Shown here: in pieces, positions 1 through 64,000 of the stretch | Layout of the letters: each line of letters opens with the position of its first letter | Position numbering within the stretch: position 1 is the first letter of the stretch | Source of the DNA: Elusimicrobiota bacterium | GTDB lineage: Bacteria > Elusimicrobiota > Elusimicrobia > F11 | Assembly (NCBI GenBank): GCA_046153645.1 | Contig: JBJXGI010000034.1 | Location: 1 to 64,000 of the forward strand | Direction of reading: 5' to 3' | DNA length: 64,000 nt | Notes under the pieces: model-generated | What the model was told of the DNA's origin: nothing | The model's database searches: none | The model's input: only the letters and a program-made list of their open reading frames with translations | Made by a program: the position numbers and the translations under genes

Positions 1-1
1 A

Positions 2-421
2 CATATCAACTATAAAGCTCATCTGAAAAAAATAATTTCTTTAAATACATCGAATCCTGAAAAAAAAGCCCAAAACGATCTTATTGCTGATATGAATAAA
101 ACACGCCAAGTGATTGAAAAAGCCGTTGGCAAAATACAACTTCTTCGTATGCCACACGGCATTGATGGCCCTTGGATTCGGGATGCGGCTAAACAAGCAG
201 GCTTCGTGTTGGTGAACTGGACATATGGCACTGATTGGAACCCTGCTCCTTTTGAAAAACAAATTCCTGGATATGTGAAAGGCATAAAACCTGGTGGGAT
301 TATTCTCTTACATGACGGCTGGCCCAAAAGTGATAAATCTCTGGCTATTACCGAAGCCCTTATCCATGCCGCAAAAGAAAAAGGTTATGAGATGGTTACA
401 GTGGGAGAGTTGTTGAAATAA
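2..421 (+). CDS. Polysaccharide deacetylase (NodB/CE4) family protein, 5'-truncated by window edge
   Basis: Frame is open from position 2. LLRMPHG, W..GTDW and GGIILLHDG match CE4 motifs 3-5. Confidence 0.85.
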   Translation, partial: HINYKAHLKKIISLNTSNPEKKAQNDLIADMNKTRQVIEKAVGKIQLLRMPHGIDGPWIRDAAKQAGFVLVNWTYGTDWNPAPFEKQIPGYVKGIKPGGIILLHDGWPKSDKSLAITEALIHAAKEKGYEMVTVGELLK

Positions 422-422
422 T

Positions 423-2777
423 TTACTTCTCTTTCATTTGTACGGGACTCGCTGGAATGGCATCGATTCGTATGATTTTCCCGGTTTTTTCTACTTGTCC
501 AAAATTAAGTACTCCGGTCGGACAGCTTTGAACACAGGCCGAACACCGCACACATTCGGGGTCTTGCATTGGGAGGCCTTTGTTGGCAAAATTCATGACA
601 TCAATTCCCATATGGCAGACAGAAGTACAGACATTGCAAGAGATGCATTTCTTTTTATTGGAGACAATCGCAAACAAACTAAAGCGTGAGTAAATGTGCA
701 TGAGGGCAGCCAAGGGACAAAAAAACCGGCACCAAACTCGACCAGAGAAATGAAAATAAAGCCCCACACCAATAATGCCCGCGAGTAATAAATCTACAAA
801 CCAAACATAATTAAAAATAGGCAAATGATGAAAAACAGTGTCATATGTTTTTTCCGCCCAACCAATATGCATCCAACCCAAAATTCTAAAAACTAGAAGT
901 GCGAAGGCCATTACCAATATAATTTGACCTGCCATATTAAGTTTATTCCATTGAGGGCCATGTGGCATTTTTGTTCTGTGGTCATCGCCTAAGGTTTCAG
1001 CCAAAGCGCCACAAGAGCAAATCCAACCACAGTAAGCGCCTTTGCCCCAAAAATAAATAATTCCAGGAATGATGACAAAAGTTTGAACTGCGCTGATGAT
1101 AAGCCAAGTCCATAGGGGTTGACTGGTAAATACATTCCAAAAAAAGAGCGGCCAGGCCAAAATAAAACCAAAGGCTCGCCAGTATTCCCTGCCATGACCA
1201 TATCCAGCCATGGGGAAAAGAGCATCAGCTATTTGTTTCATCACACCATGATCAAACACTCCGCTGTGGCCCATCCATGGGAGAATAATATAAGGAAGTA
1301 GAAAAAGCGGAATAACTTGAATGAATGCCAACGACCACGTTTGTAATTTAACATAGGGTGTTTTTCTCTTTTCGATGCGTTTCCAACCAAAAAATAAAAT
1401 AAGAACACAGTACGCCAATGAATAATAAAACCCTGGTTCGCCCACGGTTACTTTTAAGGTGGTAGAAAAAGCAGAAGTTGGTTCACCCCAGTGGGCGGTT
1501 AAGTTATACGGGAACCATTGATTTTGAGAAAATACGTCGCCAATTTTGGATATTTGTTTGAGTAGGGGAATGTGGTCGAAACCACTGAGACCGGTTTTTT
1601 TCCAATGATAAATAAAAGTGCAAATGAGAAGGGCTAGGGTCAGGGTTATCTTTTTACCCCATGTCCATTCTCCGGTGATTCGAATATCAGAGCGTCTAAA
1701 AAAATCAAGAGGCGCTTCACGCCCAATCATGGCAAACACGACATCATTAGGAAAATTCGTTTCTCCGTTTTTTTCAGTTTTTATTGTTACGGTATCGGGC
1801 GAAATATTTTTTAATGAAGAGCCCATATAGAGATTTAGTTTGCCGGTTTCATTGCTTTGGGGCATAAAACTGCCAGTGGCGGTGGTGATTCGTTCTGAGG
1901 TTGGGTTTGAAACTTCTGCTTCGGCTTGAGGATTTTGAGAAAGCGCCATCACCATTTCAATGTTTTCCGGTTTTGCTCTGGCAAATTCAGGTTTGCGGTA
2001 ACTTAAGGAAACTCGGGCGCCAGCCTTGGTTAGCGCAATGGCTGTTTCCATGGCGCTATCACCGCCGCCAACAACCAAACAATTTTTCCCAGAATAATCT
2101 TTCGGATCATGAAGACGGTTATAAACTTTATCTAGTTCTTCACCGGGAACTCCGAGTTTGCGAAAGTTTCCACTGCGGCCGATGGCCACAATGACTTTTT
2201 GTGCTTGAATACTTCCTTCTCCTCGAAGGGGCACTTCGAAAAATTTCCCTTTCTTTTGAATGTTTTCTGCAAACGATTTTCTGACCTCGATGTCTTTGAC
2301 TTGAGCGCGAATTTCATCTAATAAGGGTTCTTTGACTTGGGCCGAAACGGTAATGTCTCCTTCAGGAGTCATATCTTTGGGGTAAGTAAATATGGGTTTT
2401 CCTTTAGGAAAATTAATAATAGTTGAGAAAGGTTCGCTGGCTTCTAAGAGAATGAATTTAAGACCTGCTTTTTTAGCTTCTTTGGCCGCCGACATTCCAC
2501 TCAATCCTCCTCCAATAATAATAAGGTCGTAGGGGGCATCGTTTTGAGTTGAGGAGGGGAGTTTTTGGAAATTTTTGTCCGCCAAAATGGTTTTGACTGC
2601 TTTGGCGCCAGAATCAATAGAGAATTTGAGGAGAGGGATTCCTTTGAGGTCTCCAACAACGTAAATTCCTTGAATATTGGTTGAACCATCTTCTTGTAGT
2701 TCAGGAAGTTTTTCTATACTGCCACCTGGCCATTGTCCGTGTAACCATTTATAATATTTTTGAACAAGCCCCCACAT
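423..2777 (-). CDS. FAD/NAD(P)-dependent oxidoreductase (TrxB/YpdA-like) fused to a polytopic membrane 4Fe-4S domain (NapH/FixG-like)
   Basis: IIGGGLSG and VVGGGDSA dinucleotide motifs, several TM helices, CGWICSCG and CRFFCP, two CxxCxxCxxxC ferredoxin motifs at the C-terminus. Confidence 0.85.
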   Translation of the reverse strand: MWGLVQKYYKWLHGQWPGGSIEKLPELQEDGSTNIQGIYVVGDLKGIPLLKFSIDSGAKAVKTILADKNFQKLPSSTQNDAPYDLIIIGGGLSGMSAAKEAKKAGLKFILLEASEPFSTIINFPKGKPIFTYPKDMTPEGDITVSAQVKEPLLDEIRAQVKDIEVRKSFAENIQKKGKFFEVPLRGEGSIQAQKVIVAIGRSGNFRKLGVPGEELDKVYNRLHDPKDYSGKNCLVVGGGDSAMETAIALTKAGARVSLSYRKPEFARAKPENIEMVMALSQNPQAEAEVSNPTSERITTATGSFMPQSNETGKLNLYMGSSLKNISPDTVTIKTEKNGETNFPNDVVFAMIGREAPLDFFRRSDIRITGEWTWGKKITLTLALLICTFIYHWKKTGLSGFDHIPLLKQISKIGDVFSQNQWFPYNLTAHWGEPTSAFSTTLKVTVGEPGFYYSLAYCVLILFFGWKRIEKRKTPYVKLQTWSLAFIQVIPLFLLPYIILPWMGHSGVFDHGVMKQIADALFPMAGYGHGREYWRAFGFILAWPLFFWNVFTSQPLWTWLIISAVQTFVIIPGIIYFWGKGAYCGWICSCGALAETLGDDHRTKMPHGPQWNKLNMAGQIILVMAFALLVFRILGWMHIGWAEKTYDTVFHHLPIFNYVWFVDLLLAGIIGVGLYFHFSGRVWCRFFCPLAALMHIYSRFSLFAIVSNKKKCISCNVCTSVCHMGIDVMNFANKGLPMQDPECVRCSACVQSCPTGVLNFGQVEKTGKIIRIDAIPASPVQMKEK

Positions 2778-2893
2778 GAGATTCTCCTTATATATTGGTC
2801 TAGATCGTCAGGGGATTTATAGCATATTGATTGAAAAGATTTTGAATTTGATACAATTCACGCCTCAAGATCGCTAAGCTGCGTAGCGGTCAA

Positions 2894-2977
2894 GCCGGCG
2901 TGGCGGAATGGCAGACGCGTCAGACTCAAAATCTGATTCTCTTCGCGGGAGTGTAGGTTCAAGTCCTATCGCCGGTA
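2894..2977 (+). tRNA. tRNA-Leu (anticodon CAA), CCA not encoded
   Basis: GCCGGCG/CGCCGGT acceptor stem, GGCGGAATGGCAGACGC D arm, TCAGA-CTCAAAA-TCTGA anticodon arm, long variable arm, GGTTCAAGTCC T arm. Confidence 0.95.
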
Positions 2978-3001
2978 TATATCACATTAGGAATCGGCAC
3001 T

Positions 3002-3199
3002 ATGAATTCATCTTTATTAATTAAGCAGGCGCTTCAGCTTAAACCAGCTCAAAAGTTTATTGTTATTGAAGCGCTTGTAAATAGCCTTGATACTCCTGAT
3101 AAAAAAATTGAGGCTGAATGGATTAAGCAAGCTGAAAAAAGGCTTCGCCTTTACAAAAAGGGAAAGCTTAAAGCTGTAAATATAAAAGATTTTTTATAA
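3002..3199 (+). CDS. Addiction-module component (TIGR02574-like antitoxin)
   Basis: 65 aa with the pattern AL.L....K..L.E.L..SLD.PD..IE..W...AE.R...Y..G typical of this family. Confidence 0.75.
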   Translation: MNSSLLIKQALQLKPAQKFIVIEALVNSLDTPDKKIEAEWIKQAEKRLRLYKKGKLKAVNIKDFL

Positions 3200-3295
3200 A
3201 ATTTTATATTCAATCCTTGATGATTGTATTCTTATTTTGGCTTTTGCCCATCAACATCGAAAACCAGAATATTGGAAACGAAAAAATTAACTTCT

Positions 3296-4267
3296 ATGAA
3301 CGTCCTTCTCACTGGTGCTTCTGGTTTTATTGGAAGCTGCTTTCTTAAAAAACTTAACCTTCTTGGAATTGATCAAGTTTGGCTTACGGATATTGCTAGT
3401 GAGGGATTTGCTCACGCCAATCTTCAAGGTAAAAAATTCCAAGGTTATATCACTCGTGATCAATTATTTTCAGAGATAGAAAAAAACAATTTAAACCACA
3501 TTAACTTGGTTGTTCATTTGGGCGCTTGTTCCGATACAACAGAAAAAAATAGAACTTATCTTCAAGAAAATAACACCGACTATAGTCGAAAATTAGCTCA
3601 ATGGTGTCTTGCTAAAAATAAAAAATTTCACTACGCCTCAAGCGCTTCTGTTTATGGTGATGGAAAACAAGGCTATAGTGACGACTCTTCTAAAGTTCAT
3701 TTATATAAAGCGCTCAATCTCTATGGAGAATCAAAGTTGTTGTTTGATCAGTGGGTCATCGATCAAAAGTTAGAAAAACAGGTCGTTGGGTATCGATATT
3801 TTAATGTATTTGGCCCCAATGAATACCATAAAGGTGATATGCGGAGTTTAGTGAGTAAAGCCTATGACCAATTGGCCGCTGGGGAAAGAGTGAAGTTATT
3901 TGCCACTTCTCGCGCTGGCTATGGTGATGGTTCTGAAGAGCGAGATTTTGTTTATGTAAAAGATGTTATTGATGTTATGGCCTATTTTCTTGAGCATCCC
4001 GATAGAGGGGGTATTTTTAATCTGGGAACCGGACAACCCCGCAGTTTTAAAGACCTTGCCCTCGCCGTCTATTTAGCCATGAACAAAAAACCAGATATCG
4101 AATATATCCCGATGCCAGAAAAACTAAAGGGTCAATATCAATATTGGACGTGCGCTGATTTAGAAAAACTAAAGAATGCGGGGTATAATAAGCCGTTTTT
4201 ATCACTAGAAAATTCTGTGAAAGATTACGTTCACAATCATTTATCGCAGAAAATACCTATCTACTAA
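3296..4267 (+). CDS. hldD: ADP-L-glycero-D-manno-heptose 6-epimerase
   Basis: TGASGFIGS, HLGACSDTTE, YASSASVYG, YGESK, RYFNVFGPNEYHKGDM, RDFVYVKD, YQYWTCAD. Start moved to the ATG at 3296. Confidence 0.93.
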   Translation: MNVLLTGASGFIGSCFLKKLNLLGIDQVWLTDIASEGFAHANLQGKKFQGYITRDQLFSEIEKNNLNHINLVVHLGACSDTTEKNRTYLQENNTDYSRKLAQWCLAKNKKFHYASSASVYGDGKQGYSDDSSKVHLYKALNLYGESKLLFDQWVIDQKLEKQVVGYRYFNVFGPNEYHKGDMRSLVSKAYDQLAAGERVKLFATSRAGYGDGSEERDFVYVKDVIDVMAYFLEHPDRGGIFNLGTGQPRSFKDLALAVYLAMNKKPDIEYIPMPEKLKGQYQYWTCADLEKLKNAGYNKPFLSLENSVKDYVHNHLSQKIPIY

Positions 4268-4298
4268 AGCTACATTTCATTTCTTTTTTTAAGGGTTT

Positions 4299-7200
4299 TT
4301 ACGCGTTTTCTTCCACTCTTTTAAAACTATTGAGAAAAATATTCAATTGAAAACGAATCCAACCATCGCGGCGATGAATTATGAGGGAAATAATTTTAGC
4401 CAAGCGCTCACTTGCTTCGAAGATAACAGGTTGACGTGAAATCACGGTAATTTGACCTGTTTTAAAATGGTTATTTTGTAATTCTCTGACTGTTTTTAGT
4501 TTTGCGGCATTTGGATTTGTCAAAACCTCGTTATAACTATACAAACCTGTCATTTTATTTTTCTTTAGATTGTTGATAGGAACAATAACCATGTGTTTTT
4601 TTCGATTGTATTTTTTCATTATATTGACCACATCTTTTTCTGTTTTTTCAGAAACAATCAAAATAAGATCCTGCTTTTTACTTATTTTTTTGAGTTTTAA
4701 CATTGAATTTAAATCTAAAACATCTTCTTTTGTATTGATATGAACAATACTAAGGGAACCGCTTGTTCCGTCAAAGGCGTGGGCAATGTCAAGGCTTGTT
4801 GGTATTTGCCCCTCGAGTTGCTCCAAAATTAATTCTAAGGAGTCGGAGTTTTCATTAATCATATTCATCGGTAACTCAATCGTAGGTGGGAATGCTTGTT
4901 TTCGTGTGAAAAAATTGTAAGCAGAATGAAGAGCGCCCATAAAAATATAGGAGAGTGTGACAGTCAATTCAGGGGATAAAGAGGGGAGAAAAAACGGAAG
5001 AAAATAAGTAAAGGCCATACCACCGGCCCCAATACCGATAGCAAGCAAGAGGAGTTTGATCCTTTGAGAAATGAACCAACCCCACTGCGATGATGTGTTT
5101 TTCCCAATGAAAAGTTTTGGGTGAATGAGAGTGGCAAAGAGTCCGGCATAAATAAAAACAGCTTCCCAGTGGGAGATCGTTCCCAAAAAAACAGGCAACA
5201 CAAAACTGAATATTATCCAGCGCCCAAGTGAATCTTCTAAAAACCCACCAACCGCCGTTATTCTATTAAGCCATTTGGATTCTGATTGAGTATTTTTACC
5301 CATCCAAGTGTAGATTATGCTTAAGGGATTAAAAATAGAAAGAGCTTGAGGATTTTTAGAGTGAGTTAAACGGCGTAATTTTTCCAATGCTTTTGATTGA
5401 TATTTGGATATGTTTGACTGCGTAATACCCAGATCACTAGCGATTTCTTGTTGGGTTTTATTAAGAATAAAGTAGTCATACAAAATCTTGGCGTAACGAT
5501 GTCCCAATAGCTTTTCTAGTTGATGTTGGTAAGTTTGTACTGTTTTTTTGTCAGAGGGTTTATTATCTGATTTGATAAGTTTACGTAGTTCGGCGATTGC
5601 ATATGTTTGTCGTTTGGAGATGTTTGCCTGAGAGACATTTTCATTCTCAGCAATTTGTTTTTGAGTTTTTTCTTCTATAAATCGTTCAAGTAAAACTTTT
5701 TGGTAGAGGGGTTTGAGTTCTTTTAATCGATGTTCATTAGACCGTACCAAATCATGATCTGATATTTCATTTGGTTTAATTAATTTGTTTAGTTGTTTGA
5801 GCGCATTTGATAGTTGATCACGAAGAGCTTCAACAGTGATCCCTCTTTTAGCAGCCATTTTTTTTAGAGATTTCTTCGCAATAAAATGATCTTTCAAAAT
5901 ATCTCGATAGGACGTTTTTAGTTTATTTACAACAGCTAAATGAGTTTTAACGAATTGAGCATTCGAATCCTCATTTGAGTCGACTAGTTTCCTTAGATTT
6001 TTGAGCCCAATAAATTCCCGACTTTTAATGGTTTTATTAGAAACCTTTTTTTTGTCGGCAATAAATTGGAGAGTTTTTTCTTCAACAAAGCGAAGGTATA
6101 AAACTTCAGCATGAGAGGGCTTTAATTCATCCAAGCGTTTCAAATGGGTTAAAACGAACTGACGATCCGATGGTTCATCTGATTGGATTAGTTTTTTTAG
6201 ACGTTTTAAAGCCGTAGAAAGCATAGAACGAATGGCGGGTGGTGTTACTCCTTTTTCTTCCGCAATCTCTCTCAAAGCGCTTCCTTTAATAAAATGGCGA
6301 TATAAAACATCTGAGTGGGATGATTGCAGTTCTTTTAAACGGTGTTGGTTTGCCTTAACCATGTCGCTGTTCTCAGAATCAGCCAATTTTTTTGTTTTCT
6401 GCTTTTTAATTTGAATAGCGCTTGGTTTTTTCTCCCGGGCGAGTATTGTGTTTTCTTGTCTTAGCAACGTCGTTTTTTGAGAACCTTTAATAATATGCGG
6501 CGCTTTTTTTTCTAATTCGATTCGTCCTTTTGCCAACAATCTTTCATAGAGTTGATTTCCAGGCCAGATTTTGAAATTTTCCACAATAAAAACATCGGTA
6601 TCGTCCGCAGAAACTGGGTGTTGAAAAGTGCTGGTTTCTTCTGATGCGGTAGAATAACCATCAGCGATAATTTTCCGTATTCTTTCTTTGGTAAGGTTCA
6701 ATAGTTTTCCGATGGCTTCTAAAGTATAAGTTTCTCCATTTTTAGTCCCTATTCCAAAACGCAACTTCAAAATAATTTGATCTCGAGGTGTCAAGGCGGA
6801 TAAAACTTTTAAAACTTCCTCTTGATCTGTCATATGAATTTCAGAGCCTTTTTGGATTTCCTCAAATCCAGCGTCCAATGAATTAGTTTTCAGTGGAATC
6901 GAACGCAGCTGCTGTACTTTTTCAACTGAAAGCCCCATTTTTTCAGCTATTTCATCATTGGTTGGTTCACGATTTAATTGATTTCGTAATTGTTTTTTAA
7001 TTTTCTCAAGAAGATTAAGTTCTTTATCGAGATATTGTGGAATCCAAATTGTTTTTTCTTTTCGATATCCTTGTCGCATTGACTCTATAATCCAATCTTT
7101 TGCATAGGTAATAAAAACATAGCCTAATTGAGAATCAAATTTATCGATGGCTTTCATAAGGCCAATCACTCCATCTGCAGCTGCCTCTTCTTTATCTCTT

Positions 7201-9779
7201 CGATTTGATTGTTTTGCCAAGAACATAACGAAGTAAGTATATTTTTCAACTAAAAAATTACGAAGTAACATGTGATCCATTGGAGGTAAATTTTTGGCAC
7301 GTAAGGCATGAAATAAATCTTTTTCTTCTGTTTTGGTTAGTTTTTCTCCTGCGGTTGCCATGGTGGTTTTTATAGTTTTTATGTCAACGTTATAATCTTT
7401 TACTGTCGCAGCATTAGCTGGTTTTTTCTTTTTAAGAAGACTGATATCACCCGCAAACCCGAGAACCCATCCTCGCTTTTGAGCGATGAGATTATAGATA
7501 GCATGGAGAAAACCCATGAAGATATAAGAAGAACTTGGGAAAAAATATGCAAAACCCATGCCCCCTATGCCAATTCCAATAGCAAGTAAGAAAAGTATGA
7601 GTCTTTGAGGAATAAACCATCCCCATTCAGATGATATGTTTTTTCCTATAAAAATTTTTGGGTGAAGCACTGTTGCAAAAAGACTGGCGTAAACAAAAAC
7701 GGTAACCCAAGGAGAAAGTATTCCAAAGAGAAGGGGAAAAGCAAAAGTGAGAATAAGCCAGCGTGTGATAAATTCTTCGAAAAATCCACCGATTACAATT
7801 ATTCCGCGCCGCCATTTGGAATTGGGATCCGCATATTGTCTGACCAAAACATAAACCAAAGACAAGGGGCTTAGGATAGACGAGAGAAGAATTCGTAATC
7901 CAAGCTTAAGTAAATGAGAGGGGGGAAATCGAATGTGTTTTATCTCAACTTCAACTATTTCACCATGGGATACCTTTAGGGAAATTTCTTTACTGCCTTG
8001 GGGGCCGCTTAATTTGATACTAAAAGGGTTGTTACGGGTTGAAATATCTTCTGCCGTATCTAAGGTATGGGGGTTAAGGGCGCGCAGTGTTTTATTGGAA
8101 TTTTTATGCTCGAGTGCGGCTCCTAAAATGGCGCCTCCCGGGAGACTTGTGGCGATGGGTGGCGATAAAAATAATTTATCGCCATGAAAAAGTTTATCAA
8201 GCGGAGTTTTTTCTTGAGAAAAGACGCTTAAGTAAGAAGTACCTTTCCCTATATCTATTTTTGTTATTTTGGGAGTAAATTGAATGACAGTGTACCCGGC
8301 ATCAATCAATTTCTTTTCGATCCCAGTAGAATGGAAACCGCCAGTCACAAGAATTGATATTGAAGGCGTACTTGGTTTTTTAAGGACATTTTTTAGGAAG
8401 TTATTTGCCATCTTTTGATCTCGAATTTCTGCTTCATGGTAAAAATTTTCAAAAGGTTCTAATAATTTTTTCTCTTCATTAAGAATTGGGGCCTGGGGCC
8501 TTTGTTCTATTGCTTGATATTCCTCCCATTCTCGTTTTGTTAGTTCAAAATTTATTAATTTTTTAATGAGGTAAAGTTTACGGCATTTATCTACATGCCA
8601 TTTTTCTTGGGGTGTTTTCACCAGCGATTCATATGAATTTTTTTCTGCTAAGTTCATTTCTCTCATTAACTCATCAGAGTCAATGCTTTCTGAATGAAGG
8701 ATGTAAGTAATGTAATCTTTCAGGGCTGGGAATTTTTTAATTTCAAAACCGTGTTTGGTACATAGGTTTTCTGTGTATTGATAAAAATGAGTTCGACTTA
8801 TTTTCAATTGTTTAAAAGCCTTGGCGAATTCAAGTAGTTCGTTTGTTTCATCTTTGGTTAATCGAGGTGTGAGTTGAGAAAGAAGTCGTGTTTGTTCTCT
8901 CTCTACCTGTTCGAAGTTAAGATAAGACTCAATGTGCCGTGCTTGGAGAAATATGTTTATGTGTGCCATCATTCTTTGAGAGGGCATGTTTTTAGAAAGA
9001 TAAGACAAGTAGTCACCCATTGAAATTCTTTGACTTCTGTATTTTTCAACAACCACGTCAAATTTGGCTAATTCAGAATTAAAAATTCCAGCTTTTTCAT
9101 TTTCAAAACTTGCTTTGATTTGAGCTAAATTAATGTTGATGTCATTTTGTTTGTGTTTGGCAAGTTGATAGGCCTTTACATGAGCGATGTAATGTTTTTT
9201 GTCGTCAATACCAATAACAAGAGGCGGGTTGTTTTTAAAAGTAGAAACATTCTGAGGAGTCAGTGTCATTAAGGCTCGGATGGGGCCTGAAATTTTATTC
9301 TCCCGAAAGAGATAATTTGCGATTTTGTTGACTGTCTCTCTCCTTGGGAATTGTTGAAAGGGATGGAGGTTGATAGGGCCAAAGCCGCCTTCAAGTCCAA
9401 TAAAATCTACTTTCCCATTTTTGACCAAGGCTTGAATCAATGCGCCAATGTTTTTTTGTGCTTCTAAGTTCATATGAACATCTTGAATATGGATCACCAT
9501 TTGACCTGTTGTCGGTTGGGACGCCCTTGGGTTGAGATATTTATTGATTCTTCCATAAGCTGATAAATCAATGGTTTCTCCTGTGATCGTGAGATTTTTA
9601 TTTTTTGAATTTTTGAGAATGGTTGTTTCGATTTTCGGGAGGTTTGTGATCTGTGCGGTGAGAAACTTTTGTCGTTCATTCCAGATATTTGTTTCTTGAG
9701 AATGTAAAAATAAACAATTGTTGAAAAACAATAAAAACGAAACGATCGTAGACATGGGCTTTGTGATGATCTTCAGCAT
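4299..9779 (-). CDS. Giant modular membrane protein 1: signal peptide, EreA/ChaN/TIKI-like domain, CPBP-like module, sigma70 core, five sigma-4 HTH repeats, second CPBP-like module, C-terminal domain
   Basis: 1826-aa ORF. IQDVH/LEG/GGFH motifs. GLMKAIDKFD...FITYA..WI (sigma region 2), REPTNDEIAEKMG (region 3), LTPRDQIILKLRFG...TLEAIG...TKERIRKI (region 4). Duplicated hydrophobic EExxxR...HxxxN block. Confidence 0.85.
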   Translation of the reverse strand: MLKIITKPMSTIVSFLLFFNNCLFLHSQETNIWNERQKFLTAQITNLPKIETTILKNSKNKNLTITGETIDLSAYGRINKYLNPRASQPTTGQMVIHIQDVHMNLEAQKNIGALIQALVKNGKVDFIGLEGGFGPINLHPFQQFPRRETVNKIANYLFRENKISGPIRALMTLTPQNVSTFKNNPPLVIGIDDKKHYIAHVKAYQLAKHKQNDININLAQIKASFENEKAGIFNSELAKFDVVVEKYRSQRISMGDYLSYLSKNMPSQRMMAHINIFLQARHIESYLNFEQVEREQTRLLSQLTPRLTKDETNELLEFAKAFKQLKISRTHFYQYTENLCTKHGFEIKKFPALKDYITYILHSESIDSDELMREMNLAEKNSYESLVKTPQEKWHVDKCRKLYLIKKLINFELTKREWEEYQAIEQRPQAPILNEEKKLLEPFENFYHEAEIRDQKMANNFLKNVLKKPSTPSISILVTGGFHSTGIEKKLIDAGYTVIQFTPKITKIDIGKGTSYLSVFSQEKTPLDKLFHGDKLFLSPPIATSLPGGAILGAALEHKNSNKTLRALNPHTLDTAEDISTRNNPFSIKLSGPQGSKEISLKVSHGEIVEVEIKHIRFPPSHLLKLGLRILLSSILSPLSLVYVLVRQYADPNSKWRRGIIVIGGFFEEFITRWLILTFAFPLLFGILSPWVTVFVYASLFATVLHPKIFIGKNISSEWGWFIPQRLILFLLAIGIGIGGMGFAYFFPSSSYIFMGFLHAIYNLIAQKRGWVLGFAGDISLLKKKKPANAATVKDYNVDIKTIKTTMATAGEKLTKTEEKDLFHALRAKNLPPMDHMLLRNFLVEKYTYFVMFLAKQSNRRDKEEAAADGVIGLMKAIDKFDSQLGYVFITYAKDWIIESMRQGYRKEKTIWIPQYLDKELNLLEKIKKQLRNQLNREPTNDEIAEKMGLSVEKVQQLRSIPLKTNSLDAGFEEIQKGSEIHMTDQEEVLKVLSALTPRDQIILKLRFGIGTKNGETYTLEAIGKLLNLTKERIRKIIADGYSTASEETSTFQHPVSADDTDVFIVENFKIWPGNQLYERLLAKGRIELEKKAPHIIKGSQKTTLLRQENTILAREKKPSAIQIKKQKTKKLADSENSDMVKANQHRLKELQSSHSDVLYRHFIKGSALREIAEEKGVTPPAIRSMLSTALKRLKKLIQSDEPSDRQFVLTHLKRLDELKPSHAEVLYLRFVEEKTLQFIADKKKVSNKTIKSREFIGLKNLRKLVDSNEDSNAQFVKTHLAVVNKLKTSYRDILKDHFIAKKSLKKMAAKRGITVEALRDQLSNALKQLNKLIKPNEISDHDLVRSNEHRLKELKPLYQKVLLERFIEEKTQKQIAENENVSQANISKRQTYAIAELRKLIKSDNKPSDKKTVQTYQHQLEKLLGHRYAKILYDYFILNKTQQEIASDLGITQSNISKYQSKALEKLRRLTHSKNPQALSIFNPLSIIYTWMGKNTQSESKWLNRITAVGGFLEDSLGRWIIFSFVLPVFLGTISHWEAVFIYAGLFATLIHPKLFIGKNTSSQWGWFISQRIKLLLLAIGIGAGGMAFTYFLPFFLPSLSPELTVTLSYIFMGALHSAYNFFTRKQAFPPTIELPMNMINENSDSLELILEQLEGQIPTSLDIAHAFDGTSGSLSIVHINTKEDVLDLNSMLKLKKISKKQDLILIVSEKTEKDVVNIMKKYNRKKHMVIVPINNLKKNKMTGLYSYNEVLTNPNAAKLKTVRELQNNHFKTGQITVISRQPVIFEASERLAKIISLIIHRRDGWIRFQLNIFLNSFKRVEENA
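5370..6365 (-). repeat. Five tandem ~68-aa sigma70 region-4 (HTH) protein repeats inside giant protein 1
   Basis: Unit L..L...H/Y..VL...F....T...IA....V/I.........AL..L.KL recurs five times, starting ELQSSH, ELKPSH, KLKTSY, ELKPLY and KLLGHRY. Confidence 0.85.
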
Positions 9780-9809
9780 ACATTTATTCTAAAAAATGCA
9801 ACCGAAGAA

Positions 9810-9838
9810 CGTCTTAACAGAATGTAAATATTTTGTAA
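9810..9838 (-). promoter_or_regulatory. Conserved upstream tandem-box motif of giant gene 1
   Basis: Minus strand TTACAAAATATTTACATTCTGTTAAGACG starts 59 bp before the ATG. It is 23/29 identical to the motif before giant gene 3. Confidence 0.7.
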
Positions 9839-9886
9839 CTTTTCCGTCGGAGAAATGAATAAAATATGTAAATTAATCCTAAAAAT

Positions 9887-9925
9887 TTACAAATTTGTTT
9901 CAACCTCTTAAGGTGATCTTAATCT
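9887..9925 (+). promoter_or_regulatory. Conserved upstream tandem-box motif of giant gene 2
   Basis: TTACAAATTTGTTTCAACCTCTTAAGGTGATCTTAATCT starts 59 bp before ATG 9946 and aligns without gaps to the leader of giant gene 3. Confidence 0.6.
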
Positions 9926-9945
9926 CGAAACGCGAAAATGAGGGC

Positions 9946-12900
9946 ATGACCTTTTTCAGGCGTTATTTAGCTTTATTGTTGAGTGTTTCCATTTTCTCAA
10001 CTCAATGTGCATTTGTTCATGCCACCGAAATGAATTTATGGGCAGAACGTCGTGCGGTTTCTATCCCTTCTTCGACTCTTTTTGACCATTTTCCTCCAAT
10101 TGAGAAAGTTGTTTCTTCTCTACAGAAATTTCCTTCTTCTCTTAAGCTTTTTGCCCGTGCTGTTCCGCAGACTCGAGCCTCCATTCAAGAGTATTATTCC
10201 TCAGATGATCCACAGGGGCCTGCGGTTGTCATTATCCAAGACATTCATTTAAATGGTGAGGCTCAAAAGAACATTGCTTCTGTTTTGCAGTCGCTTATTG
10301 CGTCTTGTCAAATAGGCGTAATTGGGATTGAAGGCGCCTTTCGTTCGTTTGATTTTTCGCCATTTAAATTATTGCCCGATCAGCACCTGTTAAGATTGGT
10401 CGCTGAATCATTTTTTCATGGGGGAAAACTAATGGCGGCGTCGTATGTTGGTGTTACATCAAATGTGAAAACCCCTTTGTTTGTAGGCGTTGATAATAAA
10501 GCTCATTATGATTTAAATGTAAAAGCCTATCTCGATTCGCAACTCATCAAATCAAAAGCATGGGACGATTTAAATCACGCTCAACAAATATTAGATGTCA
10601 GTAAAAAAAATATTTTTTCCCCTAAACATGTTTACTTTGATCAACTTTATTCTGACTATCACGAAAACCGCATTGGTATTGGCGCCTATGTGGCGGCCTT
10701 AGTAGATTTGGGTGTTAAGCTTAATTCACACTTAAGTCACTTTTCTGAGGTGATCCGACTTGAATCTTCTTTGAATTTTAAACAAGTTGATGTTGAGCGT
10801 CGGATCATCTTGAATTCATTAACTGAAAAATTAACTCGTAGTGAAATGGCTGATTTAACTGAGCACAGCATGTTGTATCGATTGGGCAAAATTGGTTTGG
10901 GCGCTTACTATCGTCATTTAAAGACGCTCTGCAGTGCCAAAGGGGTAAATCTTAATCAAAAACAAGCATTTAATAATTATGTTAGATATGTGCTGCTATC
11001 TGAGAGTATTCAGTCGAAAAATATTTTTGATCACCTTGATCAACTTGAGCAGAAATTGTTTTCTGATTTATCGCGCACGCCTGAACAACGTATCCTCATA
11101 AATGAAAGTCGTCGCCTTCTTTTAGCAAAAAAACTTGTCAACTTATCTCTGACACCCGCAGAATGGAAGGCCTATCAAAATTTGCGTGCTCGCACCCCGG
11201 GTTCCATTCACCTTGACCCATTTGAAAAATTTTACACCGCAGCCGATATTCGCAGTCATTCCATGGTAGAGAATCTATTGGCGCATTCAAAATCTTCAAA
11301 TTCAATGGTTCTTTTAGCTGGTGGTTTTCATTCTCCATTGGTTGGACAATTGTTACGCGAGAAAAAAATATCTTATGTCATCATCACTCCAAAGCTGACC
11401 AAGGTCAATCGTATTTCTGGTAATGATTACTTGTCGGTTCTTGCACGTGAGAAAACACCGCTTGATAAAATATTTCAAGGAGAAAAAGTATGCCTTAAAC
11501 CGCAGATAGGCGAAATTGATCCTGATTCGTCAAGTGGACCGCAGTTGATGGCAAGTACATTGGCACGTATGGGACCCTCTGCGTTGGAAGAGGCACCATA
11601 TGTTGACTTCCCTTATGCTGGTCATAAACTTAGCCTTAAAGTAAATAAAGCCGCTGATCCTTCCGCTGATACTTTTAATTTAAAACACGAACTGAGTGTT
11701 GTTGGAAAAGAATTCGTTCGTTATCATTCGCCCTTTTTCTTGGTAACACTTCTGTATCCAGCACTTCTATCTATGTTCTGGGGCCAAGTCGCACTTGTTG
11801 TGGGTGTTGTGGTCGTATCATTTATTTTTGCTCGAAATCACAAGGCGACACTGAGTCAGAAGATTCTTTTGTTTTTTATTGGAGGTGTGTTGGGGGGCGT
11901 GATGGTGTCTCCGTCTATTGTGGCGTGGGCAGGTCAATGGGTTTTTGTCTTATCGATGGGTTTTCATTTCACCTTTAATTTATTTGTTTGGGCCGTAAAA
12001 AAGATGTCTCGTCGTCCCTTTTTGTTACGCCACGCCTCGTGGTTCGTTCAGTTTGCGCAGTGGTTGCCAAAAGCCTCAGTGGTAGAACCTGATGGAAATC
12101 GAAAAATTATTTTATCTTCAGATGGAACGCGTCTTGGTATTCTAAAAAAATTGTCTGATAGAACTCATTGGTTGCAGTTTCTTTGGGCTCCTATCATGCA
12201 ATTACGGCGCGAATCTAGAATGGACAATCCATTTGAAATTTCTGATTTTCAGTTTCACTCCAATCGTCCGTTTTTTTCCGCAGCTCAATTGAACGAGGAG
12301 GGAAAAGCCACGGGGATGATACTGGTCGATTATAACGCAGATGTTATTCCGGCTCACTATAACTTTGAGGCACCGATAAAGGTTGTTGATTCAAGTTTTG
12401 TTTTTTTAGATGGTACCCAAGACAGAATGATTTGGGCTATTGCAGAACACAATAAAATTCAAATAAATTATTTTGACGGTGTGGGTACTCTTACCAGAAT
12501 AAAAACAATTGATTTTGTTGATCCTGATGACTCTTTTTCGGAAATTAAACTGTCTGATGATGGAACTACCCTTTTCACGAAAACAAAAAAAGGGTGCTTG
12601 AAAATGTGGGAAACAACAGGAGATTCGAAATCACCCATATTTGAAATCCCATCAAAAAAGCAGAACCTTAAGATTGATCATTTCGATGTTTCTTCTTATC
12701 AAAATCATAACCCTTTGATTTTTTCATCAATAGATTCTGAACAAGGCGCGCAGCGTTTACTTGTGGCTTTAGAAAAAATGGTTTTCGTTTCAGATTTAAA
12801 GACGGGGGAAATGCTAGGAGAAGGTTATTTACTTCATGCTCCGCCAACACATGTCTGCCTTTCAGCTGATGGAAGGTTCTTTGCTGTTGCTATTCAAAAT

Positions 12901-15405
12901 GAAGTGCAGCTTTGGAATATTGCACTTCGCCAAATGGTCCAAAAATTCTCATTTGAGTCTCATATTCAGAGTTTAACGTTATCTCGAGACGGGACTCATT
13001 TTGCTGTTGTAGTAAATGAGGCTGTTATTTTAGAAGAAACAAAATTTCCTTCAGTTGCTGCTGTTTCAGAGAGAGTAAATTTTAGCTCAGAAGATTGGGG
13101 TTTTTATAAACACACTAAAGTCCCTTTATCAATATTAAATCAAGTTGGAGACGCGCTTGCTCGTTGGTTGTCAAATTTATTGGGTGAAGCTGGTTTTATT
13201 GGTGTTGCTTTTAAAGAAGGCATGCGTTTTAAAGACACAATAAACTGGTGGGGATACAAAGGGGCGCGAGCGGGTCCCCTCCAATATCATACGGGGCTAG
13301 ATTTTTCCGTTGGAACAAAGTCAGATGGATCTCATGAACAGTTTAAGGCTGGACAAGCTATTCTTGCTATGAAGAGAGGAAAGGTTGTCGGAAAGTTTGA
13401 AGATAGTATGGGAGAAACGCTCATTGTCGCTTCGGGTGAGTTTATTGTTTTTTACACACATATTCTTGTGGCAACAAATAAAAAATCAGGGAAATCTTAT
13501 GCGATAGGTGATGAAGTTGAAGATCCTGATCTGATTGGTTATTTTACAAACCCACGGAACGATACCTCAACAACTTCGCGGCATTTACATTTGGGCACGG
13601 GTCGAATGAAAGTTGAACATCAGTCAAGGTTGGAAAATTTGACGAAAGGCAAAGAATTTGAAGAGTTAGATCAAATGGTATTGGACGGAATTTTAGAACT
13701 GTATAACCCAGAAGAATTCTTTGACCCTGAACAACTGGGTACGTTTGAAACCATTTCGTATGGATTTATTGATAAAACAATACTTGTTCATCCTAATAAA
13801 GAGATAACTGGCGTATTCGACAAGTTTCGTCGGCTTATCGGTCTTCGGTATCCGGGTATCGCTATGCCAGGAGCCATAACTGAAGAAAAATGGGAAAAAT
13901 TAATTGAACAAGAAGACGTTCACGTTGTCGTTGTTTCTGATCGCCCTCTTCAAGAAAAATTAGCTGAAAAGTATAAAAATCGAAAAATAATTCTTTTTTT
14001 AGAGCCCAATTTTTCTGACCCAGATGGCGATGAGTTTTTAGAAGAAATCGAATTGATTCGAAAATTAGGGCCTGTTTATGGAAAAACGGTTGGTCATTTT
14101 TTTACGGATGATCAGATATCTGAAGAATTTCAAATTGACGATGTGCTTAGTTCTTTTGATGATATGAAAACGCTGCTTCAATTAATTAATAACCCCGCGC
14201 TCTTGATGCGTTATCTTCCTACTTCCTTTTTGCGGTGGCGTTTTTTGAAGATTATTGCAGAAAAAGCCCCTTGGATTATTCAATTGAAAGCTATTTTTGG
14301 TGAAACAGGTTTATTGTTGAAAGCATCAAATGGGCATGAGATGAATTATCATCCACCCAAAGAATTAGCTCTTGCTGATTTTGTTTCAACGATGAATCCA
14401 GCTCTTACTACTAATCAGTTTGGATGGATGCCAAATGAATTACTTCTTCGTGTCATCGCTCCTTTAATCCTTCTTCTGCCAGATCAAATGAACTTATCTA
14501 CAATGCGTCGATTCTTTCCTCCAGAAATGGAAGAAAAAATCAACCATCACGAAAAAGTTTCAGATTTGTTAAATGCGGAATCAAAAAATATAGGAGATTT
14601 AATTGATAAAGAGTCTCCATCGGTAATTAATATTGTCTTTAAACTTATTGCAGATGGAACTTCTTTAGGCTTAGATCAGCTATTGAGAGTCTGGGAAGAT
14701 ATATTTTTGTTGGAATCCCCAATAGAAGACGAGTTAGATGATGAAGAGGATTCTCAGATTGAAGTAACGTATTCTTTGGAAATTGTTAGTACCGAAGATG
14801 AAAGTGTTGATGAAGTTCTTTTTAATCGTTGGATTAAAGGGACTCCTCTCGAGCAATATATTGAATCGATAACAGTTGTTATAAATAGTCCGAATGAATT
14901 AAAAGGTCAGTTTAATCTGAAAAATAACTTGAAAGGAGATCTTAGTGTCATATCAGGTCAGGTTCGGCCTTTTGTTGTGAAAGCAAATCAAACAGGTGTA
15001 GTTACTGACATTTTAAGTCCTGGTAAAGGTTATAGTGAATGGATTATTTGGAGTATTTTAAATGACTTAAAACAGAAAGGATTTCAAACAGTTCATTTTT
15101 CGGTTAATTCTAGTGAAGAAAACCAGCCGAATTATCTTTTCTTTTTTGGAGATGAAAATAATAAAGGTTTTATTAAGCGGTGGAATGAGAAATGGCGAAC
15201 TGTTTCTGTAAATGACCCAATCTACGTAAGTAGCGATACTGATTTTGAACGTTGGATTATCATCGTTGCACTTCAGCAATTTGATATGAAAGATGTTCGT
15301 CCAACAGAAGAATGGTTAAATGGTGAAATTCCTGCTATGGAAATAAAGCGGCAACATTTAAAGAAAATAGATGCTTTCGCTAAAGGGACCCTCAAAGCGG
15401 CTTAA
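9946..15405 (+). CDS. Giant modular membrane protein 2: signal peptide, EreA/ChaN/TIKI-like domain, degenerate CPBP-like TM module, WD40-like beta-propeller, M23 peptidase, GNAT-like C-terminal region
   Basis: IQDIH/IEG/GGFH motifs. FIFARNH...HFTFN in a hydrophobic block. LSDDG/LSADG/LSRDG blade repeats. HTGLD and HLH zinc motifs. PGKGYS...GFQTVHFSV. Start placed at ATG 9946 (GAGGG upstream, signal peptide follows). Confidence 0.8.
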   Translation: MTFFRRYLALLLSVSIFSTQCAFVHATEMNLWAERRAVSIPSSTLFDHFPPIEKVVSSLQKFPSSLKLFARAVPQTRASIQEYYSSDDPQGPAVVIIQDIHLNGEAQKNIASVLQSLIASCQIGVIGIEGAFRSFDFSPFKLLPDQHLLRLVAESFFHGGKLMAASYVGVTSNVKTPLFVGVDNKAHYDLNVKAYLDSQLIKSKAWDDLNHAQQILDVSKKNIFSPKHVYFDQLYSDYHENRIGIGAYVAALVDLGVKLNSHLSHFSEVIRLESSLNFKQVDVERRIILNSLTEKLTRSEMADLTEHSMLYRLGKIGLGAYYRHLKTLCSAKGVNLNQKQAFNNYVRYVLLSESIQSKNIFDHLDQLEQKLFSDLSRTPEQRILINESRRLLLAKKLVNLSLTPAEWKAYQNLRARTPGSIHLDPFEKFYTAADIRSHSMVENLLAHSKSSNSMVLLAGGFHSPLVGQLLREKKISYVIITPKLTKVNRISGNDYLSVLAREKTPLDKIFQGEKVCLKPQIGEIDPDSSSGPQLMASTLARMGPSALEEAPYVDFPYAGHKLSLKVNKAADPSADTFNLKHELSVVGKEFVRYHSPFFLVTLLYPALLSMFWGQVALVVGVVVVSFIFARNHKATLSQKILLFFIGGVLGGVMVSPSIVAWAGQWVFVLSMGFHFTFNLFVWAVKKMSRRPFLLRHASWFVQFAQWLPKASVVEPDGNRKIILSSDGTRLGILKKLSDRTHWLQFLWAPIMQLRRESRMDNPFEISDFQFHSNRPFFSAAQLNEEGKATGMILVDYNADVIPAHYNFEAPIKVVDSSFVFLDGTQDRMIWAIAEHNKIQINYFDGVGTLTRIKTIDFVDPDDSFSEIKLSDDGTTLFTKTKKGCLKMWETTGDSKSPIFEIPSKKQNLKIDHFDVSSYQNHNPLIFSSIDSEQGAQRLLVALEKMVFVSDLKTGEMLGEGYLLHAPPTHVCLSADGRFFAVAIQNEVQLWNIALRQMVQKFSFESHIQSLTLSRDGTHFAVVVNEAVILEETKFPSVAAVSERVNFSSEDWGFYKHTKVPLSILNQVGDALARWLSNLLGEAGFIGVAFKEGMRFKDTINWWGYKGARAGPLQYHTGLDFSVGTKSDGSHEQFKAGQAILAMKRGKVVGKFEDSMGETLIVASGEFIVFYTHILVATNKKSGKSYAIGDEVEDPDLIGYFTNPRNDTSTTSRHLHLGTGRMKVEHQSRLENLTKGKEFEELDQMVLDGILELYNPEEFFDPEQLGTFETISYGFIDKTILVHPNKEITGVFDKFRRLIGLRYPGIAMPGAITEEKWEKLIEQEDVHVVVVSDRPLQEKLAEKYKNRKIILFLEPNFSDPDGDEFLEEIELIRKLGPVYGKTVGHFFTDDQISEEFQIDDVLSSFDDMKTLLQLINNPALLMRYLPTSFLRWRFLKIIAEKAPWIIQLKAIFGETGLLLKASNGHEMNYHPPKELALADFVSTMNPALTTNQFGWMPNELLLRVIAPLILLLPDQMNLSTMRRFFPPEMEEKINHHEKVSDLLNAESKNIGDLIDKESPSVINIVFKLIADGTSLGLDQLLRVWEDIFLLESPIEDELDDEEDSQIEVTYSLEIVSTEDESVDEVLFNRWIKGTPLEQYIESITVVINSPNELKGQFNLKNNLKGDLSVISGQVRPFVVKANQTGVVTDILSPGKGYSEWIIWSILNDLKQKGFQTVHFSVNSSEENQPNYLFFFGDENNKGFIKRWNEKWRTVSVNDPIYVSSDTDFERWIIIVALQQFDMKDVRPTEEWLNGEIPAMEIKRQHLKKIDAFAKGTLKAA

Positions 15406-15409
15406 GTTT

Positions 15410-15820
15410 CTAAGCATTAATTATTAACTTCTTACTTTGGAAACCTAAGAATAAATCGAATTCCTTTAGAACATTTAGTCCAATTAAACCTGCGATTCTT
15501 CTGCTTTCCGGAGGTAAGTTTGCGCAACCAAGTTCAACTTTTTTTAATTCAAAACCAAAGAACTTAATTTTTGGTGCAATTACAATAGGAATATATTCAG
15601 TTCCGCTCGCAGTGATCATTTCGATTTTATTTTTAGGTTTTAATGGGTTTAGCCCCAAAGCAATTGCCGTTGCTATTGAGATTGTTGTGATACTGGAACC
15701 GGTGTCCAATGCCATCAGAAGTGCGTGAGAAGATTGATATCCTTCAATATAAAAACTCGTAACAACTATATGCGTTTTATGGTCTATATTAAGAGGAAAG
15801 AATTGTTTCTTATAATGCAT
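15410..15820 (-). CDS. Retropepsin-like (clan AA) single-domain aspartic protease
   Basis: ALDTGSSITTIS catalytic motif, ITASG, GLIGLNVL. Confidence 0.88.
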   Translation of the reverse strand: MHYKKQFFPLNIDHKTHIVVTSFYIEGYQSSHALLMALDTGSSITTISIATAIALGLNPLKPKNKIEMITASGTEYIPIVIAPKIKFFGFELKKVELGCANLPPESRRIAGLIGLNVLKEFDLFLGFQSKKLIINA

Positions 15821-15986
15821 AAACATATCCTTTAGGAAGAGAATCCTCTGAATGATCTACCATGATGACCCCTTTAGGACCAATAGATTTTCTGTATATA
15901 ACATTCCTGTTTGGATCATGTGCCAATAAAACACCGGCAAGAGGAGTTGTGGTTTTTTCATCAATTTTTGTGAGTCGATCAATTTT
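15810..15986 (-). pseudogene. 5'-truncated remnant of the small partner protein usually encoded upstream of these aspartic proteases (DUF5678-like)
   Basis: My translation KIDRLTKIDEKTTTPLAGVLLAHDPNRNVIYRKSIGPKGVIMVDHSEDSLPKGYVYAL* has a stop overlapping the protease start. An in-frame TGA precedes it and there is no N-terminal start codon. Confidence 0.55.
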
Positions 15987-16031
15987 TCAGATATAATAAT
16001 TAAAATTTTTTATGGAGAGCTAAATATACAT

Positions 16032-16796
16032 ATGAAAAGAAAGTTTTTTTTGTTTGGAATGTTAGGAATTTTAATGGCTTGCGCGACGGTTCCTTATACC
16101 AATCGCAAACAATTTAATTTGATCTCTCCAGGTCAGGAAATGCAATTGGGTGAAGAAGCCTATGCCGATATTCTTAAAAAAACACCTAGGTCTTCTAACC
16201 ATCAATGGACTGAGATGGTTAAGCGAGCTGGAGCAAACATTCAAAGAGTGGCCGAACAACCAGATTTTAAATGGGAATTTAATCTTCTTCAGGGAAAGGA
16301 AGTAAATGCTTTTTGTCTGCCAGGTGGAAAAGTTGCGTTTTGGGATGGCATCATACCGATTTGTAAAGATGAAACGGGTATTGCTGTTGTTATGGGGCAT
16401 GAAGTGGCTCACGCTTTGGCTCGCCATGGGGCAGAACGAATGAGTCAAGGAATGGGAGCACAGATTATTGGTCAAGTGTTATCTCTTGGGCTTGGGAAAG
16501 CAGACCCTGCTGTTCGTGAAAAAACCCTTCAGCTTTATGGTTTAGGGGCTCAAGTGGGTGTTATTCTTCCTTTTAGTCGGGGAAACGAGTCCGAGGCTGA
16601 TCATATTGGTCTTATATTAATGGCCAAGGCAGGGTACGATCCGCGACAAGCTGTTGAGTTTTGGAAAAGAATGGCCGCTCAATCTGGCGGACAAAAACCT
16701 CCTGAGTTTATGTCGACCCATCCCAGTGATGAAACCCGTATTCAACAGTTAGAAAAATGGTTGCCTGAAGCTCTCACATATTACACTGCTAAATAG
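16032..16796 (+). CDS. M48 family Zn metallopeptidase lipoprotein (LoiP/Oma1-like)
   Basis: Lipobox LMAC, NAFCLPGGK, HEVAH, ESEAD, STHPS. Confidence 0.92.
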   Translation: MKRKFFLFGMLGILMACATVPYTNRKQFNLISPGQEMQLGEEAYADILKKTPRSSNHQWTEMVKRAGANIQRVAEQPDFKWEFNLLQGKEVNAFCLPGGKVAFWDGIIPICKDETGIAVVMGHEVAHALARHGAERMSQGMGAQIIGQVLSLGLGKADPAVREKTLQLYGLGAQVGVILPFSRGNESEADHIGLILMAKAGYDPRQAVEFWKRMAAQSGGQKPPEFMSTHPSDETRIQQLEKWLPEALTYYTAK

Positions 16797-16859
16797 AGGT
16801 GTTTTTCATAAGAGTTTATACCTGTTTTTGCACTGAAAAGGGTAAAATAAGCCTATTCA

Positions 16860-17678
16860 ATGCGAAATAAACCTATTCGATCTGTATGCTTGGTTTTTAA
16901 CCCTCAAAAGCTTCGAGCAAAAGAAGAAATTCCAAAGTTAAAATCGTGGCTTTCCAGTCAAAAAGTCCGTGTTTTGTCTTTGTCAAAACTTTCAAAGGCC
17001 GATGCGCTTATCACTTTAGGGGGAGATGGTACGATTCTTTCGGCTGCACCTAAAGCAGCCGAGTTAAATGTCCCTGTATTGGGAATTAATGTCGGGCGAC
17101 TGGGTTTTATGACTTCAATGGAAATGGACGAAATGTACTCAGAATTATCAGATTGGCGTTTGGGTGCATGGAGTTTGAGTGAAAGACTAATGTTAGAAGT
17201 TAAGTTATCTTCTCAAAAACAAGTTTCTTACGCACTTAATGATGCCGTTATTAGAATTGGAACAACCTCTCGTGTCATCTCTGTTTTAGCTTCTATTTCT
17301 GGGGAAAGTTTAGGAAGATTTACGGGAGATGGGCTTATTATTGCAACCCCGACTGGATCGACCGCTTATTCATTATCAGCGCAGGGCCCTGTTGTTCACC
17401 CCGATTTGAATGCTCTTATTTTAACACCCATTTGTCCTCATGGTTTTACGCAAAAACCAGTGGTTTTCCCATCAGATAAAGTTGTTGAATTAAAGCTTGA
17501 TACGCGCCGGGAAATTGGCGATGTTCAATTATGTTTAGATGGGCAAAAAGTTTTTCCTCTCAAAGAATCTGATCGAGTGACAGTAAAACCAAGTAAAATG
17601 AGACTCAAACTATTTCACAAGCCGAGCGTATCGTATTTTAATGTTTTAAGAGAAAAACTATCGTGGGGAGAGAATTAA
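16860..17678 (+). CDS. nadK: NAD+ kinase
   Basis: LGGDGT, GRLGF, ALNDAV, TPTGSTAYSLSAQGP. Confidence 0.93.
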   Translation: MRNKPIRSVCLVFNPQKLRAKEEIPKLKSWLSSQKVRVLSLSKLSKADALITLGGDGTILSAAPKAAELNVPVLGINVGRLGFMTSMEMDEMYSELSDWRLGAWSLSERLMLEVKLSSQKQVSYALNDAVIRIGTTSRVISVLASISGESLGRFTGDGLIIATPTGSTAYSLSAQGPVVHPDLNALILTPICPHGFTQKPVVFPSDKVVELKLDTRREIGDVQLCLDGQKVFPLKESDRVTVKPSKMRLKLFHKPSVSYFNVLREKLSWGEN

Positions 17679-18193
17679 TGAAGAAAAGTCGCAGTTTAGG
17701 TTTATTGATTGGAATCATTCTCATGGGATCTGTTTGTTATGCTCAAGATCGCCATGGAGATCAAGGTATCGGTTTAATGGCAGGAAGCCCCACGGGTGTG
17801 AACTGGAAATATTGGATTGACAATAAATTCGCTTTTGATGTCGCCGCCGGTGTCGCACGGAGTGAATTTAATGTTCATGCGTCAATTCTTTATCATGAAT
17901 TTGATTGGCTTAGTCGAGCCGCAAAAAAAAGTACTTTTTTTTCTGATATCAAAAGTAATGGTGAACTTCCCTTTTATTTTGGAGTAGGCCCTAAATTATT
18001 ATTTAGAGATAAAGAAGAATTTGGAATTCGGTTTCCTGTGGGAGTGAGTTTTATTCCGAATGATTCTCCCTGGGATTTCTTTGGCGAATTTGCTCCCATT
18101 CTTAGGGTTACACCCAGTTCAGGTATAAATGCAGATTTCTCGATTGGTTTTAGATACCATTTCCCTGCCATTCGTCCTCAGGTTGGAGAGTAA
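17678..18193 (+). CDS. Putative small outer-membrane beta-barrel protein (DUF3996-like)
   Basis: Signal peptide, GIGLMAGSPTG, alternating aromatic beta-strands, IGFRYHF near the C-terminus. TAATG coupling to nadK. Confidence 0.6.
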   Translation: MKKSRSLGLLIGIILMGSVCYAQDRHGDQGIGLMAGSPTGVNWKYWIDNKFAFDVAAGVARSEFNVHASILYHEFDWLSRAAKKSTFFSDIKSNGELPFYFGVGPKLLFRDKEEFGIRFPVGVSFIPNDSPWDFFGEFAPILRVTPSSGINADFSIGFRYHFPAIRPQVGE

Positions 18194-18196
18194 ATA

Positions 18197-21100
18197 ATGG
18201 AAAAACTTCAAGATTCGATAGTCTTTCATAAACAAGATCGAATTGATCCTCGGTTTCTTAAGGAATCGGGGTTTGAAGTATTTACTGGAAATGAGTTGTT
18301 GGTCAAAGGTTTTATTGAAGCTGGTGTTGGCCTTGTCACCGGTTATCCTGGGTCGCCTGTTTCGGATGTTTTTGACACGATACATGAAATCTCACCCTAT
18401 TTAGCTGAAAAGGGTATGGTCGCTCAAATTGCCAATAACGAGGCTTTATCAACAGCTCGATTAAATGGGGCCCGGCAAGCGGGGTTACGAGCTGTTTCAG
18501 TAATGAAATCTGTTGGGCTTCATGTCGCCGCTGATGCGCTCGCTGTTGGAAATTTAATGGAACATCATAAGCCCGCAGGGGGCGCCATTGTTGTTGTGGG
18601 GGACGACCCATGGAATGAAACCACTCAGATTAATTCTGATTCTCGCTACCTTTCAAAACATCTCCATATGCCTGTCATTGAACCTTCTTCTTTTCAAGAA
18701 TTAAAAGATTGGATTCCCTTGGCTTTCAAAATTTCTGGAAATTCTGATTTATATATTACTTATGTGGTAACGACCAATCAGGCCGATGGTGGAGCTCGTG
18801 TTCAAGTATTTTCGCATCCAGAACTTGCGATTAGTCAGAAAAAACAAACAACCTTGTCGAGTGAAAAAATTTCTATCAAAGAATCAGTTCTCATTCCACC
18901 GCACACTTCTCAGCGAGAGGCCACATTAGAAGATCGATTTCATCGCGCTTTAGCTGAAGCCAACGTTCTTGCTCTTAATCAATGGTTGGTGCCACCTGAA
19001 GATAAAAATTTTATTGGTTTTATTAGTTCAGGACTTTCGGCTGCGTATTTAGAAGAGGTGCTAACAAGATTTGGATTGTGGGGAAAGTTTCCAGTTTTAA
19101 AATTAGGAATGACTTACCCTATTGATGAGACAAAAATCGCAGAGTTGGCTTCAAAAGTAGGTCATATTATTGTGGTTGAAGAAAAAAGAGGTTTCGTTGA
19201 GTCTCAAGTGGCTGAGATTCTTATTCACCTTCATCAAAAGGGTGTTTTGTCTGATCAGCCTGCGTTATGGGGAAAAAAATTTCCCAATACTGAAAAAGGT
19301 TTTCCGGAGAGAAGAGGTTTAAATGCTTCTTTGATCATGGAAATTTTGGGTAGTTTATTTTTGAAATGGAAAGATTATATTCCCAGTCATTCGGTTGGAT
19401 TAATTGAGCGAGAGTTAACTGAAATTTTAAACACCAAATCATCCTCCATTCGTGTTCCGCTGCGAACACCGACGTTTTGTCCGGGTTGTCCTCACCGTGA
19501 TTCTTCTGCTGTAAATCTGAAAATGAAAAAGAATTTTTTAAATAAGAAAAAGCCCTTGGATATTATTTTTCATGGTGAATCAGGTTGCCATTCCATGCTG
19601 CAATTTGCCCCCAATGAGGGTCTCATGCAAAATTATTCAGGTATGGGACTGGGTGGAGGAACTGGGGCTGGTATGTCTCCTTTTATCACTAATAAACAAG
19701 TTGTGTTTTTAGGTGACTCCACATTTTTTCATTCGGGACTTATCGCGATTTCTGATTCAGTAAAAAATAATCAAGATATTACCTATATCATTCTCGAAAA
19801 TAAAACGACCGCCATGACCGGACACCAGCCCACTCCAGGGAATGATTTCGATGTAATGGACCGAGAAACAGATCCGCAAGATATTGAAAGAGTGGTTAAA
19901 GGTTTGGTTCCCGCGCATGTTTTTGTTAAGCGTATTGATCCCGCTGATCGAAATAGTTACCAACCCTTATTAGAAGAAACCGTTTTAAAACCCGGTGTTA
20001 AAGTTATTATCGCCGATAAAGAATGTGCAATTACCTATCACCGGCGCTTGAATGCGGAGAAAAAACAAACAATTAAAGAAAAAGGATATATTGCTCGCGA
20101 AGAGCGAATGAATATTACGCCTGAAGTTTGCGAGTTTTGTTTAGAGTGTACTCGTCAAACGGGTTGCCCGGGGCTTACCATTGCTGAAACGCCTTATGGG
20201 AAAAAGATTGCAACGGATTTGTCTACTTGTGTTGATGATGGTGCTTGCGCGCGTACAAAAGCTTGTCCTTCTTTTGAAAAGGTTATTATCCAGCGTTCTC
20301 AAGCTGTTCCGCCAAAAAAATCTTTCCAAATTAATCCCGCTGAATTACCTGTTGTTCATTTTGAAGAATTTGGCGATCGTTGGTCAGCCTATACCGCTGG
20401 TGTTGGAGGGATGGGGGCTGGTTTGGTTAATTCCGTATTGGTTAGAGCCGCTTCACTAGAAGGCAAACATGTGACCTTTTTAGATAAAAAAGGACTCGCC
20501 ATTCGAAATGGTGCTGTCTATGGACATATTGTTATTTCTAAAACAGAACCTATTTGTTCGCCAGTGATTCCTTATGGAAAAGCTGATTTGCTCATTGGGT
20601 TAGATATTTTAGAGTCAGCTCGTGCTGTTGATGCTGAACTTAATTTGCGGGTTGCTCACCCAGGGCGCACCTATGGTGTTATTAACCGCCACAAACATGA
20701 AACTGTTTTATCATTGATGGGAAGAGAAAGTTTTGATCCCGATGAACTTGAAGTTGCGCTTCAAAAGAAAATTCGTTTGGGTGGTTTGTTGTCTATTGAT
20801 TTTTCAGATATTTCAGAAGAATATCTAGGCTCCAAACTTTATTCAAATATGATTTTATTGGGAGCGGCCTATCAAAAAGGTTGGATTCCTCTTGAAGAAA
20901 AAAATCTCAATGAAGCTATTTGTTTAAGTGTCCGATCGGCTGACCGTCAAACCAATCTCCATGCCTTTCTTTTGGGGCGATATTTATCTTGTCATCCCGA
21001 TCGCATTAAAAAAGAAAATTTGATGGAAAATTTCTATGACCTCGTTAATCAAAAAAAAGAGTACTTAAAAAAATCCTCTTTGGTTTTCGGACGAGTCATA

Positions 21101-21808
21101 GCGAATCAATATCAACAAATCATGCACCAAATCGATCGGTGGTTAGATGTTGATTTGTCTTCACGGCTTCTCCTCGCGCACACTGTTTACGATTTGATTC
21201 GTTATGAAAATGTGGCTTTTGCTGAGCGCTACGTCGAAATTATTTGGAATTTGTATAAAAAAGATCAAAAGAAGTTTAATTTTGAATTGACCAAAAAGAC
21301 CATTTGGAGTTTGTATAAAGTTTTGGCGATCAAAGATGAAGTTTGGGTGGCTCAATTGTTAATCGCGCCTGAGAAATATCAAAGAGATAAAGAGCGTTAT
21401 CAGATAGATGAATCAAGAGGCGATAAAATTTCTTATGTTCATTTTAATCGTCCGCAATTTAATTTTTGGGGAAAATTATTTGAATTTGATTTGGAATCAA
21501 AAGATTGGATGCTTCGAATAATGTCTTATTTTAAGTTTTTGAGAAAAATTCTTCCTCAGTGGCACAAAAAAGAAAAAGAATTTAGAGATTGGTATTTAAA
21601 CCTTATCGAAGGGATCCATTTCACTGATTCACTTTTGGTTTATAAAAACTATTGTGATTTGGCTGATTTGCCTGAAATGGTGAAGGGCTACCGAGAAATA
21701 CGCTACCCGCTTATGAAAGAGGCTCAAGAAAAAGCGATCAAGATTCAGTCTGCGCTTTCTGAAATGTCACCCAAAGAGACTCTTATTCAACCTTTGAAAG
21801 TTTTATAA
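18197..21808 (+). CDS. Indolepyruvate:ferredoxin oxidoreductase, fused alpha/beta subunits with C-terminal extension
   Basis: TGYPGSP, FCPGCPH, GDSTFFHSG TPP motif, TAMTGHQ, CEFCLEC..GCP, GVGGMG, KKGLAIRNGAV, AIKDEVWVA. Confidence 0.9.
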   Translation: MEKLQDSIVFHKQDRIDPRFLKESGFEVFTGNELLVKGFIEAGVGLVTGYPGSPVSDVFDTIHEISPYLAEKGMVAQIANNEALSTARLNGARQAGLRAVSVMKSVGLHVAADALAVGNLMEHHKPAGGAIVVVGDDPWNETTQINSDSRYLSKHLHMPVIEPSSFQELKDWIPLAFKISGNSDLYITYVVTTNQADGGARVQVFSHPELAISQKKQTTLSSEKISIKESVLIPPHTSQREATLEDRFHRALAEANVLALNQWLVPPEDKNFIGFISSGLSAAYLEEVLTRFGLWGKFPVLKLGMTYPIDETKIAELASKVGHIIVVEEKRGFVESQVAEILIHLHQKGVLSDQPALWGKKFPNTEKGFPERRGLNASLIMEILGSLFLKWKDYIPSHSVGLIERELTEILNTKSSSIRVPLRTPTFCPGCPHRDSSAVNLKMKKNFLNKKKPLDIIFHGESGCHSMLQFAPNEGLMQNYSGMGLGGGTGAGMSPFITNKQVVFLGDSTFFHSGLIAISDSVKNNQDITYIILENKTTAMTGHQPTPGNDFDVMDRETDPQDIERVVKGLVPAHVFVKRIDPADRNSYQPLLEETVLKPGVKVIIADKECAITYHRRLNAEKKQTIKEKGYIAREERMNITPEVCEFCLECTRQTGCPGLTIAETPYGKKIATDLSTCVDDGACARTKACPSFEKVIIQRSQAVPPKKSFQINPAELPVVHFEEFGDRWSAYTAGVGGMGAGLVNSVLVRAASLEGKHVTFLDKKGLAIRNGAVYGHIVISKTEPICSPVIPYGKADLLIGLDILESARAVDAELNLRVAHPGRTYGVINRHKHETVLSLMGRESFDPDELEVALQKKIRLGGLLSIDFSDISEEYLGSKLYSNMILLGAAYQKGWIPLEEKNLNEAICLSVRSADRQTNLHAFLLGRYLSCHPDRIKKENLMENFYDLVNQKKEYLKKSSLVFGRVIANQYQQIMHQIDRWLDVDLSSRLLLAHTVYDLIRYENVAFAERYVEIIWNLYKKDQKKFNFELTKKTIWSLYKVLAIKDEVWVAQLLIAPEKYQRDKERYQIDESRGDKISYVHFNRPQFNFWGKLFEFDLESKDWMLRIMSYFKFLRKILPQWHKKEKEFRDWYLNLIEGIHFTDSLLVYKNYCDLADLPEMVKGYREIRYPLMKEAQEKAIKIQSALSEMSPKETLIQPLKVL

Positions 21809-22320
21809 CTTAAAAAAGCAATAATTGTTTTTGAGTCTTTAATTTTCCCTGAACGAATAGCGTTATATACTTTTTTTATTGGCCAAACTTTAGCGTTTAA
21901 GAATTCATCTTCATCTGGATTCAAGTGGCCTTTTGTCAGTTTTTTAGCGATATAGATATGGATAATTTCATTAGCAAATGCCGCTGTTGGCCAAAAAGAT
22001 AATAACTTCGTTAAATGATTGCTTTTAAAACCAGTTTCTTCTTCCAATTCTCTTTTGGCGCATGAAAGTAAAGGTTCTTTATTATCAAGTTTTCCGGCTG
22101 GAATTTCCCAGGTTTCTTCTTGGACAGGATAACGATATTGTCTGACCAGAACGACATGATTTTTATCGATGAATGGAATGATTCCAACAGCGCCCGGGTG
22201 ATTTAAGTATTCACGGGTGGCCTTTTTATGGTTGGGAAGTTTAATTTCATCAATTCTAAATCCCACGGCGCGGCCTTGAACTTCTTTTAAACGTTTTAGA
22301 AAAATTTCTTTTAGTTTCAT
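21787..22320 (-). CDS. NUDIX hydrolase, ADP-ribose pyrophosphatase-like
   Basis: REYLNHPGAV, RQYRYP, EIPAGKLD..E....AKRELEEETG. GAGGAG RBS before ATG 22320. Confidence 0.9.
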   Translation of the reverse strand: MKLKEIFLKRLKEVQGRAVGFRIDEIKLPNHKKATREYLNHPGAVGIIPFIDKNHVVLVRQYRYPVQEETWEIPAGKLDNKEPLLSCAKRELEEETGFKSNHLTKLLSFWPTAAFANEIIHIYIAKKLTKGHLNPDEDEFLNAKVWPIKKVYNAIRSGKIKDSKTIIAFLSYKTFKG

Positions 22321-22381
22321 GGGGTCTCCTCTAATAATATGAGGAATTGAATTTAACATTTTTTAAAAATTGAGGTGATAT

Positions 22382-22966
22382 ATGAAAATAATTAATAAGT
22401 ATGGGATCCTAATTCTTTTTACCGGTTTTCTGGGCGGTTTTGTTAAAGCCGAGGAAGTTAAATCTGCACGTTCTATTGATGATATTCTCACTCAATCTAA
22501 ATTTCGTCAAAAAATTTTCACCGTGGGTGTTGTTAAAAAACCTCTGAATTTCGATGATTTTATTGTTTCCAGTGATCAAGGAACTTTGGTTTTAGTTCGA
22601 TTCAAAGGAATAAAACAAGATTTAAAAACGGGAGATAAAATATTTGTCTATGGCCGTCATTTAGGTCGCCCCGCTTTGCCCGGAGTCAAACTTGAAATAG
22701 AAGCAATTGAATATGCGCTTGATACAAAAACAGAAAATCGTGATGCCCTTCTTTCTAAATATGGAGTTCCTGTTCCCATCGAAGTGCCTGTCATAAAATC
22801 AACTGAAACCGTAAGTATCACCCCTGTCGTTACCGAAGCAGAATCTACCAACGACTCGTCATTCATAGAAAAGCGCCTTATGAGATTGGATGGTTTGAAA
22901 CAAAAAGGACTTATATCAGAAGATGAATATAAGGCTCAAAGGAAAAGAATTTTAGAGAGCTTATGA
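22382..22966 (+). CDS. Exported hypothetical protein with OB-fold-like region and C-terminal SHOCT domain
   Basis: Signal peptide. C-terminal RLMRLDGLKQKGLISEDEYKAQRKRIL is the SHOCT pattern. Confidence 0.7.
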   Translation: MKIINKYGILILFTGFLGGFVKAEEVKSARSIDDILTQSKFRQKIFTVGVVKKPLNFDDFIVSSDQGTLVLVRFKGIKQDLKTGDKIFVYGRHLGRPALPGVKLEIEAIEYALDTKTENRDALLSKYGVPVPIEVPVIKSTETVSITPVVTEAESTNDSSFIEKRLMRLDGLKQKGLISEDEYKAQRKRILESL

Positions 22967-23016
22967 TGACTTACCGGTGATTAGAAAAAGCCTGTCGAAA
23001 AAGAAAGTCTCCAATC

Positions 23017-23195
23017 CGTCATTCCGGCCCCCATATTTATAAACGAAGCAAGAGAAAATAAGAGAATAAGCCGGAATCCAGCCGTTCCCCAGAAATACTG
23101 GGAATTTTCATGGGCAAATAATAAGTAAATTTTTTAGCCGGAAGCGGGTTTCTTTGACGGTCTAAAGCCTGGATTCCGGCCTTCGCCGGAATGAC
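23017..23195. repeat. CGTC-tagged nested palindromic (REP/RPE/MITE-like) element
   Basis: GTCATTCCGGC (23018-28) pairs with GCCGGAATGAC (23185-95). Inner GCCGGAATCCAG (23070-81) pairs with CTGGATTCCGGC (23169-80). Confidence 0.8.
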
Positions 23196-23236
23196 AATGA
23201 AAAATAGGCTTTATTTCCCGACTGGCTCAAAAAAGT

Positions 23237-23273
23237 TTACAAGAAATTTACCATCTTTTAAGTCGAAATTAAG
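23237..23273 (+). promoter_or_regulatory. Conserved upstream tandem-box motif of giant gene 3
   Basis: TTACAAGAAATTTACCATCTTTTAAGTCGAAATTAAG starts 60 bp before the ATG. A TAAAAT hexamer lies 7 bp before the ATG. Confidence 0.7.
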
Positions 23274-23296
23274 CTCTCTATCTTAAAATTGAGAGC

Positions 23297-26200
23297 ATGA
23301 AGAACTTGAATTCCCAACCCTCCCTTTTTCATCGCCTTTGCGCGTCTTTTTTGGTGGTTGTACTGTTTCTCTCAGGCACGGTTTTTGCTCATAATTTAGA
23401 GACAAATATATGGGAAGATCGCCGCCGGAAAACGTCGGCAGCCTCCCAACTGGCCTCCCTCCCTCAAGTCCGAATTTTTGATTCGACGCTCCGGCATTTT
23501 CAAAGATCATCACCATCGCTGCGTCTGCCCGTTGGGTTAAATGATCGTTCGCTCATTGCCGATCTGCAAAAAAATGGCGTAATTCGCGATGTGAAAAATG
23601 GTAGTGGACCATTCACCGTCATTTACATTCAAGACGTCCACGGCCATGCCGAGGCGCAACGCAACATCGCCGGTATGATTTTGTCCGTGCTGGCGCGCCA
23701 TCCTAAGGCCACGATTGGTCTGGAAGGGGCCTCCGGCCCGATCTCTCTTCACGCGTTTCGCGTGTCAACGCCCGAGATCAACAAACAGATCGGTTCTTTT
23801 CTTTTAAACACCGCCATCATCACCGGCGCTGAATACGCCGGGTTTGCTGCGGCGTTGACACCACGCATGATCGGCATCGAAGATGCGCCGCTTTACGTGG
23901 AGAACGTTGAGGCTCTTCGTAGCGCGCTGGCCGGACAAGCCTCGGCGTTGGATCAGAAAAATGCGGACGACCGACAACTCTCCGAACGCAAACGGCAAGA
24001 ATATTCTGTAGCTCTTATTTCTCTTAATGCTCAGCGTGAAGCTTATGAGAATGGTCAGGAAGGTCTCGGCACTTATTTAGCGGCTCTCTCTCGCGTTCAA
24101 CCCGGAGCAGTGGCTTCGTTTAAAAATATCGATCTCTTTTTAAAAACATGGACGTTGGAAAGCACGTTGGACTTCGATCGAGCCGAGCGCGAGCGAAAAG
24201 AATTTTTTTTGCACTTGGTGCCGGCGCTCACAAAAGAACAGCTCGATAATCTCTCCGCCCGCGGCCTGGCGCTTCGCACCGGCGACCTTCGTTATCCCGA
24301 CTTTTATGCTTTTCTCAAAACCTTGGCGGCGCAATCGGGCCTTTCGCTCTCCTCGACGCCGACCTTCGATCGTTATGTGAATTACACTCTACAAGCTGAT
24401 TCCATTCGTGCTGAAACGCTTTTTTCGGAAATCCCTGTTTTTGAAGACCGCGTGTGGCGTGCGCTTTGCACGAATTCTCGGCAACGAGAGATTTACGAAG
24501 CCTCAGTGGCGGCAGGTTTAACCGGCAAACTATTGAAACTGAAATTGACCGCGGAAGAATGGGAGCAAGCAAAAAAACGCGCGTCCACTGAACTCCAAGC
24601 CTTTCCCTCTTTCGCTGCTTTCTACCGCGCCGCCGAAGCGCGCAACGCGGCGCTCGCCTCACGTTTTGAAACGGTACGCGTAGAATCGCCCGAAAAAGTG
24701 TCGGTGGTGCTCGCTGGTGGTTTCCACTCGGCAGGCTTAACCGCCCTCATTGCTCGGGACGCAACGGTGATAACGGTTTCACCTAAATTGAGCACGGAGA
24801 ACCGATCCTTCGATAATGAATACCTCAACGTCTTCACGCGCGAAAAAACGCCGCTTGAGAAAATTTTTGAAGCGCCGAAGATTTCGATTGTGATGACCTT
24901 GGCCACGAAATCAATTCGAAATACCGCGGGGCAGATTCTCAACGGAATGTCGTTGGTGCTGGTCACGCTTATCGATCCTTTGGCTGAAGCTCTCGGGAAG
25001 TTAAGCGCTCAAACGGTTGCTTCATCTGCCAGGGGACCGATTTATGTGTCGGTCACTACAAACGGCGGCAGAATGGAAAGTGATCCGAAAAGTCCACCGC
25101 TCTTGGAAGGAGTCGTCACCGGTGAGGTGAAGGCGCGTGTGTGGGCCACGACTGAAGGAAAGAAACTCACGAAAGAACAAATCATGGGCCGCGTTTGGGG
25201 AACGGAATATTGGCACTCGCTCCCAACGCTTACATCCGCATGGGCGGTCGCGGTGTTCACTCGGATCTCCGGGTTTTCCTTAACCACTCAGCTGCTAGCA
25301 GCTCTGGTTGCCGGTTTGATTGGTCTCATATGGGCCGTTCGGAAGATTCGCGATCAACACCGGGTCACGCACAATGTCGAAGGATTGCGCCAAGTAACGC
25401 CGATCTTGATCTTTTACGGAATAGTTTCGCTCGTGGTCTTTTTGGCGGCTTATGCAGCGACGTTCAATGTAACTTGGTTGGATCCAAAAATCGCGATTCT
25501 CTTGGCTGTCGGCGCTGGGTTCTTGGTGTATCAGGGGCTTCATTATGGACGGAACCTCAAAGCGATAAATGATTCCTCCATTGCGCCGCTGGCGACGACC
25601 GGTGTTCATTTCATTGACGTGAGAAACTTGAGATTCGGTGACGTCCCCGCACAAGCCATCGAAAACGCATTTGCGCGTCCAGAGGCCCTGGGCGGCCCTC
25701 AACGTCGTCTGCTGTCTGAAAAGTGGGTGGGACACGACAGGGTTCTCACGCTCTACGAAGTGACCGAGGAGGGAGGACGGCCCGCCCCCTATTTTAGAAA
25801 GGAAGGGAAAGTCGATCGGCCGGAAGCCTACCAGGTGTTTCACATGCGTCGACCTGAACAGCATCCGTTTCTTCCGAGAGAGCTTACGGAGATATTTTTC
25901 GGAAAAGCGCTTTACGATCACGTTAAGCGAGCGAATCTCGTAGGAGTTCTGAATAATTTAATTGGTCGAATACGTGAAAATAGGTTCTTGATGATATCCA
26001 CGGACAATGACCTGCAGTTGCTTCGGTTGCTAGCCGTCATTCAGCACTCGGTCGCTTTTCGCTGGGATGAAATTCTTCGGAGAAAACAGGGGGCCGTGGA
26101 AGATCAGACCGTCCCCGTTAAATTTCCGGTTGGTTATGACTCCGATGGAAATCTTGTGATGAAGTGGTTAAGGGATGAGGACGACCGGATTATGCCGCTG

Positions 26201-29200
26201 ACGAGAAACATGGTGCGCAATACCCGGGACAAGTGGATGTTGAACGCTCACAGCGTTCACGTCATCGTCGTTGTCGAAGGAGAAATCGTTTTCAAAATCC
26301 GCGACAAGGATACTGCCGGCGGTGACGACCAAGTGGATGGGGCCGTCGGACACACAGAAGTAAAGGAGGATGGAGAACCTGAAATGCTGGAGGAGACGGC
26401 TTTTCGTGTCCTCGGGGAAGAATTTTTTAGAATGACTGCTGATCAATTGAAAGAAACCAAGGGAAAGTTTTTGCGCGAAGCTCAGAAAAACGGAGACCTT
26501 CAGCTCGTTCGCGTCGGAAAGCCGGGCATGTTCGCCAATATCAGAAAATTGGTGATTCGACCGGATGGTTCAATCTTCACGGTTCCCCTTGGTCACGAAG
26601 ATGATGAGGACTGGTCCAGCCAAGGCAGCGTCGTGGAGGTTCCTTTCGAGACCGCTGATCTTTGTTTGGCGGTGATGCCGCGTAAGTTGGCGGAGGCGGG
26701 CGGATCCTTTCGCCAGAAAACCTTCGACGAATGGTTGGAAGAATTTCGATCAGGCCAGATTGTTCTTGGTCCATCCGCCAAGAATCTTTTCGGTCTCGCC
26801 AAGACGCTGGATCCGGCCCTGCCAAATGTCGTTCGGACGAAGCTCATGAAGTTGACGGAGACATCAGGTGATGTCGACTTCAGCTTCTCTCTCGGCGGCT
26901 CTAATGAATTTACCGTCGAAACGCATTCGCGTTTGCACAGCGAAGGAAAGTTCTCCGAGGTTCTTCAACTCATCGGCAACGAGCTTGGGCTCAAAGCCGA
27001 CGGCCGTGGATATTTCAACTTTCGTGAGTGCGTTAAACAGCGTGGTTTCAGTGGTTTCATTCGAAACGGGCGCACGACGCTGGAATTGTTACCGGACGGA
27101 ACGCTCGTTATTATCGATCCGCGCTTCGGCGATGACCACGTGTCGCGCGGCGACCGAACCATTTTTACCCGCACACGGGTCAAGGCCCAGCATAAAATTT
27201 CGGAAGCGAGATCTTGGGCTGCATTCGCCATTGAACAAGGCCTCGCTAAGAGCGCTTCGGAACCGTGGGCGTCAAAATTGTACGCCTGGATAAGAGGCAT
27301 TTCAGTTAAAGATTGGGATCGCCGTTTGGAGTTTCGTGTGTTGCCGCGGCGCTATAACCTTGTTCGAGAGAAGTACCGTGAGTTTCACGAAAGAGCTCTT
27401 CGAGAAGAACAGAATGCCTTCGAGAAACTCTATAACCGTGTTTTGAAATCGGTTCGCCACCTGCAGGGCAAGTTGGGCAAACAAAAGGTCCACATTTTCG
27501 TCGACCAATCCACGGTCCTCTCGATTCTCGACTTGATTTTCTCGGAGAACATTTCATGGAGAAAGGCCGTCGGTGCTTGGTTGCGTGACGTTCGCCGGCG
27601 GTGGTGGGAGTTGAAGCGTTTTCCCGGCGCCGAGAATTCCCCCAATGCCTCTCCGGCCAAGAATGGCCACGGTTTCAATGATCCCGTCGTTTTCTCGAGC
27701 GAAAGTGGTCTCGCTCAGTCGCAAGTAGGCGAAGACCCTGCCGATGCGCGAGCGCATCAGGTGGCCGTCGAGGTGAACAAAAAACTTCGAGGACGTGTTT
27801 TAAGCAGGGTAAGCAGGGCCTACGCGAATAGTGATTTGCGTCAGCTGCCGCACTTTAACCTCGACGGCAAGAGAACGTCGTTCGAGATCACCGATCATTC
27901 GCCAAATGAATTGCCGACGCTTTGTCGAATCGGCGACCGTATTTTCATCTTCCTGCCCAAACATAAATTTGTGGATATTGGAAAGGTCGTGCACCTGTTC
28001 GATAAAAGCGGTCTTATTTTCTTCGCGCTGCCCGCTGATCTCGCTGGTTTTTTGCGCCACAGGAAAAATCCCGAGGAGTGGGACACGGAAACGATTGGAC
28101 AGGAGATCGATGACATAAAGAAAATATTGGGCGACATCTACGTCCAAAACCAAGCAAACATCATTTTCACGAACGCCGATCCCTACGACCGGAGGATATT
28201 TTCCGGAACGGAATATCTTAGTCACCTTCTTGACCACCAGCAGGATTCGGCGGACGCGATAAAGGAGAAGGAGTTGGAAGTTCCATCGACGCCCTCAATT
28301 CCCGAGTTGCCGGCTGAGATGGTGGTGAATGCCGCGCCGATGGACGCGACAAAGGGGTTGGAAGATTTACCCGACGCCCGCGAGTCTCTTGCCTACCTCG
28401 ACCTCCTAGTAAATAAGCCGGGTTTTTCAGCAAAGGTACCGCTTATGCCGAAGCCATCAATTCCCAAGCCGCCGGTCGAGGAGATGTCGGTTACCGCTTT
28501 TGGTGGATACTATTTCTCCTTGCCTTCCCATAAACCGACAGCCGAGGCCTTGCGCGCTTTTCTCCGTCAAATCAAGTTTGAAAACCATGGCGAAATATTC
28601 GAATTCTTGATGGGTGGCAAACCGCGACTTCTATCTGACCTGGTGAAACTGTTGGGGTTGTCCAATGAAGAGACCATCCTTGATCTCGCTGCGGAGGGTT
28701 TTTTCCTTATAGATCGCCAATGGCGTGTGCAAATGGCCGGCGAAACGTTGACATCAACTCGAGGTGTGGACGGCCGGGAGGTTTTCTTGTTTGCGAAGAA
28801 GCACTCGTTCGTAAGGACGCAGCCCGGAGCGGCGGGGTTCTGGAAGACGTGGTTTGGCTGGACGAATCTTTATTGGATCGGCGTGGTAGAAGGAATTATT
28901 TTACAAGCTGGATTTATTCGATACGTCGCTGTGTCGTGGGCGCAGGCGCCGCCGATTCCGCTTTTACTGGAAGCTTGGTTGTTCCTTTTCATCTCCGTCT
29001 ATCTGATTCATTTTTTTACGGGCGTGATTCGCGCCGATGGTGAGGTTATCCACTACGATCCTTATCTCTCCTTCCAGGCCACGCTTACCGCGCAGTGGAG
29101 TTTTGTTCCGATTCTCGGTCCGTTTTTGCATGGATGGGCGAATACGCGGGCTGCGGCACGCCAAGCCGATAAGTCTGATGATATCACCGCTTTTGTCGAC

Positions 29201-30118
29201 CGAAATTTCGTTTTGAGCCCGGCGGATCGCCGGCGTGTTGATGAGATTGTAGCTGACATCGGGCCTTTGCAGCGCGACTTCTCGCGCGGGTTTGACCCCA
29301 ACGATATCGACATGGTCATGATTGGCCGACGGTTCGTGGCGCAGTTGGAAGTGATGAGAGAAGAACATGCGGAGAACGGACACTCCGGCAGGCTCAAGGC
29401 CATGGCGCGTAATGCCGCTTATCTCGCCGGGCGACTGGGGACGGGTTTCTCAATGGTGTGGGAGAGGATGGAGGAGACTTACGGCACCAACCAACCAGTT
29501 TTGTCTTTGGTTATGCGTTGGGCATACTTGAGTGGCCGACTCGGACAACGGCGACGGAATTTCGAGATGTTGTTGAATCATGGCGCGAATTTTTTACTCC
29601 GCTTGGCGCGCTTACGAAAGCCCGATGCGAAAATCGCTCATGCCGATGATATTTTGCGTGGCGCCGAGAACGATCCGGACATTGAAGCATCGCTGTCGTT
29701 CATTTTGAACATGGCCATCAAAGGCAAGCGGCCGAGTGGACTGATTATTCGTAGCATTCTTGGAGAGAACCCAGACTTGTTGAAAGGAGCGCTAAAGAAG
29801 CGCCTGATCGATTTCGCTGAAGGCCACGACAAGGCAGATGTGATGCGCCGATATCTGGATGATCAATCAGGTTTGGGCGTCATCGTCGTCTTGCCGATGG
29901 ACATCATTCGCGTGGAAGACGTGGTGAAAGCGGCACGGCAAGATCCGCGGTGGACGCATGGCTCCCATCCGCGGTTGTCCATTTATTCCACCATGCCAGA
30001 GCAATTCGACATGGTCAGTCGAATTACCGGTATCGTCTACGCTATATTGGCTGGTTCCAAGGTGATCCCCGTGTCGATATTGGTAGAAGGCGCGAGAGTT
30101 ATTGGGAAGCAGGCGTAG
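23297..30118 (+). CDS. Giant modular membrane protein 3 (GC-rich): signal peptide, EreA/ChaN/TIKI-like domain, degenerate CPBP-like module, NUDIX-like and unknown cargo, second CPBP-like module, C-terminal domain
   Basis: 2273-aa ORF. IQDVH/LEG/GGFH/REKTPLEKIF are shared with the two paralogs. Hydrophobic blocks end in HYGRN and HGWAN. HSVHV...GAVGH...ETAFRVLGEE is NUDIX-like. Confidence 0.8.
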   Translation: MKNLNSQPSLFHRLCASFLVVVLFLSGTVFAHNLETNIWEDRRRKTSAASQLASLPQVRIFDSTLRHFQRSSPSLRLPVGLNDRSLIADLQKNGVIRDVKNGSGPFTVIYIQDVHGHAEAQRNIAGMILSVLARHPKATIGLEGASGPISLHAFRVSTPEINKQIGSFLLNTAIITGAEYAGFAAALTPRMIGIEDAPLYVENVEALRSALAGQASALDQKNADDRQLSERKRQEYSVALISLNAQREAYENGQEGLGTYLAALSRVQPGAVASFKNIDLFLKTWTLESTLDFDRAERERKEFFLHLVPALTKEQLDNLSARGLALRTGDLRYPDFYAFLKTLAAQSGLSLSSTPTFDRYVNYTLQADSIRAETLFSEIPVFEDRVWRALCTNSRQREIYEASVAAGLTGKLLKLKLTAEEWEQAKKRASTELQAFPSFAAFYRAAEARNAALASRFETVRVESPEKVSVVLAGGFHSAGLTALIARDATVITVSPKLSTENRSFDNEYLNVFTREKTPLEKIFEAPKISIVMTLATKSIRNTAGQILNGMSLVLVTLIDPLAEALGKLSAQTVASSARGPIYVSVTTNGGRMESDPKSPPLLEGVVTGEVKARVWATTEGKKLTKEQIMGRVWGTEYWHSLPTLTSAWAVAVFTRISGFSLTTQLLAALVAGLIGLIWAVRKIRDQHRVTHNVEGLRQVTPILIFYGIVSLVVFLAAYAATFNVTWLDPKIAILLAVGAGFLVYQGLHYGRNLKAINDSSIAPLATTGVHFIDVRNLRFGDVPAQAIENAFARPEALGGPQRRLLSEKWVGHDRVLTLYEVTEEGGRPAPYFRKEGKVDRPEAYQVFHMRRPEQHPFLPRELTEIFFGKALYDHVKRANLVGVLNNLIGRIRENRFLMISTDNDLQLLRLLAVIQHSVAFRWDEILRRKQGAVEDQTVPVKFPVGYDSDGNLVMKWLRDEDDRIMPLTRNMVRNTRDKWMLNAHSVHVIVVVEGEIVFKIRDKDTAGGDDQVDGAVGHTEVKEDGEPEMLEETAFRVLGEEFFRMTADQLKETKGKFLREAQKNGDLQLVRVGKPGMFANIRKLVIRPDGSIFTVPLGHEDDEDWSSQGSVVEVPFETADLCLAVMPRKLAEAGGSFRQKTFDEWLEEFRSGQIVLGPSAKNLFGLAKTLDPALPNVVRTKLMKLTETSGDVDFSFSLGGSNEFTVETHSRLHSEGKFSEVLQLIGNELGLKADGRGYFNFRECVKQRGFSGFIRNGRTTLELLPDGTLVIIDPRFGDDHVSRGDRTIFTRTRVKAQHKISEARSWAAFAIEQGLAKSASEPWASKLYAWIRGISVKDWDRRLEFRVLPRRYNLVREKYREFHERALREEQNAFEKLYNRVLKSVRHLQGKLGKQKVHIFVDQSTVLSILDLIFSENISWRKAVGAWLRDVRRRWWELKRFPGAENSPNASPAKNGHGFNDPVVFSSESGLAQSQVGEDPADARAHQVAVEVNKKLRGRVLSRVSRAYANSDLRQLPHFNLDGKRTSFEITDHSPNELPTLCRIGDRIFIFLPKHKFVDIGKVVHLFDKSGLIFFALPADLAGFLRHRKNPEEWDTETIGQEIDDIKKILGDIYVQNQANIIFTNADPYDRRIFSGTEYLSHLLDHQQDSADAIKEKELEVPSTPSIPELPAEMVVNAAPMDATKGLEDLPDARESLAYLDLLVNKPGFSAKVPLMPKPSIPKPPVEEMSVTAFGGYYFSLPSHKPTAEALRAFLRQIKFENHGEIFEFLMGGKPRLLSDLVKLLGLSNEETILDLAAEGFFLIDRQWRVQMAGETLTSTRGVDGREVFLFAKKHSFVRTQPGAAGFWKTWFGWTNLYWIGVVEGIILQAGFIRYVAVSWAQAPPIPLLLEAWLFLFISVYLIHFFTGVIRADGEVIHYDPYLSFQATLTAQWSFVPILGPFLHGWANTRAAARQADKSDDITAFVDRNFVLSPADRRRVDEIVADIGPLQRDFSRGFDPNDIDMVMIGRRFVAQLEVMREEHAENGHSGRLKAMARNAAYLAGRLGTGFSMVWERMEETYGTNQPVLSLVMRWAYLSGRLGQRRRNFEMLLNHGANFLLRLARLRKPDAKIAHADDILRGAENDPDIEASLSFILNMAIKGKRPSGLIIRSILGENPDLLKGALKKRLIDFAEGHDKADVMRRYLDDQSGLGVIVVLPMDIIRVEDVVKAARQDPRWTHGSHPRLSIYSTMPEQFDMVSRITGIVYAILAGSKVIPVSILVEGARVIGKQA

Positions 30119-31304
30119 TGTAATTTTGTCCAATGACCACTTCTACATCGACTAGTTTTTTGGGATTTGGTTCAGAATGATAGTTTTCAACTCCGAGTGT
30201 TCCTGCCACCACTTGAGCATTTGAAATAAGTCCAATACGATCGATGATGCGTGTCTGGATCTGATCAGTCGGCGCATTGGCCCAGTCTATGACGTCATAT
30301 CCTGCTTTTCGGAGATAAGTTGTTATTTTATACCCCATTCCGGTTTTTCCAGAAGCGTTCCAAACCTTGATTGTAATTCGATCGGCTTGTGGAGCAATAG
30401 GCTCCATTAAATCTTGTTGAAAGATTGTTTTTCCAGAAATAAGACTAGATAAAAGTTGAGTGGATTCTTCTTTCATTTTCCAATAAGGGCCAGAAGGCGC
30501 TCCAGGGAGAATATAAAAGCCGATATCGTGAGATCGAATTCTCCTGGTTTGAGAGGCGAAATAAATAAAATCCCAAAATCCCATATTTGTTTTTATTCCA
30601 CTTATAATGGCCATCACAATTTCGGGAATTCTCAAGATCATATAAGGATTGGCCAATCTTTTGGTCATATTACGCACAAACTCTTGCTGACGGTAAATTC
30701 GCCCGCGATCTCCTGTATGACCTCTGAAACGAACATATAAAAGCGCGTCATTGCCTTTCATCAAGTAACGGCCGGGTTCTTTGTGAAAATGATAGTTCCC
30801 GGCATTATCATCATAATGCATGGGGTGTTTTACTTGAACCCATATCCCTCCTAACAAGTCGACAACTTTTTTAAAACCAGAAAAATCGACTTGAAGATAA
30901 TAAGGCAAATGAATTTGGTCATTCGGTGCCGCTAATATTTTTTCTAAACTTTCGTTCACCATTCGCGCTGAAGCATGGGAATCTTTTGTTTTTCGAAACT
31001 GGTACCCGTAAATTTCATTTACCCTTCTAAATTTATATCCAGGAAGATCAATTCGAGTATCTCTGGGAACAGAGAGCACGTTGAGATAATTATTAACGGG
31101 ATCAAGCACGCTAATCATGAGTGTATCGGTGTGTCTAGAAAAATCAGCGGCATCAATGCCAAATAACACGACAGGAACCCGTTCTCCTTTATTGAGTCTT
31201 TGTGCGACAGACGATTGATGGGCGCCGAGAATGCTAATAGCAATAAGGATCAGAGAAAGTAATCCAAAAAGTCTTTGTGCTCTTAAATGTTTAGTTTGAT
31301 TCAT
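30099..31304 (-). CDS. LCP (LytR-CpsA-Psr) family protein with LytR_C domain
   Basis: HTDTLM, SVPRDT, VDFSGF, ALLYVRFR, DRGRIYRQQ. C-terminal VWNASG...VVIGQN. Confidence 0.92.
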   Translation of the reverse strand: MNQTKHLRAQRLFGLLSLILIAISILGAHQSSVAQRLNKGERVPVVLFGIDAADFSRHTDTLMISVLDPVNNYLNVLSVPRDTRIDLPGYKFRRVNEIYGYQFRKTKDSHASARMVNESLEKILAAPNDQIHLPYYLQVDFSGFKKVVDLLGGIWVQVKHPMHYDDNAGNYHFHKEPGRYLMKGNDALLYVRFRGHTGDRGRIYRQQEFVRNMTKRLANPYMILRIPEIVMAIISGIKTNMGFWDFIYFASQTRRIRSHDIGFYILPGAPSGPYWKMKEESTQLLSSLISGKTIFQQDLMEPIAPQADRITIKVWNASGKTGMGYKITTYLRKAGYDVIDWANAPTDQIQTRIIDRIGLISNAQVVAGTLGVENYHSEPNPKKLVDVEVVIGQNYTTPASQ

Positions 31305-31315
31305 TGATTGGTATT

Positions 31316-31891
31316 TTAGCTATTTTTACAAATAACTTTATTCCAGACTTCCATGACGAGTGGATGAATGGGTTTTGTTTTTATGAGTTGATAGGTCATT
31401 TTATAGGCGAAAGCTTGCCTGAACCCGCATTCTAAATCTTTCATTGCCATTTTTCTGACTTCTTTGGCTTCTTTATATTTCCTGTCGGGAGAAGAAAAAT
31501 CGGCGATATAAATAATTTTGTCTTCCAATTCCATGGTTAAATCTCCAAGAGTATGAGAAGCAATTGCATGAAGGGCTTTTTTATTCGTTATCCATTTGTT
31601 TTTTAGTGCAATATCCGCCGAAACATAAGCATGTAAGATATTGGGGGAAACTCGGAGAATAAAATCTAAATTTGGGATCTTTAATTTATTATTTTTACAG
31701 TACATCCCGAGTTCTTTGGGATTCCATTCCTTGGCCCAATCATGAAGTAATCCACTTAACCGAGCAAGTTTGGGATCCCATCCATGCCGTTTACCTAATT
31801 TTTTGGCCAGTTTTCCAACAGCAACCGAATGTTTAAACCTGGCTGGTGATTGAAGGGTCTTAAGTTGTTCTTTAAGTTTTTTGTATGTCAT
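31316..31891 (-). CDS. yqeK: HD-domain Ap4A hydrolase YqeK
   Basis: RFKHS, LLHDWAKE, LHA, HTLG, IYIADF. Lies downstream of nadD. Confidence 0.88.
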   Translation of the reverse strand: MTYKKLKEQLKTLQSPARFKHSVAVGKLAKKLGKRHGWDPKLARLSGLLHDWAKEWNPKELGMYCKNNKLKIPNLDFILRVSPNILHAYVSADIALKNKWITNKKALHAIASHTLGDLTMELEDKIIYIADFSSPDRKYKEAKEVRKMAMKDLECGFRQAFAYKMTYQLIKTKPIHPLVMEVWNKVICKNS

Positions 31892-32475
31892 AAGTAAATT
31901 CCTGTTTTATTGATCATTTGTTCAACTTTTTTAGGAACAAATGAATGAATAGATTCCCTGTTTTTTATTCGGCCCCTAATCTCAGTGGAAGATATAAGTG
32001 GGAACGTTCCTTTTAGGAAGAGAACTTTTCCGTGATTGTTATTCCGGTTCACCACGTTTTTGAGCGATGACTTGTTTGGGCGTTTTCCAACAATAATATG
32101 GCATAGAGATAATATTTTTTGAGGATTTTTCCATTTGTAGAAATTCTTGTAACCATCTGATCCCATAATAAAAAAGATGTCATGTGTTGGATGTTTTTTC
32201 TTATATTCAGATAAAGTTTTTACCGTGTAAGAGGGGCCTTTTCTTTTTAATTCCCAACGCGCTATTTTGAAATGAGGTTTATTGGTAAGAGCAGAAACCA
32301 ATAATTTTTCTCTGATACGAGGGGAAGAAAGAGAACCTTTAGATTTAAATGGTGATTGAGGTGAAAGAAGGAAATAAACGGTATGAAGTTTAAACTGTTT
32401 TTTTGCCGCCAGAGCCAGTTTTAGGTGGCCATTATGGAAAGGGTCAAATGATCCCCCTAAAATTCCTATTCTCAC
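31888..32475 (-). CDS. nadD: Nicotinate-nucleotide adenylyltransferase
   Basis: GGSFDPFHNGH, SYT, MGSD, ISSTEIR. Confidence 0.93.
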   Translation of the reverse strand: MRIGILGGSFDPFHNGHLKLALAAKKQFKLHTVYFLLSPQSPFKSKGSLSSPRIREKLLVSALTNKPHFKIARWELKRKGPSYTVKTLSEYKKKHPTHDIFFIMGSDGYKNFYKWKNPQKILSLCHIIVGKRPNKSSLKNVVNRNNNHGKVLFLKGTFPLISSTEIRGRIKNRESIHSFVPKKVEQMINKTGIYL

Positions 32476-33737
32476 TCCCTAATTTGACCAGTTCCTTCGA
32501 CAATGTACTTGGTGGTGGTGAGTTCTCGAAGGCCCATGGTTCCTCTTGCATGTAGTTTCTGAGTGGAAATTCCAATTTCAGATCCAAATCCAAAAACGCT
32601 GCCATCGTGTAGACGAGTTGATGTGTTATGCATAACACAAGAAGAGTCCACCGCTTTTTGAAAAAAAGTAGCCGCTTTTTTATCTTCCGTAACGATACTA
32701 TCGGTATGCCTTGAACCAAATTTGTTGATGTGTTCAATGGCCTCTTCTAAACTGTCGACTATTTTAATGGCCACAATTTTATCGTGAAATTCTTTACCCC
32801 AATCAGAATCGGTCGCTTCTTTGGCTTGTGAAATAAAACCGCGAACACGGTCATCACCACGCATTTCAATTCCCGCTTTAATATAAGCGCCAGCAATCTT
32901 CGGTAAAATATCCATCATCATGTATTCATGAACCAGAAGCGTTTCCATCGCATTACAAACACCTGGTCTTTGTGCCTTAGAATTAAAAGCAATATTGATG
33001 GCTTTCTCCATGTCGGCTTCTTTGTCGATATAAACATGACAAACGCCTTTTCCATGTCCCAAAACAGGGACAGTGGCATTGGCTGAAATATCTAAAATCA
33101 TTTTTTCTGAACCGCGCGCGATAATTAAATCAACCAATCCATTCAGTCGGGACAGCACTCGAATGCTTTCTCGTTTTTCTGGCGGTAAAAATTGAACGGC
33201 GTTTTCAGGCAGGCCAGTTGATTGAAGGGCTTTAGAAATAATATCCACTAAAATTTTGTTGGAGTGGCTGGCTTCGCGCCCACCTCGCAAAATAACGGCA
33301 TTTCCTGACTTTAAACAAAGCCCCGCCGCTTCCGCCGTCACATTTGGGCGAGATTCATAAATCATTCCGATCACTCCAAGGGGGACTCGTGTTTGTTTGA
33401 TGTTCATTCCATTGGAGGGAGACCATTCTCTGAGTATTTCACCAACTGGATCTGGTAATTGAGCCATTTCTTTAAGTCCTTGAGCTATGGCTTCAACGCG
33501 GTTTTCATTTAAGGTGAGACGATCGATAAGAGCTGAATTTAACTTTAATTCTAAGGCTTGTTTGGTATCAATATTATTTTGTTCGAGGATGGCTTTTTTA
33601 TTGGCCAAAATACCACTGGCCATGGCTTCGAGTGCTTTGTTTTTTGTGGCTGTATCGATAAGCGACAAAGTAAAAAAAGCGACCTTCGCTTTTTGAGCTA
33701 TCAATTGAATTTCAGATTCGAGAGTGTTGGTTTCCAT
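32472..33737 (-). CDS. proA: Gamma-glutamyl phosphate reductase
   Basis: PLGVIGMIYESRPNVT, PGVCNAMETLLVH, EIGISTQKLHARG. Confidence 0.95.
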   Translation of the reverse strand: METNTLESEIQLIAQKAKVAFFTLSLIDTATKNKALEAMASGILANKKAILEQNNIDTKQALELKLNSALIDRLTLNENRVEAIAQGLKEMAQLPDPVGEILREWSPSNGMNIKQTRVPLGVIGMIYESRPNVTAEAAGLCLKSGNAVILRGGREASHSNKILVDIISKALQSTGLPENAVQFLPPEKRESIRVLSRLNGLVDLIIARGSEKMILDISANATVPVLGHGKGVCHVYIDKEADMEKAINIAFNSKAQRPGVCNAMETLLVHEYMMMDILPKIAGAYIKAGIEMRGDDRVRGFISQAKEATDSDWGKEFHDKIVAIKIVDSLEEAIEHINKFGSRHTDSIVTEDKKAATFFQKAVDSSCVMHNTSTRLHDGSVFGFGSEIGISTQKLHARGTMGLRELTTTKYIVEGTGQIRE

Positions 33738-33746
33738 TTCTTTTTT

Positions 33747-36428
33747 TTATTTCGTTAATATTTGTCTTAATACGTAAGGCATAATTCCGCCATGTAAGTA
33801 GTATTCAATTTCTTGCGGGGTATCAATCCGCATGATCGCTTTGAATTCAATGGTTTTTTTGTCTGTTTTAGCTTTAACCATTACTTTCTGCATTGGTTTC
33901 ATTTGTGCTGAAATTCCTGCAATATTTATTGTTTCAAGTCCTGTCAGACCATAGGTTGCGGCATTTTTCCCATCTTCAAATTGGAGAGGGAGAACGCCCA
34001 TCATAACAAGATTACTGCGGTGAATTCTTTCGTAACTTTCCGCTATAACAGCCCTGACTCCAAGCATGCGAGTCCCTTTGGCGGCCCAATCGCGTGAAGA
34101 GCCTGATCCATATTCTTTCCCGGAGATGATGACCAATGAGGTTTTTTCTTTTTCATAAGCCATTGCCGCATCATAAATAGTTGTGACGGTTCCTTCGGGG
34201 AGTTTTTTTGTCACGCCGCCTTCAGTTCCTGGAACAAGCAGGTTTTTTAATCTGACATTGGCAAAAGTTCCTCGAATCATTACTTCATGGTTCCCTCGTC
34301 TGGCTCCATAGGAATTAAAATCAGCTTTTTGAACCCCATGCGCAATTAAATATTTTCCTGCCGGACTATCTAAGGCAATAGACCCTGCTGGTGAGATATG
34401 ATCGGTTGTCACTGAGTCTCCCAGAAGCGCTAACACTCTGGCTTCATTAATATCTGAAACGGGCGCTGGAACTCTCTGAAGGTTCTCTAAGAATGAAGCC
34501 CGTCGAATATAAGTTGAATCTTCTCTCCAGGTAAAACGTTGTCCTTCAGGAATAGAAATTTTCTGCCATTCATCATCGCCTTCAAAAACTCTTGAGTAAC
34601 GATTGGTAAAAAGCTGAACAGATAGATGTTCTTTTATTTCCTGATTCACTTCTTCTTGAGTGGGCCAAATATCTTTAAGAAAAATTTCTTTTCCCTCTTT
34701 ATTGGTTCCCAATGGTTCCGTTGTAAGGTTGATGTTGATTGAACCAGCAAGGGCATAAGCAACCACCAAGGGGGGACTCATCAAATAATTGGCTCTGATA
34801 TGGGGGTGAATTCTACCTTCAAAGTTTCTGTTTCCTGATAATACCGATGCCACCACCAAGTCTTGTTCTTTTATCGTTTTTTCTATTTCTTCTGGTAAAG
34901 GGCCTGAGTTGCCAATACATGTCGTGCAACCAAAACCAACCAAATAAAACCCTAGTTTTTGGAGAGGTTCACTGAGCCCGGCTTTGTCTAAATAATCCAT
35001 CACGACTTGCGAACCCGGAGCAAGACTGGTTTTAACCCAAGGTTTTGTTTGTAACCCTTTTTCGAGTGCTTTTTTGGCTAATAAGCCAGCTTGTATCAGT
35101 ACATTGGGGTTTGATGTGTTCGTGCAGCTCGTAATGGCTGCAATAACCACTGAACCATCTGTTAATTCCTTTCGGACATCAACCATTGTCGAAACAGTGG
35201 TTCCGGCGGAGGTTTTTTTAGAAAGAGTGGGAAGCGCATCCGCAAAAGATTTTTTTACTTCAGATAAATTAACTCGGTCTTGAGGGCGCTTTGGACCTGC
35301 AACAGAAGGTTGAACACTACTCAAATCAAGTTCTAACTTGTCAGAAAACACGGGATCAGGCATGGAATCAGTTCTAAAAAGGCCTTGGTTTTTACAATAA
35401 TCTCTCACCAATGTAATTGCTTGCGAATCACGACCTGTTTGAGCTAAATAGTCTAAAGTAATTTCATCAACAGGGAAAAATCCCACAGTGGCTCCATATT
35501 CAGGTGCCATATTAGCGATGGTGGCGCGATCAGCCAAACTGAGGGATGATAATCCTTGTCCATAGAATTCAACAAATTTTCCAACCACGCCTCGTTTGCG
35601 CAGAATCTGGGTGACGGTTAGTACCAAATCGGTAGCAGTGGTTCCTTCCGGCATTTTTCCGGAAAATTTAAATCCAATGACTTCAGGAATGAGCATGGAA
35701 ACGGGTTGACCCAGCATGGCTGCTTCTGCTTCAATTCCACCAACACCCCAACCGACAACACCCAATCCATTGATCATGGTCGTATGGGAATCTGTGCCAA
35801 TTAATGTGTCTGGATAAAGGACAGTTGTGTCTCCGCTATTTTGTGAAAATACGACTTTTGCTAAATACTCCAAATTTACCTGATGAACAATTCCCGTCCC
35901 TGGTGGAACAGCTCTAAAGTTTTTTAGGGATTTTTGACCCCACTTGAGAAATTCATAGCGCTCATTATTTCGTTGATATTCCGTTTTTACATTTTCTCTG
36001 AAAGAATCAGCTGTGCCAAACTTATCCACTTGAACAGAATGGTCAATAACCAAATCAACGAGTTGGAGAGGATTAATTTTTTGTGGGTCGCCTCCCATAT
36101 CAACTACGGCATCACGCATGGAGGCCAAATCGACAACACAAGGAACGCCCGTGAAATCCTGCAAAATAACTCTGGCTGGCATAAAAGAAATTTCTCGGTC
36201 ACTGGTCTTAGTTGCGTCCCACTGGGCCAAATTTTCGATATCTTCTTTTGTGATGTTTTTTTCATCTTCCCGGCGTAAAAGGTTCTCAAGTAATATTTTT
36301 ATCGTGAAAGGAAGTTTTTCTAAATTGCCGATAGAACTTTCCGTTAAAGTTGATAACCGGTAATAAGTGAAAGTGTTATTTCCTACTTTTATTTCTGCTC
36401 GTGACTTGAATGAGTCGATACTTTTCAT
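33747..36428 (-). CDS. acnA: Aconitate hydratase A
   Basis: LQDFTGVP, DSHTTMING, AAITSCTNTSNP, GCTTCIGNSG, YGSGSSRDWAAKG. Confidence 0.97.
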   Translation of the reverse strand: MKSIDSFKSRAEIKVGNNTFTYYRLSTLTESSIGNLEKLPFTIKILLENLLRREDEKNITKEDIENLAQWDATKTSDREISFMPARVILQDFTGVPCVVDLASMRDAVVDMGGDPQKINPLQLVDLVIDHSVQVDKFGTADSFRENVKTEYQRNNERYEFLKWGQKSLKNFRAVPPGTGIVHQVNLEYLAKVVFSQNSGDTTVLYPDTLIGTDSHTTMINGLGVVGWGVGGIEAEAAMLGQPVSMLIPEVIGFKFSGKMPEGTTATDLVLTVTQILRKRGVVGKFVEFYGQGLSSLSLADRATIANMAPEYGATVGFFPVDEITLDYLAQTGRDSQAITLVRDYCKNQGLFRTDSMPDPVFSDKLELDLSSVQPSVAGPKRPQDRVNLSEVKKSFADALPTLSKKTSAGTTVSTMVDVRKELTDGSVVIAAITSCTNTSNPNVLIQAGLLAKKALEKGLQTKPWVKTSLAPGSQVVMDYLDKAGLSEPLQKLGFYLVGFGCTTCIGNSGPLPEEIEKTIKEQDLVVASVLSGNRNFEGRIHPHIRANYLMSPPLVVAYALAGSININLTTEPLGTNKEGKEIFLKDIWPTQEEVNQEIKEHLSVQLFTNRYSRVFEGDDEWQKISIPEGQRFTWREDSTYIRRASFLENLQRVPAPVSDINEARVLALLGDSVTTDHISPAGSIALDSPAGKYLIAHGVQKADFNSYGARRGNHEVMIRGTFANVRLKNLLVPGTEGGVTKKLPEGTVTTIYDAAMAYEKEKTSLVIISGKEYGSGSSRDWAAKGTRMLGVRAVIAESYERIHRSNLVMMGVLPLQFEDGKNAATYGLTGLETINIAGISAQMKPMQKVMVKAKTDKKTIEFKAIMRIDTPQEIEYYLHGGIMPYVLRQILTK

Positions 36429-36512
36429 TTATATTTCCTGGTATTATTGTTTTAGTTTAATCAAGATGCTTAAAGAGACACGTTTTTTACTTGGATTTTC
36501 ACTATTAGTAAA

Positions 36513-36642
36513 CTTTTGGGCATGGAGGGACTCGAACCCACACTCTCCGAAGAAAACAGGATTTTAAGTCCTGTGCGGGCCGCCAGAAGTCGTGGCGGCC
36601 GAGTCTGCCATCCTGCCCGCCAAGCTTTGTGGCGGGTCCGCC
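36513..36642 (-). pseudogene. Degenerate second copy of tRNA-Leu(TAA), interrupted by two GC-rich hairpin insertions
   Basis: 36513-36577 is identical to 36959-37023 (65 bp). The remaining tRNA pieces TCTGCCAT (36604-11) and TCCGCC (36637-42) are separated by hairpins GGCCGCCA..TGGCGGCC and CCCGCCA..TGGCGGG. Confidence 0.8.
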
Positions 36643-36662
36643 CTAATGTTACATAAAGACTC

Positions 36663-36923
36663 TTAGCTCTTGTTACTTAATAGTTTTTCTGAAATTAATT
36701 TTACGGTTTTTCGACCGTTTCCTGTTTTTTAAAATTTTTCTCTTCTTCGTGCTTCAAACCGATTAGGATATGTTTCTGAAAATACGAGTTTCCAAGGTTT
36801 TTTTAATTTTGTCGAAATGTTATGGCCTGCGTTATGTCGAAATAAACGTTTTTGAAGATTAGCGGTTAATCCTACATATATTTGTCCAGTCGTCATGCTT
36901 CTTATCACATAAACTTGAAACAT
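36663..36923 (-). pseudogene. GIY-YIG (YhbQ/UPF0213-like) endonuclease with in-frame nonsense codon
   Basis: MFQVYVIRS...IYVGLT.NL.KRL..HN.G...STK...PWKLV..E.Y....EARRREKF*KTGNGR. TAA at 36729-31 sits where the family usually has Leu. Confidence 0.8.
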
Positions 36924-36962
36924 ATAGCCCCCTTTTGGAGGGGGAAAATTTGTTAAATCTTT

Positions 36963-37045
36963 TGGGCATGGAGGGACTCGAACCCACACTCTCCGAAGAA
37001 AACAGGATTTTAAGTCCTGTGCGTCTGCCATTCCGCCACATGCCC
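36963..37045 (-). tRNA. tRNA-Leu (anticodon TAA), CCA not encoded
   Basis: GGGCATG/CATGCCC acceptor stem, CAGGA-CTTAAAA-TCCTG anticodon arm, GGTTCGAGTCC T arm. Confidence 0.95.
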
Positions 37046-37178
37046 ACCTACACTTATGTTTTTGAGAGGTATTAACCACTTCAAAATTTAAAACTGAAAG
37101 TTTAAAACTGTATTCGGAAGGCGCCTAATTTAGCAGATTTTGAGGAAATGTCCGATAGGATTATTATTTATTGATGAT

Positions 37179-39056
37179 TTACGCTGTTGGAAGAGGTTCT
37201 AAGTCTTTCCAAATAGCGTCAATTTGTTGAGATGACGCAAGAACCGGTTCAATTTCTTTAACTTGTAAATTGGTCAACAATGAATTTTGGATGGAGGGTT
37301 CCAGTCGATCGGAGGTTAAGATAGATATTTTCTCGCCCTCTTTAAAGAGAGGGACCATCTGATGAGTTTTCAGCATCGATTTGATGGGCGTTGATAGTTG
37401 TTGAATATAGTCTTTAGGAATTGGAAATTTATTTTCATCATATGTTCTCATATGAAAAATTTGACTCAACACAGGGACCAATTGTTTTTCAGATAAAGCT
37501 CCCTGTTCAATTAATATTTGTCCCAATGGTCTGTGAGCCTTTTTTTGTTCCTGAAGAGCCTTCTCTAGTTGTTGGGTTGTAATAGCAGCTGTATTGAGAA
37601 GTGCGTCTCCTAATCTTTCACGATGATGTTCTAGCGCACCAGGAAGGGGGAATCGATTGGTTGTTTTATCCCAAGCCGTTTTTTCACCTGTAAAAAGAGA
37701 AAAAACAAATTGTTTAGAGGCAATGTAAAAAGCATTGGCGTTGATAAAATTTCCATAAATAATTCTTGGAACACTAAAAAGACCCTCTATTGGCCCGTAA
37801 ATTCTCGCAACGGCAATAAAACGCTGTAGAGCTCTTTCGCACATAAAAAAGAAATTAACCCAAAATAGAAAGGTGATCAGCGGTGAATTGGGAAGTCCAG
37901 GAAGAATGGGGGTCCAAGGGGCGAATTTGTTTTCACATAATTGCAGTATCCAATAAGTCATTAAAAAATATCCGCCCAAACAAAGAATACTCCCCAAAGG
38001 GCCTTTCCGGTCTCTGAAAAGAGAATATCGGGTTGCTAGGTTTCCACTCCAGCCAGATTCTTTCCATTCTTGAAATGAAATTCCAAGCATCCATCTCGAT
38101 TTTTGTCTAATTGCGTTTGAGTACTTTGTTGGAAAAAATGCTCGGGTAGCGATCCATTCATTTTTCTCTTTAGGAACGATGGGGCCAAAGAAAATCCATT
38201 TTCTTTGGTTTTTGATTCGTTTATATCCTTGGTGAACAAAAATAGATTTCATCTTAAACTTGTTCAGGAGGACGGAGAAGCTATAGTCTTCGGTGAGCGT
38301 TGAAAGATTGAAAACTTGATTGGTATTGCCAGCTTTTTCCGCTGCTTTTTCAATCGCGTATCGAGAAAAAGAAGTTCCAACTCCTGCAGAGGGAACCAAT
38401 CCCCCGATGGTTTCTCTAAAGTGGATGTCTTTGGTGTGGTTTTCCGCAAACTCATCAGCATAGGTCCAATGTGTCCAATGTCGCAGTTTTACATTCAACG
38501 GAAATACAGGAATCTGAACCATTTCTTTTTGTGGATGAAAATAATTAAAAAGTTTTAATGACATCGGGTGGATTACATCTTCGGCATCGTGCATAACAAA
38601 AATATCAAAGTGAGTTTGTAAACGTTGTTCATATTTATATATTTCTTGAATGATAGAGTTTAAGTTGTCGGCTTTATTTGTAGGGCCAGGGTTCGGGCAC
38701 ATGGCTTTATGAATTCGAGGATTTACTTTTTGTATAGATTCAACGACTTTGTTGGTTTCAGGATCGTTGGGGTAAACACCAACAAACACGTCGTAGTTTC
38801 GATAGTTTATTGTTTGGAGAGTGTTAAGTAACATTTGCCCAATCACTTCATTTTCTTTCCAACATGGGATCATTAAAGCCAAACGTTGCTCTGGAAGGGA
38901 ATTCAACTTCTCTATAGAAAGTTTAGGGGCTTTCCATGTTCTGACTTTGTGGAATGTTTTATTAATCCAATGCACCAAATCTAAAAATAGATCATCGATA
39001 CCAAAACAGGTTGTCCCAATTAATATTGTTAAGGTCAAAATTTCAATTGCGCTCAT
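37179..39056 (-). CDS. nfrB: NfrB-like GT2 glycosyltransferase with C-terminal MshEN c-di-GMP-binding domain
   Basis: GVYPNDP, GPTNKADNLN, HDAED, YADEFAE.H, SAGVGT, LTEDY, RQKSRW..GI.FQ, AWDKT. RLGDAL...LEKALQEQ...PLGQIL tandem MshEN motif. Confidence 0.85.
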   Translation of the reverse strand: MSAIEILTLTILIGTTCFGIDDLFLDLVHWINKTFHKVRTWKAPKLSIEKLNSLPEQRLALMIPCWKENEVIGQMLLNTLQTINYRNYDVFVGVYPNDPETNKVVESIQKVNPRIHKAMCPNPGPTNKADNLNSIIQEIYKYEQRLQTHFDIFVMHDAEDVIHPMSLKLFNYFHPQKEMVQIPVFPLNVKLRHWTHWTYADEFAENHTKDIHFRETIGGLVPSAGVGTSFSRYAIEKAAEKAGNTNQVFNLSTLTEDYSFSVLLNKFKMKSIFVHQGYKRIKNQRKWIFFGPIVPKEKNEWIATRAFFPTKYSNAIRQKSRWMLGISFQEWKESGWSGNLATRYSLFRDRKGPLGSILCLGGYFLMTYWILQLCENKFAPWTPILPGLPNSPLITFLFWVNFFFMCERALQRFIAVARIYGPIEGLFSVPRIIYGNFINANAFYIASKQFVFSLFTGEKTAWDKTTNRFPLPGALEHHRERLGDALLNTAAITTQQLEKALQEQKKAHRPLGQILIEQGALSEKQLVPVLSQIFHMRTYDENKFPIPKDYIQQLSTPIKSMLKTHQMVPLFKEGEKISILTSDRLEPSIQNSLLTNLQVKEIEPVLASSQQIDAIWKDLEPLPTA

Positions 39057-39057
39057 G

Positions 39058-40227
39058 TTAGAATCTCCAGAAGAATTCAGCTTCCCAGCGGTGATCGGTA
39101 TAATCTTTTCCATAGGGATTAACTGTTGTTTGGGACCGGCGAAGATAATCGCCTTTCATAATCATGTATCTGAGTGTTAAATTAAATCGGTGATCAGGAA
39201 CAAGTTCGAATACGGGGCCATATTCAAGAACGTTGTTGAAGAAGTCATCATTTTTATCTGCGGCATACCAGAGTTGCCCTAAAATGTCAAAAGTTGTGAA
39301 ATTCTTTTCGAATAGTCGTGCACCAGCGCGAAGACGAGCATACCCAATAACGTTGTGTTTATAACGGTCATAATATCCAACATCGCCATAAACATGTCCT
39401 ACAAAAGAAGGAGTGAATGGTTGAGTAAGGTTAAGTCTTAATTTGTTTCCCCAAGGGTGAAATAGAGTGGCACCGAATCGAAAATCAGAGTGTTTAGGAT
39501 CTGGAGTTACGTTTAAGGTTTCAAACACTTTCCCATATTCAATAAACAATGAGACAGGAATTTGATGAAAAGGATGTAAGCGGCTTCCTATTCCGGCAAT
39601 TCCCACGTTATCTGAAAAAATAATGGGAGCTCTACCCGCTATTTGTTTGGATTTTGAATCGCGGTTGGCTCGAACAAATAAATAAGTTTCAAGTTCTCCA
39701 TTTTGACCCCATTCCCGACCAGCTCGAATAAAGCCGGTAAAAACGCCCAAATCAAAGCGTGAAGAATAATAAGGATTGAAGTAAATTTCGCCAAAATAAG
39801 GCGTTGGAAGTAATTTCGGGAAAAAAGAAAAAGATTGTAGCGAAATTTTGGAGATCTTATTTAACGTGTCAGGGTTTTGGGAGTTTTTGAGTTTGGCATA
39901 TTGCTTCTGTACTTCTTTACCATTTTTCAGGCTATCTTGAATGTAAAGGACTTGGAGTGAATAATTTTCATTATTGGGCTCTAATTTTTCAGCTGCTTTA
40001 AATGATTCTAAGGCTTTCTTTTTTTTACCTTGAGATAATAGGAGGTAACCCATTTCAGCTTGAGCTGCCACATTTTCAGGATTGTCTTTTATAACCTTTT
40101 CTAGGATTGATTCAGCTTTTTTAGGAAATGCTTTTTTCGCATTATAAAAATCATCCAACGTGGATGAAAAAGAATATGAGCCTATTAATAGAAATAGGCC
40201 AACAACGGTTAGGTTTTTCGTTTTCAA
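39058..40227 (-). CDS. TPR plus outer-membrane beta-barrel protein (NfrA-like exporter partner)
   Basis: Signal peptide, N-terminal TPR-like helices, aromatic beta-strand C-terminus ending in F. Directly upstream of the nfrB-like gene. Confidence 0.65.
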   Translation of the reverse strand: MKTKNLTVVGLFLLIGSYSFSSTLDDFYNAKKAFPKKAESILEKVIKDNPENVAAQAEMGYLLLSQGKKKKALESFKAAEKLEPNNENYSLQVLYIQDSLKNGKEVQKQYAKLKNSQNPDTLNKISKISLQSFSFFPKLLPTPYFGEIYFNPYYSSRFDLGVFTGFIRAGREWGQNGELETYLFVRANRDSKSKQIAGRAPIIFSDNVGIAGIGSRLHPFHQIPVSLFIEYGKVFETLNVTPDPKHSDFRFGATLFHPWGNKLRLNLTQPFTPSFVGHVYGDVGYYDRYKHNVIGYARLRAGARLFEKNFTTFDILGQLWYAADKNDDFFNNVLEYGPVFELVPDHRFNLTLRYMIMKGDYLRRSQTTVNPYGKDYTDHRWEAEFFWRF

Positions 40228-40401
40228 GTTGGTTCCTCGAATTTATATTTGATGTTGAATCTATTGGGGGCGACTGATATGTTGGATAAGGTGCCGTCAA
40301 TCTTCCCGCGAATTTGAGGACGAATCGTAACTTAAAAGCGAGGTAAATGTCCAATGGTTTTTTTGGTGAAGAGATGAAAATTTTCCGAGGAGAAAACAAA
40401 T

Positions 40402-41475
40402 ATGGCGATTGATTTTGTTGGGATTCTTCAGGCTGCAGTTAAAAAACAGGCGTCTGATATTCATATTGTTATTGGTAAGCCTCCCATTGTCAGAATTAGA
40501 GGCGAAATTATGCCATTAGAAGGCTATCCCATCATTACGGCAGAAGATTCACAGAAACTTATTTACTCTATTTTATTTGAAACACAAAGAAGGAAATTTG
40601 AAGAGAATCAAGAGCTTGATTGCTCCTTTTCACTCCCAGGGGTTGCGCGTTTTCGCGTCAATGTTCTTATGGGGAGAATGGGGATTGAAGCGGTTCTGCG
40701 GGTGATTGGATCTAATATTCCTGATCCTGACTCATTGGGTTTAACTCCTGCCATTACTGATTTGGCAAAACTTCCGCGCGGTTTGGTTTTGGTGACCGGG
40801 CCTACGGGGTCAGGAAAATCAACCACATTGGCTTCTCTTATTAATATTGTAAACAGTACACGTAAAGATCATATCCTTACCATCGAAGATCCCATTGAAT
40901 TTGTTTACGATCATAAACAATGCATTGTCCGTCAGCGTGAAGTAGGAACCACCACTCATTCTTTTGCTAATGCCCTAAAAGCGGCCCTGCGAGAAGACCC
41001 CGATATTATATTGGTCGGAGAGTTGCGAGATCTTGAAACGATTTCTTTGGCTGTTACCGCAAGTGAAACAGGTCACTTGGTGTTTGCCACACTCCATACC
41101 ACAGACGCCCCTCAAACCATCGACCGAATTATTGACGTGTTTCCACCTCACCAACAACAACAAATTCGAGTTCAGTTATCGACGACGTTAAAAGCTGTTG
41201 TTTGCCAAACTCTTTTACCGTTAAATGATGCCGTGGGTCGAATTGCGGCTAGAGAAGTAATGATTGTGACTCCGGCCATTGCAAACCTTATTCGCGAAGG
41301 GAAAACCCATATGATCTACAACGCCATTGATACAGGCACAAAGTTCGGCATGATTTCGCTTGATAAGGCATTGATAGACTTGGTTAAAGCGCATAAAATT
41401 AGTTTGGACGATGCCCTCATTAAAGCCAAAGACCCACAAATGGTACGAGGCGCGTGTTCAGGCGGAGCTTATTAA
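40402..41475 (+). CDS. pilT: Type IV pilus retraction ATPase
   Basis: ASDIH, GPTGSGKST, TIEDPIE, LREDPDIILVGELRD, TGHLVFATLHT, ANLIRE. Confidence 0.95.
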   Translation: MAIDFVGILQAAVKKQASDIHIVIGKPPIVRIRGEIMPLEGYPIITAEDSQKLIYSILFETQRRKFEENQELDCSFSLPGVARFRVNVLMGRMGIEAVLRVIGSNIPDPDSLGLTPAITDLAKLPRGLVLVTGPTGSGKSTTLASLINIVNSTRKDHILTIEDPIEFVYDHKQCIVRQREVGTTTHSFANALKAALREDPDIILVGELRDLETISLAVTASETGHLVFATLHTTDAPQTIDRIIDVFPPHQQQQIRVQLSTTLKAVVCQTLLPLNDAVGRIAAREVMIVTPAIANLIREGKTHMIYNAIDTGTKFGMISLDKALIDLVKAHKISLDDALIKAKDPQMVRGACSGGAY

Positions 41476-42423
41476 ATGGTTTCCATTAAAACACTATTGT
41501 CTCTAAAAGGGTTTCGTGATATTCCTGCGCAAGCACTGGAAAAATTAGCAGAGCAGATGGAAGAAAAAGTTTTCCCGCCAGAAAAAATTATTATTAAAGA
41601 AGGGGAGAAAACCGGGTGCCTTTTTATTTTGCTCTCCGGTGCTGTTCGTGTTGAGAAGAAAACAGAAAAAGGTGAACAGAAAGTGGTGGCCCGACTTGAG
41701 AATCAAGAGTTTTTTGGTGAAATGGCACTTTTAAACGATGAAACACATTCGGCCTCAGTGATTGTTCAAGAAGAATCACGTATTTTGATTTTGCCAAGAA
41801 AAGTTTTAATAGAATTAATGCAAAAAGACCCCACATCTGCTCTCACTCCTGTTATTTCACTGTTCGCAGGTGTTAGTTCTCGACTGAAAAGGACAACTCA
41901 AGAATTGGTTTTGTTATTTGAGGTAGCCAAAAAATTAGGAGGCAATCTTTCCATTCGGCAATTATTGTCGCAGGTTGGCGAATTGGTGAAAAGTCAAATG
42001 GGTGAAGATATTTCCGCGGCGTTTTATGAATGGATCTATTTTAATTCTGAATACACGCTTATCCAGAAATCAGGGGTGTTAACTGATACTTGTCCACCCG
42101 TTATTGATCCTCAAAATGTCCCGCTTTTTCAATTTCTGGAAGGGGATCTTATTTCCATTCCCGAACTCTCAGGTGGCTCAAAAATATTTGGGTTTTCCCA
42201 AGGACACTTAATTTTGGTTAGAATAGGGGTATCAGGTCGTCCTTATGGACTTATGATCTTTCACTCTGCACTTCCTCATTCGTTTGATTCAGGAGAAAAA
42301 CAAATGCTCGAAACTCTGAGCGCTGTGTTAGCTCCCGCGTTTCAAACCGCAGAGTTTAAAGAAGAAGAGGCGGCCCGGTTGAAATTAGAACGAAGTAAAC
42401 AACAAGGATACCCTATTCAATAA
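41476..42423 (+). CDS. Cyclic-nucleotide-binding domain plus GAF-like domain protein
   Basis: LSGAVRVEK, FFGEMALL...HSASV (cNMP). C-terminal GAF-like region. Confidence 0.75.
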   Translation: MVSIKTLLSLKGFRDIPAQALEKLAEQMEEKVFPPEKIIIKEGEKTGCLFILLSGAVRVEKKTEKGEQKVVARLENQEFFGEMALLNDETHSASVIVQEESRILILPRKVLIELMQKDPTSALTPVISLFAGVSSRLKRTTQELVLLFEVAKKLGGNLSIRQLLSQVGELVKSQMGEDISAAFYEWIYFNSEYTLIQKSGVLTDTCPPVIDPQNVPLFQFLEGDLISIPELSGGSKIFGFSQGHLILVRIGVSGRPYGLMIFHSALPHSFDSGEKQMLETLSAVLAPAFQTAEFKEEEAARLKLERSKQQGYPIQ

Positions 42424-42860
42424 TGAAGAATATTTTAAATGCCGTAAAGCTTGCCTATAAAACCGCGGATGATAAACTAGGTGAAGACATACTTGTCTTA
42501 GATGTCCGCAAACAAACAGCCTTAACCGACTATTTTATTTTTATCACCGGAACTTCTCACCTGCACATTCGTGCGCTAGAAGATGCCCTTCGTGAAGAAC
42601 TTAAAAAAGAAGATCTCAATCTGAAAAGAACAGATGGCAAAAGAGGCCATTTGTGGCGGGCTCTTGATTATGGTCGTCTTATTATTCATTTAATGGATAA
42701 GAAGACCAGAGAGTTTTATGCCATTGAGCGACTTTGGGATGAGGGGGAAGTCGTTAAAATTTCATCTCCCGTTGAGAAAAAGAAAACGAATAAAAAGCCT
42801 CTCAAAAAAGTTAAAGCCAAAATAAAGCCCAAAACCAAATCCAAAAAAATTAAGAAATAA
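42423..42860 (+). CDS. rsfS: Ribosome silencing factor
   Basis: DKLGEDILVLDV, DYF, W.ALDYG.LIIHLM...REFYAIERLW, with a Lys-rich tail. Confidence 0.92.
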   Translation: MKNILNAVKLAYKTADDKLGEDILVLDVRKQTALTDYFIFITGTSHLHIRALEDALREELKKEDLNLKRTDGKRGHLWRALDYGRLIIHLMDKKTREFYAIERLWDEGEVVKISSPVEKKKTNKKPLKKVKAKIKPKTKSKKIKK

Positions 42861-44515
42861 TGGCCATTTTTAATCAAATTAAAAACTTGGTTTATGACCA
42901 GGTTTCTCTTGTTTTAAGCGCCAAAGGGAAAGTATTGAATATCCCCGCATTTGATTTAACTGTTCCACCCTCTAAAGTGCCGGGTGATGTGGCTACCAAT
43001 GTGGTGCTCATGGTGGCTAAAGAAGCCAAAGAAAACCCCAAAAAGTTAGCCGAAGAAATTGCGGCTCAATTTCCGACCAATGAATTGGTTTCTAAAGTGG
43101 AAATAGCGGGCCCCGGGTTTCTTAACTTCTGGCTCACTGATTTAGCTCTTCAGTCAGAACTTTTTGATTTGGTGAGCGGGAATTCCACTATCCATTCAGG
43201 TTCGAAAGAAAAAATTCTTTTAGAGTTTGTCTCCGCCAATCCCACCGGGCCCCTTCATGTGGGGCATGGTCGTGGGGCCGCGTTGGGCGATTCTCTAGCA
43301 AGAATTTTCAAATATTTAGGCCATGAGGTTATTTGCGAGTTTTACATCAACGATTCAGGTGGTCAAATAAGAAAATTGGGCCTTTCAACAGAAGCGCGTT
43401 ATAAAGAAATAAAAGGCGAAGCCTTTGATTTTCCCGAGGAAGGATACAAAGGTTCCTATGTTAAAGATATCGCTCAAGATATTATTGATTCAAAACTTCA
43501 TTTAAAAACAGTCACCGATTCTCAGATGGTTTTTGATGAAACTGATTTTGCCGGCTATGCGAGTTCAAAAAATTTAAAAGTGATTCAGGAGTCGCTGAAA
43601 AATTTTGGTGTTCATTTTGACGAATGGTACCCAGAATCACGTCTTCATAAGTCCAATAAAGTTTTAAGTTTGTTGAAAGATTTACAAAAAAAGGATTTGG
43701 CTTATGAACAAGAAGGGGCTGTTTGGTTTAAAGCCACTCAATTTGGCGATGAAAAAGATCGAGTCCTCAAAAAAGGAAATGAAGCTCCCACCTATTTCGC
43801 CTCAGATATTGCTTATCACGTTGAAAAATTTGACCGCAAGCTTGATAAGTACATTAATATTTGGGGTGCTGATCATCATGGATACGCGCAACGTTTGAAA
43901 GGAGCTCTTAAAGCCATTGGGTTTGAATCTGATCGGTTAGAAGTCATTTTTAATCAATTGGTTTCTATTAAGGGGGGGCGTTTATCAAAACGAGCGGGTG
44001 ATATGGTGACATTGCAAGAACTTGTTGAGGAAGTGGGGAAAGACGCCGCCCGTTTTTTCTTCGCGCTTCGAGGTCCTGGAACTCATTTTGAATTTGATTT
44101 GGATTTAGCCAAAAAACAAGCGTCCGATAACCCTGTTTTTTATGTGCAATATGTTCACGCTCGTTGCCGATCTATTTTTAGAGAGGCTGAAAAAAGAGGG
44201 CTTTCTACGGATGTCACTTTTTGGAAAAATAAGCCACTTGCAGAAAAAGTGGCGGACGCTGAAAAAGATGTGCTTCTTCATCTTGCCAGTTTTGATAAAG
44301 TGGTTGAACTGTGCGCTAAAGACCGCAGCAATCATCATTTGACGGTCTACTTATTGGAATTGGCCGGTAAATATCACAGCTTTTATGAAAAATGCCATGT
44401 TTTGGTTGAAGATCCTGTGACTCGGTCATTTCGATTGGCATTGGTTGAGTCTATTCGTAAACGTGTTGCCGAAGGACTTGAACTTTTAGGCGTAAGCGCC
44501 CCAGAAAGTTTATAG
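42860..44515 (+). CDS. argS: Arginine--tRNA ligase
   Basis: EFVSANPTGPLHVGHGRGA, GADHHGY, LSKRAG, YVQYVHAR. Confidence 0.96.
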   Translation: MAIFNQIKNLVYDQVSLVLSAKGKVLNIPAFDLTVPPSKVPGDVATNVVLMVAKEAKENPKKLAEEIAAQFPTNELVSKVEIAGPGFLNFWLTDLALQSELFDLVSGNSTIHSGSKEKILLEFVSANPTGPLHVGHGRGAALGDSLARIFKYLGHEVICEFYINDSGGQIRKLGLSTEARYKEIKGEAFDFPEEGYKGSYVKDIAQDIIDSKLHLKTVTDSQMVFDETDFAGYASSKNLKVIQESLKNFGVHFDEWYPESRLHKSNKVLSLLKDLQKKDLAYEQEGAVWFKATQFGDEKDRVLKKGNEAPTYFASDIAYHVEKFDRKLDKYINIWGADHHGYAQRLKGALKAIGFESDRLEVIFNQLVSIKGGRLSKRAGDMVTLQELVEEVGKDAARFFFALRGPGTHFEFDLDLAKKQASDNPVFYVQYVHARCRSIFREAEKRGLSTDVTFWKNKPLAEKVADAEKDVLLHLASFDKVVELCAKDRSNHHLTVYLLELAGKYHSFYEKCHVLVEDPVTRSFRLALVESIRKRVAEGLELLGVSAPESL

Positions 44516-44523
44516 GAGAATAT

Positions 44524-45558
44524 ATGAGTTGGGAAATCATCGCACAAAAAGCCCTTTTAAATCAGGCTCTCACCAAAGAAGAAGCGTTGAGTATTTTAAA
44601 AGTCAGTGATTCTGAAACTTTCGACGTTGTTGCCGCCGCCGCTAAAGTGCGTCATAAATTTTTCGGAAAAAGAATGAAGTTAAATTATCTAGTGAATATC
44701 AAAAGCGGACTTTGTCCCGAAGATTGTCACTATTGTTCGCAATCAAAAGTGTCTGATGCTGAAATTCCGAAATATCCATTGTTAGACAAAGATTCTGTTA
44801 TTGAACAAGTGGAGCGCGGAATATCGGTTGGAGCCAAAAGGGCTTGTTTGGTTGCCAGTGGTCGAGGTCCAAGCGAAAAAGAAATGAATCATTTTTGTGA
44901 TTCGGTTAAAGCGTTAAAAGAAAAATACCCACACATGGAAGTATGCGCTTGTTTAGGGCTTTTGTCTGAAGGCCAAGCAGATAAATTAAAAGATTCTGGT
45001 GTTTACGCTTATAACCACAATATTAATACCAGTAAAGCTCATTACGAAAAAATTTGTGGGACCCACACTTATTCAAACCGTTTAGACACTGTTGAAAAAG
45101 CCAAATGTGGTGGACTTTCCGCTTGTAGTGGCGTGTTGGCTGGTATGGGCGAAACGGATGAAGATTTAGTGGAAATGGCCTTTACTCTTCGTGATAAAAA
45201 AGTCGATTCTATCCCAGTTAATTTTTTGGTTTCAATTGATAAAACACCTCTTGAAGGAACAAACAACCTCAATCCTTTGAGATGTTTGAAAATTCTGGCT
45301 TTGTTTCGTTTAACCAATCCAACAGTTGAGATTCGTGTTTCCGGTGGACGTGAGGTTCATTTGCGTCATCTTCAACCGGTGAGCTTAACAATGGCCAATT
45401 CTATTTTCATCGGAGATTATTTAACCACCATTGGTCAATCGCCCACAGCAGATTTAGAAATGATTCGTGATTTGGGCTACCAAATTGAAGGTCAAGATTC
45501 GCAATTCCTTGAAAAAGTGTTGGGAACTCCTGCCCACGCTGCTGCTCTTAAAGATTAA
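44524..45558 (+). CDS. bioB: Biotin synthase
   Basis: CPEDCHYCSQS radical-SAM motif, YNHNINT, IPVNFL, SGGRE. Confidence 0.95.
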   Translation: MSWEIIAQKALLNQALTKEEALSILKVSDSETFDVVAAAAKVRHKFFGKRMKLNYLVNIKSGLCPEDCHYCSQSKVSDAEIPKYPLLDKDSVIEQVERGISVGAKRACLVASGRGPSEKEMNHFCDSVKALKEKYPHMEVCACLGLLSEGQADKLKDSGVYAYNHNINTSKAHYEKICGTHTYSNRLDTVEKAKCGGLSACSGVLAGMGETDEDLVEMAFTLRDKKVDSIPVNFLVSIDKTPLEGTNNLNPLRCLKILALFRLTNPTVEIRVSGGREVHLRHLQPVSLTMANSIFIGDYLTTIGQSPTADLEMIRDLGYQIEGQDSQFLEKVLGTPAHAAALKD

Positions 45559-45564
45559 GAAGTC

Positions 45565-46296
45565 GTGTCAGATCGTCCTGTCGTTCTTGTCACCGGCGCC
45601 GCTAGAGGTTTAGGAAGAGATGTCTCTCTTGCTTTTGCAAAAAAAGGTTATTGCGTTGGTATTAATTTTTCTAAAAGTCAAAAAGAAGCTGAAACCCTCT
45701 CTCAAGAAATTTCGCAGTTGGGAAGCCAATCTCTTTTTTTAAAAGCGGATATCAGACAATCCAAACAAGTTAACCAAATGGTCTCTACTCTTCTTGATAA
45801 ATGGGGACGAGTGGATGTCTTAATTAATAACGCGGGCAATGTGAAAAATAAAACTCTTTTTTCCATGACCGATGAAGATTGGAATGATGTTTTAAATGTG
45901 AATCTTAATGGTGCTTTTTATTGCACGAGAGCCGTTCTTTCTCCAATGCGAAAACAAAAAGATGGTTCAATTATTAATTTTTCGTCTTTTATTGCAGGTA
46001 AAGGAGCCAAAGGCGCGGCCAATTACGCAGCGGCAAAAGCAGGGCTTATTACGCTGACTAAAAATACCGCTATTGAAGAAGGGGCCTTTAATATTCGCGC
46101 CAATGCCATTATGCCTGGGTTTCACGTGACCGATATTAATCATGATATATGGACAAAATTCAAAGAACCTATTCTTCAACAACATTTGTTGGGAAAATTA
46201 CCTGACCGCGAAGAAATGGCAAATTTTTTGGTAACGATGGCGGAATTGAAGTCTGTTACGGGTCAAGTGTTTGCTTTTGAGTCCCGGCTTTTATAA
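45565..46296 (+). CDS. FabG-like 3-oxoacyl-ACP reductase (SDR)
   Basis: TGAARGLG, NNAG, YAAAK. Confidence 0.85.
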   Translation: MSDRPVVLVTGAARGLGRDVSLAFAKKGYCVGINFSKSQKEAETLSQEISQLGSQSLFLKADIRQSKQVNQMVSTLLDKWGRVDVLINNAGNVKNKTLFSMTDEDWNDVLNVNLNGAFYCTRAVLSPMRKQKDGSIINFSSFIAGKGAKGAANYAAAKAGLITLTKNTAIEEGAFNIRANAIMPGFHVTDINHDIWTKFKEPILQQHLLGKLPDREEMANFLVTMAELKSVTGQVFAFESRLL

Positions 46297-46299
46297 ATA

Positions 46300-47436
46300 A
46301 TGAAAGAAAAAATTCTCGTTACAGGAATGGGTATGGTAAGCGCTCTGGGTTTAACGACCAATGAAACCTGGGCTGGAATTATTGCTGGTAAAACAGGAAT
46401 ATCTTTTAACCCTTTAACAGGTTTATCAGCAGGAATTCCCGCCATCGGTTTGAATGGACATAAATCTCGAGCCGGTGAATTTATTATAAAGGTGGCGAAA
46501 GAAGCATTAACTCAGGCCCAATTATTGGATCCGAAAATCGAAAATTACACAATTGGTTGCGCTATTGGACAAAGTAAGCCACTCATTGATTCAAATGAAT
46601 TAAGCGCCACCATGCTTTTATCTTCATTTAGTGGTTGGTCCATGGAAGCCTTGGTTAAAAAAGAATTTAAGTTAGAAGGTCCTTCAACTAATATTGTGGC
46701 GGCGTGCGCGACAGGAATTGCTTGTTTAAGTACAGCAGAGTATTGGCTTCAAAATGATTTATGTGACGCAGTGATTGTGGGCGCTTCGGAATCGAGCTTA
46801 AATCCACTTTATCAAACGGGGTTTCGACAAATGGGTGTTTTATGCGAGGGTGATAGTTTTTTGAACGTTTGTCCCTTCGATGAAGACCGTTCCGGTTTTG
46901 CAATGGGAGAAGGTGCTTCGGTTTTAATCTTGGAAAAAGAAGGATCGGCCCAGAAAAGGAACGTTCAACCAATCGCAATTTTAGAAAAAACAGTTATGCT
47001 TCATAATACTTATGGAAGAACAGGATCTGATAAAAATGGGAAAGCCATAGGAAGAGTGTTAAGCAAACTATTGGGAGATGTAAAACCAAATTATATTAAT
47101 CTTCATGGAACTGGCACTGTTATGAATGACGCTTCTGAATCAATGGCAATTGAAGATTTTTTTAATACGGAGGCTAAATCAATTCCTGTTTCTTCCACCA
47201 AAGCCGCCACAGGGCATTTGTTAGGTGCGGCGGGAGCTATTGAGGCGGCGATTGCTGTTTTGGCTCTGAGAGATCAGATTTTGCCGCCCACTTTAAATTT
47301 AAAAAAGCCGATTCGTGATTTAGATTTTGTTCCCAATAAAAGTCGCCTTGCTTCCATTCAATCAGCGGCGTCTTTGTCTTATGGTTTTGGGGGGCAATTA
47401 GGCGGTGTTTTGTTTTCAAAAAGAAGGGAACAGTAA
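46300..47436 (+). CDS. FabF-like beta-ketoacyl-ACP synthase
   Basis: AACATG (Cys), HGTGT, GHLLGAAG (Cys-His-His triad), SYGFGG. Confidence 0.88.
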   Translation: MKEKILVTGMGMVSALGLTTNETWAGIIAGKTGISFNPLTGLSAGIPAIGLNGHKSRAGEFIIKVAKEALTQAQLLDPKIENYTIGCAIGQSKPLIDSNELSATMLLSSFSGWSMEALVKKEFKLEGPSTNIVAACATGIACLSTAEYWLQNDLCDAVIVGASESSLNPLYQTGFRQMGVLCEGDSFLNVCPFDEDRSGFAMGEGASVLILEKEGSAQKRNVQPIAILEKTVMLHNTYGRTGSDKNGKAIGRVLSKLLGDVKPNYINLHGTGTVMNDASESMAIEDFFNTEAKSIPVSSTKAATGHLLGAAGAIEAAIAVLALRDQILPPTLNLKKPIRDLDFVPNKSRLASIQSAASLSYGFGGQLGGVLFSKRREQ

Positions 47437-47443
47437 ATTAATC

Positions 47444-49307
<1,864 letters not shown>

Positions 49308-49320
49308 TGCAAATGCTTCC

Positions 49321-50757
49321 TTGCCCAAGCAAGCGAGCTTGAGAAGCGGTTTTGTGATTCGTCGTTCTCGTCAATTAATCCAATGGGATAAAAAGTATTT
49401 ATGGCACCCTTTCACGCAGCATTATGCCTGGGATAAATCAAACCCATTAATTATTGAATCGGGGAAAGGGGTTTATCTCAAAGATATTAACGGACAAAAA
49501 TACTTAGATGGCGTTTCTTCTTTGTGGGTGAATATTCATGGGCATCGTCACCCGGTTTTAGACCGTGCTTTCCAACAACAATTAAAAAAAATCGCGCATT
49601 CCACTTTTTTAGGTCTTTCTCACGAGCCCGGCATTTTACTCGCCAAGCAGTTGGCTGATGTGGCTCCCAAAGGACTCAGTCGGACTTTTTATTCTGATAA
49701 TGGGGCAACGGCTGTTGAAGTGGCACTTAAAATGGCTTTTCAATATTGGGTGGAACAGCCAGTGCGGAAGAAAAAAGCGAAAACAGAATTTCTAGCAGTT
49801 AAAGGGTCTTACCACGGAGACACCATTGGTGCGGTCTCTGTTGGGAGTATTGGTCAATTTCATTCCAAATTTAAATCGCTCTTGTTCAAAACTCGGTTTG
49901 CGATGGCACCACAATGTTTTGGGTGTCCTTTTAATAAAACAAAAGTCCCTTCCATTTTTCGATGCGGTGAAAAAATTAACAAAATTCCCAAACCTGGCGA
50001 CAAAAGATTAGAAACCAATTGTAGGTGGGAGTGTTTGAAAGACGTTGAGGGTCAGTTGAAAAAAGCCAATGGTCAGGTGGCAGCAGGAATTCTAGAGCCG
50101 CTTATTCAAGGTGCCACTGGAATGCGGGCGATGCCGCAGGGGTATACCGCTGGTTTTGAGCGCTTGCTACGAAAATACAAAGCGCTCTTTATTGTTGATG
50201 AAGTCGCCACCGGGTTTGGCCGGACGGGGACGCTTTTTGCCAGTGAACAAGAAAATTTAACGCCTGATTTTCTTTGTGTTGCTAAGGGATTAACAGGGGG
50301 GCTCACTCCTTTGGCCGCCACTTTAACAACAGAAAAAATCTTCAAAACTTTTTATGCGCCGCCGCTAAAAATGAAAACGTTTTTCCATGGACACAGTTAT
50401 ACAGGGCACCCTTTGGGATCAGCGGTGGCTCTGGCCAATTTAAAACTCATAAAAAACACAAAACTCCTTGAAAAAACGCGTCAGAAAGCCCATCTTTTAA
50501 GAAAGGAGTTAAAGCGTTTAGAAGATCTTCATTGTGTTGAAAGTATTCGGCAAGTGGGACTTATGGTGGGAATTGAACTCAATCCCCAAAAGATTTCAGT
50601 CGCCCAGGTTTGTCGAAGGTTACTTGATAGGAAAATTTGGTTGAGACCGCTCGGAAATGTTGTTGTTTTTATGCCGCCTTTGGTAATTTTAGATCGAGAT
50701 CTCATTCGAGTAATCAAAACGCTTACGACTATTATCAAAAATGAGCTTTATTCATGA
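49321..50757 (+). CDS. bioA: Adenosylmethionine-8-amino-7-oxononanoate aminotransferase
   Basis: WHPFTQ, SSLWVNIHGH, YHGDT, DEVATGFGRTG, AKGLTGG, FFHGHSY, LRPLG. Confidence 0.94.
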   Translation: MPKQASLRSGFVIRRSRQLIQWDKKYLWHPFTQHYAWDKSNPLIIESGKGVYLKDINGQKYLDGVSSLWVNIHGHRHPVLDRAFQQQLKKIAHSTFLGLSHEPGILLAKQLADVAPKGLSRTFYSDNGATAVEVALKMAFQYWVEQPVRKKKAKTEFLAVKGSYHGDTIGAVSVGSIGQFHSKFKSLLFKTRFAMAPQCFGCPFNKTKVPSIFRCGEKINKIPKPGDKRLETNCRWECLKDVEGQLKKANGQVAAGILEPLIQGATGMRAMPQGYTAGFERLLRKYKALFIVDEVATGFGRTGTLFASEQENLTPDFLCVAKGLTGGLTPLAATLTTEKIFKTFYAPPLKMKTFFHGHSYTGHPLGSAVALANLKLIKNTKLLEKTRQKAHLLRKELKRLEDLHCVESIRQVGLMVGIELNPQKISVAQVCRRLLDRKIWLRPLGNVVVFMPPLVILDRDLIRVIKTLTTIIKNELYS

Positions 50758-51859
50758 ACCTTTGTTTTCTTCTTCATTAAATTCGATTATTTTTTTTGTT
50801 TCTATCGTTTTTTCCTTTTTCTCATTGGCGTTTATTGGGATTCTCTACGCTCATCGAAAAAATAAAAAAAGAAAATCCCGTGGGCAAATCTCTCCAATAG
50901 AAGATCAAATTCACTCTCTTAATCAAGAAGTTAGATTTTATGAGGATCGAAAAAAAGAGCTTCATAAAAGATCGCAGCAGCGTCATTTGCTTTCACGAGC
51001 TGCTCGGGAATTGGGGGCCTCTCTCAATCCTATCGATATTCAAAAAAAACTTATTGATACCGCTAAAATTGTTTTCAATGGGCAAAATGCGGTGATCACT
51101 TATGGTGATTCCAACGATCCCATTGATCATTTTATTTTGCAGCGGCGGCAACCGGTACTTGTGCCGAGCGATGTGTTTAAAGGTGATCCCTTAATGGCAG
51201 TTCCCATTACCGTTCAGCGTTCTATCGCGGGTGTGCTGCGCGTTTTTGGGGCTTCCGCCCAATTTCCTTATTCTAGAGATGATATGCGACTTCTTGATAG
51301 CTTGGCTAGTCTTGCATCGCTTGCCATGGATAACAGTATGCTTTTTAACCAAATTGAACAATCGGCCCTTCGAGATGGACTTACAGGGCTTCTCACTCAT
51401 AAAGCTTTTCAAGATCAGTTGGATGAATCCATTTTAGAAGCCAGTCGATACAACCAACCCTTATCTATTATTTTGTGTGATGTTGATCATTTCAAAAAAG
51501 TAAATGACACTCACGGCCACCAAGCAGGGGATTTGGTTTTGCAAGGTTTTGCCCACGTGTTGGATCGAAATGTAAGAGATGTAGATATAGTGGCGCGTTA
51601 CGGAGGAGAAGAATTTATTTTACTCCTTCGCCATACTTCACATGCACAAGCAAAACAATTGGCTGAAAAAATTCGGATTGATTTAATGGCTCAGGAATTT
51701 GACACGGGGTCTCAAGTGTTATCAATTACCAGTAGTTTTGGTGTCGCCACTTTTCCTGAAGATGCAACCAGTGGTCAGCAGCTTATTCGACAAGCCGATC
51801 AAAGACTGTATAAATGTAAAGAAGGGGGGCGCAATCAAGTGCGGGGGCGAAATGGATAA
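50741..51859 (+). CDS. Membrane-anchored GAF-GGDEF diguanylate cyclase
   Basis: N-terminal TM, DGLTGL, DVDHFK, RYGGEEF, RxxD I-site (RDVD). Confidence 0.92.
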   Translation: MSFIHEPLFSSSLNSIIFFVSIVFSFFSLAFIGILYAHRKNKKRKSRGQISPIEDQIHSLNQEVRFYEDRKKELHKRSQQRHLLSRAARELGASLNPIDIQKKLIDTAKIVFNGQNAVITYGDSNDPIDHFILQRRQPVLVPSDVFKGDPLMAVPITVQRSIAGVLRVFGASAQFPYSRDDMRLLDSLASLASLAMDNSMLFNQIEQSALRDGLTGLLTHKAFQDQLDESILEASRYNQPLSIILCDVDHFKKVNDTHGHQAGDLVLQGFAHVLDRNVRDVDIVARYGGEEFILLLRHTSHAQAKQLAEKIRIDLMAQEFDTGSQVLSITSSFGVATFPEDATSGQQLIRQADQRLYKCKEGGRNQVRGRNG

Positions 51860-52979
51860 TTTGGTTATTATCGCACTCGTAGGGGCTGTTATTTGTTTGG
51901 GATTTTTGGGTGCTTATTATTTTTTTCCACATTTTTTTGAAGGAAACCAAAAATGGGAAACTGAATTTGAAAATCTTAAACAAGAATTGCTGGCGCTTAA
52001 AAATCGTCATGAACAATTAAAGATTGATGTTCAGAAAAATCAAACCATAGAAACACAATCGCTCCAAATTTACGCCGTGGCTAAATCATTGGCAGAAGCC
52101 TTATCATGGGCGGAAATGGCGCCGCGTCTCACCAATGGAATTCAGAAAATTTTCGGCGCTTATGAGTTTTTACTTTATGCAGCAGGTTCTCATGGACAAT
52201 GGAATTTAATTCATCGAAGGGGAAATTGGGCTAAAGTGCCACCCATAACGGATCAAGTTCCCTCTGAACCGAAATTTTACCATCCACCCCAAATTCAAGA
52301 ATTGGTGCCTGTTTTAACAGCTCCTATTTTTTCCGAGAATGAAAATACGTTAACCATCAGTGGGGTTCTCTTTTTGAAACCAGCCGACAAAGGGCAGGAT
52401 CAAGTGGAATTATTAGAAACCGCCAAAGAATTTGGTGAAGAATTGGGTGTGGCAATCAACAAAGCGCTGCTTTTTAGCAAAATGGAAGAACACTCTAAGA
52501 CAGATGGTTTAACTGGTCTTCTCCGTCGTCAAGCTTTTATGGACCGCTTGAATGAAGAATTTAAGCGCGCCTCGGCGTTTCACACCTCTTTTAGTCTTCT
52601 CATGGTCGATATTGATCATTTTAAAGCGGTGAATGATTCTCATGGGCATGGGGCTGGTGATGCTGTACTTTCTCGAGTCGGACAAATTTTGAAAGAATCT
52701 TTTTACGAAACAGATGTGGTGGGACGTTATGGGGGAGAAGAATTTATTGTTCTTCTTCCTCGCGCCGAAGCCGAAGGGGTTTACCGCAAAGCTGAAAGTT
52801 TGCGTAAACGAATCGAACAAGAAATTATTTCATCTGGATTTACTCAGCTAAAAGTAACGGTAAGCATCGGTCTTTCTCACTATCATTCCGGTATAAACCA
52901 TACACAATTAATTGAAGCTGCCGATAAAGCACTTTACCGAGCCAAAGAGTCAGGGCGAAATCGTGTAATTGCGGCGTAA
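51852..52979 (+). CDS. Membrane-anchored GGDEF diguanylate cyclase
   Basis: N-terminal TM, DGLTGL, DIDHFK, RYGGEEF, no RxxD. Start moved to ATG 51852. Confidence 0.92.
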   Translation: MDNLVIIALVGAVICLGFLGAYYFFPHFFEGNQKWETEFENLKQELLALKNRHEQLKIDVQKNQTIETQSLQIYAVAKSLAEALSWAEMAPRLTNGIQKIFGAYEFLLYAAGSHGQWNLIHRRGNWAKVPPITDQVPSEPKFYHPPQIQELVPVLTAPIFSENENTLTISGVLFLKPADKGQDQVELLETAKEFGEELGVAINKALLFSKMEEHSKTDGLTGLLRRQAFMDRLNEEFKRASAFHTSFSLLMVDIDHFKAVNDSHGHGAGDAVLSRVGQILKESFYETDVVGRYGGEEFIVLLPRAEAEGVYRKAESLRKRIEQEIISSGFTQLKVTVSIGLSHYHSGINHTQLIEAADKALYRAKESGRNRVIAA

Positions 52980-53033
52980 AAAAATATTAAGCTTTGACTT
53001 AGGAATTAATATGTTAACTATAAATCTAAAAAA

Positions 53034-53420
53034 GTGAGAATCAAAATGTGGATCATTTACGTGTTGTTTGCTTTATTAATATCAGTAATTGGATATTACC
53101 GGTTACCAATGTCAGGACTTGTTACTAGGAAAGATGAGGTTCGATATCAAATGGTGAATATAGGACAGGGAGACGTTGTCCGTTCTATTTTTGAAACTAC
53201 CCTTGGTAAGAAGAGAATATTTCTTGTTAATAATGGCAGTATCTATGTTTCCAAAGAAGATTTTTCTAGGTGTCATTTAGAGTCTCCGCGTGAAATGGAT
53301 TCAAAGGGTTATACGCTTGAAATTGAATACAGTGGACGAATGGTTTTAGCTGGGAGGATGGGGACTGCACGGATCTTAAGTATCAGAAAGTTAGATAAAA
53401 AACCTGTCATTTCAAAATAA
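53034..53420 (+). CDS. Hypothetical protein with N-terminal TM segment
   Basis: 128-aa ORF filling an intergenic gap. No family recognised. Confidence 0.5.
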   Translation: MRIKMWIIYVLFALLISVIGYYRLPMSGLVTRKDEVRYQMVNIGQGDVVRSIFETTLGKKRIFLVNNGSIYVSKEDFSRCHLESPREMDSKGYTLEIEYSGRMVLAGRMGTARILSIRKLDKKPVISK

Positions 53421-53500
53421 AAGAAAAAGTTCAGTGGATATAAAAAAGATTGGTTATTGATAAAAACAAAAATACTCGATAGGTTCCCAATAAGTAAGGA

Positions 53501-54790
53501 GTGTCAAAAATGGTCATTAAGAAAATTTTTATTCCGATTGTTTTGTTGGTTTTTTCTTTTGCCGTTCATAAAAATGTGAATGCAGAAGATATTGGGTTAA
53601 CTCGAGCCGCTGAGTGGAGTGCAGGTTCAATTGCTGAGATCCACACGATCAATGGTTTTAGTTATGTAGGGGTTAGTGATAAACTAGTTAAGGTAGATGC
53701 TCTTACGTTGGTTCCAGTGAGCACTATCACCTTTACTGCTGTTGGTTCGATTGCATTTGATCCCGATGGTTACCTTTATGTGGGAACAAGAAATCAAGCG
53801 CATAAAGTGCGCCTTTCAGATTTTTCATTAGAGAGTTCAGTCGCACTTACAGGTCCGTTAAGCGCTTCTGATATTTTCTCGACCATGCTAGATGGGCAGG
53901 GTTATGGCTATTTTCTCAGCTTTGGCGGTTTTCTTTCCAAAGTTCAACTCTCAAATATGACAGTTGTGGCTACTTCTTCAGTAACATCGAGTGCCAGTTT
54001 TTATCATGCGGTTTTGGATCGTAGTCGGAATTTTATTTATTGTCCGGTTTATACTTCAGGTGTTTCTCCGCGCGCGGTGTTTCGCGTCCGAACAGATACA
54101 TTGGCAACCCAAGATTCTTTGACAATTTCGAACCCCGGTTACTCGGCTGCTGGGATATCATTCCTTGATTCGGCCAAAAATAACTTATATGTGACAAATT
54201 ACTCTTCTTCTTCGGGTGTTGTTCAAATTAATTTAGATTCATTTAATTCTTCTCAGTACTTAGCTTTCGTTTCGTCTCCAACAACAGCAGGCCAATATAC
54301 GTGGACTGCCGCTGTAGATTCCTCTAACGGTATTGGTTACTTTGGAACCTATCAAACTCATCCAGTTATATATAAAGTTAATCTCGCGAATTTTACTGAA
54401 ATTGGTTCTTTTTCTTTAAATAATGGAGATGGTGCTTTATGGGGTTACGGATTTGATTCGAGAACCAAAACCCTGTATATGTCTGGGACAAAAACGCTTC
54501 GGATAACAACAGATGGTTTAAATTCTTCATCAGTTGTGAAACAATATCCTTATCCCAACCCTTTTCGCCCTAAGCTAGGACATACCAGTCTGACGTTGCC
54601 CGATTTAACCGCCAACGGAATAGTTAAAATTTTTACTGTTCAAGGAGAACTGATTCGTCAGTTAGAAACCAATTCGTCCGGTTTTGCCACTTGGGACGTA
54701 AAAGATGATGAAGGCTCAAGTGTTTCAAGTGGTATCTATTTCATCGTTAACGATAATAACGTGAAATATAAAGTGGCGGTCCAAAAATGA
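53501..54790 (+). CDS. Secreted beta-propeller-like protein with C-terminal FlgD-Ig/T9SS-CTD-like domain
   Basis: Signal peptide, Ser/Thr-rich beta repeats, C-terminal YPYPNPF...VKIFTVQGELIR...WD..D..G..VSSGIYF. Confidence 0.75.
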   Translation: MSKMVIKKIFIPIVLLVFSFAVHKNVNAEDIGLTRAAEWSAGSIAEIHTINGFSYVGVSDKLVKVDALTLVPVSTITFTAVGSIAFDPDGYLYVGTRNQAHKVRLSDFSLESSVALTGPLSASDIFSTMLDGQGYGYFLSFGGFLSKVQLSNMTVVATSSVTSSASFYHAVLDRSRNFIYCPVYTSGVSPRAVFRVRTDTLATQDSLTISNPGYSAAGISFLDSAKNNLYVTNYSSSSGVVQINLDSFNSSQYLAFVSSPTTAGQYTWTAAVDSSNGIGYFGTYQTHPVIYKVNLANFTEIGSFSLNNGDGALWGYGFDSRTKTLYMSGTKTLRITTDGLNSSSVVKQYPYPNPFRPKLGHTSLTLPDLTANGIVKIFTVQGELIRQLETNSSGFATWDVKDDEGSSVSSGIYFIVNDNNVKYKVAVQK

Positions 54791-55701
54791 AAAACATGAA
54801 AAGAAATATTTTATTGATGGTCCTTGGTTTTATGCCCTTACAAGTGAAGGCCGAAGCTGTAGCACAGGTTCTCGGGTTAGGTGCCGGAGCGCGTGCAGCT
54901 GGAATGGGAGAGGCTTTTTCATCGGTGGCCAATGATGCGAGTGCGATTTATTGGAACCCGGCGGGAACACTGTTGGTTCGATCAGCTTCTATTGTTCTTA
55001 TGCATGCTGCGTATTTTGATTCGACGTCATATGATTATGCGGCGTTCGTCAAATCAAACCAAAAACGAGCTTTTGGGGCCTCTGTTCAATATCTTTCTTA
55101 TGGGGATATCCAAAAGACAGACAACACCACAACATCAATTGGAAGTTTTACTCCGAACGATTTGGTCGCAACTGTTTCTTTGTCTCAGCAATTGCCTTTT
55201 ATTTCTTTAGGTGTATCAGGGAAATATATTCAATCTAAAATTATTGATTCTGCCTCTACTTTCGCCGGTGACATAGGACTATTAACCAAACGTTATGGGA
55301 ATAATAAAATCCGTCATGCTCTGACCGTTTCAAATCTTGGTGGAACCTTAAAATTCGATTCCGTTTCAGAAGATTTGCCCATTATTTATCGTTTTGGAAA
55401 TGCCCTTTATATAAAAGAATCTTGGGTCTTGTCCGTGGATGGGATAAGGAATGAAGATAAAAACGTCATCGCTTTTGGCACTGAAATTATTCAGACTGCG
55501 TCTAACGGATGGCGAATGATGGGACGGGCCGGTTATAACACTCAATACAAAGACGCCGGAAGTGGCGCGGGTTTGAGTTTCGGTTTAGGAATCGGGATAA
55601 ACAGTTTTAACATCAACTACGCCTTTGCCCCCTTCGGAGATTTGGGAGACAGTCATAAATTTGCCATCGGTTGGGATTTCGGGAAATACGTTAGATCTTA
55701 A
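54787..55701 (+). CDS. PorV/PorQ-family outer-membrane beta-barrel
   Basis: GARAAGMGEAF, DASAIYWNPAG, YAFAPFGDLGDSH. Confidence 0.85.
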   Translation: MKNMKRNILLMVLGFMPLQVKAEAVAQVLGLGAGARAAGMGEAFSSVANDASAIYWNPAGTLLVRSASIVLMHAAYFDSTSYDYAAFVKSNQKRAFGASVQYLSYGDIQKTDNTTTSIGSFTPNDLVATVSLSQQLPFISLGVSGKYIQSKIIDSASTFAGDIGLLTKRYGNNKIRHALTVSNLGGTLKFDSVSEDLPIIYRFGNALYIKESWVLSVDGIRNEDKNVIAFGTEIIQTASNGWRMMGRAGYNTQYKDAGSGAGLSFGLGIGINSFNINYAFAPFGDLGDSHKFAIGWDFGKYVRS

Positions 55702-56011
55702 TTTGAATAAGTTTTTTTTCTTGCATTGTTTCGAGTTCAGAGAGAATTTTTGGAGCAAGAGATTTCAAATCGGTAAGACGATTGGATTTTGAATGCAAAA
55801 TGAACACTACGATTTTAAAGCGAGGAAGGTTTTGCTGGAAAGACATATTACTATCAACTGTGATAAAAACGTCAAATTCTTTTTCCATTAAAGCCAATAA
55901 CTTTCCATTTTTTATGCCAGCCCACATCATCTGTGGGACGGTTCGAACATAATGCCCTTTGAGATCTTTGGCAAAGCGACGATCTATGCATTCATCCAGC
56001 AGCAGTTTCAC
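55691..56011 (-). CDS. DUF5615 PIN-like toxin (VapC45-like)
   Basis: MKLLLDECI...W.GIKNG.LL...FDVFITVD.N..FQQNL. Paired with a DUF433 gene. Confidence 0.85.
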   Translation of the reverse strand: MKLLLDECIDRRFAKDLKGHYVRTVPQMMWAGIKNGKLLALMEKEFDVFITVDSNMSFQQNLPRFKIVVFILHSKSNRLTDLKSLAPKILSELETMQEKKLIQIKI

Positions 56012-56012
56012 T

Positions 56013-56234
56013 CTAAGCTGCTTTCCCTATCATTCTCTTTTTTGCTTCCTCAAGGAATGCGATGACGTGTTTTCGTTTCACGGTGGGGAACCCATCCAGG
56101 AAATCGTCAATCGAGTTTCCCGCTTCAAGATAGTCGATGAATGTCTGAATTGGAACCCTGGTACCAGAAAAGACTGGCGTGCCACCCATGACTTCTGCTG
56201 TAGAAGAGATAATTTTATTTTTCATAATGATCAT
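56013..56234 (-). CDS. DUF433 antitoxin (VapB45-like)
   Basis: VMGGTPVFSGTRVPI...YLEAG.SIDDFL..FPTV. Confidence 0.9.
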   Translation of the reverse strand: MIIMKNKIISSTAEVMGGTPVFSGTRVPIQTFIDYLEAGNSIDDFLDGFPTVKRKHVIAFLEEAKKRMIGKAA

Positions 56235-56392
56235 TATGCTTGATATGTGCCACCCTTATCAAGAGGCAGCATCACCAATTGAGCCAAGAAAAGGAGGGGG
56301 CAAGTTGCCCTATGCCCCGTGTCTATTTAACGCTAAAGTAACACAGTTGTTTAAACCTCGACTATTTTAAAGTAGTACTTTCAAATAGTCAC

Positions 56393-56518
56393 ATGTATTT
56401 AGAAAGAGGGTTAATTCAGACTCTTAGAAGCGCATTACGTTTTTTTCCTGCTCTCGTTTTAATAGGGCCACGGCAATCAGGGAAAATGACTATAGGCTGT
56501 CATTGGACTCAGATTTAA
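56393..56518 (+). pseudogene. N-terminal remnant of an AAA+ ATPase (AAA_14/DUF4143-type)
   Basis: My translation MYLERGLIQTLRSALRFFPALVLIGPRQSGKMTIGCHWTQI* has a Walker A (GPRQSGK) and stops right after it. Confidence 0.65.
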
Positions 56519-56535
56519 TTTCATAGTTCTTTTGT

Positions 56536-56565
56536 TTGACAATCTCCGTCGGGTGCTGATACAAT
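56536..56565 (+). promoter_or_regulatory. Sigma70-type promoter of the scpAB operon
   Basis: TTGACA (56536-41), 18 bp spacer, TACAAT (56560-65) with an extended TG; 12 bp before the scpA ATG. Confidence 0.65.
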
Positions 56566-56577
56566 GGGGCCGCGCCA

Positions 56578-57303
56578 ATGACATATCAAGTTAAAATTCA
56601 AATATTTGAAGGTCCTTTAGATCTCCTTCTCCATCTCATCCAAAAAAATGATCTCGATATTTATGATATTCCTATATCGGAAATCACAAAAGAGTACTTA
56701 AACTATTTAGAAGTGCTTCAAGAGTTAAACCTTAACGTGGCTGGTGAGTTTTTGGTGATGGCCGCCACTTTGATGCAAATCAAAGCAAAAACTTTATTGC
56801 CGGTTGACCCTTCTCAGGAAGTTTCTGAAGGGCCAGATCCCAGGTCGGAACTCGTTCAAAAACTGATTGAATATCAAAAGTTTAAACAAGTTGCCTCACT
56901 CCTTGGCTCTAAGTTTGAAAATCAGCGTGATATTTTTTATCGCGGAACCCCCATTTTCACAAAAGATGATCAAACCCTCGATCTCAGCATGGCCAAGTTG
57001 TTGGAAGCTTTTAATTCCATTCTTAAAACAGCAGATACGAAAGTACGAGAAATTCTGGTTGAAGAGATTCCCGTTGAAGTCAGGATTCGCGAAATTATTG
57101 ATATTTTAGAATCCAAACCTTACATCACTTTTAAAGAGTTATTTCAGGAAGGTTCACCAAGAAAAGTTTTAATTGTTACTTTTCTGGCTTTGCTTGAACT
57201 TATTCGCCTTAAACAAATACAGGTATCTCAACCCACCAATTTTGGAGATATTCACATTCAGCGCGCACAGCAAGACTTAGAATTGTCCGCTCTGCCTGGT
57301 TAA
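56578..57303 (+). CDS. scpA: Segregation and condensation protein A
   Basis: FEGPLDLLLHLI, DIPI..IT..Y, FLVMAATL..IK, TFLALLEL. Confidence 0.95.
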   Translation: MTYQVKIQIFEGPLDLLLHLIQKNDLDIYDIPISEITKEYLNYLEVLQELNLNVAGEFLVMAATLMQIKAKTLLPVDPSQEVSEGPDPRSELVQKLIEYQKFKQVASLLGSKFENQRDIFYRGTPIFTKDDQTLDLSMAKLLEAFNSILKTADTKVREILVEEIPVEVRIREIIDILESKPYITFKELFQEGSPRKVLIVTFLALLELIRLKQIQVSQPTNFGDIHIQRAQQDLELSALPG

Positions 57304-57316
57304 TAGGAGAAAATAC

Positions 57317-58000
57317 ATGGAACGCGAACAAGCTCGCAAAACCATTGAGGCATTACTTTACATGGCTGATCACCCACTTCCAGAAACAGAAATTTCTGAA
57401 GTGATTGAATTAAAAGCTTATGATCCTCAGGAAGTAAGAAATATTATTACTGAGATTTCTCAAAAATTAGAAAGTGACGGCTCAGCTCTTCGAGTGGTGG
57501 AAGTGGCCGGTGGTTTTCAAATGGCCACTCAGCCAGATATGGCCCCTGCTATCCGCAAACTTTATAAAGAACGCTTAACGGTGAGATTATCACCTTCTTC
57601 CTTAGAAACCTTGGCTATTATTGCCTATAAACAACCCATTGCGCGGGGCGATATTGAACAAATTCGAGGGGTGGAAGTGGGCGGAGTGATGGAAACGCTT
57701 CTTGAAAGAAGACTGATCAAAGTTGTTGGTCGAAAAGAAACCATTGGTCGCCCGCTGTTATATGGGACAACACCTCATTTTCTCAAACATTTTGGATTAA
57801 AACATTTGGCTGAATTGCCCGATTTAAATTCATTGCCACTTTCTGAAGCGTTGGGGGGAACGTCTATTCCAGTTTCAGACGTAACTCCTGAAGAAATAAC
57901 CACAGATTCCGTAGATTCCGCTCAGGAATTAACAGAAGTTCCTGTCGTTGCCACTGAACCCGAAACAATCGTTCCAGAGGAAATAAAAACCGATGCCTGA
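57317..58000 (+). CDS. scpB: Segregation and condensation protein B
   Basis: IEALL, LETLAIIAYKQPI, IRGV, GRPLLYGTT..FL..FGL..L.ELP. Confidence 0.95.
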   Translation: MEREQARKTIEALLYMADHPLPETEISEVIELKAYDPQEVRNIITEISQKLESDGSALRVVEVAGGFQMATQPDMAPAIRKLYKERLTVRLSPSSLETLAIIAYKQPIARGDIEQIRGVEVGGVMETLLERRLIKVVGRKETIGRPLLYGTTPHFLKHFGLKHLAELPDLNSLPLSEALGGTSIPVSDVTPEEITTDSVDSAQELTEVPVVATEPETIVPEEIKTDA

Positions 58001-58994
58001 ATTAAGACGTGATCCTGTTATTGGTAGATGGGTTATTATTTCCGCCTCTCGAGGAAAAAGGCCCAATGGTTTCAATATCAATGAAGAAATTCAGCAAGGA
58101 GGGGCTTGTCCCTTTTGCCCAGGTCAAGAAGATCGAACACCAGCAGAAATTCTGGCCTACTATAACCCCGGTAGAGAAAAAAATAAGCCTGGTTGGTGGG
58201 TGAGAGTGGTTCCTAATAAATTTCCTGCCCTAGAAATAGAAGGAGATTTAAACCGCGCAGGTGAGGGAATGTACGACAAAATGAATGGGTTGGGCGCGCA
58301 TGAAGTTATCATCGAAACACCGAACCATGACCAAGCGTTACATGATTTAGATCAAAGTAAATTAGAAGATGTTTTTTGGGCTTATCGAGACAGAATTAGA
58401 GATCTCTCTAAAGATCCGCGTTTAGAATACATTCTTGTTTTTAAAAATCACGGTTCAGCCGCAGGTGCGAGTCTTAATCATTCTCATTCACAGCTGATTG
58501 CTATTCCCATGGTGCCCATTCGAATGAAACAAGAAGCCAAAGGGGCCTTATCTTATTTTGAATATAAAGAAAGATGTGTTTTCTGTGACATCATTAAGCA
58601 AGAATCTCAACAAGGGGTTAGAGTCGTAGCCCAGAATAAAGATTTTATTGCTTTTGCGCCATTCGCCAGTCGATATCCATTTGAAATTATGGTCATGCCA
58701 CTTCGTCATTCATCTGATTTCCAAGATATTGAAAAAAGTGAGGTTTCTAATCTCGCTTCTATGATGAAATTGGTTATGGGCAAACATCATAAGTTGTTAG
58801 ATAACCCACCCTTTAATTTTATTTTGCATACGGCTCCCGTTAAGAGTCCGAAACTAGCTCATTATCATTGGTATATTGAAATTGTCCCGAAGTTGACCAA
58901 ACAAGCGGGGTTTGAGCAAGGCAGTGGTTTTTATATCAACCCAACTCCACCAGAAGAAGCGGCTCAGTTCCTTCGTGAGACATCCTTCCCCTAA
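57993..58994 (+). CDS. galT: GalT-family (HIT superfamily) sugar-1-phosphate nucleotidyltransferase
   Basis: ELRRDP, CPFCPG, VVPNKFPAL, HEVIIE, GASLNHSHSQ. Its position next to glgA suggests an ADP-glucose-related role. Confidence 0.85.
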   Translation: MPELRRDPVIGRWVIISASRGKRPNGFNINEEIQQGGACPFCPGQEDRTPAEILAYYNPGREKNKPGWWVRVVPNKFPALEIEGDLNRAGEGMYDKMNGLGAHEVIIETPNHDQALHDLDQSKLEDVFWAYRDRIRDLSKDPRLEYILVFKNHGSAAGASLNHSHSQLIAIPMVPIRMKQEAKGALSYFEYKERCVFCDIIKQESQQGVRVVAQNKDFIAFAPFASRYPFEIMVMPLRHSSDFQDIEKSEVSNLASMMKLVMGKHHKLLDNPPFNFILHTAPVKSPKLAHYHWYIEIVPKLTKQAGFEQGSGFYINPTPPEEAAQFLRETSFP

Positions 58995-59003
58995 ACTTCA
59001 ATC

Positions 59004-60473
59004 GTGAATATCTTAATGGCCGCCAGCGAAGCGGTTCCTTTCTGTAAAACGGGGGGATTAGCCGATGTTGTTGGTGCTTTAGCACAAGTCATGGCAGACC
59101 GCGGTCACTCTGTTACGTTGGTCATCCCTTTTTATCGATCCATTAAGAATCAATTTTCCTCCATCAAAGACACCTCTGTTCGTTTTCAAGTCCCCACGGG
59201 AAATATGATGCGATTTGTAAAAGTGTTTGAATTGCCTTCTCCTCATCCACAATTGAGATATTTATTGATTGGTCACAACGACTTTTTTGATCGTGAGGGT
59301 ATTTATAATGATTCTCATCACGAGTCTTTTGGTGATAATCATTTGCGATACGCATTTTTTTCTCGCGCTGTTTTAGAGTTGGCTAAAGCGATCAAATTTA
59401 CGCCGGATGTCATTCATGTTCACGATTGGCAAACAGGTCTTCTCCCTTGTTATTTAAAATCCATTTACAAAAATGATGAATTCTTTCGGAAAACCGCGAC
59501 TTTGTTTTCAATTCATAACATGGCCTATCAAGGAAATTATCCAGATTGGGTTTTGCCTCAAATAGGAATTCCTTGGAGCGAATATACGATGTCAGGAGTC
59601 GAGTTTTATAACAAAGTAAGTTATCTGAAATCTGGAGTGGTATATTCCGACGCAATAAATACAGTAAGTCCTCATTACGCGCAAGAAGTACAAACCAGCG
59701 CTGAGTTTGGTTGTGGCTTGGAAGGAGTTCTGTCTCATCGAAGTGAATATTTTAAAGGGATTTTAAATGGATTAGATGTGAATTATTGGAATCCTTCTAC
59801 AGATAAAAATATTTCTGCTCATTATTCATCTCATGATCTCATGGAGAGGGATTTATGTAAAAAAGATTTACAGAGTCATTGCGGATTGCCAAATGATTTC
59901 TCGGTTCCTCTCTTAGGGTTCGTTGGTCGAATGGAAAACCAAAAAGGCGTAGATACACTTATTGATTTGGCCCCGCAATTTCTTAAAAATGGTTGCCAAT
60001 TTGTGGCGCTTGGGCAAGGGCAAAGAGACTATTTAAATGCGTTACGTCATTTGCAGTTTCAATATCCGCTTCAAGTTCGCTTGATTGATGGTTTTGCCGA
60101 AACGGTCGCGCATAAAATTTATGCGGGTTCTGATTTGTTTTTAATGCCCTCTCGATATGAACCCTGTGGATTGGGGCAGATGATCGCGATGCGTTATGGC
60201 TCACTTCCTGTTGTGACTCCTGTGGGCGGATTGGTTGACACAGTTGTGTCCTATAAAAATAAAAAAGGAAATGGGTTTATTGCACAGAGCAATACACCCG
60301 GTTCATTTTTAAATGCTATTCAAGAGGCGTTTTCTCTTTGGAAAGATAAAAAATCTTGGGCAAAAATACAGAAAAATGCAATGAGAGTAAACTTTTCTTG
60401 GGATCATTCAGCGCAGGAATATGAAAAATTTTATGAGAAAGCCCTTCGGTGGAATTTTGAATCCAAAATCTAA
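59004..60473 (+). CDS. glgA: Glycogen synthase
   Basis: KTGGLADV, HDWQ, HNMAYQG, MPSRYEPCGLGQM. Confidence 0.95.
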   Translation: MNILMAASEAVPFCKTGGLADVVGALAQVMADRGHSVTLVIPFYRSIKNQFSSIKDTSVRFQVPTGNMMRFVKVFELPSPHPQLRYLLIGHNDFFDREGIYNDSHHESFGDNHLRYAFFSRAVLELAKAIKFTPDVIHVHDWQTGLLPCYLKSIYKNDEFFRKTATLFSIHNMAYQGNYPDWVLPQIGIPWSEYTMSGVEFYNKVSYLKSGVVYSDAINTVSPHYAQEVQTSAEFGCGLEGVLSHRSEYFKGILNGLDVNYWNPSTDKNISAHYSSHDLMERDLCKKDLQSHCGLPNDFSVPLLGFVGRMENQKGVDTLIDLAPQFLKNGCQFVALGQGQRDYLNALRHLQFQYPLQVRLIDGFAETVAHKIYAGSDLFLMPSRYEPCGLGQMIAMRYGSLPVVTPVGGLVDTVVSYKNKKGNGFIAQSNTPGSFLNAIQEAFSLWKDKKSWAKIQKNAMRVNFSWDHSAQEYEKFYEKALRWNFESKI

Positions 60474-61998
60474 AAATTTCCGTTTTTTTCCTGTTATTTT
60501 AAGTACTTATTTCTTAGTTATTATTTTTTCTCTTTTTTCCTTAAGTCCCTTATTAAAAATGAAATGGGACCTTGAAGAAAAAGGACGGCCTGTAGCCCTA
60601 GCAGTGGATGGAAGTCAGTTGAATATTCTTCGGGCGAGATATTCCGTTGAACCTGAGTGGAATGACGTATTGTCTGTTTTATATTTGAAAAATTACCGAT
60701 ATGTTGTTTTTTCATCTGAAGAACAAAGTGAGCGCATCAAATCTTTCCGAGATAATAAATTCAGAGTTATTTGGAAGATAAACCACGAAACAAAAATCAA
60801 TGAATTTAAAGAGCAATTTCAACATGGTGATGGATTATTTTCGATTGATGTGGGCGCGCCTGGTTATCCCTTTCAAATGGAAGAATTTTCTCAATTATTG
60901 ATAAGTCAGAATGGTTTTTCTCCAAATTTTGAATTTTTTCCCCAAAAAGGTCGCGTTTTATGGAATGAAAAAGGACCTTTCGGTGTCAAAGCGCATATTT
61001 TGCCATCAGAAGAAATGTTTTCAAATCAAGAAAATATTTGGAAAGCACGCATTCAGAGAGCGGTTGATCAAAGATGGGTCCAGTTGGTCTACGTTCAGTG
61101 TAGTCCTGTTCTTGATTTTCATTCCAATGTTTGGTTTCTTATGGATATAGCAAAGGTACTTGAAGAAAAAAAGTTTGTGGTGGGGGCCATCAATTTAAAG
61201 CCTGTTTCTTTTGGAAGGATATTACCTCGCATTTCTGAGTCTATCGAAATAACCATTCGTCATATTTTAATTTTGGTCGTTTCCGTATTGACGGCGATTT
61301 TGGGCATTGTTTTTGTAAAAAAGACGATGTTATCTCCTTTTTTTTCTTATCTTTTTATTTTTCTGTTAACTTTGTTTTCTGGATTATTAATTCAGGCTTT
61401 GGGAACCATGGATTGTTTTATTTATGGAGTTTTTTCAATGAGAGCTGTAAAATTACAACTGATTTTGCCGATAATAATAGGGAGTACACTGTTGATTTCA
61501 AAAGAAGGAATGATTTCTTTTTTAAACAAACCGCTCAAAAGAGCTGATGTTTTGTTGTTAATAGGCATGCTTGGAGTACTGGGAGTATATTTAATGAGAA
61601 GCGGGAATAACCCCATTGTTGTGGCTTCAACGCTGGAGAAATACGTGAGAGATTTTCTTGATTCTCTCATGGGTGCCCGTCCGAGATTTAAAGAGTTTTT
61701 GATTGGTTACCCTTCGTTGGTCGTTGCGTTGTTTCTGAAAAATAAAGAAATGGGAAGGTCATTCATTTTTAGATATGAGTTTTGGCTGGTATTAAGTCTT
61801 ATTGGAGTTGTTTCAACAATGAATACATTCACTCATTTTCATACTCCATTACGGTTTTCAATATTACGATCAGTTCATGGCGCGTGGTTAGGCCTCGTCT
61901 TGGGGTGGCTCATGTGTTCTGCCCTTAATTATTTTTTTCCCTCGGTTTCTGGCTCACCACGCGTTCCCACGCGATTAAGAAGGAAAAAAATTCTATGA
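60421..61998 (+). CDS. DUF5693-like polytopic membrane protein
   Basis: YLMRSGN, RPRFKEFLIGYP, NTFTHFHTP. Adjacent to csaB. Exact start uncertain. Confidence 0.7.
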   Translation: MKNFMRKPFGGILNPKSKNFRFFPVILSTYFLVIIFSLFSLSPLLKMKWDLEEKGRPVALAVDGSQLNILRARYSVEPEWNDVLSVLYLKNYRYVVFSSEEQSERIKSFRDNKFRVIWKINHETKINEFKEQFQHGDGLFSIDVGAPGYPFQMEEFSQLLISQNGFSPNFEFFPQKGRVLWNEKGPFGVKAHILPSEEMFSNQENIWKARIQRAVDQRWVQLVYVQCSPVLDFHSNVWFLMDIAKVLEEKKFVVGAINLKPVSFGRILPRISESIEITIRHILILVVSVLTAILGIVFVKKTMLSPFFSYLFIFLLTLFSGLLIQALGTMDCFIYGVFSMRAVKLQLILPIIIGSTLLISKEGMISFLNKPLKRADVLLLIGMLGVLGVYLMRSGNNPIVVASTLEKYVRDFLDSLMGARPRFKEFLIGYPSLVVALFLKNKEMGRSFIFRYEFWLVLSLIGVVSTMNTFTHFHTPLRFSILRSVHGAWLGLVLGWLMCSALNYFFPSVSGSPRVPTRLRRKKIL

Positions 61999-63053
61999 CT
62001 TCAAAACCAAGATTCGTTATTTGTGGATATTATGGATTTGAAAATTTAGGTGATGAGCTTATTTTGAATTCCATTATTGGTCAGTTAAAAGGGCAATTTA
62101 AGAATTGCGAGATAAGAGTTTTATCTCACATGGCTCAGTTAACCGAAAAGAAACACCAAGTCAAAACAATTAATCGTTGGAATTTATTTCAGGTCCTAAA
62201 AGCGCTTTGGTGGGGAGATGTTTTTCTTTTTGGTGGGGGAGGTTTGTTTCAAAATGAGACCTCGAATAGATCACTCCTTTATTACCTTACTCTTTTGGGC
62301 TTAGGTAAATTAATTTGTGGTCGGGTTTGGATTTATGCTTTAGGTGTTGAAAAAATAAACGGGTTATACTGGGATAAAATCATTAAATTTCTTTTAAACG
62401 GAGATAAGGTCTATATTTCAGTAAGAGATCAAGAATCCAGTGACTTGTTAGTTCAAATGGGTATTCCTGGAGAGAAAATTCATCTGGTCAATGACCCTGT
62501 TTTTTTATCACCTATATCAGCTCCCCAAATAGTTCGATACGGAACCCCAGGGCATCAGATTTTATTTGTTCCTCGATTTCCCTGCCCCCCTGAAGGCCGT
62601 GCGATGTACCAAAATATTATTCGAATTTTATCTCTTAAAAAAATTGACGCCAAAGTTTCCTTGTTTCATCCTTCTGTTGAGGAAATTCATGCTCAGGCTC
62701 CCGAGTGGTCTATGCTTGAAAAAATTTCTTTAGATTCGTCTATTCGATTTTCATTTGAAAAAATTTCAAACGAAGTTCAAAAGTTTGATTGGATTATTAG
62801 CACGCGTTTTCACGCTCTTGTTTTAGCCGCCATTCATGGGAAGCCTTTTATTGGTTTGGGTAATCCTCATAAAGTTGCCAGAATTTGCAGGCAATTTCAA
62901 ATGCCCTTCTTAGGATGGGACTCTTCTTGGGAATCGCTTGTTGCTGCGATGGAAAAAATCGATGCCATGCGAGTTTCTCCCGCTCAGGCAAGTGAAATGA
63001 TATCCAGAGTGGGATCTATGCCAAAAATTCCCAATTTTTTAATTAAGAATTGA
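61995..63053 (+). CDS. csaB: Polysaccharide pyruvyl transferase CsaB-like
   Basis: GYYGFENLGDE, GGGGLFQNETS.RSL.YY, SVRD..S, RFHA. Confidence 0.85.
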   Translation: MTSKPRFVICGYYGFENLGDELILNSIIGQLKGQFKNCEIRVLSHMAQLTEKKHQVKTINRWNLFQVLKALWWGDVFLFGGGGLFQNETSNRSLLYYLTLLGLGKLICGRVWIYALGVEKINGLYWDKIIKFLLNGDKVYISVRDQESSDLLVQMGIPGEKIHLVNDPVFLSPISAPQIVRYGTPGHQILFVPRFPCPPEGRAMYQNIIRILSLKKIDAKVSLFHPSVEEIHAQAPEWSMLEKISLDSSIRFSFEKISNEVQKFDWIISTRFHALVLAAIHGKPFIGLGNPHKVARICRQFQMPFLGWDSSWESLVAAMEKIDAMRVSPAQASEMISRVGSMPKIPNFLIKN

Positions 63054-63067
63054 TATGATTTTAGTTA

Positions 63068-63826
63068 ATGACAACAAAACATCCTTTTTTCTCTCGTGCC
63101 GACTTTTTTTCATTTTCATTTATCTTCTTCTCATTGGGTGGAATTCTAGCGGGTTTTCTTTCTTTTGAAAGAAAGCTTGAAAAAGAAATTTCACACTCAA
63201 GTCGTTCATTGTATTGGTTGGTTCCTGTCCGAGGTTCTCAAGTGGAAATCGATGAGGTGGGTCGTTTTTTAAGCCAGCTCAATGGTATTAAAAACGTTGA
63301 TTTTCAATCATCGGAAGAAATTAAACAAGAATTACAGAAAGACCCGCTTTTGCGAAAAGAGCTTGAAGGAGTTTCACCTCAAGCTCTTCCTATGACTTGG
63401 AAAATTAATTGGGAGAGTCGTTTCCTATCTAAAGAGAACATTAAAAAAAATACCCAAGAAATTTTGGAGTTTCCTGGGGTTTTAGATGTGGCATTTAATG
63501 TGAGCGCTATTGAAAACTTTAGAAGTTTTCAGTTTTTATTAACACAGTTTCAGATCGTTGCAAGTTTTTCTTTGGTCTTAATTGTTTTGTTATTTAGTTT
63601 TTCTCTGGGAAATATGTTTATCCGAGAAACTTATAATAAAGTTCCGCTAAAAGATATTTTTAAAAGTGCCATTTTTTCTTTTTTTGGTTGGGGTTTAGGT
63701 TTTTTTGTGTCTTCAATGGTTTTTCATGAAAATGTAGTTCATTACCTCATTTCTTTTTTATTGTTTTTTCCTGTTGTTTTGTTGGTTGTCATTAATTTTA
63801 ATCAGAAAAAACTCAAATCAATCTGA
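63068..63826 (+). CDS. FtsX-like cell-division permease (divergent)
   Basis: TM, extracytoplasmic domain (GIKNVDFQSSEE...LP...PGVLDV), then three TMs. Followed by an EnvC-like ORF. Confidence 0.55.
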   Translation: MTTKHPFFSRADFFSFSFIFFSLGGILAGFLSFERKLEKEISHSSRSLYWLVPVRGSQVEIDEVGRFLSQLNGIKNVDFQSSEEIKQELQKDPLLRKELEGVSPQALPMTWKINWESRFLSKENIKKNTQEILEFPGVLDVAFNVSAIENFRSFQFLLTQFQIVASFSLVLIVLLFSFSLGNMFIRETYNKVPLKDIFKSAIFSFFGWGLGFFVSSMVFHENVVHYLISFLLFFPVVLLVVINFNQKKLKSI

Positions 63827-63834
63827 ATGTCTAT

Positions 63835-64000
63835 ATGAAAAAATTTTTCTTCCTTTTTTTTCTTTTCATTTCTTTTGTCGATTTTTCTTTCGCTACTAAA
63901 GCTGCTGTTGAAATAAAATATAAGTCGAGAGATTTGAATAAAGTTAAAGAAGCATTAAATAAAAAGAAGCAAGAGCGTGAACAACTTCAAAAAGAAACTC
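63835..64000 (+). CDS. Exported coiled-coil protein, probably EnvC-like, 3'-truncated by window edge
   Basis: My translation MKKFFFLFFLFISFVDFSFATKAAVEIKYKSRDLNKVKEALNKKKQEREQLQKET is a signal peptide plus coiled coil, downstream of the ftsX-like gene. Confidence 0.5.
   Translation, partial: MKKFFFLFFLFISFVDFSFATKAAVEIKYKSRDLNKVKEALNKKKQEREQLQKET

Follow-up and report, generated by a model that had tools for sequence, protein, structure and literature searches.

What are the three giant open reading frames found within a 64,000-nucleotide stretch (the window) of an Elusimicrobiota genome (GCA_046153645.1, contig JBJXGI010000034.1), and why do proteins that begin alike continue so differently? 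The original prediction described a family of three membrane proteins with a constant chassis and variable cargo, which by a logic akin to that of polymorphic toxins or polyproteins might release or deliver enzymes and regulators. The three genes (P0001, P0002, and P0003) and their parts are listed in Table 1.

Table 1. Genes of the family in the window and their parts
Feature	Position (nt)	Strand	Size or residues	Remarks
P0001	4299..9779	-	1826 aa	Starts with a signal peptide
P0001 head	8100..9695	-	~29-560	Tiki-like
P0001 TM1 and CPBP-like core			~620-770	
P0001 first membrane module	7410..7922	-		EEFITR, FATVLH, HAIYN
P0001 sigma-70 regions 2-4	6630..7292	-	844-1040	Pfam
P0001 further region-4 repeats			after 1040, to ~1470	
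P0001 second CPBP-like module	4860..5342	-	core ~1500-1630	EDSLGR, FATLIH, HSAYN
P0001 C-terminal domain			~150 aa	Ends ...EENA
Divergent P0001/P0002 intergenic region	9780..9945	none		One TTACA-N17-TAAG element per gene
P0002	9895 or 9946..15405	+	1836 aa from TTG at 9895	ATG at 9946
P0002 N-terminal part				Signal peptide; head; bundle of three to four helices ending HFTFN, then WLPKASVV
P0002 remainder				Weak WD40-like propeller; weak M23-like segment; ~600 aa without Pfam match; ends ...LKAA
Region 5' of P0003	23100..23296	+		One TTACA-N17-TAAG element
P0003	23297..30118	+	2273 aa	
P0003 N-terminal and middle parts				Signal peptide; head; bundle ending HYGRN; ~1,500 aa without Pfam match
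P0003 distal part			second bundle ~1860-1950	Ends ...GKQA

Extent and constant parts of the family

The N-termini of the three ORFs proved to be collinear and homologous, as had been proposed. They share a head of about 530-540 aa with 28-31% identity (BLASTP); the alignment of P0001 with P0002 spans 638 columns at 31% identity (E 6e-78), and P0003 aligns with 28% identity to both P0001 (E 8e-49) and P0002 (E 2e-50). The motifs originally noted in this region correspond to conserved columns in an alignment of 34 paralogs. A family of three, however, was a great underestimate: an HMM search identified 48 head-bearing ORFs in the same 2.63-Mb genome, which together encode 106,369 aa and take up 12.2% of the genome's bases. 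In public data the head profile matched 9,794 representative clusters at E<=1e-3, and still 6,549 when the limit was set to E<=1e-30. The head was N-terminal in all 150 clusters among the matches listed, and those clusters that carry a name in public data are Elusimicrobia. Each of the best 80 genome loci came from an Elusimicrobia/ota MAG; phylum-wide, a family match was detected in 62 of 201 genomes (32 of 77 genera). The proteins are mostly 1,000-5,000 aa long, and soluble head-only forms are present in other lineages. There is no NCBIfam model for the head, no domain library names the family, and no description of it was found in the literature searched. It is highly probable that the three ORFs are members of a very large, lineage-restricted, nameless family of giant modular inner-membrane proteins.

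With the same high confidence, four constant parts can be recognized: the Sec-type signal peptide with the head, the first membrane bundle, the upstream element TTACA-N17-TAAG, and an amphipathic C-terminal stretch ending in alanine. Ten of the 26 genome-wide matches to the upstream element are located 146-234 nt 5' of family genes, where two altered patterns gave no matches. Within the window the elements lie 155 and 152 nt (P0001 and P0002) and 174 nt (P0003) upstream of the conserved Trp codon, and in two other genera the element was found just 5' of 3/7 and 6/7 known heads. Alanine is the last residue of 30 of the 32 complete members vs 88 of 1,388 other ORFs (6.3%), and of 147 of 203 external members.

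The head as a putative hydrolase

The head was originally likened to the EreA/ChaN/TIKI fold, and at the sequence level this assignment is supported by PF04187 matches around the threshold and by an invariant D-x-H/E/R/H set at the published spacing. Judged by sequence, it is a divergent, hydrolase-like member of the Tiki/ChaN/erythromycin-esterase superfamily. PMC6254334 describes the superfamily by two His, two Glu and a basic residue, arranged as acid-x-His, Glu about 28 residues later, Arg, and His about 29 residues after Arg; the catalytic residues given there for RRSP are E3900-x-H3902, E3930 (+28), R4001, and H4030 (+29). The invariant residues of the P0001 head are W33, R36, D100, H102, Q108, E130, R453, G480, G481, H483, and P503, among which D100-x-H102, E130 (+28), R453, and H483 (+30) show catalytic-type spacing. 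Order and spacing agree with those reported for RRSP, except that the first acid is Asp in the head and Glu in RRSP; with this Asp, the set corresponds to the superfamily pattern. All 34 paralogs and all 215 external members retain the set.

At E<=0.1, PF04187 matched 16 of 34 heads (best E 4.1e-6; profile positions ~40-204). All nine PF04187 matches in the genome fall within heads, two of them (28.1 and 30 bits, with neighbours) just above the gathering threshold of 27.7 bits, whereas scores for the heads of P0001, P0002, and P0003 are 13.7-19.1 bits. No Tiki-family chain in the PDB was found with the head by sequence-profile search. Kinship with TraB/PrgY/GumN found no support, although TIGR00261 matched one of 34 heads (E 0.0099): PF01963 had no match in this genome or in any of 81 phylum genomes while six control genomes were positive, and hhalign of the head with E. 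coli YbaP gave a probability of 0.6%.

Superfamily members have an alpha+beta fold around a parallel beta-sheet core, in which the catalytic residues come together. The head is about twice the size of a Tiki-superfamily domain because of a helical insertion of ~250 aa, in which PAH-like matches were detected in 15 of 34 heads. It also begins very long proteins, unlike its superfamily relatives (ChaN, PF04187; erythromycin esterases, PF05139 and Bcr135/136; Tiki; RRSP; TraB/PrgY/GumN). It is exported and adjoins a membrane anchor, a layout also seen in PrgY.

Membrane modules and variable tails

A hydrophobic module ending in HxxxN had been proposed as part of the chassis. It is present in all three window ORFs, where HxxxN closes the final helix of the first membrane bundle, but across paralogs it is not one sequence family. 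Among 40 first bundles, three are Rce1/CPBP-like, two are M50- or M50B-like, and 35 match neither; H...N/D is kept in 18/40. A stricter count of HxxxN in hydrophobic context gave 13/42 vs 2/42 in reversed sequences. The complete CPBP motif set was found in 3 of 48 members, and in two paralogs the bundle behind the head has an Rce1-like Pfam match above cut-off. In P0001 the EExxxR, FxxxH, and HxxxN-type motifs are complete twice, around the sigma-70 module; there and in one paralog they occur in order inside helices, as in CPBP/Rce1 (PF02517). The two P0001 modules score 16.8 and 14.2 bits against PF02517, under the cut-off of 22.4 bits (E 0.0086 for the first). The second module is 54% identical to the first, with no other match in 200 phylum genomes. 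At a pTM of 0.25, the predicted model of the CPBP-like module was too poor for a useful fold comparison. Unlike CPBP/Rce1, this module is joined to an exported hydrolase-like head on one side and to a giant tail on the other, and most paralogs keep the last His alone (its column is conserved in 25/40) or nothing; the P0002 and P0003 bundles retain only HxxxN. In some members the first bundle may be an intramembrane-protease-type module (CPBP or M50).

Behind the constant N-terminal part the content is variable, so the chassis-and-cargo description stands for these regions, though not for the hydrophobic module. By their sequences the tails are mosaics with fast turnover. Blocks are shuffled among paralogs (up to 59% identity), the P0002 and P0003 tails had no match in the five closest genomes, and a genome of the same family has heads merely 40-46% identical and almost no tail similarity. 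P0003 looks like a whole-gene transfer; its G+C content is 52.4% vs 37.6% in the flanks. A search of the tails for a common junction or cleavage motif found none. Many further membrane bundles lie inside them.

The sigma factor predicted in P0001 was confirmed by Pfam matches to Sigma-70 regions 2 (27.9 bits), 3 (53.9 bits), and 4 (165 bits over five stretches), all passing their thresholds; the module shares 38% identity with the RpoD-like gene (587 aa) of this genome. The propeller and M23 segment proposed for P0002 are weak but plausible (WD40-like, best E 1.9e-6; M23, E 1.9e-5, 25.2 bits vs a cut-off of 28.7). Pfam searches of excised segments at E<=1 detected neither the GNAT domain predicted in P0002 nor the NUDIX domain predicted in P0003, for which there is a weak language-model lead (0.78). 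Across the family, modules of cytoplasmic type include sigma-70, cNMP-binding, HATPase, AAA_5, SNF2 and SF1 helicases, methyltransferases, kinases (adenylate kinase and hexokinase among them), and PutA-like Pro_dh plus Aldedh (387 bits). PPDK_N, NUDIX, AAA_5, HATPase_c, radical SAM, and HEAT domains recur, and some members contain usually extracytoplasmic domains (S8, GH18, PL14, VWA, propellers). We infer that the long middle is most likely mainly on the cytoplasmic side; a crude family-wide count of K+R (3.1 ahead of the bundle and 2.5 behind it, p=0.095) does not support a head-out/tail-in orientation.

Possible functions

The explanation that we favor combines a modular membrane family with a cis-acting head and proteolytic release, and we give it as a whole a probability of about 0.4. 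The head would be an active periplasmic hydrolase working locally or in cis, and this would account for the intact catalytic residues of each copy. The proteins would anchor cytoplasmic modules to the membrane, and in some members, P0001 most clearly, these might be freed by juxtamembrane or intramembrane proteolysis. Cytoplasmic tails, cis action and release are what we infer, and release by cleavage is proposed only tentatively. P0001 could be a membrane-sequestered sigma factor let go by cleavage, since two complete CPBP motif sets flank the sigma module and the active site of Rce1 is on the cytoplasmic face. Regulated intramembrane proteolysis controls sigma factors in the RsiW/PrsW/RasP, RseA/DegS/RseP, and pro-sigma-K/SpoIVFB systems. 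By analogy, P0001 would resemble them in having a membrane-held sigma next to intramembrane-protease-like modules; it differs in that sigma, anchor, and candidate proteases form one polypeptide, with no separate anti-sigma.

Somewhat less probably, the proteins are static scaffolds that stay uncut and tether many enzymes and regulators to the inner membrane of a small cell, while the head works on a substrate in the periplasm (a peptide, ester, or envelope component) independently of the tail. The lack of protease motifs in most first bundles (35/40 without Rce1 or M50) and of a common tail junction motif is in accord with this, as are the soluble head-only forms, which indicate that the head can work alone, and the description of Omnitrophota giants, in two preprints, as membrane-anchored multi-enzyme proteins (10.64898/2026.06.07.730766, 10.1101/2023.11.21.568195). 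Scaffolding leaves unexplained, however, the intact catalytic head in each of ~45 copies per genome, the family-wide C-terminal Ala, and the position of the P0001 sigma between two complete CPBP sets.

A conflict or host-interaction arsenal, in which fast-evolving effectors act against phages or other cells with a logic like that of polymorphic toxins or of the giant proteins suggested for predatory Omnitrophota, seems improbable. It would account for the extreme turnover (the unmatched P0002 and P0003 tails, the divergence within the taxonomic family, the blocks swapped between paralogs, the transfer-like P0003), and 6 of 13 AAA_14/DUF4143 genes adjoin giants; SNF2 and SF1 helicases, methyltransferases, deaminase, and GT4-conflict are also known from conflict systems. 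Yet PADLOC matches were only generic and domain-level (5 of 16 proteins), many modules are ordinary metabolic enzymes (the PutA-like module, adenylate kinase), no immunity-like partner gene recurs, and export is hard to square with many internal membrane bundles. These bundles, together with sigma, helicase, methyltransferase, kinase, and PutA-like content, argue against export of the polymorphic-toxin type. Polymorphic toxin systems have a variable C-terminal toxin, an adjacent immunity gene, and dedicated export, and the family does not fit this pattern; its extreme C-terminus is conserved, no small neighbor gene recurs, and what varies lies in the interior and is mostly metabolic or regulatory. 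Transmembrane sensors, whose head would bind or cleave a periplasmic ligand and switch cytoplasmic modules allosterically like one-polypeptide receptors, are still less probable: the order of exported domain, membrane bundle, and cytoplasmic output and the signalling modules of some tails (sigma-70, cNMP-binding, HATPase_c) fit, but the catalytic sets are too uniform for ~45 different signals and most tails are enzymes or unrecognized sequence rather than known signalling outputs.

Omnitrophota giants, as described in Seymour et al. 2023 (PMC10066038) and both preprints, are likewise membrane proteins of great length in which few domains are annotated, and they have in common with this family PPDK_N, NUDIX, AAA_5, HATPase_c, radical SAM, and HEAT. 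The family differs in coming from Elusimicrobiota and in its length range. The N-terminal regions of the giants generally lack identifiable domains according to West-Roberts et al. 2023 (10.1101/2023.11.21.568195), and the words "Tiki" and "TraB" do not occur in the texts of the two preprints. In the 2026 preprint (10.64898/2026.06.07.730766), giants with a signal peptide plus TM are read as having their content outside the cytoplasm; this reading and the members with S8, GH18, PL14, VWA, or propeller domains count against cytoplasmic tails.

The family occupies about one-eighth of a small genome and roughly ten thousand public clusters, yet is absent by name from domain libraries. If a single member were understood, many of the "dark" giant genes of Elusimicrobiota would gain a first interpretation. 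The head offers a concrete, mutable candidate active site, the upstream element and the alanine tail are two more experimental handles, and P0001, with a sigma factor between two protease-like membrane modules, is a simple testable case. As a long shot, the family may be a self-contained, co-regulated "tethered proteome": dozens of cytoplasmic enzymes and regulators per cell would be expressed from a single promoter type and stay locked in the membrane as precursors, each with its own cutters (a periplasmic Tiki-type protease first, an intramembrane-protease-like bundle second) and an Ala-ended tag for a cytoplasmic unfoldase. If so, an envelope signal could liberate or eliminate many activities together, and members with a sigma module, P0001 for example, might in turn act on the TTACA-N17-TAAG promoters of the family.

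Size and spread of the family

The three giant ORFs of the window (P0001, P0002 and P0003) had been predicted to share a collinear N-terminus, and pairwise alignments at 28–31% identity bear this out. Over about 540–640 aligned residues, P0001 and P0002 are 31% identical (E 6e-78), and the identity of P0003 is 28% to both P0001 (E 8e-49) and P0002 (E 2e-50). A signal-peptide-like start was found in all three, its end lying 2–4 residues ahead of the conserved motif E-x-N-[IL]-W-x-[ED]-R. The original prediction of a family of three was correct as to the ORFs and their kinship, but the family is far larger. With the P0001 N-terminal domain (hereafter the head) as query, 56 matches were obtained in the assembly of the organism (2.63 Mb in 105 contigs, 99.7% complete), and an HMM built from the three heads retrieved 48 ORFs, ranging from fragments to 10,179 aa. 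Together they occupy 12.2% of the genome (106,369 aa); both figures are underestimates, because at least two head-bearing genes run on into other contigs, as judged by exact 41-residue overlaps. The head is present in 41 of the 90 ORFs of at least 1,000 aa. Coordinates of the ORFs and of the other genes discussed here are collected in the table.

Giant ORFs and other genes discussed in the text (G000, the window's own assembly; C and L numbers, its contigs and loci)
Feature	Location	Strand	Length	Remarks
P0001	window 4299-9779	-	1826 aa	
P0002	window 9895 (TTG) or 9946 (ATG)-15405	+		
P0003	window 23297-30118	+	2273 aa	
Largest family member	G000:C86:11312-41851	-	10,179 aa	loci L026, L027; AAA_5 and VWA domains
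P0003-related ORF	G000:C39:5017-11439	-	2,140 aa	locus L140; cut at contig end
AAA_14 + DUF4143 ATPase genes	G000 contigs C100, C18, C29, C31			loci L137, L138
Retropepsin-like aspartyl protease gene	window 15410-15826	-	138 aa	gag-asp_proteas, E 1.9e-10
Separate NUDIX gene	window 21787-22359	-		beside SHOCT gene
SHOCT-domain protein gene	window 22382-22966	+	194 aa	just upstream of P0003

A profile of 34 paralogous heads from the same genome (A1) matched 9,794 representative clusters at E<=1e-3 (6,549 at E<=1e-30) in a collection of 1.84 billion clusters, and the head was N-terminal in all 150 of the matches listed. In a sample of the phylum, 62 of 201 genomes matched, representing 32 of 77 genera, and the open frames reach 11,814 aa. 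One family, whose genomes are small, gave no head match in any of its 58 genomes. Among public genome contigs, 293 of 325 pattern matches code for relatives. The best 80 all belong to Elusimicrobia/Elusimicrobiota MAGs, including Ca. Obscuribacterium magneticum, and wherever a source name is given the relative comes from Elusimicrobia or "bacterium F11" without exception. In the ESM Atlas the head resembles unnamed clusters of 540–669 aa (score 0.91), for which Omnitrophota is the commonest phylum.

Head domain and membrane modules

No Pfam model scored above threshold in the three window heads; matches to PF04187 (Cofac_haem_bdg, "Tiki superfamily, ChaN") were all sub-threshold (E 0.0014, 0.062, and 0.021). 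Among the 34 paralogous heads, PF04187 was matched in 16 (best E 4.1e-6), a PAH-type helical domain in the middle of the head in 15, and Erythro_esteras in one. A PF04187 scan of the genome returned nine matches, every one of them within a head and two just above the cut-off, and several external members match the same model at 2.7e-5 to 4.3e-4. The invariant columns of A1 (P0001 numbering) are W33, R36, D100, H102, A107, Q108, E130, G131, G190, and E284 in the first half and Y356, Y359, W418, F446, Y447, R453, G480, G481, H483, and P503 in the second; D100, H102, Q108, E130, R453, G481, H483, and P503 were kept in all 215 external full-head proteins. According to the structure paper on RRSP, its Tiki catalytic set consists of E3900-x-H3902, E3930, R4001, and H4030, with spacings of +28 and +29 (PMC6254334). 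The head has D100-x-H102 and E130 at the same +28 and R453 and H483 at +30, whereas it carries about 250 additional, largely helical residues between E130 and R453. Residue set, spacing, and PF04187 matches agree with the predicted kinship to the EreA/ChaN/TIKI fold, and support assignment of the head to the Tiki superfamily by its sequence signature.

Kinship to TraB/PrgY found no support: PF01963 recognized six control genomes but had no match here or among 81 genomes of the phylum, and hhalign of A1 against Escherichia coli YbaP gave a probability of 0.6%. NCBIfam contained no model for the head, only scattered single matches at chance level being found in the 34 heads, and a sequence-profile search of the PDB gave no relevant chain. 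Three other families of the phylum possess soluble head-only proteins, which consist of a signal peptide and a head (560–600 aa), have no membrane helices, and do not contain the stretch TPLDKLF-x-G-x-KLFL found at the junction. The 15 most conserved residues of the head, 516–530 (YLSVFxxEKTPLDKL), sit where it meets the membrane part.

Nearly all members have a cluster of membrane helices directly after the head, and further clusters downstream. In the 10,179-aa member a five-helix cluster is repeated nine times between residues 4818 and 9500, at a spacing of 450–700 aa. A single HMM covering all membrane modules was not attainable, as jackhmmer joins each module to only one or two others: that of P0001 only to its own second copy, that of P0002 only to the 10,179-aa paralog, and that of P0003 only to one other ORF. 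The P0001 module had no match among 200 other genomes of the phylum. Both P0001 modules contain EExxxR, FxxxH, and HxxxN in order, the motifs of CPBP (Rce1-like) intramembrane proteases, and in two other paralogs the post-head bundle scored above cut-off with the corresponding model (PF02517). Across 40 post-head segments, Rce1-like matches occur in three (best E 6.6e-6), Peptidase_M50 in one and M50B in one, the latter two with HExxH; a rhomboid domain lies further down the chain of one external member. Of the 40 aligned segments, 25 keep the His of HxxxN and 18 keep H...N/D, and a stricter count gave 13 of 42 vs. 2 of 42 for reversed sequences. A hydrophobic module ending in HxxxN, proposed as a constant part of the chassis, is recovered in its histidine in part of the family and is not one sequence family. 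Intramembrane-protease-like and often degenerate is a fair description of the first bundle for part of the family, not as a uniform chassis element.

A structural model of the junction and first bundle of P0001 (residues 464–794) was of low quality (mean pLDDT 66.6, pTM 0.25). With this model Foldseek found nothing in the PDB at E<=0.001, and a wide VIA-align search returned only generic long-helix rows (Z<=5.6). Hand reading of the three window proteins gave an odd number of helices in each, with K/R-rich loops on the would-be cytoplasmic side; on this reading the tail would begin in the cytoplasm. The three CPBP motifs of P0001 lie at helix ends on that same side, in agreement with Rce1 topology. 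A crude family-wide count of K+R around the first bundle (3.1 before, 2.5 after, p=0.095) gave no support for this orientation, so that the cytoplasmic placement rests mainly on the nature of the tail modules.

Variable tails, upstream element and turnover

As had been predicted, unrelated content follows the constant head. Pfam scans of 41 paralogs (26 at E<=1e-5, 15 at E<=1e-3) left most of them with no domain behind the head; the remainder carry sigma-70 (three paralogs), AAA_5 (three), cNMP-binding, HATPase_c, propeller, metallophosphatase, two methyltransferase, SNF2 helicase, SF1 helicase, UDPGP, and VWA domains. External members add S8, cytidine deaminase, hexokinase with GH18, adenylate kinase, GT4 with PPDK_N, radical SAM, FBPase, DUF89, PALP with GNAT, and PfkB with Pro_dh, Aldedh (387 bits), and ECH, all positioned past residue ~640. 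The sigma factor expected in the P0001 tail was found by Pfam as a full sigma-70 (regions 2–4), 38% identical to the genome's own RpoD-like gene product and followed by additional region-4 repeats. Tandem extra copies of about 70 aa each occupy residues ~1130–1470 (window about 5370-6390, minus strand); Pfam recognizes five region-4 stretches overall, an unusual array of sigma HTH domains. For P0002 the predicted propeller and M23 domains were recovered weakly, but GNAT was undetected by Pfam; nor did Pfam detect the NUDIX domain expected in P0003, whose tail has ESM Atlas scores of 0.78–0.80, a lead only. A shared cleavage or junction motif in the tails was sought, and no 5- or 6-mer was common to more than five proteins.

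The C-terminus is alanine in 30 of 32 complete members, compared with 88 of 1,388 (6.3%) other ORFs of 200–999 aa, and in 147 of 203 external members of at least 1,000 aa, some of them truncated by a contig end. It is preceded by an amphipathic pattern, hydrophobic at -15, -12, -11, -8, -5, and -4 with R/K at -7. The tmRNA tag of the organism is ADQELALAA; as a lead only, the Ala-ended tail resembles a C-terminal degradation tag.

The element TTACA-N17-TAAG occurs 26 times on the two strands of the genome. Ten of these sites precede family genes, 146–234 nt ahead of the conserved Trp codon, and all three window genes are among them; for two patterns with an altered second box the count was none of 40. 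In two other genera, the element immediately precedes 3 of 7 and 6 of 7 of the heads whose position was known. Since its totals there are no higher than those of the reversed pattern, it is the placement and not the number that stands out. On several contigs of a genome from another family of the class (G062) the element is often tandem (TTACAA, short spacer, TTTACAA, short spacer, CTTAAG), a form more suggestive of a repeated binding site than of a simple promoter. Promoter and terminator scans gave promoter-like sites at chance level.

In the five closest genomes, all rich in heads, nothing matched the P0002 and P0003 tails at E<=1e-5, and the P0001 tail matched only ordinary sigma factors. 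Seven giants of a genome from the same family (G148) are 40–46% identical to members of this genome, the matches being confined to the head, in some cases together with the first bundle, and to one 178-aa tail block. Within the genome, tails have scattered blocks in common, among them a membrane-associated block of ~170 aa in five ORFs (up to 59% identity) and the final ~150 aa of P0001, which is also C-terminal in three paralogs. A search of 5.8 billion clusters with the P0003 tail returned only itself. This reflects the limits of the search, because local BLAST found three collinear blocks (34–35% identity) in common with the related ORF on contig C39. That ORF has a Polysacc_lyase_14 domain (E 6e-61), a type that is usually extracytoplasmic. 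The whole P0003 gene has a G+C content of 52.4%, whereas its flanks have 37.6% and the genome 39.0%. The composition changes abruptly at the ORF borders, and no repeats flank the gene. Its head shares 55% identity with that of a native paralog at the end of contig C41. The entire gene seems to have been transferred from a G+C-richer relative to a genome that already contained a member of its subfamily.

Beside the giants of this genome, no small gene recurs as a partner. The sole recurrent neighbor is an AAA_14/DUF4143 ATPase of ~400 aa, 6 of whose 13 genome copies lie within 1.2 kb of a giant. The retropepsin-like gene, tail to tail with P0002, was rejected as a family partner: it has only two genome copies (the other at C8:8703-9263). 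PADLOC gave generic domain-level matches only (5 of 16 proteins), and an Rfam scan found only a tRNA. The stretch was found in no RNA runs; four DNA runs of one study contain it, at low depth, in short contigs 99+% identical and with no variation.

Relation to known giants and possible role

Elusimicrobia have been listed among the phyla prone to proteins of more than 5,000 aa (PMC11573180), and the giants of Omnitrophota have been described as membrane proteins with few annotated domains (10.1101/2023.11.21.568195; PMC10066038; 10.64898/2026.06.07.730766). The Pfam content of the Omnitrophota giants (West-Roberts et al.; Seymour et al.; 2026 preprint) overlaps that of the family described here. 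The words "Tiki" and "TraB" were not found in a word search of the two preprints (10.1101/2023.11.21.568195 and 10.64898/2026.06.07.730766), and no account of this head family was found in the main-text literature searched on Elusimicrobia and Omnitrophota giants, on Elusimicrobiota polyproteins, and on the Tiki superfamily and PF04187. From sequence, we rate the parts as probably of known kinds, a Tiki-superfamily hydrolase and membrane-protease-like modules, and the giant modular layout as apparently new and undescribed.

A chassis with swappable cargo correctly describes the head, upstream element, and tail end, and describes the membrane module only loosely. Release or delivery of the cargo is a hypothesis, for which P0001, whose sigma factor is flanked by two complete sets of CPBP motifs, would be the best single case.

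Follow-up and report, generated by a model that had tools for sequence, protein, structure and literature searches.

Overall architecture and open reading frame

The minus strand of the window (the whole stretch of 64,000 nucleotides that was analysed) encodes an 1826-residue membrane protein of an uncultured bacterium in which a complete sigma-70 factor is held at the membrane between two hydrophobic blocks that resemble CPBP/Rce1 proteases. With its sigma factor lying between two protease-like modules, the protein may regulate transcription by freeing that factor through self-cleavage. Our preferred reading, held tentatively at a probability of roughly 0.45, is that the protein is a one-polypeptide, membrane-anchored sigma factor that would be freed by cutting next to the CPBP-like blocks, the blocks themselves being the likeliest proteases.

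The gene is a single uninterrupted open frame, and its parts follow one another in the order of signal peptide, head of ∼600 residues, five-helix block, sigma-70 factor (regions 2, 3 and 4), five helix-turn-helix (HTH) repeats, second block and 190-residue tail (Table 1). The signal-peptide-like start suggests that the head is exported; a hydrophobic start is common to the paralogues, in which it ends in ...FAH. The C-terminal tail (residues 1640–1826) has no match in Pfam. All of the motifs that the first-pass annotation had quoted for the two blocks are present in this one frame. The annotation had located the unit at 4900–7900, with the sigma factor between the blocks. The motifs, blocks and sigma factor do lie there, but the unit extends beyond these positions, because the head upstream and the tail downstream belong to the same, far larger protein, and the five region-4-like repeats separate the sigma factor from block 2.

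It is very improbable that misassembly or a sequencing error fused separate genes into this long frame. The source genome is a 105-contig assembly of 2.6 Mb, the blocks are 71% identical in DNA over 254 nt, and the matching public contigs, at only 150–450 nt, cover parts of the gene and bridge none of the domain junctions. However, no stop interrupts the 1826 codons, the short contigs, which come from four DNA runs of one study, match the gene at 99% or more with no joints or indels, and independent genomes hold colinear block-to-sigma homologues; a DNA identity of 71% is also probably too low to mislead an assembler. No RNA runs with the gene were among the public-run matches listed.

Table 1. 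Features of the gene and its upstream region. Positions are those of the window; G414 and P0004 are homologues described in the text.
Feature	Position	Strand	Details
Upstream element	9786..9839	(-)	GTTACAA 9833-9839, TTTACA 9823-9828, TTAAG 9813-9817, -10-like TAGAAT 9786-9791; direct reading
Whole gene	4299..9779	(-)	1826 codons + stop, single open frame
Signal-peptide-like N-terminus	9699..9779	(-)	aa 1-27; two Lys then hydrophobic run STIVSFLLFFNNCLFL; direct reading
Head domain	7899..9698	(-)	aa 28-627; QD.H ... E.. ..EG ... GGFH; local HMM search
Block 1	7443..7880	(-)	aa 634-779; five helices; E668-E669-x3-R673, H706, H759-x3-N763; tail W-V-L-G-F
GGFFEEFITR	7761-7790	(-)	aa 664, block 1
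LFATVLH	7662-7682	(-)	aa 700, block 1
HAIYN	7491-7505	(-)	aa 759, block 1
Lys-rich linker and region-1.2-like segment LTKTEEKDLFHAL	7251..7442	(-)	colinear with G414 homologue and P0004
Sigma-70 region 2	7053..7250	(-)	aa 844-909; PF04542 27.9 bits vs cut-off 24; six-frame match
Sigma-70 region 3	6870..7022	(-)	aa 920-970; PF04539 53.9 bits vs cut-off 25.3
Sigma-70 region 4	6660..6812	(-)	aa ~990-1040; LKLRFGIGT ... LTKERIRKI; PF04545; aligned with the genome's primary sigma
Conserved post-sigma segment ADDTDVFIVENFKIWPGNQLYERLLAKGR	6522..6614	(-)	aa 1056-1086; aligned in P0004 and G414 homologue
Five tandem ~68-aa region-4-like HTH repeats	5349..6374	(-)	aa 1136-1477; self-BLAST 34-42% identity, E 2e-9 to 3e-15
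Block 2	4863..5339	(-)	aa 1481-1639; E1515-D1516-x3-R1520, H1553, H1618-x3-N1622; profile
GGFLEDSLGR		(-)	aa 1511, block 2
LFATLIH		(-)	aa 1547, block 2
HSAYN		(-)	aa 1618, block 2
C-terminal tail domain	4302..4862	(-)	aa 1640-1826; common to C-termini of two paralogues, E 2.8e-10 and 4.6e-7

The two membrane blocks and their likeness to CPBP proteins

Blocks 1 and 2 are paralogous copies, with 73 of 149 residues identical (49%; BLASTP E 6e-51) and a likeness that, as first observed, is visible in the DNA (70.9% identity over 254 nt, E 4e-32). The length of ∼135 residues originally given for them is slightly short, the profile spanning residues 634–779 and 1481–1639. An iterated local HMM search of the source genome found no copies beyond these two. 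In block 2, helix 1 is weakly hydrophobic and the tail motif described below is not kept.

According to PMC11980579, CPBP proteins have four catalytic residues (Glu, His, His and Asn), the CPBP domain is formed by TM4–TM7, and motif 1 is defined as E-E-x3-R. This motif, at the start of a helix, reads E668-E669-FIT-R673 in block 1 and E1515-D1516-SLG-R1520 in block 2, where the second Glu is replaced; of the 10 block sequences that cover it, 9 have the first Glu and the Arg. Motif 3 (H-x3-N) is HAIYN in block 1 and HSAYN in block 2, and its His and Asn are at least 90% conserved. The motif 2 His is invariant (11 of 11 block sequences), and the Phe stands one residue farther away (F-x4-H) than in FxxxH, the CPBP form of this motif, just as had been read directly from LFATVLH. 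Relatives with 29–56% identity keep the catalytic E, H, H and N. A hydrophobic-L-(G/A/P)-(M/F) tail is conserved 8–13 residues past the catalytic Asn, in 10 of 11 complete tails of this module type; for a second type described below, the count is 7 of 10. In the predicted model of block 1, the V-L of the tail forms a β bridge, and K-I-F-I, directly after the catalytic His, is a strand. From its conservation and its place in the model, the tail is a possible cleavage or docking site.

When the model of block 1 (pLDDT 84.7) was compared with 48,161 chains of known structure, SpdC (6u0o_A; Z 7.8, rmsd 2.8, 104 residues aligned) ranked first and Rce1 (4cad_C; Z 7.3, rmsd 3.8, 122 residues aligned) second, followed by a chain with Z 5.9. 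Among these chains, the four-helix core fits solved CPBP proteins better than other folds, with modest scores, as Z values of 7–8 are, according to the tool, within the range that helical bundles can reach by chance. When Foldseek was run on the PDB with the same model, nothing matched at E ≤ 0.001, and the matches listed did not include Rce1; a two-block profile had no match among PDB sequences at E ≤ 10. In hhalign comparisons of the 11-sequence block profile with a CPBP of the same genome, with an Omnitrophica protein (P0004) and with small local alignments, in which canonical CPBP sequences were few, only short stretches at the motifs were aligned, with probabilities of at most 2.5%.

In Pfam, the CPBP identity proposed in the first-pass annotation is borne out in part. 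PF02517 matched block 1 over profile positions 11–93 of 93 (E 0.0077), but at 16.9 bits, under the curated cut-off of 22.4 bits, and block 2 had no match at E ≤ 10. PF02517 is nevertheless the only Pfam family matched repeatedly by the block family (4 of 11 members, best E 0.0017), and motif conservation and the top-ranking structures point in the same direction. Because the Pfam scores are sub-threshold, we term the blocks CPBP-like and do not count them as members of PF02517 as curated.

We propose that the blocks are divergent, minimal versions of the CPBP/Rce1 four-helix catalytic core, in which the active-site residues would cluster and which may be catalytically active. The blocks have in common with the CPBP/Abi/type II CAAX prenyl protease family (PF02517; MmRce1 4CAD, SpdC 6U0O and myxosortase MrtX) a four-helix membrane core, E-E-x3-R at a helix start, the motif 2 His and H-x3-N on the last helix, and this family provides the best structural matches of both module types modelled. 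They differ from it in having four to five helices instead of eight, in their sub-threshold HMM scores, in a LFATVLHPK.F.G motif of their own with the longer F-to-H spacing, and in being embedded once or twice in proteins of 1800–3400 residues, whereas the known proteins stand alone. Unlike in that family, no lipidated or C-terminal substrate is evident.

Sigma factor and HTH array

The sigma core is real, as first annotated: Pfam regions 2, 3 and 4 are above their cut-offs, and TIGR02937 scores 153.7 bits (cut-off 42.9). Sigma70_r4 reaches 165.1 bits summed over six stretches (cut-off 24.1), and r4_2 is found in four. No equivalog or subfamily model for RpoD, RpoS, SigB/F/G or FliA reaches its cut-off. 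Ahead of region 2 lies the LTKTEEKDLFHAL segment, which we take to be region-1.2-like. The Pfam listing at E ≤ 1 comprises 19 families and includes no anti-sigma domain. The linkers beside the sigma factor are ∼55–90 residues long, and the last HTH unit ends about four residues before block 2.

The residues of regions 2.2 and 4.2 look canonical beside those of the genome's primary sigma factor, a comparison of resemblance only. The −35 recognition helix of region 4.2 has diverged in the homologues of G414 and P0004, and in the G317 homologue the whole sigma factor is degenerate, so selection for a classical sigma function is in question.

Predicted topology and proposed release of the sigma factor

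The membrane topology was read directly from the loop charges on the predicted helices according to the positive-inside rule. In block 1, Lys and Arg are found in the a-b loop (KWRR), in the c-d loop (K..K..R) and after helix e (KR...KKKK), and the b-c and d-e loops are short and neutral. On these charges, the tethered sigma factor envisaged in the first-pass annotation is indeed predicted to be cytoplasmic, together with everything past block 1, and to be anchored at both ends. The exported head, possibly Tiki/ChaN-like, would face outward; block 1 would span the membrane in five passes that lead from the outside inward; and the sigma factor (regions 1.2 to 4) with the five region-4 HTH units would hang in the cytoplasm. 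Block 2 would make four passes back through the membrane as a second anchor, leaving the tail cytoplasmic, and the catalytic Glu, His, His and Asn of both blocks would sit at the cytoplasmic leaflet. Tethered at both ends, the sigma factor would not be free to serve RNA polymerase, and proteolysis next to the blocks would release it. The blocks could act in cis or on a neighboring copy, and the exported head may control the cutting. The E-D in place of E-E and the missing tail motif of block 2 speak against the blocks as proteases.

We also weighed an internal translation start at Met807, immediately ahead of region 1.2, and rejected it as a general mechanism: G414 does not conserve this Met, and block 2 would go on anchoring the product.

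ToxR and CadC are membrane-bound DNA-binding proteins, and in a similar way our protein might never be cut, its sigma factor and HTH array acting, or being held inactive, at the membrane, with the blocks as anchors or as proteases or scaffolds for other substrates. We consider this permanent tether unlikely but credible. Noncatalytic scaffold CPBP proteins exist, CflP has been described as noncatalytic, SpdC is the best structural match of block 1, and the block occurs with many unrelated cargoes. A scaffold, however, would not need the four catalytic residues that both blocks and nearly every relative retain, even if motif 1 of block 2 is a variant. The linkers beside the sigma factor would allow it some freedom of movement, but it must bind both core polymerase and DNA, and the HTH array is fixed next to block 2.

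Head domain and the family of giant paralogues

The device described in the first-pass annotation does not stand alone. A local HMM search found the head in 48 open frames of the source genome, the present gene included, which is one cargo version within this family. The ∼48 giant paralogues together fill a large share of the 2.6-Mb genome, and in them clusters of TM segments come after the head and punctuate the cargo. The head is 31% identical to that of a divergent neighbor (P0002), and QD.H, EG and GGFH are invariant in 13 head sequences. PF04187 (ChaN/Tiki) matched the heads of three paralogues or relatives with 25.2, 21.7 and 16.3 bits, all below the cut-off of 27.7, and the Tiki, TraB-PrgY, ChaN and erythromycin-esterase profiles of Pfam had no match in the window protein. 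A head profile found nothing relevant among PDB sequences, and the ESM Atlas yielded one Omnitrophota cluster at 0.89. The RSExR and GARLA junction motifs were absent from all 42 paralogue tails searched. In P0004, RSEVR is visible.

The composite pattern of the upstream element matches the genome 53 times, and 15 of the 48 family frames together have 19 of these matches in the 400 nt before them (0.19 expected). In the present gene, its TAGAAT ends 6 nt before the ATG. It is conceivable, if quite improbable, that an outward-facing, hydrolase-like head, protease modules and sigma factor or factors form a signal-triggered self-excising device whose freed sigma factor would turn on the upstream element of the ∼48 giant paralogues (GTTACAA-N5-TTTACA ... 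TTAAG-N6-TTAAG ... TATAAT next to ATG); in such a device the region-4 array would perhaps read the direct repeats of this element.

Recurrence of the layout in relatives

The arrangement of membrane module and sigma factor recurs in paralogues and in other genomes. The paralogue L020 has the order head-M-sigma-M-sigma-M-sigma-M, where M is a second CPBP-like module type, with the motifs EExxR, HAxLH and HxxNN, that flanks every one of the three sigma units. SpdC is the best of the 48,161 chains for the model of one such module (Z 6.9, compared with 5.3 for the next chain); the four modules have no PF02517 match in Pfam at E ≤ 10. In the G414 homologue, block and sigma factor follow each other colinearly over 458 residues with 33% identity, in a cassette that lies ∼690 residues behind the head, with other TM segments in between. 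The G317 homologue has a block, the degenerate sigma factor and a block, G350 has a module and then a sigma factor, and in P0004 a homologous sigma factor is preceded by a canonical CPBP. In two paralogues a canonical CPBP domain comes directly after the head, in the position that block 1 has here: that of C29 scores 22.9 bits, above the cut-off of 22.4, and that of C19 scores 17.9 bits in the same scan, while the six-frame search gives it 22.8 bits, which exceeds the cut-off. When block 1 with the sigma factor was searched against genome contigs, ordinary sigma factors dominated, and none of the 80 loci retained matched query residues before 119.

In other genomes, the same block flanks kinase/DnaJ/FHA, SecA/HTH_3, sugar transferase and dehydrogenase/radical SAM cargo, so the block is not dedicated to sigma factors. 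This bears on whether there is a dedicated sigma switch at all: the blocks could be generic junction, anchor or processing modules in shuffled cassettes, and the sigma factor a passenger, decaying or with a non-classical role such as that of an RNA polymerase decoy. Such an origin seems to us rather doubtful. The common head, the TM clusters that follow it and the unrelated cargo of other block-bearing giants agree with it, but block and sigma factor move as one colinear unit in G414, far behind the head, and a sequence-distinct module type flanks each of the three sigma units of L020. Several of the block-bearing proteins examined carry DNA-binding cargo, either sigma or HTH_3. The degenerate sigma factor of G317 and the diverged region 4.2 of G414 and P0004 would fit decay; in contrast, the sigma factor in the window keeps canonical residues in regions 2 and 4.2.

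Comparison with known sigma-release systems

Membrane proteolysis as a means of controlling sigma factors is central to bacterial signalling. In Bacillus subtilis, pro-sigma-K/SpoIVFB and RsiW/PrsW-RasP are systems in which membrane-embedded proteases liberate a sigma factor; there, in contrast to the window protein, protease and substrate are separate proteins. SpoIVFB is a zinc site-2 protease, and PrsW, which belongs to the wider CPBP-like clan, cuts an anti-sigma factor and not the sigma factor. In the cases studied, to our knowledge, sensor, protease and sigma/anti-sigma are always separate proteins, with at most the sigma factor fused to the anti-sigma factor.

Such a fusion is IutY of P. 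putida (ECF243), a fused sigma/anti-sigma protein released by Prc and RseP, and a similar release has been predicted for ECF48/52/53 and ECF36 (PMC8999054). As described there, proteins of this type also combine sigma factor and membrane tether in one polypeptide, with proteolytic activation shown for IutY, but they are ECF sigma factors that comprise regions 2 and 4 only; an anti-sigma domain is accompanied by one to four plain TM helices, and separate proteases do the cutting. The window protein, on the other hand, includes region 3 as well as five extra region-4 units, and its sigma factor is anchored at either end; it is without a recognizable anti-sigma domain, and its tethers look like proteases.

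The earlier statement that this architecture was undescribed agrees with our literature searches, which found no description of it in print, although membrane-tethered sigma factors released by proteolysis are known, as in IutY. Giant Omnitrophota genes are the subject of West-Roberts et al. 2023 (bioRxiv 10.1101/2023.11.21.568195); term searches of this work and of a 2026 Omnitrophota preprint returned no mention of sigma, CAAX, CPBP or TraB.

If the modules do cut, the protein would be the first one-protein version of a sigma-release pathway. It would also provide the first sigma-linked role for CPBP proteases, a family whose bacterial substrates are, as far as we know, mostly unknown. Whether the giant proteins of Elusimicrobiota and Omnitrophota are processed into pieces is a question that West-Roberts et al. 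2023 (bioRxiv 10.1101/2023.11.21.568195) leave open, and the gene offers a concrete, testable handle on it.

Architecture of the gene

The minus-strand reading frame at 4299–9779 of the window is unbroken over 1826 codons and encloses the region 4900–7900, in which the first-pass annotation had described a sigma factor between two protease-like membrane blocks. All of the motifs quoted in that annotation were located within this frame at the positions where they had been reported. Judged from their sequences, both hydrophobic blocks are genuine copies of a single module: 73 of 149 residues are identical (49%, E = 6e-51), and the likeness extends, as had been claimed, to the DNA (70.9% identity across 254 nt).

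Features of the gene and its upstream region
Feature	Residues	Window position (strand)	Basis or remark
Signal-peptide-like start and ~600-aa head		(−)	upstream of block 1
Block 1	634–779	7443–7880 (−)	profile
Sigma region 2	844–909	(−)	27.9 bits, cut-off 24
Sigma region 3	920–970	(−)	53.9 bits
Sigma region 4	reaching about 1040	(−)	Pfam
Conserved post-sigma segment	~30 aa, ADDTDVFIVENF...	(−)	
Five tandem region-4-like HTH repeats, ~68 aa each	1136–1477	(−)	after post-sigma segment
Block 2	1481–1639	4863–5339 (−)	profile
C-terminal tail	190 aa	4302–4862 (−)	3′ of block 2; without Pfam hit
Upstream element region		9780–9894	also 5′ of paralogues genome-wide

The sigma unit between the blocks is a complete one of the sigma-70 type; the five HTH repeats behind it are missing from the first-pass annotation. 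The unit was recognized by Pfam and by TIGR02937 (153.7 bits, cut-off 42.9), whereas none of the RpoD, RpoS, SigB/F/G, and FliA models reached its own cut-off. In the genome, it is most closely related to the primary sigma of 587 aa (E = 1e-23). In the alignment of the two, the core-binding stretch of region 2 (GLMKAIDKFD...F.TYA..WI) is kept, the region 4.2 helix is canonical (LTKERIRKI), and the region 2.4 box is a variant (TIWIPQY versus TIRIPVH).

Two paralogues, one on contig C80 (E = 2.8e-10) and one on C54 (E = 4.6e-7), have the tail at their C-termini as well, and this recurrence points to a tail module shared within part of the family. Public DNA contigs that match the gene cover only short pieces of it, and none of the RNA runs searched contained it; that the gene is an artefact of assembly is nonetheless judged very improbable.

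The blocks as a divergent CPBP-like module

CPBP enzymes are glutamic intramembrane endopeptidases with a domain composed of TM4–TM7. TM4 bears EExxxR and TM7 bears HxxxN, whose His and Asn make up the oxyanion hole; a water molecule is held by a Glu and a His (excerpts of PMC11980579). The likeness of the blocks to this family (PF02517), pointed out in the first-pass annotation, is supported by motif residues and by structural ranking, but not by a Pfam score above the cut-off. PF02517 was absent at E ≤ 1 from the search with the whole 1826-aa protein. Block 1 alone matched profile positions 11–93 of 93 with 16.9 bits (E = 0.0077), which is below the cut-off of 22.4, and block 2 alone gave no match.

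The block module family is rare. A two-block profile search of 1.84 billion proteins returned 10 representatives, namely seven proteins of 2200–3400 residues, two short fragments, and the window's own protein, which the database lists with 1818 aa. Eleven block sequences, 29–56% identical to block 1, were aligned. All 11 keep the motif-2 His, the His and Asn of motif 3 are at least 90% conserved, and nine of the ten that cover motif 1 have its first Glu and its Arg. Because these conserved residues are the catalytic ones of CPBP enzymes (excerpts of PMC11980579), the blocks retain exactly the residues that matter, and catalytic ability is predicted to be probably retained. Four of the 11 sequences matched PF02517 (best E = 0.0017), the sole family matched by more than one of them.

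Block 1 was modelled with AlphaFold2 (mean pLDDT 84.7, pTM 0.76), and Foldseek found no match for the model. When the model was compared with 48,161 chains in an all-against-all structural comparison, two CPBP entries took the first and second ranks, SpdC (6u0o_A; Z 7.8, rmsd 2.8, 104 residues) and Rce1 (4cad_C; Z 7.3, rmsd 3.8, 122 residues), ahead of the next chain at Z 5.9; helical proteins may reach Z < 8 by chance, and the weight lies in the identity of the top chains. Profile comparisons of the blocks with the few canonical CPBP sequences assembled were not significant, and a search of PDB sequences with the block profile was empty. In two paralogues, on contigs C29 and C19, Pfam scored a CPBP domain directly behind the head, in a place equivalent to block 1 (22.9 bits for C29; for C19, 17.9 bits in the Pfam scan and 22.8 bits, above the cut-off, in a six-frame search). 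We read the blocks as a divergent, minimal CPBP-like module that lies outside PF02517 as curated.

A family of giant head-bearing proteins

The assembly (105 contigs, 2.63 Mb) contains 109 open frames of at least 900 aa, the longest of which (10,189 aa) carries clusters of ~5 TM segments every ~550–700 aa from aa 4833 to 9488. With a head profile built from the gene and its divergent neighbour (31% identity, 638 aligned positions), 48 open frames were found in the genome, three of them within the window, and the head is N-terminal in all. Nearly all have a TM cluster directly behind the head and further clusters downstream. The QD.H, EG, and GGFH residues of the head are invariant, and three paralogues or relatives gave sub-threshold matches of the head to the ChaN/Tiki family (PF04187). 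The divergent neighbour (9895–15405 (+), 1836 aa) shows weak WD40-propeller-like and M23-peptidase-like matches behind its head, and another member (23297–30118 (+), 2273 aa) has no Pfam match at E ≤ 1e-5. A gene for an M48-family peptidase (PF01435, E = 1.4e-39; 16032–16796 (+)) follows 600 nt behind this divergent neighbour.

Upstream of the family genes lies a shared element composed of GTTACAA-N5-TTTACA, (C)TTAAG-N5-7-TTAAG, and a TATAAT-like box ~6–12 nt before the ATG. The composite pattern has 53 hits in the genome, 19 of which fall within 400 nt 5′ of 15 of the 48 family frames (0.19 expected). The short distance between box and ATG suggests that the mRNAs are leaderless or have a very short leader.

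Pairing of modules with sigma units in relatives

Outside the window, a 1973-aa frame of genome G414 contains a block (aa 1174–1304) followed by a sigma unit (1357–1567), and aligns colinearly with the window protein along 458 residues (33% identity), linker and post-sigma segment included. Since ~690 aa separate this cassette from the head, block and sigma move jointly. A relative in G317 has a head, a block, a sigma-like stretch that is degenerate over the entire unit, and a second block. In P0004, labelled Candidatus Omnitrophica, a canonical PF02517 domain (28.6 bits) lies ~325 aa upstream of a homologous sigma with region-4-like repeats behind it. The region 4.2 helix has diverged in G414 and P0004. 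The sequence RSEVR occurs several times in P0004, once directly before its sigma; the RSExR and GARLA junction motifs are absent from the paralogues in the window's genome.

The paralogue L020 (G000:C31:7197-14609 (−), 2471 aa) is organized as head-module-sigma-module-sigma-module-sigma-module-tail and is, as read from this domain order, in effect a poly-sigma membrane protein. Its three sigma units have regions 2 and 4, and each is flanked by a second, CPBP-like membrane module type, a separate sequence family that was undetected by the block profile and unnamed by Pfam, with invariant E-E-x2-R, H-A-x2-H, and H-x2-N-N. For the model of one such module (pLDDT 78), SpdC ranked first among 48,161 chains (Z 6.9; runner-up 5.3), and Rce1 was absent from the best 50 matches. 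The same module type precedes a sigma in genome G350. Altogether, nine giant frames with sigma were examined. Six of them (the window gene, L020, L038, L016, L036, and P0004) have a CPBP-like or CPBP module upstream of a sigma, and a crude motif and profile screen found no such module in L021, L037, and L039. Of the genomes sampled, 8 of 401 in the phylum had the block type and 6 of 301 in the class had the second type, own genome included in both.

The block type elsewhere accompanies unrelated cargo (sugar transferase with DUF218, mannitol dehydrogenase with radical SAM, SecA with HTH_3, GNAT with HEAT, and Ser/Thr kinases with DnaJ and FHA), which argues against a dedicated link and for a generic cassette or junction role without a sigma switch. 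However, the module-sigma pairing is repeated in G414, G317, P0004, L020, and G350, and we regard the generic role as unlikely. Putative DNA-binding cargo other than sigma also goes with the block module. In P0015, P0017, and locus L017, of which two are giant proteins and one is a 273-aa fragment, the block type is preceded by an XRE-type HTH_3.

Predicted topology and mechanism

The block 1 model has five helices. Lys/Arg clusters occupy three places, namely the a–b loop (SKWRRG), the loop that follows the catalytic His (HPKIFIGKN...QR), and the stretch behind helix e (QKRG...KKKK). The remaining two loops are short and uncharged. Given these clusters and an exported head, all three motifs are predicted to face the cytoplasmic leaflet, with sigma in the cytoplasm. 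The segment of block 2 that corresponds to helix a (SIFNPLSIIYTWMG) is under the hydropathy threshold. Because block 2 follows the cytoplasmic HTH repeats, the last of which stops at aa 1477, four residues before the block starts at aa 1481, it would most simply cross the membrane four times and return the tail to the cytoplasm. Sigma and HTH repeats would thus be anchored in the membrane on either side. Such a tether could be permanent, with the modules as anchors or scaffolds, a possibility that we consider rather doubtful.

Both module types carry the pattern hydrophobic-Leu-(Gly/Ala/Pro)-(Met/Phe) 8–13 residues past the catalytic Asn, as W-V-L-G-F in block 1, W-G-V-L-P-M in the C31 modules, and P-L-G-M-M or V-L-G-M-A in relatives. 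Among complete tails of the first type, 10 of 11 have it (the exception is block 2), as do 7 of 10 tails of the second; it may be a site of cutting or docking. In the block 1 model, the V-L of this motif is marked as a beta bridge and the K-I-F-I directly after the catalytic His as a strand.

Our preferred reading, to which we assign a probability of about 45%, is that sigma would be held at the membrane and freed by proteolysis adjoining the modules. The modules themselves would be the likely proteases, and the exported head may act as a sensor or regulator. Literature searches on CPBP/CAAX proteases with sigma or anti-sigma factors and on membrane-tethered sigma factors found no such fusion in the text accessible, in line with the earlier statement that no description of the architecture was known. 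Neither 'CAAX' nor 'protease domain' occurs in the accessible part of the 2021 ECF classification paper, and sigma, CAAX, CPBP, and TraB are all absent from the text of two preprints on giant Omnitrophota proteins, whose bioRxiv supplements could list such domains. Related systems include IutY, in which sigma and anti-sigma are fused and which Prc and RseP release, and ECF groups 48, 52, 53, and 36, which have TM extensions and are predicted to work like IutY (excerpts of PMC8999054). Regulated proteolysis of a membrane-held sigma factor is thus an already known kind of control, of which the window gene would be a variant within a giant-protein family.
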